A DNA stretch of 64,000 nt from an uncultured Spirochaetota bacterium. Lineage in GTDB: Bacteria > Spirochaetota > UBA4802 > UBA5550. Numbering within the stretch: the stretch's first letter is position 1; each line of letters begins with the position of its first letter. Positions 1-64,000 of this stretch are shown piece by piece. The notes beneath the pieces were generated by a model that saw nothing but the letters and a program-made list of their open reading frames with translations, did not search any database and was not told the DNA's origin. Where the stretch lies: the NCBI GenBank assembly GCA_963827275.1, contig CAWHAA010000010.1:64001-128000 (forward strand), read 5' to 3'. Made by a program: the position numbers and the translations under genes.

Positions 1-234
1 AGGATCGACCCGCCTGACGTTTTTGAAGGCGACATGTACTCCGCGAAAACGCTGCCGCGCGTACCCGCAACGCTGCGCGACGCGGTTGACGCCCTGGAGC
101 AGAGCGCCTTCGCGCGAGACGCCTTCGGCGCCGACGTGATCGGGCATTATTGCCATTTTTTCAGGACCGAGCAGCGGGGGTATGACCGTGCGGTCACGGA
201 CTGGGAGCGGGCGCGTTATTTCGAGCAGATCTGA
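1..234 (+). CDS. Glutamine synthetase-family (gamma-glutamyl ligase) protein, C-terminal end, partial
   Basis: Translation ends VPATLRDAVDALEQS...AFGADVIGHY...VTDWERARYFEQI, the typical C-terminus of GlnA/PuuA-like proteins. Confidence 0.85.
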   Translation, partial: RIDPPDVFEGDMYSAKTLPRVPATLRDAVDALEQSAFARDAFGADVIGHYCHFFRTEQRGYDRAVTDWERARYFEQI

Positions 235-256
235 GCCCGCCAGCCGGGCCGGCGGG

Positions 257-613
257 CTACTGTCTGGCGAGGGTGATATAGTAATTCAGCGCGTTCCTGT
301 CATCCGGGGAGAGTTCCATGAAATTTATCGCGACCCGGTACGACCGGTCGCCCTCATCTTCGACGCGGACGACCCTGCCCGCTCCCCTGAAAAAATCAAA
401 GGTGTTCGGCTTCATGAAGGTGACGCTGACTGTTTCGCCCGCGTCGAGCTTCCTCCCGGTGCTGACCAGCAGGCCGCTCCCGCTGACATTGACCGCCTTC
501 GATGTGCCGAGCTCGATAACTTCCCCGCCCGACGCACCGCCTTCCCTGACCAGCCTGACGTTGAACTCATCATTGACCCTGACATAGTCCCTCTTGCCAT
601 CGCCGTCAGTCAT
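257..613 (-). CDS. PilZ domain protein (c-di-GMP receptor)
   Basis: KRDYVRV (RxxxR) and NVSGSG (D/NxSxxG) PilZ motifs; RBS GGAGG upstream. Confidence 0.85.
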   Translation of the reverse strand: MTDGDGKRDYVRVNDEFNVRLVREGGASGGEVIELGTSKAVNVSGSGLLVSTGRKLDAGETVSVTFMKPNTFDFFRGAGRVVRVEDEGDRSYRVAINFMELSPDDRNALNYYITLARQ

Positions 614-1085
614 TGCGGACCTCCTGCTGGTTTCTGTAAACGGTAACCGGGAACCGCATCTCGCCCGCCTGCGTCTTCATGAATAACGTCCCCGCAAGCC
701 GGTAGCGAATGACGCCCGTATCCTTCATCGCGCCGGGGAGCGACATGCCGAGGGTAGCATAGGGCATTGAAACCGACGCGTCAACAGTTTTCAAGCCGGC
801 CGGCGGTATTTTTACTTCGTTGATGCGGACATTGATGGTCTTCCTGTCTTCTATATAAAAATAAAGGTCCATCCTGTCAATTATGACCTCTTTAGGATTG
901 GGATTTGATATGGCGATGGTCAGCCCGATCGTCATATCGGAAAGCGACAGGTCACGGATCTCCACCTTCTCAAGCGAGAACACGCATCGCTTCGCCAGCT
1001 TCCTCTGCTCAATAGCGTCGCAGCCGGCGACGCATGCAGCCATCAGCATGACTGCAAGCAGGCCTCCTGATGAAATTTTTTTCAT
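606..1085 (-). CDS. LEA type 2 / WHy domain lipoprotein
   Basis: Lipobox-like VAGC after a hydrophobic stretch; I-S-N-P-N motif typical of LEA_2; start taken at MKKISS. Confidence 0.75.
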   Translation of the reverse strand: MKKISSGGLLAVMLMAACVAGCDAIEQRKLAKRCVFSLEKVEIRDLSLSDMTIGLTIAISNPNPKEVIIDRMDLYFYIEDRKTINVRINEVKIPPAGLKTVDASVSMPYATLGMSLPGAMKDTGVIRYRLAGTLFMKTQAGEMRFPVTVYRNQQEVRND

Positions 1086-1173
1086 ATTATGATCCCCGGC
1101 ACGTGAATAATGGTTACCAGAAAAACCACGACCGCCTGACGACGCCATTTTGAATATTTAAAGGAGATATAAC

Positions 1174-1200
1174 AAAAACGGATGCCGTGGCATCCGTTTT
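1174..1200 (-). terminator. Intrinsic terminator (possibly bidirectional)
   Basis: AAAACGGATGCC-GT-GGCATCCGTTTT perfect inverted repeat with T-runs on both strands, 20 bp after the stop of 1220..1414. Confidence 0.75.
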
Positions 1201-1219
1201 GTCCGAGTAGTCATCAGGG

Positions 1220-1414
1220 CTATGCTTTCCTGTCGAGATTATACCCTTTCTTCGCCTCTTTAAAGCTTTTCATCATGCTTGACTGGGTCAAATCCGCTTT
1301 CAATAATTCATCTTTCGGCCTGATAATGTCCTGCGCTTTTTTTCTTACCATATCCGTCGGTTTATGAAGCGCAATGTTCTGGGTGACCTTGTTGGTGATG
1401 TTCGATGCCGCCAT
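1220..1414 (-). CDS. Small hypothetical protein (64 aa)
   Basis: Strong RBS GGGAGG 5 nt before ATG, own promoter-like site and terminator. Confidence 0.75.
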   Translation of the reverse strand: MAASNITNKVTQNIALHKPTDMVRKKAQDIIRPKDELLKADLTQSSMMKSFKEAKKGYNLDRKA

Positions 1415-1471
1415 ATATACCTCCCTTTATATAGCAAAACAACTACTGCCGGGATGCCCAATCCCGGTATT

Positions 1472-1500
1472 AATCTAACGATACGGGCAGTAATATTCAA
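1472..1500 (-). promoter_or_regulatory. Putative sigma70 promoter for the 64-aa gene
   Basis: Minus strand TTGAAT-17 bp-TAGATT. Confidence 0.5.
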
Positions 1501-1555
1501 GAAAAAAATCGTTGACCCTGAATAATTCTGCCTGCGTAGTCTACTGGAGACCAAT

Positions 1556-2899
1556 ATGAGCAGTTCGAGGATGCGCGTGTTAAAGACATTCCACATAGAG
1601 ACCTTCGGGTGCCAGATGAATAAAAATGACTCCGAGCTCATGGCATATTCACTCCGGGAGCACGGTTTCATGCCCTCAGAAGGCCCCGGCGACGCCGATA
1701 TAGCGGTCTTCAACACCTGTTCGGTCCGGGACCACGCGGAAAACAGGGTCATATCACGTATCCGCTCGCACCGCAAAACCATCCGTGACCGGGGCGGCAT
1801 CATCGTGGTGGCGGGATGCATGGCCCAGCGGATCGGCATGGAGCTGACCGCCGACGGCACCGCGGACATGGCGATCGGGCCCTACCAGTCGCCCGATATC
1901 GGCAGGCTGGTGGCCCTGCACCTGGCGGACCGCGGCCGCCGTCTCTTTCTCTCACAGGAGGAGGCCGACTTTTCCGACAGGATCAATCCGGGCCTTGCCC
2001 GTACCGACGGGTTCCCGGAATGGCACCGGTGGGTGACAATTACGCATGGGTGCGAAAACTACTGCTCCTACTGCATCGTGCCCTTCGTGCGCGGAAAGCT
2101 TATCTCCTTCCCCTCGGGACGGATCCTCGACTATATCCGTCTCCTCGCGGGAACCGGCGCCAGGGAGATCACCCTCCTCGGCCAGAACGTGAACCAGTAC
2201 GGGACGGACAGCGGCGACGTCCCGTTTTACAGGCTCCTCGAGTCGGCGGCCCTCGTCCCCGGCATCGAGCGGGTCAACTTCATCACGTCGCACCCGAAAG
2301 ACTTCACCGGGGACATTCTCCGCGTCATAGGCGACCACCCGAACATCTCGCGGTCAATACACCTCCCCCTGCAGAGCGGTTCAGACAGGATCCTCGCACG
2401 CATGAACCGGGGGTACACCATGAAGGACTACCTGGCCATCATCGACTCGATGGCGGCGCTCCTTCCCGACCATGCCGTATCGACGGACCTCATCGTCGGG
2501 TTCCCCGGCGAGAGCGGGGACGAGTTCAACGACACCCTGAAGGCAGTGGAAACGATACGGTTCGATGACGCTTTCACCTACGCCTACTCGCCCCGGGAAG
2601 GGACGCCCGCCTTCCCGCTCGCGGAGACGCTTTCGCGCGATGAAAAGATCGCCCGGCTCGAGCGTCTGATCGCCCTCCAGCGGGGCATCTCCCGCCAGAA
2701 GCTCCGCAACCGCATTGACCGCGAGGAGGAGACGATCATCGAGGGATTCAGCAAAAAATCCGCCGACAGCGTCATGGGACGCACGTACCTGAACCACAAC
2801 GTGGTGCTGCCCGGCTCGCGCGAGGACATCGGCAAAAAGATCAGGATAAAGATCAGCGGCGTTTCGGGCGCGACCCTGCGGGGGACGCGAATTGCGTAG
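1556..2899 (+). CDS. miaB: tRNA-2-methylthio-N6-dimethylallyladenosine synthase
   Basis: TFGCQMN UPF0004 domain, NTCSVR, radical SAM CENYCSYC, C-terminal TRAM domain. Confidence 0.95.
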   Translation: MSSSRMRVLKTFHIETFGCQMNKNDSELMAYSLREHGFMPSEGPGDADIAVFNTCSVRDHAENRVISRIRSHRKTIRDRGGIIVVAGCMAQRIGMELTADGTADMAIGPYQSPDIGRLVALHLADRGRRLFLSQEEADFSDRINPGLARTDGFPEWHRWVTITHGCENYCSYCIVPFVRGKLISFPSGRILDYIRLLAGTGAREITLLGQNVNQYGTDSGDVPFYRLLESAALVPGIERVNFITSHPKDFTGDILRVIGDHPNISRSIHLPLQSGSDRILARMNRGYTMKDYLAIIDSMAALLPDHAVSTDLIVGFPGESGDEFNDTLKAVETIRFDDAFTYAYSPREGTPAFPLAETLSRDEKIARLERLIALQRGISRQKLRNRIDREEETIIEGFSKKSADSVMGRTYLNHNVVLPGSREDIGKKIRIKISGVSGATLRGTRIA

Positions 2900-4040
2900 C
2901 GCCGCCATCATACCCCTGGCGCTCCTTCTCGCCGCCATCGCCGCCCCGGGCCCTGCCGCCGCTCCCGCTGCGGACGCCCGGAAGACCGAGCAGCAGTACC
3001 TGGGCGCGGTGCGCGAGCACGCGAAGCGGCGGGACGCGGACGCCGCGGGAAAAGAGGCCGCCGAATTCTTCAGGCACTATCCCGAAAGCCCCCTCATCCC
3101 CGACGTGCGCCTCGAGCTCGCGGAGGCGGAGGACTCTCCCGATGAGTCTATCGCCAGATACCGCGTCATTGTTGACAAGTACCGCTATTATAAAAAGCGT
3201 GATTACGCGCTGCTCCGCATATGCGAGATCGAGTATCTCCTTGCGCGGTGGAAAGAGCTGGTCAACGACGCCCGCGCCGGCATCGGCCTTGCCGCACCGG
3301 GCCGCGCGTCCGGGTTCCGGTTCTACCTCGTCATCTCCCTTGTCCAGCTCGGGGAGTACGAAACGGCGGAGAAGGAATGCAGGGCGCTCATCGACGCGGA
3401 CCATGACTACAACAACATGGCGCGGTCGCTCCTTATCCTCGCCCATATCCACCGGAACACCACCGGCCTGTCCCGCGAGTACATCGATACGATCCGCGAG
3501 CTGGCCGCCGGCTACGACAGGTCGGACGCGCTCCCCGCGACCCTCTACCTGCTGGGAGAGTTCTACGAAAGGAAGGGAATGTACAATGAAGCATTTTCCG
3601 CCTATTCCGACCTCTCCGGGAGGTTCCCCGGCTCGCCGGAGGCCGCCATGGCGCTAAAGCGCACCGGCGCCATCATGGAACACTCCCCGCGCCGCGTGCC
3701 GTACCTGCCGGACAGGAACATTCTTGAAAACGCGGAAACAATAGACATCCATCCGGAAGCCGACGTTCCCGATGAGACCGGGGACGGCTCGTTTTACTCG
3801 ATCGCCGTGGGGCCGTTCCCGACCGCAGCACGCGCGAACGGGATCAGGGCCCTGCTCAAAAATTTCGGCTTCATGAAAACTGTCCGGCTGAAAAACGGCT
3901 ACTCCCTGTACGTGGGCAGGGGCCCGGACGAAGGATCCGCGATGAAGGTGAAGATGCGGCTCGCGGAGGAATACGGCATAAACGGCCGCATCGTGCGCAT
4001 ATCCGGCGACGGGCAGCGCTCCTACATTTACGGGGAATGA
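2892..4040 (+). CDS. Secreted TPR protein with a C-terminal SPOR-like domain
   Basis: Signal peptide, TPR helices (YPESP, FPGSPEA), C-terminal YSIAVGPF...YSLYVG SPOR-like segment; TTG start overlaps the miaB stop. Confidence 0.7.
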
Positions 4041-6621
4041 GCATGGACACGAAGATCACGCCGGCGATGAAGCAGTACCTGGACATGAAAAAGCAGTACC
4101 CCGAAGAGGTGCTCTTCTTCCGCATGGGTGATTTCTACGAGATGTTCTTCGAGGACGCGCATATCGCCTCGAAAATCCTGGATATCGCCCTCACCTCCCG
4201 CCAGAACGACATCCCCATGTGCGGTATCCCGTACCACGCGGCCGAAAGCTACATCGCCCGCCTGATCAGGGCCGGGAAGCGGGTGGCGATCTGCGAGCAG
4301 ATGGAGACGGCGCCCTCCACCGGGCCGGTCGTGCGGCGCGAGGTCGTCAGGATCATCACGCCGGGCACGGTCGTCGAGCAGAACCTGATCCAGTCGGACG
4401 AAAACAACTTCCTCGCCTCGGTCATCATCGACGCGAAGCAGATCGGGCTCGCCTTTGTCGACATCTCCACCGGCGACTTCTTCCTCTCGTCGATCGACAA
4501 ATCGCCCGAGGTCTTCCGCGGCGAGATCGTCAAGTTCAACCCGCGCGAGGCCGTTGTCTACGAGGGCGGTTCGCCCGACAGCGGCGCCTATTCCGAGTAC
4601 CTCCGGATGCGCGACATTCCCATCTACCGCATCAACGAATGGCTCTACGACGCCGAATTCATGACCGGCATCATTGCCGAGACCTTCGGGATCGCCGGCA
4701 CGAGGGGGCTGGGGATCACCTCGGACCTCGACATCATGACCGCCGGATCGATCCTCCAGTACCTGAAAGAGACGCACAAGAAGACCATCAGCCATCTCAA
4801 GTTCCCGCGCAAGGTCGTGTCCGGCGACATCATGACCCTTGACGACGCCACCATCTCGAACCTCGAAATCGTGAGGAACATCCAGGACGGGTCCAGGAGC
4901 CGCACCCTCTTTCAGGTGCTCGATTACACCGGCACCGCGATGGGCAGGCGCTCGCTCGAGCGCAACCTGCTCCAGCCCCTCCTCGACGCCGACGCGATCG
5001 AGAAGCGCCTCGACGCGGTGCAGTATTTCCATGAATTTCACGACCTGGCCCGGCAGGTGCTCGGCGTTCTGAAGGAGATACACGACATCGAGCGCCTCCT
5101 CTCCCGCTTCATCATCGGAAGGACCTTCCCGCGCAATTTCATCGCCCTCATGAATTCCATCCGGGCCGCCATGAAGGTGCGCGCCCTTCTCGCCGGGCAG
5201 CCGCATGACCGCATCCGGGAGCTCGCCGGCCGTATCCCCGACACGGCCGCCCTCGCCGACACGATCAGGGCCGCGGTGGAGGACGAGCCCGCCCTGTCGC
5301 CGGAGCACGGCAGGGTCATCCGCCAGGGCTTCAACGCGGAGCTGGACCGGATCTACGAGCTGAAGACAAACGCGAAAAACTGGATCATCGAGTACCAGGA
5401 GGAGGAGAAAAAAAAGCTCGGCATCTCCACCCTCAGGATACGCTACAACAAGATCCTCGGCTACTACATAGAAGTGAGCAAGGGCCAGGCGGCGGGGATA
5501 CCGGAATCGTATTACCGGAAGCAGACCCTGGTGGGGTCAGAGCGGTATACCACGGAGAAGCTCCAGAATTTCGAATCGGAGATACTTTCCGCCTCTGAAA
5601 CGATCGTGAAGATCGAGAACGGGGAGATCGACCGCCTGCTGAAAGCAGGTCCTTGCCGCACGGAATGACCTCCAGGCCATGGCCGAAACGATCGGCGAGG
5701 TGGATTTTTACTGTTCCCTGGCGTTTGCCGCAGTTGAAAACCGCTTCATCAGGCCCGCCTTCAATACCGAGAACAGGACGCATATAAGGGAAGGCCGTCA
5801 CCCGGTGGTGGAAAAATACTACACCCGCGAGGTGTTCATCCCCAACGACATCAACCTGGACGGCGACGAGAACATCATCAAGATCATCACCGGCCCCAAC
5901 ATGTCGGGAAAATCGACCTATATCAGGATGGCCGCGATCATACAGCTCATGGCCCAGGTCGGCTCGTTCGTGCCGGCCCGGGAGGCCGACCCTTTCCATC
6001 GCCGACCGCATCTTCACCAGGATCGGGGCTTCGGACAACATATCGCGCGGTGAATCGACCTTCCTGGTCGAGATGAACGAAACCGCGGGGATCCTGAATA
6101 ACGCGACCGCCCGGAGCCTCATCATCATGGACGAGATCGGCAGGGGCACCAGCACCTATGACGGGCTGTCGATCGCCTGGGCGGTGGTGGAATACATCGC
6201 GCGATATCTGAAGGCCAGGACCCTCTTCGCCACCCACTACCACGAGCTCACCCAGCTGGGCGGCAGGAAGGGGATCGTCAACTACACCGTGCTGGTCAAG
6301 GAGCGCCTGAACGGCGTCGACTTCCTTCACAAGGTGGTGCGCGGCGCTGCCGACAAATCCTACGGCATCCATGTGGCCAACCTCGCCGGCATCCCCAAGC
6401 CCATTATCAGCAAGGCGGAGCAGATACTGCAAAAGCTGGAAAAGGGCGGGAAAAGCATGAAAGCAACCGACCCTGACGATCCCGCCGGGTCAGAGCAGCT
6501 CGAGATATTCAATGCCTCAAACCACCTGGTCGTCCAGGCGATACGCAACATCGATTGCGACGCCATCACGCCCCTGGAGGCCCTGAACGAGCTGAACAGG
6601 CTGAAAAAGCTGATCGAATAG
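4037..6621 (+). CDS. mutS: DNA mismatch repair protein MutS (split by two +1 frameshifts near 5643 and 5990)
   Basis: [18 protein letters not shown], Walker [30 protein letters not shown] spread over three consecutive ORFs. Confidence 0.92.
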
Positions 6622-6792
6622 CGAGCATCGTTCCCGGAGCCGTGAACTTAATTCCCCGGCCGGGCATAAAAAGATAGAAATTACTTGATTTTTTGCCGAT
6701 TTAATGGTTAGTGCTACTTATGAGTTCAGACGCCGTACGGCGCCCGATAGCGTCGTACAGGAATTTAATTATCGCAATATCCAAGAGGAACA

Positions 6793-8011
6793 ATGGCTGA
6801 CACTCAGTTTAAAGTTGAGAATTACCTCGCGAATTCCTTTATCATTGTCGAAGGCAAGAAGGACGCAAATAATTTCTATATTATCCTGAAGGGAAAAGTC
6901 AAGGTCACGAAGGAAAACCCGGTCATAGCCTCTGAGCCCTATTCGGTGCTCGGCCCCGGGGACTTTTTCGGCGTTGTTTCCTGCATGAGCGGCCATACCA
7001 GGATCGAATCCGCCGTCGCGCTCGAAAACGTATCACTCATATCCGTTGACCGCGAAAAGTTCGGCCTCCTCATCCAGAAAAACCCCGGCGTCGCCATGAA
7101 GATCATCCGGTTCTTCAGCCGCCAGCTCAGGGAGTTCGACCAGGCGATCACCAACCTGACGTTCAAGAATGTTGCGTCGGAAGACCCCTCGCACCTCTTC
7201 AACATCGGCGAATACTATGTCAAAAAACGCATCTTCAACCACGCCACCTACGCGTTCCAGAAATATCTTCAGTACCGTCCCGACGGGCGATAACCGCGAC
7301 AGCGCGATACAGCGCCTCCAGTCCCTCAAGGCCCCGCTGAAATCGCCCTCGGTCCAGCAGGGAGGCATGAACCGCAGGTACAGGGACAACACGATGATCT
7401 TCTGCGAATACGAACCGGGCGAAGAGCTGTTCATCATACAGTCGGGCAAGGTCAAGATCACCAAAATCGTGAACGAGGAAGTGCTCCTGGCGGTCCTCAA
7501 GGCGGGCGACATCTTCGGCGAGATGGCAATCCTTGACAACAAGCCCCGGAGCGCCTCGGCCATAACCTTCGGCGACGTGGAGGTCATGGCGATCAACAAG
7601 TCAAACTTCGAGGGGATGGTGCAGTCCCAGCCGCAGCTTGCAACCCGGCTGATACAGCTCCTGAGCGAACGCATCTGGACCGCCTACCGCCAGCTCGAAA
7701 ACCTCATTATCCGCGACCCCATGGGCAGGATATACGACACGCTTCTTATCCAGATAGAAAAGCAAAAGATCAAGATCGACGCGAAGCAGTCGCACAATTT
7801 CGAATTCGGAACGAAGGAGCTCATCAACATGGTAGGTCTCACGCCTGAAAAGGGCGACATGTACGTGGTCCAGCTGCTGGAGGACAAGCATTTCCTCCTC
7901 GAGGAGGGAAAGATAATCTGCACCGACATCCTCGAGCTTGAGAAAACCGTACAATTTTACAGGAAGAAAACCGCCATGGAAAGGAAACGTGAAGCCAGCA
8001 AAAATATTTAA
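6793..8011 (+). CDS. Crp/Fnr-like protein with two cyclic-nucleotide-binding domains and a central TPR (frameshift near 7287)
   Basis: cNMP domain 1 (LGPGDFFGVVS), TPR (LFNIGEYY...AFQKYL), cNMP domain 2 (AGDIFGEMAILDNKPRSASA), C-terminal HTH-like region. Confidence 0.8.
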
Positions 8012-10046
8012 AGCCTCCGCCATTGTCGTTGCCTCGCTCCTGGCCCTGCTCTCCGCCGGCATCCTGCTCTTAGTAACGCTCTACCCCGCAGAGAACATAC
8101 GCAGCATGGTAACGGCGCAGGCGGAAAGCGCCCTCGGAAGAACGGTCTCGATCGGTGCTATCGGGTACGGCTTCGGCGGGGTCTCCCTCGACAGGGTCGT
8201 CCTCCACGAATCAGACGGATCATCGCCCGTCCTGGTCAGCGTGGAGAGGGCCGACGCGAGGCTCTCACTTTTTTCACTGCTCCGGCTTGAGCTGAATTTC
8301 AGCTCGATAGCATTGAAAAACCCGCGTTGCAACATAGTATTCAATGACAAAGAAGTATCGAACATTGAAACGCTTGTCAAAAGCCTCCCGAAATCCGGCG
8401 GCCCGGGCGTTTCCGCAACAATATCGAAGATCATCCTCGAGGACGCGGTCATAACCCTGACCAGCCCGCCGTCCTACCTCGCGCCCCTGGCGGGTACGTA
8501 CCATATTGATGCAACCGTCCTCATGAAGAAAGACATCCAGGTCAGGGAGTGCTCGGTCCGCCTGCCGGAAACGCGCGGCACCGTCCACCCGGAGCTTGCG
8601 ATACGCACCATGAAGGGGGATTTCGAGATCAGGGGCACTGCCAGGCTCGAAAACGCCGCCCTGCCATGGGTGTACCGGTGGGGCGACAACCTCACGCTCC
8701 CCTATAATGTCGTCAACGGCACGATCACCAACCTCGTCATCACGAAAAGCGCTGTCAGGGGAGATGTCAGCGCCACGTCAACCCTCCTCAACTCGCCGAA
8801 AATCATCCGCGCAGACGGGTTCTGCGAAGTCTCGATCAAGGACAGGACCGTTTTTATCGGAAAGACACGGGGCGGGATCGAAAAATCGTCCTTCTATATC
8901 GACGGTCTCCTCTTTACGTTTGACGGCGCGCTGATACGCTTTGACATAAGAAACATAGCGTCGCAGATCACCGATGTCACGCCGATCCTTGCATTCATGC
9001 CCGCATTGCTCTTCGGCAGGGTCGAGGGGGACCTCGCCTATGCGCGCGGGCTCTATAACGGCGCCCTTTCGCTCATTGATTGCGGATACGACCCCTCATC
9101 GAAGATCGTGACCGGCCTCCAGGCGAAAATAAGCGTGAAGAACAACATGTTCAAGGCGACCGGAATACCCTTTAACTTCTATGGAAACCGTTGCGCCCTT
9201 TCAATCGCATCAGTGGACTCTTCGCTTTCAAAATTATTTATCAACATAGGCGCGGAAAAAATCGTGATCCGGCCGGATACGGTCGCCTTTTCCGACGCCG
9301 GCGGTACAATCAAACTCCCTATTGAGATCACCGGCATTATCAACGCGGGCCAGCTCCTGTATGAATCCCACCGCCTGTCGGACATCCAGCTCCAGTACCG
9401 GCTCTCCGGCAGCAGCTTCGCCATCACCGGGTTCCAGTTCTTTTTCGCCGACGGCAAGGTGTCCGGCAGCGGCGCCATCACCACCGGCAAGGGCGCGCCG
9501 CAGGGCTCGCTTTCACTGAACATCTCAAACCTCCTCATGCAAAACGCCATCGCGTTCAATGAGAGGATACGGAACCGTTTTTTCGGCATGGTGAGCGGGA
9601 AAGCGGCCATAGACTTCGAGCTGAGCAGGAAGATACTGGATACCGCGCGCGGCAGCGTCGAGTTCACCGTGGACCGGGGCAAACTGGTGGATACGGGCAT
9701 ACAGGACGGCCTCGGGCTCCTCCTGTCGGAGCTGAAATACAAGCTCCGCGACCTCGAGTTCAACAAGATATACGGTAACATCGACATTCGGGGCACGAAC
9801 TACCTGATCAACTCATTTATATTCAATTCGAACAACGTCCGCCTGAAGATAACAGGGAACTTCAACAAGCAACTCCTGGCAAGCCCGCTGAATATCACCC
9901 TCGAATTCACGCGGGCATTCATACAGGACCTCCCGGGGGTCATAACGATCGGGTTGAACAAGTACCTGAAGGGGGACTGGTACATCATGCCATTTATACA
10001 GACCGGCGACATGATGAAAGGGAGCAACCTGCGCCGCGCCGACTGA
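7989..10046 (+). CDS. AsmA family (RBG lipid-transport-like) envelope protein
   Basis: N-terminal TM anchor then ALGRTVSIGAI AsmA N-terminal pattern, beta-rich repeats; GTG start at 7989. Confidence 0.75.
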   Translation: MKPAKIFKASAIVVASLLALLSAGILLLVTLYPAENIRSMVTAQAESALGRTVSIGAIGYGFGGVSLDRVVLHESDGSSPVLVSVERADARLSLFSLLRLELNFSSIALKNPRCNIVFNDKEVSNIETLVKSLPKSGGPGVSATISKIILEDAVITLTSPPSYLAPLAGTYHIDATVLMKKDIQVRECSVRLPETRGTVHPELAIRTMKGDFEIRGTARLENAALPWVYRWGDNLTLPYNVVNGTITNLVITKSAVRGDVSATSTLLNSPKIIRADGFCEVSIKDRTVFIGKTRGGIEKSSFYIDGLLFTFDGALIRFDIRNIASQITDVTPILAFMPALLFGRVEGDLAYARGLYNGALSLIDCGYDPSSKIVTGLQAKISVKNNMFKATGIPFNFYGNRCALSIASVDSSLSKLFINIGAEKIVIRPDTVAFSDAGGTIKLPIEITGIINAGQLLYESHRLSDIQLQYRLSGSSFAITGFQFFFADGKVSGSGAITTGKGAPQGSLSLNISNLLMQNAIAFNERIRNRFFGMVSGKAAIDFELSRKILDTARGSVEFTVDRGKLVDTGIQDGLGLLLSELKYKLRDLEFNKIYGNIDIRGTNYLINSFIFNSNNVRLKITGNFNKQLLASPLNITLEFTRAFIQDLPGVITIGLNKYLKGDWYIMPFIQTGDMMKGSNLRRAD

Positions 10047-10063
10047 CAGCCGCTGCGGAAGAA

Positions 10064-10588
10064 TCAATAGTTTTTTTCAGCGTACCCGAGCCAGCCGCCC
10101 GCCATGACCAGGCGCCGGTCGAAGTCGGATATCTCGAAGCCGATCCTCTCCTCTTCGCCGTTTACCCCGACAATGAACTGGCTCTTTTCGAAGTCCGTCT
10201 CGACATGGACCTCTTTGTTTTTGCCCATTGCAAAAATACGGTCAATCGTATCGGGATGCAGCTCTACGGCCATCATGCCGCCGTTGTACATGTTCTGCCT
10301 GAAGATCCTGGCGAAGCTCTCGGCGATCACCAGGTTGATACCGTTGACCTCGAGCGCCCAGGGGGCGTGCTCGCGGGACGAGCCGCACCCGAAATTCGCC
10401 CGCGTGATGATGATGTTCCTGCCGGGGATGTCGCGCAGGCGGTCGAAGCCTTCCAGCTTCAGCCCTTCGAGGAGGTACGGTCTCAGCGCGGACTTGGTGA
10501 TTTCCGTGAGGTAGTGCGCCGGTATGATCTCGTCCGTATTGATGTCGGCCCGGTCGAGAAGGAGGGCCCTGCCGTTGAAGTTCTTCAT
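10064..10588 (-). CDS. leuD: 3-isopropylmalate dehydratase small subunit
   Basis: DINTDEIIPA, NFGCGSSREHAPWAL, AESFARIF. Confidence 0.93.
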   Translation of the reverse strand: MKNFNGRALLLDRADINTDEIIPAHYLTEITKSALRPYLLEGLKLEGFDRLRDIPGRNIIITRANFGCGSSREHAPWALEVNGINLVIAESFARIFRQNMYNGGMMAVELHPDTIDRIFAMGKNKEVHVETDFEKSQFIVGVNGEEERIGFEISDFDRRLVMAGGWLGYAEKNY

Positions 10589-10593
10589 GTCCG

Positions 10594-11883
10594 TTAACGT
10601 CCGCGGTATAATTCAGAATTCGCGATCGACCCCGCGATCGCGGTTGCCGCCGCAGTGGCGGGGCTCATGAGATGCACCATGCCGCCCTCGCCCATCCGGC
10701 CCTGGAAGTTGCGGTTGGTGGTGGCGGCGCAGGTCTCACCCGGCGCGAGCACCCCGTTGCTCATTCCCAGGCACGCGCCGCAGGTGGGGTTCGTGACGCA
10801 GAACCCCGCGTCCATGAATATCTTGATGATCCCCTCGTCGAGCGCTTTCCGGTACACGTCCGGGGTTGCGGGCGCGAGTATCGCCCGCACCCTGCCGTTG
10901 ATCCTTTTCCCCTGTAACACCTGTGCGGCGACGCGCAGGTCCTCGATCCGGCCGTTGGTGCACGACCCGATGTATATCTGGTCCACCGGGGTCCCGGTCA
11001 TCTCGCGCACGGTCTTTACCTGATCAGGCTTGTACCCGTGGGTGACCACCGGCTCGAGCCCGGAGACGTCAAGGTCCACGGCCTGCTCGTAGCGCGCGTC
11101 CGGGTCCGATATCCACCGCGAGTAGTCCTGCAGCGCCGCGTCTTTGTCGGGGTAGTCGTGTTGTATGAATTCCCAGAGGTAGTCGACCGTGGTCCGGTCC
11201 GGGTGGCAGATCCCGCTCGTACCGCCCGCCTCGACCGCCATGTTGCAGAGGGTCATGCGCGATTCCATGCTCATCGCCGCGACGACCGGACCGGTAAATT
11301 CCATGATCATGTTGGTCGCGCCGCTCACCCCTATCTTTGCTATGATTGAAAGGATGACATCTTTCGCGAATACGCCGTCAGGCATCTGCCCGGTTATCGT
11401 CACCTTCATGGTTTTCGGCTCGCGGAACGCGCACACGCCCTTGAGGATAGCCACCTCGAGGTCGGTCGAGCCGACCCCGGCGGCGAAGGCGCCGAACGCG
11501 CCGTGCGTGCAGGTGTGCGAATCGCCCATGATGATGGTGTAGCCCGGACGCACGAACCCCTTCTCGGGAAATATCGCATGGCAGACGCCGTTCTGCCCGA
11601 TGTCGAAAAAGTCCTTTATGGCGTGGCGCCGGGCCCATTCGCGTAGTATCTTGCCCTGCTGCGCGGTCTTCGAATCCTTTGCGGGCGAGACATGGTCGAT
11701 GACGACCTTAATCCTGTCGGGGGCAAAGACCCGGTCCTTGCCCTTTTCCACGAGGTCAAGGATCGCTATCGGGGTCGTTATTTCGTGGCAAAAAACCGCG
11801 TCAAGCCGTAACACGTGCGTGTGCGGCGTCGGGCTGTCTATCCGGTGCGCATTGAATATTTTTTCCGCTATCGTATGTCCCAT
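10594..11883 (-). CDS. leuC: 3-isopropylmalate dehydratase large subunit (LeuC2/HacA type)
   Basis: GDSHTCTHGAFG, IGSCTNGRIEDL, CGACLG, TTNRNFQGRMG aconitase-family motifs. Confidence 0.93.
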   Translation of the reverse strand: MGHTIAEKIFNAHRIDSPTPHTHVLRLDAVFCHEITTPIAILDLVEKGKDRVFAPDRIKVVIDHVSPAKDSKTAQQGKILREWARRHAIKDFFDIGQNGVCHAIFPEKGFVRPGYTIIMGDSHTCTHGAFGAFAAGVGSTDLEVAILKGVCAFREPKTMKVTITGQMPDGVFAKDVILSIIAKIGVSGATNMIMEFTGPVVAAMSMESRMTLCNMAVEAGGTSGICHPDRTTVDYLWEFIQHDYPDKDAALQDYSRWISDPDARYEQAVDLDVSGLEPVVTHGYKPDQVKTVREMTGTPVDQIYIGSCTNGRIEDLRVAAQVLQGKRINGRVRAILAPATPDVYRKALDEGIIKIFMDAGFCVTNPTCGACLGMSNGVLAPGETCAATTNRNFQGRMGEGGMVHLMSPATAAATAIAGSIANSELYRGR

Positions 11884-11886
11884 TCA

Positions 11887-14384
<2,498 letters not shown>

Positions 14385-14385
<1 letters not shown>

Positions 14386-15443
14386 CACTTTACCTCTAAG
14401 GCATGCATTATTTTCCTGATATATTCCGCCCTGTATTCGTCGCATTCGCCGGTGCTCTTGAACAGCTGGTCAAAATTCCGCTGGAGATGCGCCCACTGGA
14501 TGTTGACCATGAGGTCGTTGACCGTCTTGAGCTCGATGTTCCTGACGACCGCGAGGATGATGCCGAGCCGGACGTTCGAGAGGTGGTCCATCGACTCGAT
14601 ATAGCTCAAACGCCGCGCGTACCGGAGCGCGCCGTACGAGCGCCATACCCGGTCCTCGAGCTCGAGGCGCGACCCCGACATGTATTCGTCGCGTCCCGTG
14701 TCCTCGATCTCCATCACGCGGGACAGTATTTCGTCCAGCGTTTCCAATATGTCAACTTCGGACGGGCCGAGCGACGTGCGGTTCGAGAGGAGATAGAGGC
14801 TCCCCAGGGTCTTGCTTGACTGCCCGATCGTGCCCTTGAGCTCCACCCTGTTCCTTTTCTCGGCCGGCACCAGGGCATTCACCCCGTTTTTCATCGCGGT
14901 GACCGGCAGGTGCAGGAGGAGCGACGCCCTGAGCCCGGTCCCCAGGTTGGAGGTGCACGCCGTCAGGTAGCCGAATTCTTCCGAAAAAGCGTAATGGACA
15001 AACCGGTTGAGCTCGGTATCGACCCGGTCGGCCGTCCGGTACGCATCGAGGAGCTGGAGGCCGGGACGTATCACCTGGATGCGGAAATGGTCCTCCTCGT
15101 TCACAAGGATCGAAAAATCATCGCTCGCGTCAGCGGCAACCATGCTGTTCTCGGAAACTTCCATCTCGTAGGTAATGATGTTGCGCTCACGGAGGAAGCG
15201 CCGCTCGTTGGCGTCAATCCCCCTGAGGTCCAGCAAGCCGATCCTGCCGCGGTACTCCGAATCGCGCGCGAAACGCTCCATGACGTCAACGACCGGGGAC
15301 AGCTCGTCGCCCGGAAGCCTGCCCGGGAAGGGCACCGACGCCATGTTGCGCGCAAGCCGCACCCTGCTCGACAGGACGATATGGCTGAACGGCCCGATCG
15401 AGGTCCAGAACCCCGATTGCTGTAAAACTTCCTCAAACAACAC
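14385..15443 (-). CDS. mcsB: Protein arginine kinase McsB
   Basis: LSSRVRLARN, NEEDH, TACTSNLGTGLRAS phosphagen-kinase motifs; located between mcsA and clpC. Confidence 0.92.
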
Positions 15444-15455
15444 GGCACCCTCTCA

Positions 15456-15971
15456 CTATGACTCCATTTCCCTGATCCTGTCACGCAGCACGGCGGCCTC
15501 CTCGTAACGCTCGTCAGTCACTGCCCGCTCCAGCAGGTCTTTTAATTCTTCGATTGATTTTATCGGGCTCACGCGGACCGTTTTCACGTATGTCTCCGCC
15601 ACGGCCACATCGGAATTGGCGGGGTGCTTCCCGCCGTGCGCGGTCGCACCGTGATAGGCAGCGATGACCGGACGCAGCGAATCTTCCATGTGGCGGTAAC
15701 AGTCGGGGCACCCGAGCTTGTATTCCCGGCTGTAATCCACGAACGAAAGGCCGCAGGTTTTGCATACGCCCCCGCCTGCATGGTCATCGACTTCATTGAC
15801 GTCAAGGAACGACAGCATCTCGGGGATGGAGAGAGAAAAATTCGACAGTTTCGAATTCAGGCCGATCTCCCTCGCGCAGTTTTCACACAGGTGTACCTCC
15901 GACTTCACATCCTTGATGATTTCAGTCAGGTGAATTGTCGCTTCGCAGTTTTTGCAACGTTCACAGAACAT
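15456..15971 (-). CDS. mcsA: McsA, protein-arginine kinase activator
   Basis: Four CxxC pairs plus C-terminal UVR domain (ERYEEAAVLRDRI). Confidence 0.92.
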   Translation of the reverse strand: MFCERCKNCEATIHLTEIIKDVKSEVHLCENCAREIGLNSKLSNFSLSIPEMLSFLDVNEVDDHAGGGVCKTCGLSFVDYSREYKLGCPDCYRHMEDSLRPVIAAYHGATAHGGKHPANSDVAVAETYVKTVRVSPIKSIEELKDLLERAVTDERYEEAAVLRDRIREMES

Positions 15972-16251
15972 TGGCGCATCGTCCTTGCCGGCACAGTATA
16001 GTGATAATATACATTAATATTATCTGCCTCCGGCACTTAAATCTTAATTTTTATATTTCAGGTATAAAAAAGTATTACCGGCCCTTTCCGGTCATCCATT
16101 TTTTTATTCCCCGCGCCAGATACATTCCATCGATAAATCTTCATTATTATATATTCAATATTGTATATGTCAATTAATAAATTTATTCCCCGGCGCCATA
16201 TGATCACGGTAATCTTGTTGACGACATGCCTGTTTCATCTGAAAATCAACC

Positions 16252-17469
16252 ATGTTCTTCAGAAAAAAGAAAACCCAGCAGCTCAGATACTTTGTCTCCA
16301 TCGGCGCCGGACTGAACCAGATCCCGCTCATCAACGAGGCAAAAAAACTCGGGTTCCACGTGATTGGCGTCGATGCGAGCGCTTCAGCCCCGGGCTTCTA
16401 TCATTGCGACCTCAAAATCCAGGAATCCGTAGAGAATTACGACGCGATATACATGAAGCTGCTGGAGCTCCTTGTCGACGGTGATATTCACGGGGTGATG
16501 ACCAAATCATACGGTCCGGCGATCATCACCACGAGCTACCTGACTGAAAAATTCAAGGTGCCGTTTCTACCCTTCGCGGCAAGCGGGGGATTCATCGATA
16601 AAAGCGCGATGAAATCGGTGTTCCTGCAGCATTCCATACCGACCCCGAAGCCCGTGCCCCTGCCGCCCCGCATGAAACTGGAGAAGATACCGGCATCTTC
16701 CTACCCGATCATCATCAAGCCGAGGGTCGGACATGCCAAGATTAACGTTCGAATGGCGGACACCGCGGAGGAATTGAAAAAGTATTGCAATCCGCCCGAT
16801 AGTTTCAATGAAACGTTCATGCTCGAACAATTCATCGCCGGTGACGAGATCATCGTGGCCGGCATCGTACACAATAAAAAATATTACCTGGTAGAGATAA
16901 CGGACAAAAAAACCTCGTATCCTCCCTATTTCATCGACATCATGCATGTCTCCCCCTCGCGCTACCTTGACCTTTCCCCGGCGATCGAGGCGATCGGACA
17001 GACCGTGGCCGATGCCTTTGGCATCGAGCGGTCGCCGCTGATCATGGAACTGGTCGTGGACAAAGAGGGCCGGCCATTCCTCATCGAGGCGGTGCCGGAA
17101 TTCGGGGGAGAATTCATCCCTGACGTGCTCGTACCCGCGAGCGCCGGATATAACCTGCTGCGCGAATCGATAAAGTCCGCGACGGGCATGGTGTTCAAGC
17201 CGCCCCAGGCGCCGAAAAGTAAAAATGCCGTGGTCGTCCGGTACATCATCGGCCAGAAAGGCACGCTCGCCTCATGCAACCCCGATGGCCCGCGAAACGT
17301 GCGCGGCACCATATTCTCCCGTATCTTCAAGGAGATCGGATCGCCAATAAGCGACCCGGTGACCAACCACGACAGGATCGGCGTCGTTGTCGTGACCGCC
17401 GGCACGGCCGCCGAAGCGCTCGCGCTTTCGTCGGAAGCGGCGTCAAATTTCAACATACGGATCAAGTGA
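16252..17469 (+). CDS. ATP-grasp domain ligase
   Basis: IGAGLNQ..., DKSAMK, YPIIIKP, EQFIAGDE, LIE ATP-grasp motifs. Confidence 0.85.
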   Translation: MFFRKKKTQQLRYFVSIGAGLNQIPLINEAKKLGFHVIGVDASASAPGFYHCDLKIQESVENYDAIYMKLLELLVDGDIHGVMTKSYGPAIITTSYLTEKFKVPFLPFAASGGFIDKSAMKSVFLQHSIPTPKPVPLPPRMKLEKIPASSYPIIIKPRVGHAKINVRMADTAEELKKYCNPPDSFNETFMLEQFIAGDEIIVAGIVHNKKYYLVEITDKKTSYPPYFIDIMHVSPSRYLDLSPAIEAIGQTVADAFGIERSPLIMELVVDKEGRPFLIEAVPEFGGEFIPDVLVPASAGYNLLRESIKSATGMVFKPPQAPKSKNAVVVRYIIGQKGTLASCNPDGPRNVRGTIFSRIFKEIGSPISDPVTNHDRIGVVVVTAGTAAEALALSSEAASNFNIRIK

Positions 17470-17472
17470 CAG

Positions 17473-18117
17473 ATGAAAGCCCGTCAATGGGAAGACCATT
17501 ACACCGGCGCACGTTCGAGGCTTGACTATCCGGACGAGAACCTGGTCCGGCTGCTCAGCAGGGGCCTCGCCCGCACCGGGGCCGCGCCCGGCGCCACGGC
17601 CGTAGACCTGGGCTGCGGCAGCGGCAGGCACCTGCGCCTGCTGCGCGAGCTAGGCGTACAACGCGTCATCGGTACGGACGCAAGCTTCAATGCGCTCTCG
17701 GTCTCAAAGCGCTGGGACACTGGCCTCCTGCTCCAGGCCGACAACATTCACCTCCCCCTGAAAGACGCGTCCGCGGACATCATCATCGCGTGGGGGTCCC
17801 TTCATTACAATGCCAAGGACGACCTGGCGCCCATGCTGGAAGAGGTCCGGCGCGTGATGAAGACCGGCGGCGTGCTTTACGCCACACTCAGGTGCTCGAG
17901 GGACACCTACCTGAAAAAAGGGAAGCATCTCGGCAATGACGTCTGGGCCACCGACCTCGAAGACATCCGGGGCTCTATCGCCTCGTTTTATGATGAACAG
18001 GAGCTCCGCGAGGCGTTTTCGTCGTTCGGCGGGTTCCGCTACGGCCTCATGGAGCGTACCATCGTCGGGGACATGGCGTCCCTGATTTCCCACTGGGTCA
18101 TAGAGGCCCGCAAATGA
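17473..18117 (+). CDS. Class I SAM-dependent methyltransferase
   Basis: VDLGCGSGRH motif I; EVRRVMKTGG. Confidence 0.88.
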   Translation: MKARQWEDHYTGARSRLDYPDENLVRLLSRGLARTGAAPGATAVDLGCGSGRHLRLLRELGVQRVIGTDASFNALSVSKRWDTGLLLQADNIHLPLKDASADIIIAWGSLHYNAKDDLAPMLEEVRRVMKTGGVLYATLRCSRDTYLKKGKHLGNDVWATDLEDIRGSIASFYDEQELREAFSSFGGFRYGLMERTIVGDMASLISHWVIEARK

Positions 18118-18141
18118 AGCATACCCGGCACCGGTACCGCC

Positions 18142-19050
18142 ATGAATGACATGACCGCCACGGGCGCCCTCTTCGACAGCCCGCTTGCGGCCTGCCCGCT
18201 CTGCGGCTCCGGCACGATAGGCCACCTGCACCGGATCGAGCGGTTCGATCCCGCATTCACCGTCGACCGGTGCTCCTCGTGCGGGTTCATATTCATGAAC
18301 CCGCGCTTCACCGGCGCCGCCATGGCCGCGATGTACGGCAAGGACTACTATTCGGGGGACGCGGATTATTCATATTACGACGAGCGCGAGGGCGAACACT
18401 ATTCACGCTTCGTGTGGGACAAACGCTGCGAGGTCATCCACCGGTACGTCCCCGGCGGAAACCTTCTCGATGTCGGGTCCTCCTTCGGCGGGTTCCTGAG
18501 ATCAGCGTCAAAATATTACACCCCGTACGGCATAGAGGTTTCATCGTACGCCGGAGGCTTTTCCATCTCCTCCCTGGGCACCACGGTCCACATCGGCACC
18601 CTGCAGGACCACCCCTTCGACGCAAATTTCTTCTCGGTCATCACCATGATCGAGCTCCTGGAGCACCTTCCCGACCCGCTGTCCGCCCTCCGGGAATGCC
18701 GCCGTCTCCTCTGCGACGGCGGACTCCTGCTCATCCAGACCGCCAACATGGCCGGGCTGCAGGCCAGGCTGCAGGGAAAACGCTACGGGTACTACCTCCC
18801 GGGCCATTGCTCCTATTTCACGAAGAAAAATCTCGTTGACGCGCTTTCCGCATGCGGCTTCAGCTCTATCAAGGTCTTCCACCCCGTGGAGTTCGGCCTG
18901 CTGCCGAAGCTGAAAAAATCACGGCGGGCCTTCTCCTCGCCGTGGGACTACCGCACATGGCTCAGGATCGCGGCATACCATTATCTCGGCAAGCTGCATT
19001 TGGGCAATGCCGCGGCCACCAGCTCGATGGTCATATACGCGTTCAAGTGA
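18142..19050 (+). CDS. Class I SAM-dependent methyltransferase with an N-terminal Zn-binding CxxC/CxxC
   Basis: CPLCG...CSSCG, LLDVGSSFGGF, ELLEHLPDP. Confidence 0.88.
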   Translation: MNDMTATGALFDSPLAACPLCGSGTIGHLHRIERFDPAFTVDRCSSCGFIFMNPRFTGAAMAAMYGKDYYSGDADYSYYDEREGEHYSRFVWDKRCEVIHRYVPGGNLLDVGSSFGGFLRSASKYYTPYGIEVSSYAGGFSISSLGTTVHIGTLQDHPFDANFFSVITMIELLEHLPDPLSALRECRRLLCDGGLLLIQTANMAGLQARLQGKRYGYYLPGHCSYFTKKNLVDALSACGFSSIKVFHPVEFGLLPKLKKSRRAFSSPWDYRTWLRIAAYHYLGKLHLGNAAATSSMVIYAFK

Positions 19051-19161
19051 CCGGGACGATCCCGCCCTCCGCAAAATGCTTGACCCTTCGTCGCATCTGT
19101 CGTCAATGTCCTTTCCATAGGCCGCAGCGCGGCACACCTTGCAGCATACGGGTCAAACGAC

Positions 19162-21201
19162 ATGGTTCGCACCATCGGTGAAAAATTATCAGGGCGCTAC
19201 GCTTCCATCGCCCCCCTTCTCCTGGCCAACGGGAGTATCGCGCTCATCTTATATTCGTTATACCGGTTCAGGGTATTTCGTTACATGCGTGCGATCTATC
19301 CCGATCTCGCCTCCCTGTCCCTGCCGGGCTACCTGAAACAGTCCCTTCATTTCGACGGGCTCGCGTTCTTCTGGACCATGACCGCGGTTCTCCTTCTCCT
19401 CCTGGCCGTCGCCGGGTCCAGGCGGCTTAAATACCTGCTGTCCGGCGCGCTATCGGTCATCTTCATTTTTTTCATCCTCTTCAGCATGGAGTTCTTCCGG
19501 GTATACCAGACCACGTTCCAGAAGAACTTCGCCGGGAAAGAGCATTTTTCAGGACTGGGGAACGTTCTTGATTCCGCGCTGGCGGAATTTTCCCTGGAAT
19601 TCTATCTCCTGTTCCTTGTCCTCTCGACATTATCGCTGGGGACGATGTTCCTGTTATACCGGCGCGGTGAAGGCAATAACAGTCGTACCGGGACATCGAC
19701 GGAGCCGGCATCTGCCGGCAGCATGGCCCCCAGGGCCATCGTCCCCGCCGCGGCGATTGTTTCGCTGATCGCGGGCCTTCTGACCGGACCGCCGATCCCC
19801 GTGAAGGCCGGCACCGCGCGGGTCGGCGATGAAACGGCCCGCGCCGCCTCGCTCATGCATGAGCTTACCATGAACCCGGTCTACAACCTGTTCTCTTTCA
19901 ATCCTTCCGGCCCGGACGAGGAGCCAGTAAAACACGACGCCGGGCGCCTGTTTTCCTTCGGGCTCAATACCGATTCCATGGAATCATCACGCTCCCACCC
20001 GCGCCGCGACTCCATACCCCGACCGAAGCCATACAATATCATACTCTATTTTTTCGAATCGACACCCTACAAATATTATGATCACACCATCAACGGCCGC
20101 CAGGTCATACCGGCATGGCACCGCCTTGAGAACAACAGCCTCAATTTCCGGCGGCACTACGCCAATTACCCCCTGTCGGCAAACGCGCTGCTGTCGGTCC
20201 TGACCTCGGCCTATGACCACAATTCCAAGGAGATGGTCATACAGAAATACCCTGACATCGGCCTCCGCACGCTCCCGGAGATTTTAAAGACGCGCGGGTA
20301 CCGCACCTGCCTTATCCATACCGGCGGGCTCGGGTATGCGGGGCAGAAGCGCTTTCTTCAAAAAAGGAAATTCGACCGTATCATTGAATATAACGAGCTG
20401 ATCGGCATACCGCCCTACAACCGGCAGGTGGGATGGGGCGTGGATGAACGCGCGATGATAGAACCTGCCGCGTCATTCATCGGGAAGGACCCCGGGGCCC
20501 CGTTTTTCCTCGTCCTCCTCCCGGTGAATCCGCACCACCCCTACGCCGTCCCGGATGATTCGTTCCGCATCGCGGGGAACACCGGCGGCGGCGACAATTA
20601 CCGCGATCGCAACTGGCGAAATTACCTGGATTCATTGCATTATTCCGACGCGGCGCTGGGGATGCTGGTTGACGAGCTCGAGCGCCGCGGCCTCATGGAA
20701 GATACGCTCCTCTTTCTCTTCGCCGATCACGGCGAAGCGTTCTACCAGCACCGCATGAATTACAACCACCCGCTTTTTATATACGAGGAGAACGTGCACG
20801 TGCCGTTCCTCATATACAACCGCAGGCTCTTTCCATCCCCGGAGTATTACGACGGCATTTCCCGGCATATCGACATCCTTCCCACGGTCATCGACATCCT
20901 GGGCATACCGCCCTCCCCTGAGCAGGAAGGGATATCCCTCCTCTCGCGGCACAGGGAGCAGATGGCGCTCATCCATACCTCGTGGAAAGACGATTACATG
21001 GGGATTGTGGACCGGCAGTGGAAGTATATCCGCCGCACCTCGGACGGCGTGGAAGAACTATACGACCTGCACGAAGACCCGGAGGAAAAGAGAAACATCG
21101 CTGCGCTCCGGGGCGATATCACCGGCATGTACAGGGCCTTCGTGACAACGGCACGCGATTACCGGCGGGAATACTATCGCCGCATGATTGACAGGAAATA
21201 G
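19162..21201 (+). CDS. Membrane-anchored LTA synthase / sulfatase-superfamily protein
   Basis: About five N-terminal TM helices followed by NIILYFFES, HHPY, ADHGE and HIDILPT alkaline-phosphatase-superfamily motifs. Confidence 0.8.
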   Translation: MVRTIGEKLSGRYASIAPLLLANGSIALILYSLYRFRVFRYMRAIYPDLASLSLPGYLKQSLHFDGLAFFWTMTAVLLLLLAVAGSRRLKYLLSGALSVIFIFFILFSMEFFRVYQTTFQKNFAGKEHFSGLGNVLDSALAEFSLEFYLLFLVLSTLSLGTMFLLYRRGEGNNSRTGTSTEPASAGSMAPRAIVPAAAIVSLIAGLLTGPPIPVKAGTARVGDETARAASLMHELTMNPVYNLFSFNPSGPDEEPVKHDAGRLFSFGLNTDSMESSRSHPRRDSIPRPKPYNIILYFFESTPYKYYDHTINGRQVIPAWHRLENNSLNFRRHYANYPLSANALLSVLTSAYDHNSKEMVIQKYPDIGLRTLPEILKTRGYRTCLIHTGGLGYAGQKRFLQKRKFDRIIEYNELIGIPPYNRQVGWGVDERAMIEPAASFIGKDPGAPFFLVLLPVNPHHPYAVPDDSFRIAGNTGGGDNYRDRNWRNYLDSLHYSDAALGMLVDELERRGLMEDTLLFLFADHGEAFYQHRMNYNHPLFIYEENVHVPFLIYNRRLFPSPEYYDGISRHIDILPTVIDILGIPPSPEQEGISLLSRHREQMALIHTSWKDDYMGIVDRQWKYIRRTSDGVEELYDLHEDPEEKRNIAALRGDITGMYRAFVTTARDYRREYYRRMIDRK

Positions 21202-21239
21202 GCCCCTGGGCAGGGGCGGCGGTTGGGCCCGTTCCGCGC

Positions 21240-22589
21240 CTACCGTTCCTTGAGTGGCAGGTATTCCTTTTCGTCGGCGTATACCTGTATATAGGCGGGC
21301 CTGATGATGCGGCCCTGCATGATCTGTTCGATCCGGTGCGCGCACCATCCCACCACGCGCGCCATGGCGAAGATCGGGGTGTAGAGTTCCCGGGGGATCC
21401 CCAGCATCTCGTACACAAACCCTGAATAATAATCGACATTGGCGCTCATGATCTTCTTGTTCCTCTCGTTGAGAATGGACGTCGCGACCTTTTCAACCAG
21501 GTCGTAGAGCTGGAACTCCTCGGAATACCCGTGTTTGTCCGCAAGGCTCCGCGCGTATTCTTTCAGTATGATGGCCCTCGGGTCAGAGATCGTATATACC
21601 GCGTGCCCGAACCCGTATATCTTTCCCTTCTGGTCCCCTGCCTTCTTTTCAAGTATCCTGGTCAGATAGGCCTTGATTTCGCGCTCGCTGTCCCACTTCT
21701 TTACGCTCTTTTTCAGGTCCTTCATCATAAGCTTGACCGATTCATTCGCGCCGCCGTGGAGATGGCCTGACAGGGAAGCGATCCCCGAGGCTATCGCCAT
21801 GTAGGTATTGGCGCCGCTTGAAGATACCGACCTGACCGAGAAGGTCGAATTATTACCGCCGCCATGTTCGGCGTGAAGGATCAGGGCGATATCGAATATA
21901 TGGGCGTCTTCCGGGTCCGGCTTTGCGCCGTGGAGAAGATAAAGGAAATTTTCAGCGATGGAAAGCTCCGGTTTCGGCCGGAGGATCATCAGGTCCGCGC
22001 CCTTGCTGTAGCGCAGAACATTGTAATTAGCCGCCACGATGGTGGGGAACTTGGCGATGAGATTGATGCTCTGCCGGCACACGTTCTCTATGGTAATCGA
22101 GTCGGCTTCCTCGTCGCACCTGCTCAGGTGGGAGATAACGCTGTGAAGCGCGTACATCTGGTTGTCGTTCTGCACCTCTCCCATGATAATCTGGCGCTCC
22201 ATCCTTGAAAGGGAACGCCTCTTCGCAAGCTCCTGGACGAAATTCCTCAGGTCGGCCTTCGTCGGCAGCTCACCCGCCAGCAGCAGGTAGGCCACCTCTT
22301 CAAACCCGAACCGCTTCTGCTCGGTTATCGATTCCACGATCCTCGTGACATCATACCCGCAGTAAAAAAGCCTGCCCGGAATGGGCTTCACGTCATATAT
22401 CTTTTTTACCGGATCTTTAAGTATCTTCTGGTACCCGTCGACCCTGCCCTTCGTCGTAATGCCGACCACGACGCCGGTGCCGTCCGGGTTCCTGAGCCCG
22501 AGCTTGACGTCCTTTTCCCTGATTATCTGCGGCGTAAGGTAGTCGTTAAGGATGGTCTGCTTTTCGATTTTTTCAAGAATGTTTATCAT
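21240..22589 (-). CDS. gltA: Citrate synthase
   Basis: HAEHGGGNNSTF, LHGGANE, GFGHAVY, ANVDYYSG, GWCAH. Confidence 0.92.
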   Translation of the reverse strand: MINILEKIEKQTILNDYLTPQIIREKDVKLGLRNPDGTGVVVGITTKGRVDGYQKILKDPVKKIYDVKPIPGRLFYCGYDVTRIVESITEQKRFGFEEVAYLLLAGELPTKADLRNFVQELAKRRSLSRMERQIIMGEVQNDNQMYALHSVISHLSRCDEEADSITIENVCRQSINLIAKFPTIVAANYNVLRYSKGADLMILRPKPELSIAENFLYLLHGAKPDPEDAHIFDIALILHAEHGGGNNSTFSVRSVSSSGANTYMAIASGIASLSGHLHGGANESVKLMMKDLKKSVKKWDSEREIKAYLTRILEKKAGDQKGKIYGFGHAVYTISDPRAIILKEYARSLADKHGYSEEFQLYDLVEKVATSILNERNKKIMSANVDYYSGFVYEMLGIPRELYTPIFAMARVVGWCAHRIEQIMQGRIIRPAYIQVYADEKEYLPLKER

Positions 22590-22686
22590 GGCTGACACCT
22601 CAATGCATTTGTACCGAGACCTGCCGGACGGCACGTCGTGCCATCACTACTACACGACAGTAGCAGCGTCACCGGTGTCAACTTTT

Positions 22687-23553
22687 TTAATACATGACCC
22701 TGGGAAAATCAATGAGCACCGCGGTCATGTCGTCCTTCTGGCAGTCGGAACGGCCGATATGGCGGTAGACCGATTCGAAAAGCTCCTGCACCACAAGCTG
22801 CGGCATGAGGTTTACATGCTCGGTGAGAAAGTTGAGGACCCGCTCCTTGCCGTACTCCCCGGTCTGCCGCTCCCGGTCAAAGGCCTCGGTGATCCCGTCG
22901 CTGAAATAGAGGATGGAATCGCCCTCGTACAGGGTAAACTCGCAGACCGGCAACTCAAGGTATTTCTCCCCGAGGAGGACGCGGACATCGCTGCTGAGAA
23001 GGTTGCCCTTGAGGGGGAACCAGCCCTTTTCCTCTTCGTTTAAATCGTAGACGTTGACCACCCGGTCCCGGAACTTGCGCACGACGACGGGAAAGAGCAT
23101 GCTCCTGTTGTAAAACTTCAGGTGGTACCTGTCCCCATCGTTGTAAATAAACGTGAACAGGACGCAGGCAAAGTCATGTGAGTTCGCGTCCTCCATGATA
23201 TCGGTGAACTTCTGGGAAATATTTTTTACAAGGTACTCGGGGTCAACGGCGCCGGATTGCTCGTAGATCTTCTTCGTTTCGCCGATGGAGATGGTAATGG
23301 CAGAGCGGAGGCGCACCAGGTTGGTGTACGCGGGAAGGCCGTGCCCGCTCATGTCGGCGAAAATGAAGAGATAGTTGCCGTCGGGGAGCTGTATCAGGTC
23401 GAAATAATCCCCCGAGAGGACGGCGCCGTATGCCCGCTGGAAGCCGATCCCGACATTGAGCCGCTTGCCGTAAAAGTTCTGGAACAGCCCCCTTATCAGG
23501 ACCTTGTCCTTTTCCCGTATGGTATTCGCTTCGGCTTCGAGGAAATCGAACAT
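22687..23553 (-). CDS. Stand-alone PP2C/SpoIIE-type Ser/Thr phosphatase
   Basis: SGDYFD, ADMSGHG, FSDGITEA, DDMTAV. Confidence 0.88.
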   Translation of the reverse strand: MFDFLEAEANTIREKDKVLIRGLFQNFYGKRLNVGIGFQRAYGAVLSGDYFDLIQLPDGNYLFIFADMSGHGLPAYTNLVRLRSAITISIGETKKIYEQSGAVDPEYLVKNISQKFTDIMEDANSHDFACVLFTFIYNDGDRYHLKFYNRSMLFPVVVRKFRDRVVNVYDLNEEEKGWFPLKGNLLSSDVRVLLGEKYLELPVCEFTLYEGDSILYFSDGITEAFDRERQTGEYGKERVLNFLTEHVNLMPQLVVQELFESVYRHIGRSDCQKDDMTAVLIDFPRVMY

Positions 23554-23615
23554 GCCTCAGCCTGTTCCGCTCCGCGTCGGTGATCGGCTTAAAATCACTC
23601 ATATTGAGCAGGTGG

Positions 23616-25257
<1,642 letters not shown>

Positions 25258-25403
25258 ATCCGCCCTGGTCTGTCCTGTTTTAAGATGTTATGATTGATCC
25301 GTACGCGCATTGTTACGGAACATGAGGAAAATATGGCATGACGATACCTGACGACCGGGGATGCGTCAAGAATAATACGGTATTTATGGATAGTACGCGC
25401 GGG

Positions 25404-26102
25404 TCAGACGCGTTTTTCGCACATCCCGGAGAGGCAGCAGGCATCGCAGAGCGGCTTCTTCCTGCAATACTCCTTTCCGTGCGCGACGATCAGGGCGTGG
25501 TATTCCCTGTATGCATCAACCGTTCCCCTGAATGCTCCATGGAACATGCGCTGGATGTCGTGATACGATTCGCCTCCGCGGAGCACCCCCAGGCGGGTGA
25601 AGACCCGGCGGGTGTAGGCATCAACGACGAAAACCATGACATTCAATGCATAGAGGAGGATCGAATCGGCCGTCTCGGGCCCTATCCCGTTGACGGCGAG
25701 CAGCTCCTCGCGGAGGCGTGCGGGATCGGCGCGGCGCAGCCTGCGGACATCATACCCGTGGCCGCGGTACCAGGAGATGAAATTCTTGATCTTTTTCGCT
25801 TTCTGGTTGTAATACCCGGTCGGGCGTATGATCGCACCGAGCCTGTCGCCGCGTATCCGTGCGAGGGACAGCGGGTCAAGCAACCCGCGCCGCTTCAACC
25901 CGGCCAGGGCGCGCTCAACGTTTTTCCACGCGATGTTCTGGGTCAGAATCGCGCCGATCGCTATTTCGAAAAAGTCCGATGAATTTCGCGGGGCATGTAC
26001 GTGGTATTGGCTTTCGAGGGTCCGGGGATGGACAATGGGCCACCACCCCTGCGGCCCGTGGAACCGGAGGAGGCGGCGGTACGCCAGGGGTATGGTCTTC
26101 AT
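25404..26102 (-). CDS. HhH-GPD endonuclease III-related DNA glycosylase
   Basis: GPQGWWP, GAILTQN, GIGPETADSILLY, VVDAYTRR, Fe-S motif CRKKPLCDACCLSGMC. Confidence 0.9.
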   Translation of the reverse strand: MKTIPLAYRRLLRFHGPQGWWPIVHPRTLESQYHVHAPRNSSDFFEIAIGAILTQNIAWKNVERALAGLKRRGLLDPLSLARIRGDRLGAIIRPTGYYNQKAKKIKNFISWYRGHGYDVRRLRRADPARLREELLAVNGIGPETADSILLYALNVMVFVVDAYTRRVFTRLGVLRGGESYHDIQRMFHGAFRGTVDAYREYHALIVAHGKEYCRKKPLCDACCLSGMCEKRV

Positions 26103-26106
26103 GTAA

Positions 26107-26610
26107 TTACGATATCGGGATCCGCTTCGATTCCGACTGGTCAACCAGGACCACCCCGTCCTCCTTGTATTTCTTTAACAGGAAGTGCGAGACGGTGGAC
26201 TGGACGCCGTGGATCGTGGCGAGCTTCTCCGAGACGAACTGCGCGACTTCCCTGAGACTTTCGCCCTCGACCTGCACCAGGAGGTCATACCCTCCGGAGA
26301 GCAGATACACCGACGTGACTTCAGGGAAGCGGTATATGGATTCGGCGACCGAATCGAACCCGACCTTCCGCTCGGGTATCACCTTCACCTCGATGAGCGC
26401 CTTCACCGCGTGGAGACGGATCCTCTGCCAGTTGATGTCGGTATGGTAGCCGAGGATGATCCTGTCAGACTCGAATTTTTTTATATACTTTTTGACGCTT
26501 TCAACAGGGATGCCGACCTGCCGGGCGACGTCTTCGTGGCCGGCCTTGGCGTCCCCGGAGAGGATATCAAGTATTTTTTCGCCTGTCTCATCGACCTTGT
26601 ATGGCTTCAT
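26107..26610 (-). CDS. Lrp/AsnC family transcriptional regulator
   Basis: N-terminal HTH; SGGYDL...TVSHFLLKKYK C-terminal RAM domain. Confidence 0.9.
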   Translation of the reverse strand: MKPYKVDETGEKILDILSGDAKAGHEDVARQVGIPVESVKKYIKKFESDRIILGYHTDINWQRIRLHAVKALIEVKVIPERKVGFDSVAESIYRFPEVTSVYLLSGGYDLLVQVEGESLREVAQFVSEKLATIHGVQSTVSHFLLKKYKEDGVVLVDQSESKRIPIS

Positions 26611-26667
26611 GGCTCGGTCTCCTGGTCAACTAGCGTCATGGTGATACCATTCGGCAGATGGGCCCGA

Positions 26668-26877
26668 CTAGTCTTTCTTGGTGTCTTTGGACTCGTCTTT
26701 CTTTTCGTCGCTTTCGCCGGAAATCGACTTCTTGAATTCGCGGATCCCGCTTCCGAGGTCCTTTGCTATCTTCGGGAGCTTGTTTGCGCCAAAGACGATC
26801 AAAACAATCAGTAATATTAATGCCAGCTCCCAGGGCCCCACATTCGGCAGGATAGCCAGTTGTACACCTGTATTCAT
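26668..26877 (-). CDS. tatA: Twin-arginine translocase subunit TatA/E
   Basis: GPWEL, TM helix, FGANKLP...LGSGIREFKK; RBS GAGGAGG. Confidence 0.92.
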   Translation of the reverse strand: MNTGVQLAILPNVGPWELALILLIVLIVFGANKLPKIAKDLGSGIREFKKSISGESDEKKDESKDTKKD

Positions 26878-27019
26878 TGAGCACCTCCTCTCTCGTGCGG
26901 CATGCAGTATGTTGTTTACAAAAATTCAGGCTGAACAAACAGCCTTGACCCTTTTAATTTTCATGAAGGCGTTTGTCAAATTAAATTCGGAAGGTAACGG
27001 GTAAATCTTCGGTTTTGGC

Positions 27020-28744
27020 CTATACTGCGGGTGAAAACCGGATTATCTTCTCGTCCGGATCCTCATAGTATTTCACATTATCGATGAGGGTGTCGATCCG
27101 CTTGATGCTCTTCCTGATGCTGATGATCGTGCCGGGGTAGGCCTTGTTCTTGATAATTATGCAGGGCTCGCGCTCCAGCTTCAGCTTGTTCTGCACTTCC
27201 CTGCTCTGCTCCATGTATGTTTTCAGCTCCTTGTTGCTGCTGCTCAGCTCCTTCAGGAGGATAAGACAGTTCTTCTTCTTGAAATTCGGGAGCTTGGCGA
27301 TGAATTCCTTCGGATTATCGAACACCGCCTCACCGAAGTTCACCTTGAGCTTGCGCATCGTTTCATCGACGGTCTCACGCCATTTCGCTATCTCCTTGTG
27401 GATGTCGGCGAGCTCTTTTTCAATGAAAAGGTTTCTCCCGACGTTCAGCTGTGTCTCCGTCTCGTTGATCGATCCCGATACGTTCACGAGTATTTCGTAG
27501 AGGGCGGTTGATTTCCCGCCGATTATCTTCCCCTGCCGCGCCACCACGCTGATCTTCGAGTTCGAGAACACATCGCAATTGATGATGGAGTCATCGACGA
27601 TGATATCGCCGGCCGCTTCCACCTTGGCGTTGAGGAGGTACTTCGCCACAACATTGCCGCCCGCGGTCAGCTTCACGTTCTCCTTCCCGACGACGCCCAT
27701 CTTGACGGTGATGTCGCCGCCCGCCTCGATAAAGGCGTCGTCGACGTTTTTCTCTATGATGATGTCGCCGCGCGCCCTGACCGTGAAACCGGATACGACC
27801 GACCCGAGTATGTGGACGGACCCGTCGAAATCTATGTTGCCCGTATCGTAGTTCACGTCGCCGGTTATCACGGCGGTCGGGATCACCGATATCTTCTTGC
27901 CGTCAACGTCGATGCACCCGTCTATGGACGAAATAAATATGTCGTCGGCCCCGAGGCCCTGCTCGATGTTGACGCCCTTGTAGTAGCCCTCGATCGGCAG
28001 GATATCCGCGAACGTCTTGTCGCCGAAGATGTCGTACCCGTCGGCGGATTTTACCTTCGGCACCCGCCGGAGGACGTCCTGCCCCTTTTTCACCTCTATG
28101 ATGGAGCCGACTTCCTTGAAGTCGATGCTGCCGTCCGCTTTCAGCTCCCCGGCCTTTTTGCTCATGCTGATGAGCGGGAGATAATACTCTTCATGCCCGT
28201 TGACCGGCTCCCGTCCCTCCGCGACCAGTATCCTCACAAAACGCGGATTAGCCGGGTCAATCGCCCTGAGCTGTTCCTCGACCTTGGCCTGCTCGACCCG
28301 CGCCATTATCGCGTTCTTGTGCAGGGTCTCTTCTATGTCCGCATAGGCGGGGACCTTCCCCAGCTTTGTCGGATAGATCGAATAATACGCTTTAAGCTTG
28401 TCCCTGCTCACCGACAGCGCCGAAATCAGACGCAGTTTGTTATCATCTAAAATTACGAAGCCATACTCGGCGGCCTTGTACGCGTTCAGGGTCTCATCGT
28501 AGTAGATGCCCGAATCGGCCTTGAGCACCTTGAAGTCGAGGAGGTGGTAATACTCATACCCGGGATCCAGCCTCGTGGGGACCTGATCTTCATTATCGAT
28601 ATCGATTATGCGGGCGACTATTTCCGAGACGTAGACGAAATTGTGTGGCGACGCGAGCACGACTTTCTTTTCGCCGTCCTCGGTTACCTTCTCGACGAGC
28701 ATTCTTCGTACGGTCGGGTCAAAGTAGCAAATGATCTTTTTCAT
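27020..28744 (-). CDS. FapA / DUF342 family protein
   Basis: G-P-NG, IDFKE, GDVNYDTGNIDFDGSVHILGSV beta-solenoid, C-terminal coiled coil and AYPGT. Confidence 0.88.
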   Translation of the reverse strand: MKKIICYFDPTVRRMLVEKVTEDGEKKVVLASPHNFVYVSEIVARIIDIDNEDQVPTRLDPGYEYYHLLDFKVLKADSGIYYDETLNAYKAAEYGFVILDDNKLRLISALSVSRDKLKAYYSIYPTKLGKVPAYADIEETLHKNAIMARVEQAKVEEQLRAIDPANPRFVRILVAEGREPVNGHEEYYLPLISMSKKAGELKADGSIDFKEVGSIIEVKKGQDVLRRVPKVKSADGYDIFGDKTFADILPIEGYYKGVNIEQGLGADDIFISSIDGCIDVDGKKISVIPTAVITGDVNYDTGNIDFDGSVHILGSVVSGFTVRARGDIIIEKNVDDAFIEAGGDITVKMGVVGKENVKLTAGGNVVAKYLLNAKVEAAGDIIVDDSIINCDVFSNSKISVVARQGKIIGGKSTALYEILVNVSGSINETETQLNVGRNLFIEKELADIHKEIAKWRETVDETMRKLKVNFGEAVFDNPKEFIAKLPNFKKKNCLILLKELSSSNKELKTYMEQSREVQNKLKLEREPCIIIKNKAYPGTIISIRKSIKRIDTLIDNVKYYEDPDEKIIRFSPAV

Positions 28745-29069
28745 GCACGCTCTTTATCCTGGAATCATCCAGCAATTATATGCCTGTATATCAGGGTCAT
28801 ATATATATTACTATCTTAATTTTCGTAAAAATCATACCAAAAACTTGAGAACAGAATTATAATATATGGTTATTTATTTCGGGAAGAATGTTACACCGGC
28901 GGTTGTGAAAAGCCGGGGCCTTGATTGAGGGCAGACGCACGGTTTTTTTACTTACTCTTGAGTAAAATATGGATAAAACACGCCGGCAAGTACATATATT
29001 TCCGGGGTTATCGGCGCGCTGTTTCGCCATCCCTGGACCTGCGGGACGGCGAAACAACGGCGGCAGGGA

Positions 29070-30086
29070 CTATTTCAGCATCCCCTTCTTGATGAGCAGC
29101 TCGGCTATCTGGATAGCGTTCAGGGCCGCGCCTTTACGGATATTGTCGGAGACGATCCACATGTTTATGCCATTGGGGATCGATTCATCCTCGCGGATGC
29201 GTCCGACAAAGACGTCATCCTTCCCCGCGGCGTTGATCGCCAGCGGATACTCGCTTTTAGAAGGGTTATCGATCACGGTCACGCCGGGCGCCTTTGAGAG
29301 GAGCTCGCGCACCTCGGCGGGGGAGATCTTCTTTTCAGTCTCTATGTTCACGCATTCCGAATGGCCGTACAGCACCGGCACCCTCACCGTGGTGGCGGTG
29401 ACCTGTATCGAGTTGTCGCCGGTGATCTTTTTTGTCTCGTTGACCATCTTCATCTCTTCCTTGGTATAGCCGTTTTCAAGGAAAACATCTATCTGGGGAA
29501 GCGCGTTGAAAGCGATCTGGTGCGGATAGACCTTCCGCTGTGAAATCGGCTTTCCGTTGACAATGTCTTTTGTCTGGACAAGGCATTCCTCTATCGCCTT
29601 GAGGCCGGTGCCCGATACCGCCTGGTAGGTGCTGACGACAATCCGCTTGATGCGCGCCGCGTCATGGATCGGCTTGAGCGCCACGACCATCTGTATGGTC
29701 GAGCAGTTCGGGTTGGCGATGATCCCCTTGTGCCAGTCCACGTCGTCCGGGTTAACTTCCGGCACGACGAGGGGAACTTCCGGGTCCATGCGCCACGCAG
29801 AGCTGTTGTCCACGACCACGCACCCCTCGGCCGCGGCGCGCTTCGCCACCTTCCTGCTGATGTCGCCGCCCGCGGAGAACAGGCCGATATCGTAGCCCTT
29901 GAAGCAGCCGTCCTCGACCGCTTCCGACATGACCTTGCGGCCGCCGAAATCGTATTCTTTACCCACGGTGGTTAGACCGAGGAACTTTATCTTGTCAATG
30001 GGGAATTGCCGCTGGAGCAATATCTTCCTGAATTCGATCCCGACAGCGCCGGTTGCGCCCAGGATCACGACATTGTATTTTCTCAT
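29070..30086 (-). CDS. asd: Aspartate-semialdehyde dehydrogenase
   Basis: GATGAVG, DNSSAWRM, NPNCSTIQM, DNIRKGAALNA. Confidence 0.96.
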   Translation of the reverse strand: MRKYNVVILGATGAVGIEFRKILLQRQFPIDKIKFLGLTTVGKEYDFGGRKVMSEAVEDGCFKGYDIGLFSAGGDISRKVAKRAAAEGCVVVDNSSAWRMDPEVPLVVPEVNPDDVDWHKGIIANPNCSTIQMVVALKPIHDAARIKRIVVSTYQAVSGTGLKAIEECLVQTKDIVNGKPISQRKVYPHQIAFNALPQIDVFLENGYTKEEMKMVNETKKITGDNSIQVTATTVRVPVLYGHSECVNIETEKKISPAEVRELLSKAPGVTVIDNPSKSEYPLAINAAGKDDVFVGRIREDESIPNGINMWIVSDNIRKGAALNAIQIAELLIKKGMLK

Positions 30087-30210
30087 CTTCAACCTCCTCA
30101 TGGTGCGTCAGGGGAAGCCCGTCGGGTTCCCCGGCGCCTGGCGGCGTGCCCGCGCAGCATTTAGGGTATGATTAGTTGGAGGGGTCTATTGTCAACAATA
30201 AATAGGGGAT

Positions 30211-30507
30211 TTATACGACAATTCTGCGCTTTTCCTCGTTGTCAGCGGGCCTGAACACAACCGCGACATTCCCGATAATCTGCACGAGCGCGGCGTCGGT
30301 CCGTGACACGACTTCTTCAACCAGTGAGCGTTTCTCATCCTTGAAATCGATAAACTTTATCTTTATCAGCTCGTGGTCGGCAAGGGCCCGGGCCGCCGCC
30401 TGGATAAGGCTGTCGGTAATGCCCTGCTTGCCGATATAGACCACCGGCTCGAGGTGGTGCGCCAGTGATTTCAGCCTGCGTATCTGTTTCCCGGTCAGTG
30501 GATCCAT
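30211..30507 (-). CDS. yhbY: YhbY/CRM RNA-binding protein
   Basis: LTGKQ...LAHHLEPVVYIGKQG...HELIKIK...QIIG. Confidence 0.92.
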   Translation of the reverse strand: MDPLTGKQIRRLKSLAHHLEPVVYIGKQGITDSLIQAAARALADHELIKIKFIDFKDEKRSLVEEVVSRTDAALVQIIGNVAVVFRPADNEEKRRIVV

Positions 30508-30615
30508 GCGATATCCTTCATCCTCACAATGATATATGGCTCAGGGAAATCCGGGCCGTCGATCTGGCAAGCAGTAGTTACCCCGGTACGCCTGTTCGGG
30601 GTATCGCCGGAAGGT

Positions 30616-31059
30616 CTATGGGACGAGGCCATAAACGTCAAGATTAATATCCAGGACCATGAACTCAACATCAGGAAGCACGACAGGTGACAGGATACTG
30701 GCGACATTCGTCCGGTCAACCTGTTTGTACCAGCCCTGGTACCAGTCTCCCGAATCAATCCCGTTGCCGTCCACATCGTATATCACTTCAAAGTAGAAGG
30801 GAAACGACCCGAGGCTGAAGGGCGGAATTATTATCTGCTTCTGCGAAGAGCTGAGCGTGAACCACGGTTCAGCCCACGGCGACACCGGGTTGACATGGAA
30901 CACGGCGTAGAGCTGGTTTGTCTCATTTACCGGCTGTGTGATCGTGACATCAAGTATCAGCATCGGGTCCCTGTTTTCCTTGGTGTCACAGGCGGACGCC
31001 CCGGCCAGGAGCAGGAGGAGAAGCGCTGCGACCCGGACCCGTATTGTTGCCCTGTTCAT
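30616..31059 (-). CDS. Hypothetical lipoprotein
   Basis: Lipobox ASAC; DVDGNGIDSGD motif; RBS GAGG. Confidence 0.7.
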   Translation of the reverse strand: MNRATIRVRVAALLLLLLAGASACDTKENRDPMLILDVTITQPVNETNQLYAVFHVNPVSPWAEPWFTLSSSQKQIIIPPFSLGSFPFYFEVIYDVDGNGIDSGDWYQGWYKQVDRTNVASILSPVVLPDVEFMVLDINLDVYGLVP

Positions 31060-31074
31060 GGTCATACCTGCCTC

Positions 31075-31536
31075 TTAATTTCCATACTGGTCCGCGAAGA
31101 CCAGACTGATGGCTATCGTCATCCATTCAAGCGGCAGAAACGTCAGGGTTGAGAGTTCATCAGCTGTCGCGTCCGTTGGATGCTTGGCGTTTTTATATCC
31201 GGTGCAAGGGTCCCCGGTATCAAGGACGCCATTGCCGTTGGCGTCATAATAGGCGGCGAGGTGCGTGGAGAAGGTCCCGACGACCGGGTTGATCAGTGTG
31301 GTGCCGGGTGCTCCATGCGTGAGCCAGGGATTTGTCCAGTCCGAATCAACGTAATACACGAGGTAAATCTGGTGCGTGTCGTCGATTGTGAACAGGGCCG
31401 GGTTATCGAGCTCAATATTAACGAAAAGCACCGGCGACTGGTCATCAAGGTCGCCGGTCACCTGCGAGCATCCGGCGACGAGCGAAAGCAGGATGGTCGC
31501 GGTTAAAAAAAATGAAAGTGTTTTACACCGGTACAT
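31075..31536 (-). CDS. Hypothetical lipoprotein, paralog of the neighbouring gene
   Basis: Lipobox VAGC; DANGNGVLDTGD motif. Confidence 0.7.
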   Translation of the reverse strand: MYRCKTLSFFLTATILLSLVAGCSQVTGDLDDQSPVLFVNIELDNPALFTIDDTHQIYLVYYVDSDWTNPWLTHGAPGTTLINPVVGTFSTHLAAYYDANGNGVLDTGDPCTGYKNAKHPTDATADELSTLTFLPLEWMTIAISLVFADQYGN

Positions 31537-31764
31537 TAACGGTCCTTATACTTCGATTTGTTATATATATTATCTTGCTATTTCTATTACAAATTAACAC
31601 TAAAACGTCATTTTGTCAAAAAAAATCGTCTCTCTTGCCCATCCCGGGGAACAAGGACCGGACCCCCTGCCTGAATAAATACTTCTTGCGATTCGACGCG
31701 TCATGCCGGTAATTAATTCTCAATTATATACAATCGGATAAAAACAATGCCAGATGGAAAAAAC

Positions 31765-32715
31765 ATGAGAAGATCATACCTGCTGATTACGATTGTCGCT
31801 TCACTCTTGATACACGGTACGGACGCGGGGGCCGCCGCTGAAAAGACCGGGTCCTGGGCGTATCTGTATCACGGCGCACGCCTGTCAGCAGAAGACCTCG
31901 CCCGTTCCGTCCCGCGCTTCGACGTGATCTGCGTGAGCGGCTTCATCCTTGATCAATCAGGGGAATTACAGATCAGATCCAAACGGACCATGGAGGAGGT
32001 GCTGAAGATTGCCGCCGGTCACCGCGTCACCTGCTACCCGATGGTCACCTTCACTTCAGCGGCGCAGGGGCGCAGGATACTCGCCTCCCCTCGTTTGATC
32101 AAGGCTTCGGTGGCAACTATCACCGCCATGGCGCGGCGCGGGGGATATCCCGGCGTGCATCTCGATTTCGAGTACCTGCCCCCGGAAGACGCGCCGAAGC
32201 TGGCGGAATTTCTCTCCGCGTTCCGGGCTTCTTTTAAGGGAAAAATCACCATGGCCGTCTTCCCCCCGATCGAGTTCCCTGAAAAATGGAACCGCTTCCA
32301 CGACCTCACGCTCATAGCGCCGCATGTCGATGAGATCGTCATCATGTGCTACGACCTTCATGGCGCCCACACCGGCCCCGGCCCGGTCACCGATGCCGGG
32401 TGGGCGGAAAGGAACATCCGTTTCGCCCTCCGGCACATGGCGAAAGGCCGCGTGTGGCTGGGAATACCCGCATACGGATACCGCTGGTGCGGCGGAAAGG
32501 CCCGGGCGATCTCCGCAAGGGAGGGGATGAAGATAGCTGAGAATCAAACATACACGAGGGACCCTTCAGGTACGGTGCATTTTACCACGTCAGCCTCCGG
32601 AAGGCGCTGCGAGGCGTACCTGTCGGACCGGAAGACCCGCTCGATATTAAAGCAGCTTGCTACCCGCTATGGCCTCGCCGGTACCGCGATCTGGCGCCTC
32701 GGCTTTGAGGATTAA
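31765..32715 (+). CDS. Glycoside hydrolase family 18 protein (secreted)
   Basis: Signal peptide, GVHLDFEY, MCYDLH, LGIPAYGY, AIWRLG. Confidence 0.85.
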   Translation: MRRSYLLITIVASLLIHGTDAGAAAEKTGSWAYLYHGARLSAEDLARSVPRFDVICVSGFILDQSGELQIRSKRTMEEVLKIAAGHRVTCYPMVTFTSAAQGRRILASPRLIKASVATITAMARRGGYPGVHLDFEYLPPEDAPKLAEFLSAFRASFKGKITMAVFPPIEFPEKWNRFHDLTLIAPHVDEIVIMCYDLHGAHTGPGPVTDAGWAERNIRFALRHMAKGRVWLGIPAYGYRWCGGKARAISAREGMKIAENQTYTRDPSGTVHFTTSASGRRCEAYLSDRKTRSILKQLATRYGLAGTAIWRLGFED

Positions 32716-32759
32716 TTAATTTGAACTAACATTTTTTTCATAATATATATAAAAATTAA

Positions 32760-32786
32760 TTAATAAATTCTGCCTAAAACCGATAA
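32760..32786 (+). promoter_or_regulatory. Putative sigma28 (FliA)-type promoter
   Basis: TTAA-15 bp-ACCGATAA versus consensus TAAA-N15-GCCGATAA, 40 bp before the ATG at 32827. Confidence 0.5.
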
Positions 32787-32826
32787 TAAAAATGAGACAT
32801 AAACATAAACTTCTTGAGGGGCAGAC

Positions 32827-33051
32827 ATGGCACACAGAAAAACCAAGAAAAAAAATTTCAGGCAAATGCTGACGAAGTATCTGGATATCAAGGGGTTGGA
32901 TATTATCATTGTTCTCGAAGACGGGAAAGAGATCGAACTGTACAAGAACAGGTCAATAGTGGGCGACATGATCGTCACCTTCGATATTGACAATGGGGAA
33001 AAGAAAATCCCGCTTAAAAACGTCAGGCACGTTGACATGTACGCCGCGTGA
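32827..33051 (+). CDS. Small hypothetical protein (74 aa)
   Basis: RBS GAGGGG, protein-like composition, beta-rich Sm/SH3-like pattern. Confidence 0.7.
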   Translation: MAHRKTKKKNFRQMLTKYLDIKGLDIIIVLEDGKEIELYKNRSIVGDMIVTFDIDNGEKKIPLKNVRHVDMYAA

Positions 33052-33109
33052 CATCCGGCGATGAACTCATACGACATCCGGCCCTGTAGCAGCAGGGCCG
33101 GATGCTTAT

Positions 33110-35053
33110 TCACACCTTTTGCACCCCCGGCAGATCGACAAAATCAAGATTCAATTTTTTCAATGTTTTCTTCTTCGGCACGCCGTTTTTGTCCCACCCT
33201 CGTAACCGGTAGTATTTCGGGAGCATTTTATCAAGACGCACCACGGATTTTTTATTGTTCGGCAGCAGCGGCTCATCGGTAAACCGCTTTGCCAGCGTAT
33301 CGTGCTCCCGGTTGATCCCCTCGCGCAGGTTAAAGAGCCTCTCCATGTTGTATCCCCTGTCGCCGATCCGGGCCCAGGTGCCGAAATCCATATGCATGCC
33401 GGTTGCCTCCTTCAACGCCTTTGAATGAGGGAGCAGGAACGGGAAGTGCACCCTGAGAAGCCAGGGGGGCAACTTTAATGTCAGGGCGAAGATCCAGCCG
33501 ATGTTGCCGAACAGGAAATTCACGAGTTTAGACAGCAGCGGTTTGCCGGGGAGCTTGAACGCGGGCCCCGGTACAAAGGTCCACCCGGTGAAGAGGCAGT
33601 TCCCGCCGGCGCTGATGACCGCCATGAGGTTCTGGCTCAAAATCGTCCAGGGGGGCTTCCCCCGGTACTTGTGCTGGTTCATGGTGACCGGCCCGGTCAC
33701 CTCGGTATAGACCTCGTACCCGGCGTCGAGGTGGCACGCGCCCCGTGACGAGGTCGCGTAACCCAGCGCCTGCGCGACCGTGCCCCGCGGCTCGTAGGCG
33801 GGGATCTCCAGCCCCTTGACATGCGGCGCGAAGTCCTCGCCGCCGTATTTTTTCGAGAGGAACCTGACGCCTTCGGCGAGGTCGTTGCCGATCCCGGTGC
33901 GGTCCGCGATGGCCCTGATCGCTTTTGAAAATGCTTTTTTATCACCCCAGGCAAGCCCGTTCTTCCAGAGGCCCTTTTCATTGAGCTCGGCGGCAAATCC
34001 CAGGATCGTACCGGTGCTGATGGTGTCCATGCCGAGGAGGTCTATCTCGTAGTTCCAGTGTATGATGGCCTCGAGGTCGTCTATGAGGAGGTTGGACCCC
34101 ATGAGGGCGAGGATCTCATATTCAGGGCCCTTCACTTCATGGCCGTTGATTTCGACGACCCTGCCGCAGCGTATGGGACACGATATGCAGCCGAAGTTTT
34201 TTACCAGATATTTTTCGGCCAGATGCTCGCCGCTAATATTGTATGCCTTATCATAAGTGCCCGTTGAAAAATTTTTTGTGGGAAGCGTGTTCCGCACCGA
34301 GAGGGGGATGAGAGAAAACGCGGTCCCCAGCCGGGGCGCGATGTCGCCCGTGGCCGGGTGCTTCTGGAGCATCTTGATCCACTTTTTGATCGTGGCCTTG
34401 AAATGCTCCGGGTCATGGATGGGGACGCTCTTCGTCCCGCGGGCCACCATCCCCTTCAAATTTTTCGATCCCATGACCGCGCCCATGCCGGTCCTGCCAT
34501 GACAGCGCTCCTGCGACACCACCGCCGCGAATTTCACCAGGTGTTCACCGGCCGGCCCGATCGCCATTGACCCGCCCTTCTTGTCATCGCCGAGCATCGC
34601 CTTCTGCGATTCCTGGGTGTCCATGCCCCAGATGTTTGCGGCGCTTTTTATTGATACCGTATCGTCCCGGATATCGATGTATACCGGCTTCTCTGCCCTT
34701 CCCCTGACTACCATCCCGTCCCATCCGGCACGTTTCAGGTTCATGCCGAAATTCCCGCCGCTGTTGGAATGACCGATCGCGCCGGTCTGGGGGCTTTTTG
34801 CCGATATGTCATACCTGCTGGTGCAGGGGCCGCCGCTGCCGGTGAGCGGCGATGTCATGACCACCAGTATATTGTCGGGGGAAAGGGGGTCCACTCCCGG
34901 CTTCAGCGCGTCCCAGAGTATCTTTGTGCTCAGGTAGCGGCCGCCAAGGAACAATTCACGGTCGGCATCGCTCACCGGGTACTCGCCCACCTGCCCCGTG
35001 GTAAGATCGATGTCCAGCATTGCGCCCATGTAGCCCTTGTATCTGCTTGTCAT
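33110..35053 (-). CDS. Aldehyde:ferredoxin oxidoreductase (W/Mo-pterin AOR family)
   Basis: SNSGG, GRTGMGAVMGSKNLK, CISCPIRCG, GPEYE, GMDTIS, RGACHL, YYRLRGWD. Confidence 0.92.
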   Translation of the reverse strand: MTSRYKGYMGAMLDIDLTTGQVGEYPVSDADRELFLGGRYLSTKILWDALKPGVDPLSPDNILVVMTSPLTGSGGPCTSRYDISAKSPQTGAIGHSNSGGNFGMNLKRAGWDGMVVRGRAEKPVYIDIRDDTVSIKSAANIWGMDTQESQKAMLGDDKKGGSMAIGPAGEHLVKFAAVVSQERCHGRTGMGAVMGSKNLKGMVARGTKSVPIHDPEHFKATIKKWIKMLQKHPATGDIAPRLGTAFSLIPLSVRNTLPTKNFSTGTYDKAYNISGEHLAEKYLVKNFGCISCPIRCGRVVEINGHEVKGPEYEILALMGSNLLIDDLEAIIHWNYEIDLLGMDTISTGTILGFAAELNEKGLWKNGLAWGDKKAFSKAIRAIADRTGIGNDLAEGVRFLSKKYGGEDFAPHVKGLEIPAYEPRGTVAQALGYATSSRGACHLDAGYEVYTEVTGPVTMNQHKYRGKPPWTILSQNLMAVISAGGNCLFTGWTFVPGPAFKLPGKPLLSKLVNFLFGNIGWIFALTLKLPPWLLRVHFPFLLPHSKALKEATGMHMDFGTWARIGDRGYNMERLFNLREGINREHDTLAKRFTDEPLLPNNKKSVVRLDKMLPKYYRLRGWDKNGVPKKKTLKKLNLDFVDLPGVQKV

Positions 35054-35090
35054 AGCCCGCCTCACTTCCGGCATATTGTCATAATGAAAA

Positions 35091-35567
35091 TCAGCGTTCG
35101 CCGCCACCGGGAGGGCGATCAGCCTCAACCCCGAGTATGGCGCCGAGATGTTTCACCAGGTCGACGATGACGCCGGCCTGTTCCTCGTCATAACCTTTCA
35201 GACCGGACATCGTCATCTCTACGATATACGACTCGATGTTCCCGAGCATCACTTCGCCGTCAGGGGTCATGCGTATGTAGATATTTCTCCGGTCCCTGCT
35301 GTCCCGTTTTTTCTCAATGAGCCCGATTGTTTCCATGTGGCGGATCAGGCGTGTCGCGGCAAACACGGGGATGCGCAATTCGCCCGCTATGTCGCTCACG
35401 CGAAACGGCGATTTCCGCTTCAGGAATTTCAACAGGTATATCTGCTGGTAATCGAGCTTAAACCGCTCAATGCAGTCTCTTTCATAATAGTATATCGAGC
35501 GCAGGGCATAAAAGAGAAGGTCCTCTGCCTGTGCTCGCGGCATATGCCTGATGGGCGACATCCTCAT
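35091..35567 (-). CDS. MarR family transcriptional regulator
   Basis: ATRLI...GLIEKKRDSRDRR...MTPDG winged helix; start uncertain. Confidence 0.85.
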   Translation of the reverse strand: MRMSPIRHMPRAQAEDLLFYALRSIYYYERDCIERFKLDYQQIYLLKFLKRKSPFRVSDIAGELRIPVFAATRLIRHMETIGLIEKKRDSRDRRNIYIRMTPDGEVMLGNIESYIVEMTMSGLKGYDEEQAGVIVDLVKHLGAILGVEADRPPGGGER

Positions 35568-35588
35568 GTGTATAGCCTGACATATTAG

Positions 35589-35601
35589 TTGCATTTTGCA
35601 A
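35589..35601. promoter_or_regulatory. Candidate MarR operator
   Basis: TTGCA-TTT-TGCAA inverted repeat immediately upstream of marR-aor. Confidence 0.35.
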
Positions 35602-35754
35602 GCATTTTTATTACATAATTCAAATAATTAATTTCCTGAAAATGCGGCGGCCGCCCCCGGCGGATGAGAACGGAAGACGCTTTCAGCGCGGAATCTTTTG
35701 GACCAGTACAAAAACTTTCCTTTACAAATAAATATTATGCGCCATGATACGCGG

Positions 35755-37038
35755 ATGGCGCGCCCGCAGCCGCCCGTGACACCACGACCAAAATGGAAAA
35801 CCAATGAAAAACTCCAGGCGAACAAAGAAAATCCCGGTGACCTGAAACCGTCCAGGAAAAGAAAGCCAATCATCACCAGGCGTTTCATTATCGCCATTTC
35901 ACTGATCTACTCGCTCCTCATCATCGGGACCGCCGCCGCGTTTCATGTCACCGCCCAGATGAACACCGCCGCCTTGAAAGACGCGCTGGCCGCGCAGTCC
36001 CATGAGCTCCTCGCCGGCAGGATCGAAAACCATGTCGGTCGCCTGCGCAGCGCGAACGCGGCAACGCCGGATGCGGTCAAAAAGGAGCTCCTCGGAAGCG
36101 CTGCGGCCCCGGGCAGCCTGCACGCGGTAATAATTTTCACCAAGACCGAGGACGAGAATTATTTCCGCATAGCCGACTCCGTCATCTTCTCACCGGACCT
36201 GAAGCTCGACCTCGCCCCCTCTGCGGTGGTCCGCGAGGGGAACAGTACCGGCTATCTGAAAAAAGGCCTCCTGCACCCCGCGGTCGACCCCGGCACCTAT
36301 TCCCAGGGCGCGTATACCTGGCAGAATGTCTATTATCCCTACGAATTCGGCAGGAGAAAGGCGGTGCTGCAATTCATGGCAGCGGCGGAGTCAACGCAGG
36401 AAACCATCGAGCGCTACGCCGAGGAGACGGGCAGGACGCGGACCTTCATGATCGCGCTCACCCTGTTCCTTGTCATCGCCGTCGCGCTCCTCTCCATCAT
36501 CTTTCTCCAAAATTACAGCCTTCTCATCAGGAACCTGTCGCGCTACATGAAAAAAGCCGCTGACGGCGATCTCAACGTAACGCTGCACCCGGCGGAGGAC
36601 GTCGAGCTGAACCAGCTCGCCCTTTCCTTCAACACCCTTATCGAAGAATTAAAAGAGAAGACCGCCCGCGGACCGGAAACACCCGCCGGCACGGGGCAGG
36701 AAGAACCGACCGGCGCCGAACCGCCGCAGGGGCCTGAAGCGGCGTCCGGGACCGAAGCCCCCCCCGAGGCGGAAGGGCCCGGGGCCATTTTCGCCGCCGG
36801 CGTCTCGCTCCTCAAGGAGAACAGGCTCGATGACGCGATCGCCATCTTCACGACCATGACGATCATCAAGCCGAACGGGTTCGGCAGCTTCTTCAACCTG
36901 GGGGTCGCGTACGCGAAAAAAAGGGACTACGATGCCGCCATACGGATGTTTGAATCGGCGCAGCGGATCAACCCCTCCTACGAGGTGACCTCCGCGTACA
37001 TCGAAAAGATCAAGCGGCTGCGTGACCCGGATGACTGA
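35755..37038 (+). CDS. Membrane protein with periplasmic domain, HAMP and C-terminal TPR
   Basis: Two TM helices, HAMP (AADGDL...ELNQLALSFN), Pro/Glu-rich linker, TPR (FFNLGVAY); start uncertain. Confidence 0.75.
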   Translation: MARPQPPVTPRPKWKTNEKLQANKENPGDLKPSRKRKPIITRRFIIAISLIYSLLIIGTAAAFHVTAQMNTAALKDALAAQSHELLAGRIENHVGRLRSANAATPDAVKKELLGSAAAPGSLHAVIIFTKTEDENYFRIADSVIFSPDLKLDLAPSAVVREGNSTGYLKKGLLHPAVDPGTYSQGAYTWQNVYYPYEFGRRKAVLQFMAAAESTQETIERYAEETGRTRTFMIALTLFLVIAVALLSIIFLQNYSLLIRNLSRYMKKAADGDLNVTLHPAEDVELNQLALSFNTLIEELKEKTARGPETPAGTGQEEPTGAEPPQGPEAASGTEAPPEAEGPGAIFAAGVSLLKENRLDDAIAIFTTMTIIKPNGFGSFFNLGVAYAKKRDYDAAIRMFESAQRINPSYEVTSAYIEKIKRLRDPDD

Positions 37039-38836
37039 TTTCGACGGCCTCAAAAAAAGCGTTTCGCGCTTCCCGGACCAGCCCGGCGTGTATATTATGA
37101 AAGACGGCGACGGCTCGGTCATCTACATCGGCAAGGCGTTGTCGCTGAAAAAGAGGGTCTCCTCCTATTTCCGCGCGAGCGGCCTCGACCTCAAGACGCG
37201 TGTGCTGGTGCAGATCATCCGGGACATCGAGTTCATCATCACCGACTCTGAAATCGAGGCCCTCATCCTCGAGAGCGGGCTCATCAGGAAGCACAAGCCG
37301 AAATTCAACATCCAGAAGAAAGACGACAAGCGCTATCCCTACATCGCCGTTACCATGAACGAGGAGTACCCCCGCGTCATATTCACCAGGAGCGTCCGGC
37401 ATAACGGCACCCGCTACTTCGGCCCCTACACCGACGCGCAGGCCGCACGGAACACGGTGTCGCTCATCAACGCCATTTTCAAGCTCAAGCTCTGCACCAG
37501 GGAGCTCCCCCTGAAAAAAAACGAGCGCCCCTGTATGAACGCCCAGATCAACAAGTGCGGCGGCGTCTGCACCGGCGCCGTGACCAGGGACGACTACCTG
37601 AAGATCATAGACAGCGCAGTGAAGTTCCTCGAGGGACGGATTGAGCCGGTGGTGAGGGACCTCCAGGCCATGATGAAGCGCTTCTCGGACGAGCACAGGT
37701 TCGAGAGGGCCGCCGAGATCCGCGACATGATCTTCGACATACAGAAGCTCTCCGAGACACAGAAAGTGCATGCGGCCGTCGGGATGGACCAGGACTACAT
37801 CGGCGTTGCAAAGCACGGGAGTGAGGCGATCATCATCCTCTTTGAATTCCGCGGCGGCGTGCTCCTGGGGAGAAAGATATCCATATACGACAACGCGGAG
37901 TACGCGGCCGACGAGGAGATTATCGCCGCCTTTATCACCGGCTTCTACGAGACGGCGGAGATCCCCGCGCGCATCGTCGCGGAGCGCAGGCTCGCCGACC
38001 GCGGCGTGCTGGAGCGCTACCTCACCGACAGGTCAAAACGCAGGGTGACCGTCACCGGGCCCGGGACCGCCGAAGACAGGGGGATCATCAGGCTCATCCA
38101 CAAGAACATCGACATCATCGCGGCGGAGCGTTACGCGGACCGGGAGAGCAAAAACACGCTCCAGGGCCTTGAAGAGCTGCAGCGCGTCCTGGGGCTGAAG
38201 GGGCCGCCCCGCGCCATGGAGTGCTTCGACATATCGAACCTCCAGGGGACCGACCCTGTCGCGTCGATGGTGCGGTTCCGCGACGGCAGGCCGGACCCCT
38301 CCGGCTACCGGCGTTATAAGATCAGGGGCCATGCGTCGGCCGACGACCCCGGGATGATACACGAGGCCGTGGCGCGCCGGGTCCAGCATCTTGTCAACGA
38401 GGGCGTTGAGTTCCCGGACCTGATGGTGATCGACGGCGGCAGGACCCAGCTCGCGCGGGCGATGGAAGCGGCGGCCAACTTCACAAAAGGCATCCGCATC
38501 ATATCCCTGGCAAAGCGGCTCGAAGAGATATACACCGCGCCCGGCAAACCGCCCATGAGGCTTGACGCGTCATCGCCCGCCCTGAAGATACTGACCGGCA
38601 TGCGCGACGAAGCCCACCGCTTCGCGATAACCTATCACCGGAAGCTCCGCGATAAAAAGACGACCCGCTCCGCCCTCGACGATATCGCCATCAGCGGCAG
38701 CGCCAGGAAAGCCCTCCTGGCGCATTTCAAGTCCGTCGAAGGGATACGGCAGGCGACGCGGGGCGAGCTCATGGAGGTCAGCGGGATCGGGGAAAAGGCC
38801 GCGGACAAAATCCGCGCCTTCTTCGACGGGGAGTGA
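37031..38836 (+). CDS. uvrC: Excinuclease ABC subunit C
   Basis: PGVY...YIGKA GIY-YIG, UVR domain, ECFDISN, IDGG, RDEAHRFA, HhH. Confidence 0.96.
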   Translation: MTDFDGLKKSVSRFPDQPGVYIMKDGDGSVIYIGKALSLKKRVSSYFRASGLDLKTRVLVQIIRDIEFIITDSEIEALILESGLIRKHKPKFNIQKKDDKRYPYIAVTMNEEYPRVIFTRSVRHNGTRYFGPYTDAQAARNTVSLINAIFKLKLCTRELPLKKNERPCMNAQINKCGGVCTGAVTRDDYLKIIDSAVKFLEGRIEPVVRDLQAMMKRFSDEHRFERAAEIRDMIFDIQKLSETQKVHAAVGMDQDYIGVAKHGSEAIIILFEFRGGVLLGRKISIYDNAEYAADEEIIAAFITGFYETAEIPARIVAERRLADRGVLERYLTDRSKRRVTVTGPGTAEDRGIIRLIHKNIDIIAAERYADRESKNTLQGLEELQRVLGLKGPPRAMECFDISNLQGTDPVASMVRFRDGRPDPSGYRRYKIRGHASADDPGMIHEAVARRVQHLVNEGVEFPDLMVIDGGRTQLARAMEAAANFTKGIRIISLAKRLEEIYTAPGKPPMRLDASSPALKILTGMRDEAHRFAITYHRKLRDKKTTRSALDDIAISGSARKALLAHFKSVEGIRQATRGELMEVSGIGEKAADKIRAFFDGE

Positions 38837-39568
38837 TCAGCGCTTCGGTTTCTTCGACGCCTTCACGACGAGCGCGCGAAACCGCGCGGTATTCCTGATT
38901 TTCACAAACGACTCATCTTTTTTCAACAGATCGGCGTCGCCGAACCCGGCGTCAACCGCCTTATCAAGGCTTTCAAACGCCTTCCGCGTATCGTTTGTCC
39001 GGGCATGGAAGCAGGCCAGGTTGTAATGGGCGGGATAAAAGGACCGGTCTGCGTTGACGGCCTTTTCATACATAGCGGCCGCATCGTCCCGCTTATCGAG
39101 CCGGTTATAGGCAAGCCCGCAATTGTAGTAGAATTCAGCCTGCGCGGGGTCGAGCGTGATGGCGCGCTCATAGCTTGCCGCAGCGCTCTTGAATTTGTCC
39201 ATCCTGAAAAATGCGTTGCCGCGGTTATAGTATGCGGAGGCGTACTTCCCGTTCATGAGTATCGCCCGGTTCGCGTCAGACACGGCCAGGTCGTATTTCC
39301 CCTTTTTTATGTATTCCACGCTCCTGTTGTTGTAGGCCCCTGCGCCGGGATCAATATCGATCGACTTTGTATAGGCCTGTATCGCCAGGTCGGTCTTCCC
39401 CTCCCGGCTGAACCGGACCCCTTCATTGTAATGGCGGCGCGCTTCAATGTCCAGGCTGACCATCCTTGAATTATCGAACTTCACCAGCGGGGTCGCAGTG
39501 CAGGCGATGAGCAGGGATGGAAGCAATAATAATGACAGCGAAAAGTTCTTATATACTATCATCTTCAT
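38837..39568 (-). CDS. TPR-repeat lipoprotein
   Basis: Lipobox LIAC; repeated AYNNR/AYYNRG/YNLAC TPR motifs. Confidence 0.82.
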   Translation of the reverse strand: MKMIVYKNFSLSLLLLPSLLIACTATPLVKFDNSRMVSLDIEARRHYNEGVRFSREGKTDLAIQAYTKSIDIDPGAGAYNNRSVEYIKKGKYDLAVSDANRAILMNGKYASAYYNRGNAFFRMDKFKSAAASYERAITLDPAQAEFYYNCGLAYNRLDKRDDAAAMYEKAVNADRSFYPAHYNLACFHARTNDTRKAFESLDKAVDAGFGDADLLKKDESFVKIRNTARFRALVVKASKKPKR

Positions 39569-39707
39569 AGATATATCCTGATACTATATGTTCAGAAGTA
39601 AAATCATTTTTGGGGGCCGGGGGCCCTGTTAACCTATATTTTTATAATATCCAGAAATTTACTTTACACAGGGAACCCGTCCTGTATTGTGTGTTTCGAA
39701 ACTGATA

Positions 39708-39782
39708 CGGGGCGTAGCGCAGTCCGGTTAGCGCACTTGACTGGGGGTCAAGGGGTCGGAAGTTCAAATCTTCTCGCCCCGA
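39708..39782 (+). tRNA. tRNA-Pro (GGG), CCA not encoded
   Basis: Acceptor stem CGGGGCG/CGCCCCG, anticodon arm CTTGA-CTGGGGG-TCAAG, T-loop GTTCAAATC; promoter-like TTTACA-16-TATTGT at 39663-39690. Confidence 0.95.
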
Positions 39783-39793
39783 ATAGTTTACAC

Positions 39794-39826
39794 AAAGCGG
39801 CTTTCCGAAGGGGAAGCCGCTTTTTT
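39794..39826 (+). terminator. Intrinsic terminator after tRNA-Pro
   Basis: AAAGCGGCTTTCC-GAAG-GGGAAGCCGC followed by T6. Confidence 0.85.
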
Positions 39827-39972
39827 ATGTATGCCGGCAGACATAGGGCACGAGCCCCAGGTATTACATCTTCGAAATAAATACACCGGCGCCATATATA
39901 ATTCAGACATATTTTTTCTCCTGCGGCAATAATGGCATGGTTGTGTTCAGCGTCAAATTCCGCATGGCTCAA

Positions 39973-40770
39973 TTATATATACGTTATATCCCCCGACAGG
40001 ATCATCTGCCGTGACCCGCTTACGTTCATGATGACCAGCGCACCGCCCATGTCAATATCCACGACGGTCCCGAGGGTTCGCACCCCATCCTGCTCGATGC
40101 ACACCCTTCTCCCTATTATGCCGGAGTACTCCCGCCACCTGTCGAGTATGGCATCGAACCTGCCGAAGATGAACATCTCGTACCGGCGCTCAAACCGCTC
40201 AAGCAGCGATATCACGATTTCCTCGCGCGATGTTTCCCGTCCGGTTTCAATCAGCAGCGACGACGCGATGTCCCGCACCTCCGCGGGAAACCGTTCCGCC
40301 GGCGTATTCACGTTGATCCCGATCCCGACGATGACGATGGCGGCGCCGTCATCGCGCGCGTGGAGCTCGGTAAGGATCCCGCAGATCTTCCGGTTGTTTA
40401 ACAGCAGGTCATTGGGCCACTTGATGTCGGCCCTTACGCCGGCGGCCGATTCCAGGGCCTCCGCCGCCGCCACCGCGGCAACGAGCGTTATCCCCGGCAG
40501 GCTGTTCAGCGGGGCTCGTGGCGTCAGGATGATCGAAAGGTATATCCCCGTGCCGCCCGGAGAATGCCATTCCCGGTTCATGCGCCCCCGTCCCGCGGTC
40601 TGCCGATCGGCCAGCACCACGGTCCCCTCGGCGGCCCCGCCCCGCGCAAGGAGCAGGGCCCGCGTATTCGTCGAATCGGTTTCGTGAAAATGCATGATCT
40701 TTTTACCGATGACAGAGGTCCCGAGTCCCGCGGCTATCGCGTCTGTATGTATCATTGTACTGCGTGTCAT
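39973..40770 (-). CDS. birA: Biotin-protein ligase (monofunctional, no HTH)
   Basis: DSTN, QTAGRGRMNREW, IKWPNDL, KICGIL, GIGINVN. Confidence 0.93.
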   Translation of the reverse strand: MTRSTMIHTDAIAAGLGTSVIGKKIMHFHETDSTNTRALLLARGGAAEGTVVLADRQTAGRGRMNREWHSPGGTGIYLSIILTPRAPLNSLPGITLVAAVAAAEALESAAGVRADIKWPNDLLLNNRKICGILTELHARDDGAAIVIVGIGINVNTPAERFPAEVRDIASSLLIETGRETSREEIVISLLERFERRYEMFIFGRFDAILDRWREYSGIIGRRVCIEQDGVRTLGTVVDIDMGGALVIMNVSGSRQMILSGDITYI

Positions 40771-41037
40771 TGGTTGGTGCCGTCGCGTCCCGTAACGGTG
40801 AGTTAGCGTTATCCATGCGACACCGCCTGTCAAGAATGAAATCGCCCGGCAATCTTCGATTTCACTGCATAAGCAGGCCTTTTCAAGGTAAAATTGCCCC
40901 CCTTCGGCAAAAACAAGTTGCAATAATCCCGGGGAGCGACTAACATGCAACCATGTATCGCGACTGCCTTCCCGCTCGACGGCGGGGGGTAATTTCAGCG
41001 AACAACCTCCAATAATTCTTCAAGATGGTGACTGCAT

Positions 41038-41856
41038 ATGGACCTGGAAGAGTTTTTTGACCGGAAGCAGATCATAAAATTGAAAATAGCCGAGAAACAG
41101 CTTGTCATAAAGGAGCTCGTCGACAAGCTCCATGACCTCGGCCGCATTAACAATAAAGAGCGCTATTACGCCCAGGTGATCCACAGGGAATCCCTTGAGA
41201 ATACCGGCATCGGGAACGGCCTGGCGATCCCCCATGCGCGCACCGAGTCCGTCTCGGACCTGATCTCGGTGTTCGGGATACTGGAAAAGCCGATCGACTA
41301 CCAGTCGATCGACGACAAGCCGGTGCGGTACGTCCTCCTGAGCATTTTCCCCACCGAGATGAGCACCAAGTACCTGTACCTCATCGGGATGATGGCACGC
41401 ATATTCTCCGACAGGCAAAAAAGAAAGATCATGGACAGCGAGCCGACGCCGGCAAAGGTGTACTCCTTCCTGAAAAAAGAAGCAAAAGCCTATTACGAGT
41501 CAATATCGGTCAAGAACAAGCCGAGGCCCGGCAAGCCCGAAAACCTGTCTGGCGTGCCCTCGTCAGACCTTGACCTCCTGATACGCCTTGACAGCCTGTA
41601 CAAGGTCCTCGATGAAGGGAACAAGAGCGAGTCGCTCGTTAAAAAGATAGACTCGATGAAAAAGCTGATCGACAACCGCTCCCTCACCTACTACGAGCGG
41701 ATGCGGAAGAAGCGGGACAATCCCTTTTCAATCGTCGAGAAAAACAGCTGCTCCGGGTGCCACATGGAGATACCGCCTTTTTATATCGAGCAGATCAAGG
41801 ACCGCAAGGGGATATCGCTCTGCACCCACTGCGGAAGGTTTTTGATACTGCTGTAA
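41038..41856 (+). CDS. PTS EIIA (Ntr/Fru-like) domain fused to a C4 zinc-ribbon domain
   Basis: RE...TGIGNGLAIPHAR EIIA motif; C-terminal YYERMR...CSGCHM...CTHCGRFL. Confidence 0.85.
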   Translation: MDLEEFFDRKQIIKLKIAEKQLVIKELVDKLHDLGRINNKERYYAQVIHRESLENTGIGNGLAIPHARTESVSDLISVFGILEKPIDYQSIDDKPVRYVLLSIFPTEMSTKYLYLIGMMARIFSDRQKRKIMDSEPTPAKVYSFLKKEAKAYYESISVKNKPRPGKPENLSGVPSSDLDLLIRLDSLYKVLDEGNKSESLVKKIDSMKKLIDNRSLTYYERMRKKRDNPFSIVEKNSCSGCHMEIPPFYIEQIKDRKGISLCTHCGRFLILL

Positions 41857-41991
41857 ATTCATTCCTGTCCCCGGATGGGGCGCGAAATAACATCATTCCT
41901 CGTTACTTTGCCGGGATGCCCGGCGGGCGATTAATGACGAGCGGACGCAGGCTCCTCCCTTTTTATTCCCTCAATCGTCGGGGGGCGAAAT

Positions 41992-42051
41992 GGGCGGGTT
42001 GCCCGCCCAGACCTTCGCATAGGGGGGCCGTTACACGACGGCCCCCCTATG
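41992..42051. repeat. REP-like GC-rich hairpin cluster
   Basis: GGGCGGG-TTG-CCCGCCC and CATAGGGGGGCCGT-TACACG-ACGGCCCCCCTATG (14-bp perfect stem). Confidence 0.6.
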
Positions 42052-42271
42052 AACCCCCCGCGTGGTCGCTCAAACGCCGCGTCAGGCTGATGCTTATGTA
42101 GGTTACTTATTCACGCCTCGTGTGCATTTTGAATTCGGTAGCCGCTTGCAGGATTGCCAAGAGTGTAGTTAAGAAATTATCGGCTTTCGCTCCGGAAGCC
42201 GCATCCTGCGGCATCCTCGCATCGCCGGGCCTCCTGCCCGGCGGCTAAGCCGGTATCAACCGAAATTTCTC

Positions 42272-42300
42272 TTGCAAATAATGCTTACTGCTGTTATACT
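42272..42300 (+). promoter_or_regulatory. Near-consensus sigma70 promoter at the left edge of the island
   Basis: TTGCAA-17 bp-TATACT with extended -10 TGn. Confidence 0.65.
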
Positions 42301-42387
42301 ATTCCACGGGTAGACATTCGTTTCGACTTTTCATAAATTTTTATCAATTTTCACGGCGCGCGCGATCTTTCGGCAGGCTCAGGACAA

Positions 42388-42490
42388 GAATTTTAAGCCT
42401 CTGTCCGGCGCTTTTTGTGCCGGAGGGGTGTCGGCTTCAGATAAAACGCATCCAGCCGCATAGGCCGCAACCTATGAGGGTGTATTTTCT
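42388..42490 (+). repeat. Structured dispersed repeat, copy R1
   Basis: TTAAGCC...TCCGGCGCTTTTTGTGCCGGAGGGG...TCGGCTTCAGATAAAACGCA, shared with 57882 and 58897. Confidence 0.8.
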
Positions 42491-42526
42491 TATGTATTAA
42501 ATTATTCTATTATTCGGGAGAGCGCA

Positions 42527-43918
42527 ATGATACCATGCAGGTTAAAAAGGACAGGATATGCATCTGGATTGATTATTTTTTTCATTGTATTGATGCTGGC
42601 GTTATCAGACGTACAGGCACAGACGGTAAATCCTCAAGATACCCTCAAGCAATATACTGCTGAATTAAAAAAGAATCCTGATAATTATGCCTTGCGGGAA
42701 AAAATCATCAAGCTTGCCCGAACCATAAAACCTGCACCTGCTATACCTGCCGATGCGGAAAACTCTGTCAAACGGGCGGAATCTGCATTCAATAAAGCCA
42801 AAACCGGGGCCGATTTCGCACAAGCAGCGAAGGAGTATGAGAAAGCACTCCTCGTCGCTCCATGGGTGCCTGATTACTATTATAATTGCGCAATCACCTA
42901 TGAAAAAGCTTCGAAACCGGAAGAAGCAATGCGTAATTATGAGCTCTATCTGACCGCAGTGCCCTATACTGCGGATGCGGGTGCTATACGCAAACGCATC
43001 TCGGATCTTGAGAAGCAGGCACAGGTGTCGAATTCTCGGGATGCCCTTAAACAGCATATAGCCGATTTAAAAAAGAATCCTGATAATTATGCGTTGCGGG
43101 AGAAAATAATCAAGCTTGTCAGAAGCATGACACCAGCTCCGGCCATGCCTTCTGATGCGCAAAATTATGCCAAAAGTGCGGAATCAGCATTCAACAAAGC
43201 CAAAACCGAAGCAGATTTCACACGAGCAGCGAAGGAGTATGAGAAAGCACTCCTCGTCGCACCATGGGTGCCTGACTACTATTATAATTGCGCCGTCACC
43301 TATGAAAAAGCTTCGAAACCGGAAGAAGCACTGCGTAATTATGATCTCTATCTGACCGCTGCCCCCAATACTGGGGATGCAAATGCCATACGAAAACATA
43401 TCGACGAACTTGAGAATCAGGCATATCGGGCTAAAAAATATGAAAAGGGATATGATTATAAAGAGAAAAAAAGAGACGAGCTTTTACTCCTGAACGCACA
43501 GAAATCAACCGTTGGAGCGTGGGCCATGTCATTTTTCATTGGAGCATTTACCCCCTTCCTCGGAAGCGGTCAGTACTTTGCTGAATCGTACGGGACGGCC
43601 GTATGCACTACGCTTATCGGGCTTGCTTCGTATGGAATATTCCTGGGTGGAGTGGTTCCGGAAGAAAATGCATCAGAGAATAGAATCAAGGAAAAAAGAA
43701 AACTCACGATTGCCGGTGGTGTGATATTTACCGCTGTCTGGTTTTTTGACTGGATATACGCGCCGCTGGCCACGATGAAATATAATGAGAAGTTGAAGGA
43801 AAAATTCTCGTCATCGACAGGTTCGATTGTTCCACTGTTTTCGTATGTTCCGCAATTTTCTTACAAATTATCAGATGTCGACCATGTTGTAAAGTTGGGG
43901 CTGTCTATGCGGTTTTGA
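42527..43918 (+). CDS. Secreted protein with a duplicated TPR module and a hydrophobic C-terminal domain
   Basis: Signal peptide (VQA-Q), two 134-aa repeats (YEKALLVAPWVPDYYYNCA), C-terminal GAFTPFLGSGQYF plus TM segments, ends in F. Confidence 0.85.
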   Translation: MIPCRLKRTGYASGLIIFFIVLMLALSDVQAQTVNPQDTLKQYTAELKKNPDNYALREKIIKLARTIKPAPAIPADAENSVKRAESAFNKAKTGADFAQAAKEYEKALLVAPWVPDYYYNCAITYEKASKPEEAMRNYELYLTAVPYTADAGAIRKRISDLEKQAQVSNSRDALKQHIADLKKNPDNYALREKIIKLVRSMTPAPAMPSDAQNYAKSAESAFNKAKTEADFTRAAKEYEKALLVAPWVPDYYYNCAVTYEKASKPEEALRNYDLYLTAAPNTGDANAIRKHIDELENQAYRAKKYEKGYDYKEKKRDELLLLNAQKSTVGAWAMSFFIGAFTPFLGSGQYFAESYGTAVCTTLIGLASYGIFLGGVVPEENASENRIKEKRKLTIAGGVIFTAVWFFDWIYAPLATMKYNEKLKEKFSSSTGSIVPLFSYVPQFSYKLSDVDHVVKLGLSMRF

Positions 43919-44050
43919 ATTTTGAGCAGGGTGCCCCTCGGTTGGTGCTGGATTATCTAACCTCTATGAAGTATTTTAATTATCCAGGATGTTACGGCCA
44001 CACCAGCACCGCCCGATGAGTAGGGTCAGGAGATGGCGCCGTTGGCATCA

Positions 44051-44121
44051 CCAGAGGGGGACATCTTCAGATAAAACGCATTCTGCCTCTTGCGACGGAA
44101 CTGATGGCAGGGCAATTTCCC
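44051..44121 (+). repeat. Structured dispersed repeat, partial copy R2
   Basis: GAGGGG...CTTCAGATAAAACGCAT (17 nt identical to R1) and GAACTGA in the same register as R3. Confidence 0.6.
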
Positions 44122-44260
44122 GGTTGATCATTAACAATTTCCATTGATTTTGAGATGATTTTTTTCATTATAATATATAATATATCAGTATCGTTTTAAC
44201 AGGCACAGTGCCCTGTTATTTTATTTATCAAATCAGATTCCACATATCTATCCAGAAAGG

Positions 44261-45361
44261 ATGAATTTTATGAAAAGAAACATTACTGCCACAATGAGAT
44301 TGTCCATCTTCTTAATGACTGCTTTGATATCGTTATTATTTTCCTTTGCCTGTAACAGAAGCGTCACCCCAGCTACCGATGATAGCGGTACCATGAATTT
44401 TTACTTTGGCAATATCCACAGTCACACCGGGCTTTCCGATGGCGAGGGCACGCCCGATGAAGCGTTCTCATGGGCGCGCGATGCGGCAAAGTATGATTTT
44501 TATATAAATACCGACCATGGCGAATACCTGTTCCAGGAACAGTGGGACAGCATCGGAGAATCTGCCGACGCATTTAATGAAGATGGAGCGTTTACGGCGA
44601 TAAGAGGATTTGAATACTCGGAGCCTCTGACCGGACACGCCTGTGTGTACAACACGGATTCCTTTACCGGGGCGGTATTAATGCCAATTTTTACGACATT
44701 CTACACATGGCTTGATCAAATAAATGGCCTCGCCGTATTCAACCATCCAGGCGATTTTGGCGATTTTAACAAATTACAATATTACGAAAAAGTCGCGGAT
44801 AATTTTTTCGGAATAGAAACAGGCAACGGCTCTGATGCCAACAATGACGGCACCTATCTTGATTACTATACGTTGGCCCTTGATAATGGATGGAGAGTGG
44901 CTCCGGTAAGCAACCAGGACAACCACTCCTTTTCCACAAACTCCCACAGGACCGTTATGGTATGTGAAAACCTGACCAGAGATGACATTTATGGCGCTAT
45001 GGCGGCTCGAAGAGTCTATTCTTCGGACGATCCCAACATGAAGATTGTTTTCAAGGCGAATGACGAATGGATGGGTTCGGAAATAAATGTTTCTGAAAAT
45101 AGCGTGGCCTTCACCGTCACTGTAACAGACGACGAGCCAATAACAAAAATGGAGCTGGTTACCGGGGAAGGAGTTGTTGCTTCGGAAATCTCATTTATTG
45201 ACAATAATGGATCGGCGGAATGGGTGCCAACGGTCGCCGTAAATGGAAGCACATACTTCTTTCTCAAGGTATACGAGACGAACCAGCTCGATGCGGATGA
45301 TCCAGGCGACGTTCAGATTGCGGTTACCGCGCCAATATGGATTACCGTATCTGGAATGTAA
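44261..45361 (+). CDS. PHP-fold metallohydrolase lipoprotein (CehA/McbA-like)
   Basis: Lipobox SFAC; GNIHSHT..SDG, TDH, GFEY, NHP, NQDNH metal ligands. Confidence 0.82.
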   Translation: MNFMKRNITATMRLSIFLMTALISLLFSFACNRSVTPATDDSGTMNFYFGNIHSHTGLSDGEGTPDEAFSWARDAAKYDFYINTDHGEYLFQEQWDSIGESADAFNEDGAFTAIRGFEYSEPLTGHACVYNTDSFTGAVLMPIFTTFYTWLDQINGLAVFNHPGDFGDFNKLQYYEKVADNFFGIETGNGSDANNDGTYLDYYTLALDNGWRVAPVSNQDNHSFSTNSHRTVMVCENLTRDDIYGAMAARRVYSSDDPNMKIVFKANDEWMGSEINVSENSVAFTVTVTDDEPITKMELVTGEGVVASEISFIDNNGSAEWVPTVAVNGSTYFFLKVYETNQLDADDPGDVQIAVTAPIWITVSGM

Positions 45362-45582
45362 GCCGTCTGCCCAAATCTTTTTGTGTTGAAGAATCTCAGG
45401 TGCCCGGGAGAGTTCTCCTGAAGCCAATTGTGACCCCCGGGCCTCTGCTGATGAGGTCACAGCTTCATATATATTAATATGTTGTAACGATTGATATATA
45501 AAATAATTTCAATCATCGGATTTCATCGCACTATTGTTATACCGGGTGACCTGCGATATCGGTACGATAAAGTTGAAATCGG

Positions 45583-47772
45583 CTATATTGCTATGTATTT
45601 ATTAGTGTCGATTCCGTACAGTTCGAAAAATATTTGATATAATTCGTATATGCTTCTTCTCGGATCATGTTTTTTTCTTACATCGCAGGCCGCGTTTTCT
45701 GAAATTGAGCCATACAATTCAGCGTTCTCGACTATTTCTCTTAAATGTTTTACCACACTCCCTTTTTCGGGTTCGGCCCATTCGCCTCCGGTATAAATTC
45801 CAGTCGGATCCTTGACGGGGACGATTTTATAATCCACCAGCAGGGAATTGCTGTTGTTGCAAATATCCATGCACCCTCCATAGGCAGTCGTAATTACCGG
45901 TTTGCCAAGGTACATGGATTCCAGGATGCCGAGTCCAAGCCCTTCCGACCGGTGAAGGGTGACATAGCAATCCGATGCATTCAATAATGAAATCCAATCA
46001 TTCCGCGACATGTTTTCATCTATCCAGATAATTTTTTTCCTGAGCCTTGCGGAATTAATGGCATCCCTGAATTCGCCGGACATGCTCTTGAACGATTCGG
46101 AATGCACGCTTTTAAGAACAAGCTTCACATTATCTTTGGAATCGAAAGCACTATCAAAGGCCTCGATGACCTGGATAGGATTTTTACGTATCATGGAACT
46201 GTGAAAATCAAAGCTGAAAATAAACACGAATTCCCCGGGTCCGATATTCAATTTATTTCTTACAATATCACGTTCGGTAATTCTGTTCCAGTTCGGATAA
46301 AACGGGTAGGTTATTTTACTTATCTTGATTTTCGAAAAAGGTTCTATTGAAGATTTTACAAAATCAGAACAAACCAGTATTCTGTCAACATAATTGAAGC
46401 TTTCCTTGAAGGGGAAATGGTTATTGACCTCCCACCACCACACGCCAATATTATATTTATTTTCAAAATATTCCGGGTATTTATTTGCCGCAATCGGTAC
46501 CTGATCGGCGTTAATGAAAGAAAGAGTTATATCCGACAGTGGCCGGGTATGTTTGAATCTTTTTAAATATGACAATTCACATTCCGGCACCTGGGCATGC
46601 CCCGGTTCTATTACGTCCAGCAGCGTGAAATAAATTCCGGATCTGCATAAAACTTTCAAGAAAGAGCGGGCCACTTCGGAAATACCCAGAGTATGTGAAA
46701 AGTAGCCCGCAATGTTTAACTTAATCATTTTGCTGAATTCAACATAATTGTTTAAAAGGCCGATGTAATCGGCCGAAGATCCGTGCGCGCCGGTATTGTC
46801 ATATGAATGTTTCCATAGGTTGAGAAAAATATTTTTCTTTTTTGAATATTTTTCGGGTTTCTTGCAGGAAATAACATTTTGATAATTAACGAACAATTTC
46901 TTTAAATCAGGCTTTTCTTCCAATGTAAATCTATTTTGATACTTCGATATGCTGTTTAAATTATCAAGCTGGATCCCGCTGAAATGGTAAAATACGATTT
47001 TTTCTCCATCAATTGTCCATGCATTATTCTCCAGTTTTATTTCTCTTTCATGCAGATTCCAATATGCAACATTGTACTTCTTGTTCTTAAGTATTTTTAC
47101 GTTTTCAAAATAAATCGGGACGAAATCGATCCATTTTTGATCGACAAACATCCCTCCTTCAAAATTAATATAGCAAAAATTGAACAGCCGCATTTTCCAC
47201 CATAAGATGAATTTTCTTGACTCTTCGCTATTACTGATTGCGATGAATCCCAGATTATAGATTCCTGTTTTAAGAATGTCCTGTTCCGACAGCCCTTTTG
47301 AATCCAGTGGCAATTCGGTTAAAATATGCGGAGTTAAAACTATATTATGATTGGTTAAATATTCATCAATTTCATCAATTGCCGATAAGACAATGATATC
47401 CGGATCAAGGTATACAATCTTTTCATACCCCCTGGCGATGAGGTAGTCAAAAACAAACGGTTTAAACGCGGTATTTAATTCAACTATGTTATATCTGCAG
47501 AGCATATCCTCAAGCTCGGCAAATTCAAAATGTTCTCTTATGCCATAAAGAGAAACCAATTCATATCCTTTTGCATATGCTTCAACGGCTTCGACTAGAT
47601 CGTTTATGTCTTCGAATATATCTGTAATATATATCATAAAATCCCAGTGGGGATTATGTTTCAGAAATGACTCGGCGAGCACCTTTCCGAAATGCAGATA
47701 GTTTTTCGACAGGATTGTATACGCGATGCGTTTTTTTTGATCCTGGAAATCAAGGAATAGTCTGTTTTTCAT
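45583..47772 (-). CDS. Two-domain glycosyltransferase (GT-A/GT8-like plus GT4)
   Basis: YLDPD, YNLGF, FVDQKW, YNVAYWNLHER; C-terminal HRSEGLGLGILESMYLGKPVI. Confidence 0.88.
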   Translation of the reverse strand: MKNRLFLDFQDQKKRIAYTILSKNYLHFGKVLAESFLKHNPHWDFMIYITDIFEDINDLVEAVEAYAKGYELVSLYGIREHFEFAELEDMLCRYNIVELNTAFKPFVFDYLIARGYEKIVYLDPDIIVLSAIDEIDEYLTNHNIVLTPHILTELPLDSKGLSEQDILKTGIYNLGFIAISNSEESRKFILWWKMRLFNFCYINFEGGMFVDQKWIDFVPIYFENVKILKNKKYNVAYWNLHEREIKLENNAWTIDGEKIVFYHFSGIQLDNLNSISKYQNRFTLEEKPDLKKLFVNYQNVISCKKPEKYSKKKNIFLNLWKHSYDNTGAHGSSADYIGLLNNYVEFSKMIKLNIAGYFSHTLGISEVARSFLKVLCRSGIYFTLLDVIEPGHAQVPECELSYLKRFKHTRPLSDITLSFINADQVPIAANKYPEYFENKYNIGVWWWEVNNHFPFKESFNYVDRILVCSDFVKSSIEPFSKIKISKITYPFYPNWNRITERDIVRNKLNIGPGEFVFIFSFDFHSSMIRKNPIQVIEAFDSAFDSKDNVKLVLKSVHSESFKSMSGEFRDAINSARLRKKIIWIDENMSRNDWISLLNASDCYVTLHRSEGLGLGILESMYLGKPVITTAYGGCMDICNNSNSLLVDYKIVPVKDPTGIYTGGEWAEPEKGSVVKHLREIVENAELYGSISENAACDVRKKHDPRRSIYELYQIFFELYGIDTNKYIAI

Positions 47773-47879
47773 CCACCCCCCCTGGGCCAGATAAAATCAT
47801 ACGATTAAAATATAATAATATAAAACCTGTTCCCATATAATCAAACCGGCTGTTTCGGTATATGGTGCATCCGCCATGG

Positions 47880-49499
47880 TCATGGTTTGTACGCAATTAT
47901 TGAGTAATCCAGTTCCATGTTGAAAAGTTTTAAAAGAGGACCTGGCATATCTTCCATTTGATTTGGCATGTCGGGCGGATGCAGTCGAATTATTTCAATA
48001 TTGCCGAATCCTCTTGCTTCAGCTATGAACTTCAGGGTATTGGGAGGAATCGGATTTTTATGTGTCGGATCTGCATAGAAATTACAGGAACCCACCAGTA
48101 AATTTTCAGGATTGGGAGTCTCAAGAATAAGCATTCCTCCTGATTTGAGAATGCGTACGCATTCGTCGAGCAGTGAAATTATTGATTCAAATTGTAAATG
48201 TTCAATAATGTGAAATCCGGTAATTACGCCGAAGCTGTTTTCATTTTGATTGCGCAAATAGCCAATGGCATCGGTCTCAACAACGGAAAGGCCCCGGTCC
48301 ATGCATTCACTTATCATCAAGGTATTGGAGTCTATGCCTGTTGCAGTAAAATTGTTTTCCTTAAGCAGCTCCAGCCATTCGCCCCGTCCGCATCCTATGT
48401 CGAGGATCGGCCATTGCATTGAATAGTTTTCACGCGCCGGCAGATACGGTATATACGCCTGCGCCCGATTTTTAATAACTTCCCGGGTTCCCCTGAACCG
48501 GTCCTCGAAAGACACATACAACGCGTCATAGAGATGATTTTTTTCTTCCAGGATATTTGAAATTTGCTCTGGTGAAAAAGGCTCCGGCATTCTCTTGCTC
48601 GCCTCTTCCAGCAAAAGAGCATGCCTTCGCTGCTGGTCCAGTACGTTGCGTTTTTGATCCAATATTTCAGATTTTGTTTCCGATAATTCCTGGTTGAGTT
48701 TGATGAGTTCATTCTGCAATAATTGCTTTTCTTCCCTTAAGGATAATAACATGTCTTTTAAGGATATGATCTCATCTCCAATCATTTTAAAATTCAATTC
48801 CTGATATACTGCTTTTTCATTGAAGGTCATTTTAATTTGAATAGCATCGTGTGCCACTTTCGTGTTTAGACGATCCAGTTTGCTATGCAATTTCGGGAGC
48901 TGTACCGCTATTATAAATAATCGGGCGCAATATCCCAGGAACGGCACCATCAGTGCCTTGTTTATGAGAAACCGCCTTCTCAATCCTTTTATGTTAATGC
49001 CATGTTCTATTCCTTCCTCTGTGTAAAACCTGATTCCGGCAAGAATATCGATTTTTGTTTTTGAACCGTCTCTTAGATGCTTGAGATACCCCTGGGAGCC
49101 TATTGGGTCAGGGTCGCGTTCAAGCAGCACCCGGTATGACTGAACAATAAATTCCTCGTCGTGATATGCCAGTAATGTTTTGAGTGTGTTGGCGGTGCGG
49201 TTGTTTTTTGTGATTTTATTGATAATCCCGGAATAAAGAAGGTTGTATGTGTTATTCATTCGCAATACATGGTTGAATTTCTCAAGGGTATGCCAGATAA
49301 AGGTGCTTTTTATTGCAGAGAAATTAAAGGGAGAGTCCTGTGAATTTGGCGACGGTGTTTCGCTGATGGAATTCACTCCATCCTGAATATTTTTACAAAT
49401 TTTTAATGGAGTATAATTTTTTGTCCTCAGGGCTGCATCGAGTCGCAACTTTTTCAGAACGCTTTCGATTTTGCTGTCATCTGTTAAATATCCGAACAT
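47880..49499 (-). CDS. DUF4214-like / coiled-coil / SAM methyltransferase (glycan chain terminator-like)
   Basis: YRVLLERDPDPIG, long coiled coil, FEDRFRG, LDIGCGRGEWL, FHIIEHL, ETPNP, DPTH. Confidence 0.85.
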   Translation of the reverse strand: MFGYLTDDSKIESVLKKLRLDAALRTKNYTPLKICKNIQDGVNSISETPSPNSQDSPFNFSAIKSTFIWHTLEKFNHVLRMNNTYNLLYSGIINKITKNNRTANTLKTLLAYHDEEFIVQSYRVLLERDPDPIGSQGYLKHLRDGSKTKIDILAGIRFYTEEGIEHGINIKGLRRRFLINKALMVPFLGYCARLFIIAVQLPKLHSKLDRLNTKVAHDAIQIKMTFNEKAVYQELNFKMIGDEIISLKDMLLSLREEKQLLQNELIKLNQELSETKSEILDQKRNVLDQQRRHALLLEEASKRMPEPFSPEQISNILEEKNHLYDALYVSFEDRFRGTREVIKNRAQAYIPYLPARENYSMQWPILDIGCGRGEWLELLKENNFTATGIDSNTLMISECMDRGLSVVETDAIGYLRNQNENSFGVITGFHIIEHLQFESIISLLDECVRILKSGGMLILETPNPENLLVGSCNFYADPTHKNPIPPNTLKFIAEARGFGNIEIIRLHPPDMPNQMEDMPGPLLKLFNMELDYSIIAYKP

Positions 49500-49529
49500 A
49501 ATACACCACCACTCTTCAACTTTTACACA

Positions 49530-50741
49530 TTAATTTACATCACTCATTTCTTCGAAAAACACCGAGGGGTACATTTTGCTTACTCCGATAAAGAATTCCC
49601 CGACATTGCCCGCAACTTCAAAACCGGTATAATTATCACACCAATCGATGCAATGATCTATATGCGCGGGGCCCGTATGAAGAGCTATGGATAACGTATA
49701 TTTTCCGACGCCAATATTCATATGCATCGAATACACGCACCGGTAATGCTTTCCCTTGAGCATGAATATTTCTTTTTTATAATAATGAGTATTTGTGCCG
49801 TAGATGTCACGGCCGAATACATCGTTAATTTTTATCCCGGCTGATACATTTGGAAGGTCTTCATATGATTCAATGTCGATAATTATGCTGGTTTTTTCGC
49901 CGGAGCTGATAATGTTTGATCCTGATTTCTCACCTTGAATGGTGATTTTCTTAATTCTTGCCTCGTGAGTGCCATAGGATTGATTCGTATCGCATTTTGT
50001 CTTATTTTTTGCGTCTGGTTCCGGATTTCCTGCGATTAGGAAATTATATCTATTCACCACATCTTCCGGATTTCCTTTTATGGCAATTCTTCCATGATCA
50101 AGCAGCATCGCGCTGTCGCAAAGTACCTTTATGGCATTCAAGTCGTGTGAAACAAAGATAATTGAACCGCCGCTGTTTTTGAATTCGTCGATTTTTTTTA
50201 CGCATTTTTGCTGGAATCTCGCATCGCCAACCGACAGGGCTTCATCCACCAGAAAACATCCGGGATTGGCATGAATGGCGATTGAAAACGCGAGCCTCAT
50301 TACCATCCCCGATGAATAGGTCTTGATCGCTTCATAAATAAATTCGCCCAGCTCTGTAAAATCGATTATCCGGTCTTTTATCCTGTCAATTTCTCCCCGT
50401 GACATGCCCAGAAGCAGGCCATTCATGTATATATTTTCGATCCCGCTCATTTCGAAATTAAAACCGGTGCCCAGCTCCAGGAGGCAGGTAATTTTTCCAT
50501 CGACATGAAGTGAACCGGTGTCCGGAAGATATATTCCAGTCATGATTTTCAATAACGTGGATTTGCCAGCCCCGTTTTCACCGATAACGCCGAGTATCAT
50601 GCCATTTCCCACCTCGAATGAGACGTCTCTGAGGGCCCAGAACTCCGTATGATGTGATTTACGGAAGAATAATTCCTTCAGCCGGTCAGCTGGCGACCTG
50701 TATAATTTAAATTTCTTTGAAACCGAATCAACCCGGATCAT
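49530..50741 (-). CDS. wzt: Polysaccharide ABC transporter ATP-binding protein with Wzt_C domain
   Basis: GENGAGKST, YSSGM, DEALSVGD, VSHD, C-terminal extension of about 160 aa. Confidence 0.92.
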   Translation of the reverse strand: MIRVDSVSKKFKLYRSPADRLKELFFRKSHHTEFWALRDVSFEVGNGMILGVIGENGAGKSTLLKIMTGIYLPDTGSLHVDGKITCLLELGTGFNFEMSGIENIYMNGLLLGMSRGEIDRIKDRIIDFTELGEFIYEAIKTYSSGMVMRLAFSIAIHANPGCFLVDEALSVGDARFQQKCVKKIDEFKNSGGSIIFVSHDLNAIKVLCDSAMLLDHGRIAIKGNPEDVVNRYNFLIAGNPEPDAKNKTKCDTNQSYGTHEARIKKITIQGEKSGSNIISSGEKTSIIIDIESYEDLPNVSAGIKINDVFGRDIYGTNTHYYKKEIFMLKGKHYRCVYSMHMNIGVGKYTLSIALHTGPAHIDHCIDWCDNYTGFEVAGNVGEFFIGVSKMYPSVFFEEMSDVN

Positions 50742-50913
50742 TCGGCTAACCCCTGAAATAAATATGCACAGATAAAAATCAGACAGAAATAAATGCAGCT
50801 GGCGATGATATGCCAGATGCCGCTGTATTTCCCATGCGCATATTTTTTTATTAAAAACTGCAGCAATGAGAAAACAAGTGTAACGATCACTACGCATAGT
50901 ATAAGTGTCTTGA

Positions 50914-51684
50914 TCATATGAAATCACGGATATCTTTTTCGAGTTTTTTGAAAATTACGTATGCAAATAATAAAATAACATGCCCCATAATGGCAAGTAT
51001 GATCAAATTTATGAAATCAGGGTATTTTGAGTAGACAAAAATATCGTGATATGCGGACACGAAATAATATGCCGGGTTGAATTTATTAAGCGTCTTCATG
51101 AAATCTGGTACGATATCAATTACATACACAACAGGCGTCAGCCAGAACCAGACCTGGAGAATGATATTGATGATTTCCTTGAAATCCCTGAAAAACACGA
51201 CAAGTATGCTGAAAAAAAATCCGGCGGCATAGGCAAATATCTGCTGGACCAGATAAATAAACGGCAGAAATATTATTGATTCGGATATTGGGTTGCCGGT
51301 AAGAATTAAAAAAATAAAGTATATAAAATAGGTGATGCTGAATGTGATTGTTTCTGAAAGCACCACATACAGCAGAAGAGAGGGCATCGCCAATCGTACC
51401 TTCGATATTATGCTTTTTTTATCCAGAAATACGGTGGATGAGCGGAGTATGGTGTTTACAAAAGCGGTCCAGGGGACAATGCCGGATACAAGGTATACGA
51501 CATACGGCAAACCGCTGCTTGTCCCCGGGCGTATTTTTGCTCCCATGATATTTGAGAAGACCACCGTATAAATGAGTATCATTACCAGCGGCCAGATGAA
51601 AGCCCAGAAAACACCGAGAATTGAACCGGCATACCGTTCAATAAAATCTCTTTTTGTAAATTCATAAAGCAAACGAATATTCAT
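50914..51684 (-). CDS. wzm: Polysaccharide ABC transporter permease
   Basis: RYAGSILGVFW, FRD, WLTPVVY, NP; six TM segments. Confidence 0.92.
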   Translation of the reverse strand: MNIRLLYEFTKRDFIERYAGSILGVFWAFIWPLVMILIYTVVFSNIMGAKIRPGTSSGLPYVVYLVSGIVPWTAFVNTILRSSTVFLDKKSIISKVRLAMPSLLLYVVLSETITFSITYFIYFIFLILTGNPISESIIFLPFIYLVQQIFAYAAGFFFSILVVFFRDFKEIINIILQVWFWLTPVVYVIDIVPDFMKTLNKFNPAYYFVSAYHDIFVYSKYPDFINLIILAIMGHVILLFAYVIFKKLEKDIRDFI

Positions 51685-52156
51685 GCGCCAACTTGCACCT
51701 ATCTGCCGTATTCTTCATCGAAATCTGTTTGATATTTTGCCCGGAATAATATTTTTTATTCAAAGGAATATATCACCCCCTATTTATTTCGGGGTTAAAT
51801 TCGGCAGTCCAATTTCCCATTTATTCTTGATTACAAGGAGGGGATTTTATTTGTCAATCAAAGATATAAATAACCACAAAAAATGCTGTATTTTTGCGTA
51901 TCACACCATGCCTTTTACAATGATACTATCAGTTACATTATGAATCAGTTTGATGTAAATATTCTGGCAATACACGCAATCGGATAAAACATGTACAAAT
52001 GTCTATTTTGTATATTGATAATTTGATGATTGAAATGGAAATATAACAGAGAAAGAGCAGTTCTATGTAATCACTGTTATTTATTCGATGAATTGATCAT
52101 GCTCAATGGGTGTTAATGATCGTAATCCAGATCCAACGTAAAAAATCCCGCCTGTA

Positions 52157-53878
52157 CTATTTGGATAATTGGCTCTTTGGGTTATTCAACAGCACCATGC
52201 TCTGGGCACGTTCAACAAATTCCAGTATCACCAGGGATGGACGTTTTTTTTCAATTATTGATGTATCGAAACCGCCAAGAACTCTCAATTCATGTATTTC
52301 TTTAATATCATTTTTTAGATAGTCAACCAGAAGCTCTCCAAAACTGTCATGAAAAAATATTGCATTTTTAATTTTTGATCGTTCTTCGTGAACTGATGAT
52401 TTTACGGGTTGAAGAAAGACTTCTTTTTCAAATTGATAGCCGGGCAATAACATCAATCGACTCAGATCAGGTATAAATGTTTTGTTTTCCAAAGAAACAA
52501 TCTGATAATTATCTATTGAATCAGGTTTAATAGAGGGAAATAGATTCGATATATATCGTTTAAGTTTAAAGTAGGCAATTAACGCTCCATATCCATTCCA
52601 ATGCGTATCTAATTTATAAAATAATGGAAATTTCGATTTTGCATTGATAAGATCATTTCTGACATCAATTATTTCAACATCAGAATTTTTCTTCATGTAC
52701 TCAACAAGCTGATCGAGCCTGGTAACGGGGAGAACTCTTTTAAAATTGTCAGGAAGATATTCCGGATAAATGGTTTCCTTGTTCGGTGCAATCAAAACTA
52801 GATACGGTATTCCTTTTTCACGAAGATAATTTCTTTGATATTCAAGATTCACTTTTATTTTTTCCAGTTCTTCTTGAGAATATGGAGAGAGGCCCATCCA
52901 ATCTTTAAAAGAATTCATTTTAGCTGAATATTTTTCTGAATAAAAGAACGACCAGCCGCTTTTACCGACAACAACATAGGAGACCGGTGATATTCCGAGA
53001 AAATGATATTTTAAAAGGCTGTTGCAAAGGATGAGGTGGTTCCTCATGCTGAAATTGTCTAAAAAATAATTTTCATATTTTCTAAAAAAATATTGAATTT
53101 TTTTGACTTCAAAATTTGGTTTAATGGCCAATGTACGGAATTCTGGATTTACAAGCTCCTTGATAAAATGAAAACCCATGTTTGTCATCGGCAGGGCAAT
53201 CATTATGAAAAATAGAACAGCAAATGATGAATTAATTACATTCACGGCTTTATTGTTGATAATTATCCAGTGTATGAAAAAGCCAGCTCCAAAACAAATC
53301 ATGAAAGTGAAAAATATGAGACTCAATTTTATCATTACCCTGTATGACAGGGGCATCATTCGGTATATTTTTCCAAAATCATTAAATGACAATTGGGGAT
53401 CTAATTTCGTTGATTTGATATATACCAGCCCATCCTTTTCAACGAATTGATCAAGTGCTTGATTGGATTTGAAATCCCTGATAATGTCACGTGAATTCCA
53501 TGTGTGTATCGAAAATACCAGGAATTTCAATGAAATTGACTTGATGATCTCTTCACCCGGCCCGGTCATTGGATCCAACCTGATTTTTCTTATGGTGCAA
53601 AAAAATGGCAGGTTAAAGCTGATTGCACCATTCATGTTATCATGGTAGCTCACTAATATCTTTTCAGAATCGGTTTCATTGATTTCATTTCCAATATCGA
53701 AGAAAAACTGAAATTCTTCTTGTTTTATAATTTTTCGTAATTCAATTTCCAGTGAAGTAATCGGTACATTATGGGATAATATGGCGTTGGAAGCCATAAC
53801 AAAAATCGCGAAAAGGATTATATATGCTCCCCGGATAATGTTTCTTTGCGTTACATACTCAATAAACAATTTTTTCAT
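52157..53878 (-). CDS. AlgJ/AlgX-like SGNH O-acetyltransferase with an N-terminal extracytoplasmic domain
   Basis: GKSGWSF, IAPNKETIYPEYLP, KLDTHWN, HDSFG, EFVER. Confidence 0.85.
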   Translation of the reverse strand: MKKLFIEYVTQRNIIRGAYIILFAIFVMASNAILSHNVPITSLEIELRKIIKQEEFQFFFDIGNEINETDSEKILVSYHDNMNGAISFNLPFFCTIRKIRLDPMTGPGEEIIKSISLKFLVFSIHTWNSRDIIRDFKSNQALDQFVEKDGLVYIKSTKLDPQLSFNDFGKIYRMMPLSYRVMIKLSLIFFTFMICFGAGFFIHWIIINNKAVNVINSSFAVLFFIMIALPMTNMGFHFIKELVNPEFRTLAIKPNFEVKKIQYFFRKYENYFLDNFSMRNHLILCNSLLKYHFLGISPVSYVVVGKSGWSFFYSEKYSAKMNSFKDWMGLSPYSQEELEKIKVNLEYQRNYLREKGIPYLVLIAPNKETIYPEYLPDNFKRVLPVTRLDQLVEYMKKNSDVEIIDVRNDLINAKSKFPLFYKLDTHWNGYGALIAYFKLKRYISNLFPSIKPDSIDNYQIVSLENKTFIPDLSRLMLLPGYQFEKEVFLQPVKSSVHEERSKIKNAIFFHDSFGELLVDYLKNDIKEIHELRVLGGFDTSIIEKKRPSLVILEFVERAQSMVLLNNPKSQLSK

Positions 53879-53923
53879 GAAATTCAATGTTCTTACCTGC
53901 AATAACCGGACAACCGGAAATAA

Positions 53924-55370
53924 TTAAAACTTAAAATAAAGAAAAGGATGATAGGTGACGCTTGCCACCTGGATTACGCACAGGAATAATATGACAAGGA
54001 TAATTATATTGTATCCGATATGGACAAATAGTCCTGGCACCCTTGAATAACCGATATCAGTCTTCAATAGCAGATTGTTGATTATACTTCTTAAAAAAGG
54101 AAACAGTGAGGTTGAAAATACGATTCCAAGAATATATGCTATTATAATATTATTATCTATGAACATTCCGGCATAATAATGGTCGCTCCCGTGCGACAGC
54201 CCGGCCATGGTTTTGATGTATTGAACGGCGGATGTCAGCGATTCGGAGCGGAAAAAAACCCATCCCAGCGTGATAATGAGGATCGCATATACGTGCCGGA
54301 GTGGAGACCATAGGGAATAGATAAATTTTCCCAGGTTTGCTCCTCTCTATAATAAGAAATGTGCCATGCCAGAGTCCCCATATCGCAAAGCACCAGCTCG
54401 CACCATGCCATAATCCGCAGAGGAAAAAAACGATGAGCAGATTAATATACATCCTTGCCGGGCCGACCCTGTTGCCGCCGAGCGGAATATACAGGTAGTC
54501 CTTGAACCATGTGGAAAGTGATATATGCCATCGCTGCCAGAAATCCCTGATAGATTTTGACATATAGGGATAATTGAAGTTCTCCATAAAGCGAAATCCG
54601 AACATGCGGCCCAGCCCTATTGCCATATCAGTGTATCCGGAAAAATCAAAATATAACTGGATGGTATACCCGATGGCGCCCAGCCATGCCGCGGACATCG
54701 TTAAATCGTGAACATTTACCTTGAATATCTCATCCACAACAGGAGCAATCGTGTCGGCGATCAGGACCTTTTTCCCCAACCCTATGATGAACCGTTGAAT
54801 GCCGCCGGCTAACGTTCCGGAATCAATTTTTCTTTCTTTGAACTGGTCCGATACGTCGGGGTACCGGCTTATAGGGCCCGCCATCAATTGCGGAAAAAGC
54901 GATATATATAGTCCGACATTGACTATATTGTTATCAGCAACAATTTTTTTTCTGTAGACATCAATAATATATGACAATGCCTTGAATGTGAAAAATGATA
55001 TTCCTATGGGGAGATGATATTTCGGTATGGTGATGGTGTCGAAGCTGAGTATGGAAACAATAAAGTGCGTGTATTTGATAAATATGAGCATCCCGAGATT
55101 CGCAATTATGGCGAGGATTGTAATCGCTTTTCTTTTCTGCACGCCGGCAGTCGTATCGGTGTTATTATAATAGCTTATCCGCCGCGCGAAAAAATAGTTA
55201 AACAGTATAGAGATCATGATAATGAGAACATAATAATCCTCACCGCAGGCGTAAAAGAAAATGCTTATAACCAGAAGTAGCACGTTTCTCCATTGCTGCT
55301 TTGAGGTAAAATATATCAAAAGTACAGCCGGTAAAAACAGAAACAGGAAAATCGGGGAAGTGAATATCAT
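53924..55370 (-). CDS. algI: AlgI-like MBOAT O-acetyltransferase (frameshift near 54328)
   Basis: LPIGISFFTF, FPQLMAGPI, YFDFSGYTDMAIG, FWQRWHISLS, GLWHGA; C-terminal PFLYFKF lies in a second frame. Confidence 0.88.
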
Positions 55371-55509
55371 ATGATCTTGAATTTTTCTCCTGATAAAAAA
55401 TCAGCTGATTTGCTTCAAACCCAGTTATAATGAAACAAATGAGCCGTTGCTACCATTGAAAAGTAAATGGAAAATAATCATTAATAGCTGGTGTGCGGAT
55501 GATTCAGTT

Positions 55510-57213
55510 TCATTGATTATATGTAAAATACTTCAATAGTGCTATGTTCTCCGCTCTTTCAACTATTTCCAGAATGACAATCCCGGGGCGTTCTTTTTCA
55601 ATTATGGATTTATTAAATCCATTGCCCCAGTGCAGATCGCGAATATCCTCAAAATCATTTTTTAAATATCCCGAAAGAGAGTCGCCAAAGCTGTCATGAA
55701 AAAATAGAACCTTTTTTATTTTTTTTTTATCCTGCAGTTTGGATATATTTTTATGTTCTACTATAACATTATGATCAATAAAATACTGGGGCAACAGCAT
55801 CAATCTGCTTAAATCGGAACGAAACGTTTTGCCGGTGATGGATGAAATAGTATATTCGTTATATGAAAACAGGCCAATGAAGGGAAACAGCTGCGCGATA
55901 TATTGCTTAAGCCGGGAATATGCCACAAGTGCTCCATATTCATTCCAGTGGGTATCGGTTTTAAAATATACCGGATACTTTTTTTTCGCCTCCATCAGAT
56001 CCTTTCTGATGTCAATTATATGAATGTCGGATGTATTTTTCAAATAACTTATTATCTGGTCAAGCCTGGTAGCGGGAAGAACTCTTTTAATGATGTCGGG
56101 AAGAAATTCCGGATATATGGTTTCCTTGTTCGGCGCTATTAATATCGCATACTGTATTCCCATTCCACGAAGATAATTTCTTTGGGATTCAAGACTATTT
56201 TTTATTTTTTCAAGGTCTTCCTGCGAATTTGCGGCGAGACCCATCCAGTCCCTGATTGTGATATATTCCGGTGTTCGTTTCTCGGAATAAAAAAATAACC
56301 AACCGTCCTTGCCTCTGATAACATAGGGAACCGGCGAGTTGTTAAGAAGATAATACTTGAAAAGGCTGTTGCAGAGGAGCAGATGGTTCCTGAATCCAAA
56401 GTAATCGTTAAAATATTTTTCATATTTTTTATATAGTTCAGTCATATCGCTGTTTTTAAACATTGGTTTGTGGGACAATTCGCGCTGTTCGACATTTTCA
56501 AGTTCCTTGAAAAAATGAAGTCCCATATTCATCGCTGGCAGCGAAACCAGTATGATGAATAAAACGGTCATCGATGTATTGATCACATTTCTGGCTGCCC
56601 TGTTAATAACTATTTCATGAACAAAAAAGCGGATGCCAATACACGCCAGAAATAGAAAAAATATCAGGCTCAATTTAATCAATAATTTATATGCCGCGGG
56701 AATGCCGGCATATATTTTACCCATGCCGGCATATGCAATATTAGGGTCATCCTGATTGGATTCAATATATACCTGTCCATCTTTATCGGCAAAGCTGCTG
56801 ATTGATTTATTGCAGATGAAATCTTTGACGATATTGCGTGAATCCCAGGTATACAGTGTGAGGAAGAGGTATTTCAGTGAAATTGATTTTATGACACCGG
56901 CGCTTTTCCGGGTCCATGGATCCAGTCTAAAAATTTTAATAGTTTTATAAAAAGGCAGATCAAAATTTATTTCCTGTGGTATTTTATCACGTTTGTTTAG
57001 TACTGATTTTTCACTATCGATTTCATTTAAATTCCTCCCGATATCATAGTAAACTTGAAATATATCTTTTTGTTGAAATGAGTGCAATTCAACGGACAGG
57101 GTTGTGATAGGGACATTTTTGATTATTATCCATACGGATAACACGATAAAAATGGAAACGAGAAGAAACTCGACCGCGCGAATGACTTTATTTTGATGAA
57201 ATACTACACCCAT
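55510..57213 (-). CDS. AlgJ/AlgX-like SGNH O-acetyltransferase, paralog of 52157..53878
   Basis: GKDGWLF, IAPNKETIYPEFLP, KTDTHWN, HDSFG, EIVER. Confidence 0.85.
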   Translation of the reverse strand: MGVVFHQNKVIRAVEFLLVSIFIVLSVWIIIKNVPITTLSVELHSFQQKDIFQVYYDIGRNLNEIDSEKSVLNKRDKIPQEINFDLPFYKTIKIFRLDPWTRKSAGVIKSISLKYLFLTLYTWDSRNIVKDFICNKSISSFADKDGQVYIESNQDDPNIAYAGMGKIYAGIPAAYKLLIKLSLIFFLFLACIGIRFFVHEIVINRAARNVINTSMTVLFIILVSLPAMNMGLHFFKELENVEQRELSHKPMFKNSDMTELYKKYEKYFNDYFGFRNHLLLCNSLFKYYLLNNSPVPYVIRGKDGWLFFYSEKRTPEYITIRDWMGLAANSQEDLEKIKNSLESQRNYLRGMGIQYAILIAPNKETIYPEFLPDIIKRVLPATRLDQIISYLKNTSDIHIIDIRKDLMEAKKKYPVYFKTDTHWNEYGALVAYSRLKQYIAQLFPFIGLFSYNEYTISSITGKTFRSDLSRLMLLPQYFIDHNVIVEHKNISKLQDKKKIKKVLFFHDSFGDSLSGYLKNDFEDIRDLHWGNGFNKSIIEKERPGIVILEIVERAENIALLKYFTYNQ

Positions 57214-57262
57214 TGCACTGCCCTTGCTGCATTAAATCACTCAGGAAGCGGTACTCTGTCAA

Positions 57263-57670
57263 CTATTTATTCAACATACGCTCAAATCTTCGTTTGGAGG
57301 GCATTATATGATGCGGCGTGATTCCGCTTCGCATGCAACAATATCTGGCGGAAAGGATTTTAGATTCGCTGGCAGGTACAGTGCGGATTAAGGTACGCTG
57401 GCAGGCATTGATCGCCGCTACGTCGCTCGTGGCGGGACTCCCCACCTCCTGCCCGTGATTAAAACATTCGTCGACGTCGTACCCTGCATCTTCAATGACG
57501 CTCCGAATATCGTCAATCGTTACGGTTTTATCGTCAAATTCCACGGTCACTTTTTTCGTATTCGGGTCAGCGTTGACGTTTATAATACCTGTCAGTTCAT
57601 TTACCGCATTTTCAATGATCATCTTGCAGTGGTTGCAGCTCATGTCAGGGGTGCTTAATATTTTTTTCAT
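57263..57670 (-). CDS. copZ: CopZ-like heavy-metal-associated chaperone (tail after about aa 68 doubtful)
   Basis: DMSCNHC metal motif, IEDAGYDV; RBS AGGAGG. Confidence 0.8.
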   Translation of the reverse strand: MKKILSTPDMSCNHCKMIIENAVNELTGIINVNADPNTKKVTVEFDDKTVTIDDIRSVIEDAGYDVDECFNHGQEVGSPATSDVAAINACQRTLIRTVPASESKILSARYCCMRSGITPHHIMPSKRRFERMLNK

Positions 57671-57720
57671 TTGTTGTTTCCTCCTGATGATACTCTGAAC
57701 AGACTCGTTTTACAGGAATT

Positions 57721-57850
57721 CTATTTACCCGGAAATTCAACAACCTTTTTAACGATATTGTCTTTCGTGAAACCGAAATACTCCGCCAGCGCCTTTGCGG
57801 GCCCGGACACCCCGAGCTGCTCCATGGTGATGTAGAGGGCGTGGGGCCGT
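57721..57850 (-). pseudogene. tkt: Transketolase C-terminal remnant
   Basis: ITMEQLGVSGPAKALAEYFGFTKDNIVKKV resembles the transketolase C-terminus (FGxSxP...FGFT..NI); the rest of the gene is absent. Confidence 0.65.
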
Positions 57851-57881
57851 CCTCTCCTGCGAAAAACAAGTCGTGGGTGAA

Positions 57882-58000
57882 GAAAACTTAAGCCACTATC
57901 CGGCGCTTTTTCTGCCGGAGGGGGCTTAATCTGAGAGGGGCCTGTTTCACATAAAACGCGTTGTGTCACCTGTTCATGAACTGAACAGGTAGCTTTTCCC
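57882..58000 (+). repeat. Structured dispersed repeat, copy R3
   Basis: TTAAGCC...TCCGGCGCTTTTTCTGCCGGAGGGGGCTTAATCTGAGAGGGG...ATAAAACGC. Confidence 0.8.
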
Positions 58001-58216
58001 AATATAATAATGATAAGATTTTTTCAAGTTTATTGATCTGAGAGATTCAATATAAAGAAAAAACATTGATTTTTTAAATAATAAGCATAAGGTATAACCG
58101 ATTTATAGAATCTCATTATACATTTATAGATAGCGCCCTATTTTCTGTTTGAATATAAATAGTATATTGAGAAAAAAATTAAACAATCTGATATGTTATA
58201 TAATACCAGGAGGGAT

Positions 58217-58834
58217 ATGATGACACGTATCTTTGCGTTTTTGCTTGTAGTATCGTTTCTTGTCGGGTGCTCGTCTTTTGAAGTTGCGGTAAATGACGAT
58301 CCATTTAAAGGCACCACCTTCGTATCTGCGGACATGTGGCACAAGGTTATTGATCAAAATAAAATGGTGTTTGATAATCAGAGGTTCTTGTATGAAAAGG
58401 AGATAAAAAAAGGGAAGGTTTCAAATCCAACGGCATATTTTCTGTTCAAACTCGCGGTTGTTTCTATATTGGGATACAATGGCGAAGATTTTGAAAAAAC
58501 CGCATATATAGTGTGCGATAACAAAAATTTCAAAGCCAATATAATTGACTATAACAAGGTTGAAAGGACTAATGTATCTGGTGAAGCCAAAAGTACAATA
58601 AACTGGGTCAATAGGACAACATCTGCAGAATCAGAAATTGGTACTTCACATATTTGCACAGTTACCGGTAAAATCGTATTGACTCCAGATATTCAACAGG
58701 CAATAGCAAATTGCAGCGTATATATGATACGGTTTTATTTAGCCAAAAACAATGTGCCGGTGACTTTACAGGCAACTGATTCTCAATTAGATGCGGTTAA
58801 GAGGTTTATATCAGTGGATGCTTCAAATAAATAG
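58217..58834 (+). CDS. Hypothetical lipoprotein
   Basis: RBS AGGAGG, lipobox LVGC, DDPFKG motif; AT-rich codon usage. Confidence 0.8.
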   Translation: MMTRIFAFLLVVSFLVGCSSFEVAVNDDPFKGTTFVSADMWHKVIDQNKMVFDNQRFLYEKEIKKGKVSNPTAYFLFKLAVVSILGYNGEDFEKTAYIVCDNKNFKANIIDYNKVERTNVSGEAKSTINWVNRTTSAESEIGTSHICTVTGKIVLTPDIQQAIANCSVYMIRFYLAKNNVPVTLQATDSQLDAVKRFISVDASNK

Positions 58835-58896
58835 AAAAGCAGAAGAGTTAAATAGGGTTAATGATTCTTCTTCCGTACCGGAGATGTAGGTAAATA

Positions 58897-58983
58897 GAAT
58901 TTTTAAGCCCCTTTCCAGCGCTTTTTCTGCCGGAGGGGGCATAATTTGAGAGGGGTTCGGCTTCTGATAAAACACATTCAGCA
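58897..58983 (+). repeat. Structured dispersed repeat, copy R4 (3' truncated)
   Basis: GAATTTTTAAGCCCCTTTCCAGCGCTTTTTCTGCCGGAGGGGGCATAATTTGAGAGGGGTTCGGCTTCTGATAAAAC. Confidence 0.8.
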
Positions 58984-58984
58984 T

Positions 58985-59054
58985 TTTATCACGTGCCCCC
59001 TATGGGGGACAGGGGGTAATACTTTATCACGTGCCCCCATCGGGGGACAGGGGG
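58985..59054. repeat. Tandem 32-bp hairpin repeat (two copies, 38-bp period)
   Basis: TTTATCACGTGCCCCC[TAT/ATC]GGGGGACAGGGGG at 58985 and 59023. Confidence 0.85.
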
Positions 59055-59074
59055 GCAGTCAGCGGTAACGCCGT

Positions 59075-59923
59075 TTATCTCTTCTTCGCTATATACTCTT
59101 CCAGCTCATCAAGCAACCCAGCCGGCACCGGGCACCCTTTTTGATAGTTCCCGATCGTCTCTTCCTTGTCGCCGTGGAAATCGCTCCCGCCCGTGACGAG
59201 GAGACCATACTTCCGCGCCAGGGCCTGGTACTGATCCGCCAGTTCCGGCGTATGCATTGACGCGTACGCCTCGAGCCCCTCGATGCCTGACCTGACGAAT
59301 CCCTTTAATAGTCTTTCGAACTCATCCATGTCGCGGCATTCCAGCGACACCGGGTGCGCGATGACCGGTATGCCGCCCGACGCCTTGATCAGGGCGATCG
59401 CCTCCTCGAATTCAATCCGCACCTTTTTCACGTACCCTGGCTTGCCCGGTACGAGGTAGTTCTGGAATATCTCCCGTATCGCGGGGGCATACCCGTGACT
59501 GACCATGACCCGGGCGACATGCGGACGTCCGATGGCGGCCGCCCCCGCCTCCGCCAGGACCTCGTCTATCGGGATATCGATGCCATGCTCTTTCAGGTCG
59601 TCGATGATGCGGTGGACCCGGGTGGCCCGCAACTCGGACAGGGTCTTCACCCTCTTCCGAAGATCTTCATGCCGGTAGTCCAGGTTGAGGCCGATAAGGT
59701 GAAACGAGCCGGTCGGGTACTCGATGCTGAATTCCACGCCGGGGAAAAGGCGAAACCTGACCGACGAGGCATATTCCATCGCTTCCGGCAGCCCGTCAAC
59801 CGTATCGTGGTCGGTGATTGCCATGGCGACGAGACCGCCGCTGCGCGCGAGATCTATAAGCCTGGTGGGTGTATATATCCCGTCCGAGGCGGTGGTGTGG
59901 GTGTGCAGGTCGATTTTTTTCAT
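59075..59923 (-). CDS. PHP domain phosphoesterase (TrpH/YciV-like)
   Basis: DLHTHTTASDG, AITDHD, GRPHVA, AHP, TGGSDFHG. Confidence 0.9.
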   Translation of the reverse strand: MKKIDLHTHTTASDGIYTPTRLIDLARSGGLVAMAITDHDTVDGLPEAMEYASSVRFRLFPGVEFSIEYPTGSFHLIGLNLDYRHEDLRKRVKTLSELRATRVHRIIDDLKEHGIDIPIDEVLAEAGAAAIGRPHVARVMVSHGYAPAIREIFQNYLVPGKPGYVKKVRIEFEEAIALIKASGGIPVIAHPVSLECRDMDEFERLLKGFVRSGIEGLEAYASMHTPELADQYQALARKYGLLVTGGSDFHGDKEETIGNYQKGCPVPAGLLDELEEYIAKKR

Positions 59924-60278
59924 AGACGTCAGGTATGGAAATTTAGAATTTTATCAAGCAATTAAATTTAACGAATTCCATAATCAGTTACGTCTTACAG
60001 GTCGTCTCAAAATTTCGTCCATACGAACCATGAGTATATCACCACAGGATTACCGCGCGTCGGAAAAAAGCCTGTGGCCTGCGGAATCGGCGCCATCCGT
60101 GGCGCTGAAGACTGCAGGACAGTCCTCGACGCTTAGCTACGTTTTTCGACACTTCATCGATGCGCTAATTGTTACTTGCTTTTTTTGCATGGTTATCCAA
60201 ACTAATACATATCAAAATAAATTTATCGTCGCCGCCCCGGACGGGATGTACAGTATTAGTATTACAGGGAGTAGCAGC

Positions 60279-61781
60279 ATGCCATCGGCCCTCGACAGGT
60301 TCAAGGAGAGATGGGCGCGGATCAGCGTCCTCGAGCAGACCATCGCCATCCTGGGCTGGGACATGGAGACCTTCATGCCGGAGGAAGGAGTCAACGCCCG
60401 CTCCGAGCAGATCGCCCTCCTCACCGAACTGGCGCACCGCTGGCTCGTGTCAGACGAGACGGCGCGCCTCATCGGGGACGCGGAGGAGGAGGCGTCAGGA
60501 AAAGAATACTTTTCCGACGAGGCGGCCATGCTCCGGGTGGCGCGGCGTGCCTACCTGCAAAAGGTCAAGCTCCCCGAAGCGCTGGTAACGCGCCTCGCCC
60601 GCACGACCGCGAAAGCGAACAGCGTCTGGATCAGCGCACGGAAAAACGCCGACTTCGGCATGTTCGCTCCCATCCTTTCGGAGATAATCGAAATCAACCG
60701 GGAAGAGGCGGACCTGCTCGGCTACTCCGGGCACCCCTACGACGCCCTGCTTGACCTGTACGAGCCTGATTTAAAGACCGCGGAAACGGACCGTCTGTTC
60801 GCCGAGATGAAACGCGAGCTCGTTCCGCTGGTCCGCGAGATCACCGGCCGCGGCCCTGCCCCGGGAAACGCCCTGTTAACGCAGAAGTTCGACACCTCCC
60901 GGCAGGAGGCCTTCGGGCTCCGGGTATTACGTGACATGGGATATGATTTCAAAAGGGGGCGCCAGGACCGCTCCGCCCATCCCTTCACTACGTCGTTTAC
61001 GCCGTATGACGTGCGCATAACGACTCGCTTTGACGAGGGCGACCTCCTCTCCGCGCTCTTCAGCACGATCCACGAGGGGGGACACGCGCTCTATGACCAG
61101 GGCCTGCCCCTCGACCTGGTCAACACCCCGCTCTGCCAGCCCATTTCACTGGGCGTGCACGAGTCGCAGTCCCGGCTGTGGGAGAACATCGTCGGCCGCA
61201 GCAGGGGGTTCTGGCGGCACTACCTGCCCGTTTTGAAAGAGCATTTCCCCGGCCAGGTTGACGCGGTGGAGCCTGACGAGTTTTACCGCGCAGTCAACCG
61301 CGTTGCGCCCGGCTTCATCCGGGTGGAATCCGACGAGCTGACCTACAACCTGCACATCTTCATACGCTTTGAAATTGAAAAGGAGCTGGTCGCAGGATCT
61401 CTACCGGTACAGGACATCCCCGTGACCTGGAATGAAAAGTACCGGGACTATCTCGGCGTCATGCCTCCGGATGACGCGGCGGGGTGCCTCCAGGACATTC
61501 ACTGGGCGCACGGCGCCATCGGATATTTCCCCACCTACACGATCGGCAACCTTCTTTCGGCCCAGCTCTACAACAGGTCCCTTGAGGAGGTCCCGTCCAT
61601 CCCCTCCGCGATTGAAACGGGCGACTTCACCCCGCTCCTTTCGTGGCTCAGGGACCGGGTGCACAGACACGGCTCGCGGTACACTTTCAGTGAGCTGGTG
61701 CGCGCTGTCACCGGCGGAGACATACAGGTGCGGCCCTACATGGCATACCTTGCTGGCAAATTCAGGGCGATATATTCATAA
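60279..61781 (+). CDS. Carboxypeptidase M32 (Taq-type)
   Basis: LGWD, YDALLD, HPF, HEGGH, HESQ, DELTYNLH, LQDIHW, GYFPTY; RBS GGGAG. Confidence 0.93.
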   Translation: MPSALDRFKERWARISVLEQTIAILGWDMETFMPEEGVNARSEQIALLTELAHRWLVSDETARLIGDAEEEASGKEYFSDEAAMLRVARRAYLQKVKLPEALVTRLARTTAKANSVWISARKNADFGMFAPILSEIIEINREEADLLGYSGHPYDALLDLYEPDLKTAETDRLFAEMKRELVPLVREITGRGPAPGNALLTQKFDTSRQEAFGLRVLRDMGYDFKRGRQDRSAHPFTTSFTPYDVRITTRFDEGDLLSALFSTIHEGGHALYDQGLPLDLVNTPLCQPISLGVHESQSRLWENIVGRSRGFWRHYLPVLKEHFPGQVDAVEPDEFYRAVNRVAPGFIRVESDELTYNLHIFIRFEIEKELVAGSLPVQDIPVTWNEKYRDYLGVMPPDDAAGCLQDIHWAHGAIGYFPTYTIGNLLSAQLYNRSLEEVPSIPSAIETGDFTPLLSWLRDRVHRHGSRYTFSELVRAVTGGDIQVRPYMAYLAGKFRAIYS

Positions 61782-61933
61782 AAAAACATCAATAGAGCGG
61801 AAAAAAATTACTTTACATCCCGCTCATCACTTTTTCAATTTACTAAAAGTCCAGCCCGGCAGGGCTGGATTAATTGCCGTCATTTCAGCGGCGAAACAGA
61901 TATATAAAAAATATTATAAAGGGTAGACACATT

Positions 61934-62881
61934 ATGTTCATCGGTATTGATATCGGGGGATCAAAAACGAAAGGCATCCTTACGGACCGCACCGGCAAGG
62001 AGCTGAGCTTCAAGGAGATTGAAACAAAAAAGACAGCGAAAGAGATCGACGATGACCTCTACCAGATCATCGAGACGCTCGCCACGTCCGCGTCAATTTC
62101 AAAAATGGACATCACGGCGGTGGGGATCGGCACTCCCGGTCCGATTGACAAAGAAAAAGGCGTTATCCTGAAGGCGCCGAACATCCCCGCGTTCAGCAAC
62201 CATCCTATCGTGAAAAACCTTGAGGCGCGGACCGGCATACGGGTGTTCCTTGAAAACGACGCCACGGTCGCCATCCTCGGCGCCTGGTGGAAAGAGAACG
62301 TCAGCAAGTACCGCAACTGGCTCATGATAACCCTGGGGACCGGCATCGGCGGCGGCCTGATCATCGACAACAAGATTTATACCGGCCAATCGGGCAACGC
62401 GATGGAAGTGGGCCACATGACCATCGACCTGAACGGCAAGGAATGCCCCTGCGGGAACCGCGGCTGCTGGGAGCGGTACGCGTCCGGCCCGGCGCTCGTC
62501 GAGCTTGCCCTGGCCCACCTGAAAAAGCAGAAAGGCTCCTCCATCGCCGCCCGCATGAAGACCGAGGAACTGACGCCCCTCATGGTGTACGAGGAGGCCG
62601 TGAAAAAGGACGAGACGGCGCTGGCCATCTTCGAAGAATACTCGACCTACGTCGGGATCGGCATAGTCAATCTTGTGAACATCTTCAACCCGGAAGCGAT
62701 ATTCCTGGGCGGCGGGCTCTCGCAGTCCTACCGGATCATGCTCCCGACGGTCAAGCGTATCATCAAGAAAAGCGCGTGCCCCGGCTTCAAGGACAATGTC
62801 ACGCTCTACGCGATAAGCGACCCGCTGAAGATCCCGGCGTACGGCGCGGCAAAGATCGCGATCAACGCCACGGGCGCCTGA
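61934..62881 (+). CDS. ROK family sugar kinase (glucokinase-like)
   Basis: GIDIGGSK, ENDA, TLGTGIGGG, EVGH...CPCGNRGCWE. Confidence 0.9.
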   Translation: MFIGIDIGGSKTKGILTDRTGKELSFKEIETKKTAKEIDDDLYQIIETLATSASISKMDITAVGIGTPGPIDKEKGVILKAPNIPAFSNHPIVKNLEARTGIRVFLENDATVAILGAWWKENVSKYRNWLMITLGTGIGGGLIIDNKIYTGQSGNAMEVGHMTIDLNGKECPCGNRGCWERYASGPALVELALAHLKKQKGSSIAARMKTEELTPLMVYEEAVKKDETALAIFEEYSTYVGIGIVNLVNIFNPEAIFLGGGLSQSYRIMLPTVKRIIKKSACPGFKDNVTLYAISDPLKIPAYGAAKIAINATGA

Positions 62882-62992
62882 TTCTTCCCCGTCGCCCGAG
62901 CGCCGGAGAAAAATAGTCGCATTTTTCTTGACTTTTACCCGTCGCTGGCGCTATTGGTCATAGCGCAGCAAAACAAAACGCAGTGAAACGAC

Positions 62993-64000
62993 ATGGAACA
63001 TGAACTAGGCACCATCCGCAACGAAGCGCTCGCAGCAATTAAGGCCGCACCGGACACCAACGCAATCGAGGAGATACGCATCAAGTACCTGGGCAGGAAA
63101 GGGGCCCTGACCCTCATCCTCCGCTCGCTGGGAAACATTCCCCCTGAAGAAAGGGCCCTGATGGGCAAGCTCTCCAACCAGTACAAGAATGAAATCGAGA
63201 CAGCCCTGGAGAACAGGCAGAATGACCTGGCGCGGGAAGGCGCGGACAGCCTTATCCGGGGCCAGTGGATCGACGTGACACTGGACTGCGTTCCGGCAGC
63301 AGGCATGACCGTCCCGGGCCGGCTCCATCCTATCTCGCGCATGCAGTACGAAATTGAAGATATTTTTACCTCGATGGGCTTCGAGATACACGACGGCCCC
63401 GAGGCAGAGACGGACTATTACAACTTCGAGGCGCTGAATATTCCGAAACACCACCCTGCCCGCGACATGCAGGACACGTTCTGGACCGAGGATGGCAACC
63501 TGCTGAGGACGCATACCTCCGCAATCCAGATACGGGCGATGGAAAAGGTCACGCCGCCCTTCCGCGTGGTGGGCCCCGGCAGGGTCTTCCGGTACGAGAG
63601 CACCGACGCCTCCCATGAAAACACCTTCTACCAGGTGGAAGGCATGATGGTGGACCGCGAGATAACCGTGGCGCAGCTCATCTTCTTTATGAAGGAGCTT
63701 TTGAAAGAGATATTTCATCGGGATGTTACCATCCGCCTCCGGCCCGGGTACTTCCCCTTCGTGGAACCCGGCTTCGAGCTGGACATCAACTGCCTCATCT
63801 GCGGCGGAAAGGGGTGCAGCGTGTGCAAGCAGTCAGGGTGGGTCGAGCTCCTCCCCTGCGGCCTCGTACACCCCAATGTCCTCCGCATGGGCGGGATCGA
63901 TCCTGAACAATGGTCCGGGTTCGCCTTCGGGCTCGGCCTGAACCGCCTCGTCATGATGAAATACGGCATTAACGACATTCGCCATTTCCTGAGCGGCGAT
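62993..64000 (+). CDS. pheS: Phenylalanine-tRNA ligase alpha subunit (runs off the window end; absent from the ORF track)
   Basis: Own translation from ATG 62993: KYLGRKG, GRLHP, YYNFEALNIPKHHPARDMQDTF, LLRTHTS, FYQVEG, YFPFVEP, GFAFGLG. Confidence 0.96.
   Translation, partial: MEHELGTIRNEALAAIKAAPDTNAIEEIRIKYLGRKGALTLILRSLGNIPPEERALMGKLSNQYKNEIETALENRQNDLAREGADSLIRGQWIDVTLDCVPAAGMTVPGRLHPISRMQYEIEDIFTSMGFEIHDGPEAETDYYNFEALNIPKHHPARDMQDTFWTEDGNLLRTHTSAIQIRAMEKVTPPFRVVGPGRVFRYESTDASHENTFYQVEGMMVDREITVAQLIFFMKELLKEIFHRDVTIRLRPGYFPFVEPGFELDINCLICGGKGCSVCKQSGWVELLPCGLVHPNVLRMGGIDPEQWSGFAFGLGLNRLVMMKYGINDIRHFLSGD

Follow-up and report, generated by a model that had tools for sequence, protein, structure and literature searches.

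The window analyzed here, a stretch of 64,000 nucleotides from an uncultured spirochaete, carries four copies (R1 to R4) of a structured repeat along a low-GC island between two conserved genes (Table 1), which raises the question of what this repeat is and whether it brought in the genes lying between its copies. The initial annotation had proposed an undescribed, integrase-free capture site for single-gene cassettes, with a non-autonomous mobile element as an alternative. The former proposal is not supported: the repeat coincides with the 3’ end of an IS91-family insertion sequence (IS) and hence falls within a class of mobile DNA already described, instead of representing a novel system of gene capture. 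It is the alternative that was upheld, in the form of solo modules of this IS. We consider it probable that the repeat is the right-hand end module of the IS91-family element and that its stand-alone copies are miniature derivatives moved in trans by the rolling-circle transposase of the latter.

The EIIA-to-PHP interval measures 17.2 kb in the window; in 15 of 16 congeners the two genes abut, with 49-108 nt between the matched stretches. As compared across relatives, the interval proved to be strain-specific, with IS-derived sequence at both edges. The EIIA gene is 74-85% identical in the 16 congeners, homology ending at its stop codon (41856). The AT-rich character ascribed to the region is mirrored by the GC profile (0.34-0.49 over 42-59 kb versus 0.50-0.64 around), and the island indeed ends at R4. 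A transposase-less IS remnant (41857-42498) opens the strain-specific insertion, and three further modules are found inside the island at segment borders. Within this remnant, a 318-nt segment (41917-42234) flanked by a 10-nt direct repeat is absent from some strains, as seen in contigs from runs X1 and X3; pieces of this segment are found again next to transposase remnants on contigs C4 and C10. The non-coding stretch that follows aligns with the region downstream of the transposase gene (tnpA) in about 10 genome copies and with IS positions 1348-1577; it comprises an outward promoter-like site (42272-42300) and a leader as well as an insert of 23 nt that ends at 42388.

Regarding the genes of the island, the CehA/McbA-family metallohydrolase scored 122.9 bits with NCBIfam NF038032 (cut-off 80), and the polysaccharide cluster (GC 0.33-0.44) encodes GT8/GT1, a methyltransferase, Wzt plus an ABC-2 permease, two AlgX-like SGNH proteins and MBOAT. 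The notion of single-gene modules does not survive inspection of the interval between R2 and R3, as this ‘cassette’ is a 12-kb opposite-strand operon of about 10 minus-strand genes, and genome-wide the ORF downstream of a module is co-oriented with it in 28 of 46 cases only. In agreement with the initial annotation, which reports no integrase or transposase gene in the window, the 18 ORFs scanned from 39.9 to 61.8 kb gave no match to recombinase or transposase families, and tblastn with the IS91-type transposase yielded no match inside the window.

Table 1. Features of the island and its conserved flanks (positions refer to the window).
Feature	Position	Strand	Basis or remark
PTS EIIA-2 / zinc-ribbon gene, conserved left flank	41038..41856	+	Pfam PF00359, PF02591
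GC-rich debris, left edge of island	41857..42261	+	hairpin and strain-variable segment
IS91-family 3’ non-coding region without transposase gene	42262..42385	+	alignment to post-tnpA region
R1	42386-42498	+	full-span end module; 16-nt internal deletion in first palindrome
TPR-repeat protein gene	42527..43918	+	Pfam TPR families
R2	44053-~44133	+	3’ two-thirds only; first palindrome absent
CehA/McbA-family metallohydrolase gene	44261..45361	+	NCBIfam NF038032, Pfam DUF3604
Fifth module copy, weak 3’ fragment	45427-45481	+	nhmmer, extended model, E 2.5e-5
Polysaccharide synthesis/export cluster	45583..57213	-	Pfam matches
HMA-domain gene and 3’ part of small gene	57263..57880	-	Pfam HMA
R3	57883-58010	+	complete end module: two palindromes and closing helix
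Orphan 213-aa ORF	58193..58834	+	without Pfam or NCBIfam match
R4	58898-~58984	+	5’ two-thirds; 3’ end replaced
Two copies of unrelated REP-like repeat	58985-59054	+	repeat family D16, genome-dispersed
PHP-domain gene, conserved right flank	59075..59923	-	Pfam PF02811

Use of a repeat finder confirmed the four copies to be in the same orientation, all on the + strand: a 60-nt repeat was located at 42386, 57881 and 58896, and a 27-nt repeat family adds 44053. The truncated R2 was recovered by nhmmer with an E value of 0.011 using one model and of 4.4e-11 using an extended model. Match scores were 50.4 bits for R3 and 40.9 bits for R4, the latter being cut at its 3’ side by the two REP-like D16 repeats, which have dozens of matches across the genome. 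R1, R2 and R3 lie upstream of + strand ORFs as originally described, at distances of ~28, 127 and 182 nt. The promoter reported before R1 is likewise present as a TTGCAA-17-TATACT match (9/12, with a TG extension); it belongs to the conserved 3’ non-coding region of the IS.

The repeat family is genome-wide and not local to the window. In the 4.1-Mb genome (92% complete), nhmmer detected 46 copies at E<=1e-5 (64 matches at E<=1) of a module of 125-127 nt, most of which stand alone without a transposase gene. Two sets of identical copies with sharp borders, five sharing 100% identity over 127 nt and three over 125 nt, suggest recent spread. At these eight exact copies we found neither target-site duplications or direct repeats in the flanks nor terminal inverted repeats, and a CTTG/GTTC-like target tetranucleotide beside the origin end, the hallmark of the IS91 members studied so far, was absent in all eight cases, which speaks against the end-module reading. 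Their 3’ flanks start with AAAT (twice), AAAA, AAGA, AATG, TAAA, TATA and TCGA; an A-rich target is possible. The copies are clustered, as 37 of 46 have a neighbor within 20 kb, whereas random placement (2000 trials) averaged 15.9 such copies and never exceeded 29. The top strand of the module coincides with the C-rich strand in 34 of 46 copies; counted per cluster (n = 20), this strand bias was concordant in 14, discordant in 3 and mixed in 3. At 27 of the 46 modules, the 1.5-kb flank falls below the 10th GC percentile of the genome.

The element to which the module belongs is present as one intact copy of ~1.57 kb on contig 8 (83421 to ~81860), consisting of a GC-rich left-end palindrome, a gene for a 410-aa Y2/HUH transposase, an outward promoter-like site plus leader, and the module. 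The initial annotation had asked whether any repeat copy adjoins a HUH-type gene, and here one does. The transposase matched Pfam PF04986 (Y2_Tnp, E 3.6e-19) and PF14319 (Zn_Tnp_IS91, E 1.7e-16) as well as NCBIfam NF033538 ‘IS91 family transposase’ (154.3 bits versus a cut-off of 125, model positions 7-341 of 356), and its translation displays an H-V-H triplet and a YY..Y cluster, which we take to be its catalytic residues. The intact gene adjoins the module array of contig 8. A decayed second IS copy was found by tblastn, as were transposase remnants directly upstream of modules on contigs C1, C5 and C10, all of them next to further clusters of the repeat. The two IS copies are 84% identical from 72 nt before the start codon into the module, and the solo copies correspond to their last 125-127 nt with 100% identity. 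The two ends of the IS are unlike, with a GC-rich stem-loop ~50-70 nt upstream of tnpA (six species) and two palindromes in the last ~125 nt, and are not inverted repeats of each other. Two other classes of repeat were also considered and rejected, namely classical MITEs, for the absence of both terminal inverted repeats and target-site duplication, and REP/REPIN sequences with a RAYT, given a unit of 125-127 nt (not 20-40) joined to a Y2 and not a Y1 gene.

Transposases with 78-84% identity are encoded in six other species of the genus (G001, G003, G008, G011, G012 and G013). In an alignment of right ends (n = 7), every sequence retained the promoter-like site and leader together with the beginning of the module, and 5/7 also its 3’ half, the contig ending there in G011 and the sequence being masked in G003. 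At the left ends, the GC-rich stem-loop is kept across species while its sequence differs. Scanning 31 genomes with the covariance model gave matches in eight: G000 had 37, G009 had 19, five additional congeners had 1-6, and a genome from another family had 1; as the model was built from three near-identical copies and is narrow, the relatives’ counts are lower bounds.

In IS91 and IS801, rolling-circle transposition is initiated at the right end; by analogy, the module would act as the origin end (oriIS) of the element. An early stop of transposition would give rise to short right-end pieces, and the strand bias of the copies would be accounted for if they insert in single-stranded form. When transposition runs on beyond the left border of the module (one-ended transposition), neighboring DNA may in addition be dragged along, a process that could have produced the truncated genes abutting modules. 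A rolling-circle or one-ended mechanism with circular single-strand intermediates would be in keeping, if indirectly, with the identical copies, the strand bias and the genes truncated at left borders.

The module, predicted to fold into two imperfect palindromes within a closing helix, might alternatively be chiefly an RNA, either a small structured transcript or a shared 5’ leader expressed from the outward promoter, its spread then reflecting a function at the RNA level. In this scenario, which we regard as unlikely, the origin end of an IS91-type element would encode a structured RNA of ~200 nt, expressed from the promoter, and it is this RNA that would have been multiplied. If true, a transposon’s own non-coding RNA would regulate or guide transposition or control neighboring genes. 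Element-encoded RNAs are known for IS200/IS605 and IS110 but are not known for rolling-circle IS91 elements. In line with an RNA, ~10 genome copies as well as the IS copies of seven species retain a promoter-like site (TTGCxA-17-TAnnnT) ahead of the module, and the relative ISCR1 is described to carry outward promoters that may drive downstream genes (PMC6218425). However, promoter and leader accompany only ~10 of the 46 copies, most stand-alone copies being devoid of them, and the next ORF, as given above, is co-oriented in 28 of 46 cases only. R3 had folding z-scores of -3.39 for the top strand as RNA and -3.57 for the bottom strand as DNA. With RNA parameters, 29 of 32 copies were more stable on the transposase-sense (top) strand, a number that fell to 22 of 32 when DNA parameters were used; yet G-U pairs are frequent in this fold, and the G+T-rich top strand (fraction 0.54) favors G-U pairing by composition alone. 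The two main palindromes can likewise be formed by the bottom strand as DNA. For the end-module reading, in turn, the better fold of the top strand is a point against, as the bottom strand is reported to be the active IS91 intermediate (PMC13181058). Of the cells in the pairing alignment, 81.7% pair, versus 76.2% in shuffles and 37-58% in slid controls, with double changes in 26 of 37 pairs, but this alignment was fitted to the model and favors structure. Rfam provided no family match for the module: at gathering scores only a tRNA was reported for the whole window, and E-value scans gave chance-level matches at R1 and R2 and none at E<=1 at R3 and R4. Less probable still, the module could be a repeat of independent origin that serves the IS91-type element as insertion target, with the IS simply located beside it. 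This would fit the sharp left border of the solo copies (AAATTTT...), which coincides with the junction to the GC-rich stretch of the IS, the 23-nt insert at exactly this junction in several copies, and the presence of four modules but no Y2 transposase match in G010. It would, however, need an independent insertion beside a copy in each of seven species, as the spacing between the transposase gene and the module downstream of it is constant in 7/7. Moreover, the homology between IS copies continues through the junction into the module, and IS and module vary together in sequence, either IS copy of G000 bearing the module variant of the solo copies beside it. Same-orientation palindromic repeats that separate unrelated low-GC genes also recall an integron-like cassette system (CALIN) whose attC-like sites would be acted on by a tyrosine recombinase encoded at another locus, integrons being reported from some spirochaetes. 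This reading is already contradicted and its probability close to nil: the best match to the integron integrase model TIGR02249 reached 127 bits versus a cut-off of 265, sub-cut-off matches of that size occurred in all 14 control genomes, the gene orientation between repeats is mixed, and the repeats are highly conserved in sequence, unlike attC sites, as well as directly joined to an IS91 transposase gene. The lack of attC ends, pointed out before for the window, extends to the whole family, the RYYYAAC ... GTTRRRY core pair being found in 0 of 46 genome copies on either strand.

A separate issue is whether the modules did the capturing, such that the island or its segments came by one-ended or composite rolling-circle transposition proceeding from the module origin to a ter-like site on its left. 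Such a process, comparable to gene capture by Helitrons but in bacteria, would express the original idea in rolling-circle terms; we deem it possible, though doubtful. The island starts 12 nt past the EIIA stop codon with a hairpin (41869-41884) that resembles the left-end hairpin of the IS at 15/16 nt, and it ends at R4. But the resemblance of the hairpin is weak, with an E value of 0.18, and similar GC-rich hairpins are frequent, with 27 occurrences of the loose motif and 25 of a shared 11-mer. R4, for its part, is devoid of the 3’ terminus. At R3, a small gene is broken off exactly at the left border, its missing 5’ part not being found on the other side, and a 0.6-kb piece beside R3 is closer to a congener (up to 83% identity, 57445-57846) than to the copy in its own genome (69%, C1:227318-227685). 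Similarly, a fragment of an AMP-binding gene adjoins the left border of the module at C8:66018. Mobilization of DNA beyond the left end is described for IS801 and IS91 (PMC13181058, PMC3189936); on the other hand, Bardaji et al. attribute most genomic IS801 fragments to reorganizations and not to one-ended transposition (PMC3189936). Against capture speaks as well that G009 has a different insertion at the same EIIA/PHP site with no module within 1.5 kb. In this genome, no cargo is common to module copies or duplicated together with a module, all flank matches of at least 200 nt being IS sequence, so that the genome copies do not demonstrate capture by modules. The association of modules with low GC content is explained equally well by landing in AT-rich foreign DNA.

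Returning to the end-module reading, the locus documents a little-studied behavior, the probable origin end of an IS91-family element that has been multiplied alone to dozens of copies, and in this uncultured lineage of spirochaetes the modules mark where strain-specific DNA begins or ends. Natural high-copy families of this kind would show that rolling-circle ISs can make far more protein-less than autonomous copies, as do Helitrons. The 127-nt unit and the one intact transposase constitute defined substrates for addressing the minimal origin and terminator needs of IS91 elements, and in annotation the modules may be used as markers of island borders and past rearrangement.

In the literature considered here, the closest precedent for the solo modules is provided by the miniature right-end fragments of IS801 from Pseudomonas syringae pv. 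phaseolicola, where fragments of 229, 360 and 679 nt transpose by one-ended transposition and up to 1431 nt of upstream DNA were also carried along (PMC3189936). In both cases, the copies are contiguous pieces that keep the right (origin) terminus and lack the transposase gene. According to that account, the IS801 fragments (229-679 nt) were few and came from a trap assay, in contrast to one unit of 125-127 nt in ~46 clustered copies here; they move in trans, as is likely for the modules, and IS801 takes along DNA beyond its left end. Furthermore, the IS801 fragments start at a tetranucleotide resembling the IS left end, while the modules appear to start at AAAT or AAAA, right before the GC-rich hairpin, and the left end of the present IS with a C-run.

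IS91-family elements are described to lack inverted repeats and to have one palindrome at terIS, whereas oriIS has one or two depending on the member, IS91 and IS801 having two (PMC13181058). Our element resembles IS91, IS801 and IS1294 in its size of ~1.5 kb, a Y2/HUH transposase above the cut-off of the curated IS91 HMM, one GC-rich palindrome at the left and two at the right end, and the absence of inverted repeats and target duplication (PMC13181058). It differs from them in a transposase only ~27% identical to the best plasmid-borne relatives, in having neither CTTG/GTTC beside the right end nor an orf121-like gene, and in a long 3’ non-coding part (~330 nt) with the conserved outward promoter-like site. 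With ISCR elements (ISCR1, P_OUT) it shares IS91-like rolling-circle features, outward promoters near the origin end and a position bordering unrelated acquired genes (PMC6218425); unlike them, it scored 32.5 bits with the NCBIfam ISCR clade model (cut-off 925) and is linked neither to class 1 integrons nor to resistance genes. The similarity to attC sites and CALINs consists in same-orientation structured repeats between unrelated genes, which in the present case come without IntI or core sites, are conserved in sequence and are joined to a HUH transposase gene. Non-autonomous Helitrons of eukaryotes are short, protein-less derivatives that outnumber autonomous copies, have subterminal hairpins and adjoin gene fragments. 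Their enzyme is a Rep/helicase fusion and their terminal motifs differ from those of the element described here, so that the rolling-circle character and the excess of protein-less copies that both have in common amount to an analogy, not to membership.

About ten copies of the repeat unit (125–127 nt), each the first of its cluster and R1 among them, are preceded by a conserved stretch consisting of a promoter-like site and a leader; the TTGCAA-17-TATACT promoter that the initial annotation placed before R1 is indeed present and forms part of this stretch (42272–42300 in the window, with the -10 box at 42295–42300). On contig 8 (C8) of the host genome, the stretch lies downstream of a 410-aa ORF that matches Pfam Y2_Tnp and Zn_Tnp_IS91 and scores 154.3 bits (cut-off 125) against the NCBIfam model 'IS91 family transposase', and the HUH-type gene whose presence beside a repeat had been proposed for inspection is thus found in the form of a Y2 transposase gene upstream of the contig-8 units. 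Searches with tblastn revealed a decayed second transposase copy on C8, as well as remnants that immediately precede units on C1, C5, and C10 (the contig of the window) and two more remnants, on C10 and C4. Between the two contig-8 copies, identity is 84% from 72 nt before the start codon into the unit, which delimits an element (IS) of ~1.57 kb with the order GC-rich left-end palindrome, transposase gene (tnpA), promoter and leader region (~200 nt), and unit; the unit variant in each of the two is exactly that of the adjacent solo copies. With its best plasmid-borne relatives, the transposase shares ~27% identity (none of the 2283 records reaches 60%), and the element is a new member of the IS91 family. 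A 23-nt motif ending in CAAG separates the IS 3' region from the unit in several copies (42366–42388 in the window) and occupies the same junction in the ISs of two other genomes, G001 and G012. It also occurs within three units (C10:167511, C10:169931, C4:452681) and at a few unrelated places, with 17 matches at up to 3 mismatches versus 2 for the reversed control, and behaves like a tiny insertion in its own right.

Among the 31 genomes compared, Pfam Y2_Tnp was detected in 17, the host included, and in 12 of the 16 congeners. Orthologous transposases aligning over 408–410 of 410 residues at 78–84% identity are encoded in G001, G003, G008, G011, and G012; that of G013 is cut by a contig end, and G021, from another family, has an ortholog at 60%. 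Alignment of the DNA 3' of the transposase stop codon across seven species showed the promoter-like site, leader, GC-rich stretch, and unit start in all seven, and the 3' half and terminus of the unit in five (G011 stops at a contig end, G003 is masked there), with homology among the right ends ceasing just past the unit. A GC-rich stem-loop is kept at the IS left ends, its sequence differing by species. IS91-family ends are described as a single palindrome at terIS and, at oriIS, two palindromes in IS91 and IS801 or one in IS1294, and the family as devoid of inverted repeats and target duplications (PMC13181058). Since the layout across species fits this description, we take the unit for an IS91-family right (origin-type) end and not for a site that the IS chances to adjoin. 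Units are distributed unevenly: a covariance model, which is narrow, found 37 in the host, 19 in the congener G009, 1–6 in five more congeners, and a single one in a genome from a different family (8 of 31 genomes with a match), but zero in ten congeners. Of the other species-representative genomes, a single one, a Spirochaetes MAG, contained an exact 25-nt core pattern.

In the host assembly (4.13 Mb, 11 contigs; window at C10:64001–128000), a nucleotide profile built from R1, R3, and R4 gave 64 matches at E ≤ 1, 46 of them at E ≤ 1e-5. Thirty-seven of these 46 units have a neighbor at most 20 kb away, compared with 15.9 on average and at most 29 upon random placement (2000 trials), and 8 of the 11 multi-copy clusters have a single orientation. 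Two sets of units are 100% identical, five on contig 8 (over 127 nt) and three others (over 125 nt); the borders of such exact copies are sharp, with neither a target duplication nor a terminal inverted repeat. For 27 of the 46 units, the 1.5-kb flank falls below the genome's 10th GC percentile. The top strand of the unit is the locally C-rich one in 34 of 46 copies and, counted by cluster (n = 20), placement is concordant in 14, discordant in 3, and mixed in 3, these counts including kin copies that are not independent of each other. Such a bias would be the pattern expected from one particular strand entering single-stranded DNA at the replication fork.

Several clusters show further peculiarities. 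At C8:65635–66018, four partial units, one of them inverted, are packed together beside an AMP-binding gene fragment that keeps only its C-terminal third, which looks like a local rearrangement hotspot. The cluster at C8:154–160 kb also contains a Mutator-family transposase gene and a Prim-Pol gene (L011:5092–6270, L011:8057–8995) in DNA of very low GC (0.24–0.39), indicating that other mobile DNA shares such sites. Four IS copies or unit clusters adjoin aminoacyl-tRNA synthetase genes (L010:9641–11802, L007:3712–5259, L011:12392–13432, L013:854–2596; in this order AlaRS as two ORFs, a ValRS C-terminal ORF, a class II Asp/Lys/Asn-type enzyme, and Glu/GlnRS), which may be due to chance or to a site preference.

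Single copies are predicted to fold into two parts, a first palindrome and, after it, a domain closed by a helix that surrounds a small hairpin plus a longer palindrome. RNAalifold on a plain MAFFT alignment of 32 copies yielded 3 pairs only, reflecting a register problem. The covariance model used in its place was derived from three identical copies. When 42 copies were aligned to this model, 81.7% of cells were paired versus 76.2% after shuffling (0 of 500 reached the observed value) and 37–58% with slid partners, and both-side changes occurred at 26 of 37 pairs, figures biased towards structure by the fitting of the alignment to the model. Stability was higher for the transposase-sense strand of the unit, which is G+T-rich, in 29 of 32 copies under RNA parameters and 22 of 32 under DNA parameters; R3 folds with z-scores of -3.39 (RNA, top strand) and -3.57 (DNA, bottom strand). 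Several candidate features were discarded: a terminator function of the first palindrome, as no T-run follows it; its likeness to the IS left-end hairpin, as the shared 11-mer is unspecific (25 in the genome, 19 outside units); a sigma-54 promoter at the GG...TTGC stretch, whose spacing is wrong by eye; and a hammerhead-like CUGAUGAG of one subfamily, conservation across copies being absent.

The initial annotation had likened the promoter before R1 to an integron Pc promoter, noting that attC ends are lacking. A reading of the repeats as attC-like sites of an integron-like system fails, as the best integrase match reached 127 bits versus a cut-off of 265, attC cores were present in none of the 46 copies, and gene orientation contradicts it. 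A shared cis-regulatory leader had been offered as an alternative, yet the next downstream ORF is co-oriented with the unit in only 28 of 46 cases and opposed in 18, which speaks against a dedicated 5' leader. That the unit is an independent insertion target of the IS is unlikely, considering that it is kept after the transposase gene in seven species and that its variants are IS-specific. It is possible, though, that the unit acts as RNA alongside its role as DNA: the outward promoter is conserved, folding is strand-asymmetric, and ISCR1 is a reported precedent for outward promoters (PMC6218425).

Within the window, a repeat finder detected a 60-nt repeat at three positions (42386, 57881, 58896) and, through a 27-nt family, a further copy at 44053, all on the + strand as initially annotated. 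Rfam gave only a tRNA on the whole window at gathering scores and nothing meaningful in relaxed scans at R1–R4. The repeat is read here as the end of a member of a known family, IS91. The EIIA and PHP genes flanking the island are convergent neighbors in 15 of 16 congeners, with 49–108 nt between the matched stretches, so the proposed comparison of this interval identifies 41857 to ~59074 (17.2 kb) as an insertion. In the exception, G009, the two genes are on different contigs and other AT-rich DNA follows EIIA. GC is 0.34–0.49 between 42 and 59 kb and 0.50–0.64 outside. A tRNA gene lies 2 kb to the left (39708–39782), separated from the island by genes for a biotin ligase and EIIA, and the island is therefore not inserted at it.

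Features of the low-GC island, from left to right
Feature	Position in window	Strand	Description
GC-rich hairpin			left edge, 12 nt past EIIA stop; resembles IS left end (15/16 nt, E 0.18, weak)
GC-rich debris			includes 318-nt piece (41917–42234) that is bounded by a 10-nt direct repeat
IS 3' region and R1		+	after debris; R1 is the full unit minus a 16-nt internal deletion
TPR gene			followed by R2
R2		+	3' two-thirds of unit
CehA/McbA-type hydrolase gene			follows R2
Fifth unit fragment	45427–45481		weak
Polysaccharide cluster (~12 kb)		-	glycosyltransferases, methyltransferase, Wzt/ABC-2 exporter, two AlgX-like genes, MBOAT gene
Core-like piece (0.6 kb)			adjoins R3; HMA gene and small gene cut exactly at R3 left border
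R3	57883–58010	+	complete unit
Orphan ORF			right edge, followed by R4
R4		+	5' two-thirds of unit
Two REP-like repeats			after R4

The left-edge hairpin, at this E value, was not accepted as a sure IS left end; together with the debris, the IS 3' region, and R1 it forms a transposase-less IS remnant. In two public metagenome runs, contigs that are otherwise 97–99% matches lack the 318-nt piece, parts of which recur on C4 and C10 beside remnants of the transposase; the piece represents either a small insertion or, where it is missing, a deletion between the direct repeats. A stretch of 402 nt is duplicated within the TPR gene (42614–43315; 84% identity), and the two AlgX-like genes are paralogues (71–74% identical) at a spacing of 3347 nt (52185–56431). 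Identity of the core-like piece is 69% to the copy that the host itself has on C1 and reaches 83% with a congener; the other half of its small gene is not found beyond R3. In place of the 3' third of R4, 58985–59054 contains two copies, 38 nt apart, of a ~32-nt GC-rich palindromic repeat that has dozens of BLAST matches over all contigs, often paired.

How the units spread can be outlined by analogy. For IS801, right-end fragments of 229–679 nt made by one-ended transposition have been trapped, and trapped copies had taken along as much as 1431 nt of DNA lying outside the left end (Bardaji et al., PMC3189936). The 127-nt unit may likewise hold the origin together with a stop signal in its first palindrome, and would then be mobilizable in trans by the transposase as a mini-element. 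Three copies, R1 included, have a left-type hairpin within 700 nt and may be internally deleted ISs. Read-through past the left border of the unit could account for truncated genes at that border. Whether units captured the island genes is doubtful: megablast of the 2-kb flanks of the 46 copies detected no cargo duplicated with a unit in this genome, all matches of at least 200 nt being IS-derived. The units may instead have settled in AT-rich foreign DNA. Among public sequencing runs, seven of DNA (shares ≤ 0.10) and none of RNA were listed as containing matching sequence; fragments in runs X1–X4 match at 95–100% identity. No circular R3–R4 junction, as had been suggested to be sought, was found in public-run contigs: joints leading back from R3 or R4 to R1 have short sides (38–50 nt), fit other genome copies combining those variants, e.g., C10:453917, and are not evidence of circles.

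Compared with the studied IS91 members, CTTG/GTTC is absent next to the right end, and the left border of a solo unit is unlike the IS left end, which goes against a simple fit, as does the lack of cargo duplicated with a unit; in addition, the active strand reported for IS91 (PMC13181058) is opposite to the one favored by structure here. In our limited literature search, none of the 10 papers listed out of 7,396 for spirochaetes contained the term IS91, and no published account of high-copy IS91 mini-elements came up, the nearest being the IS801 study of Bardaji et al. (2011). The undescribed gene-capture system of the initial annotation is not supported, whereas its alternative of a non-autonomous mobile element fits IS91 origin-end units: a natural high-copy family of stand-alone units of this kind is a variant of known behavior, not a new system.
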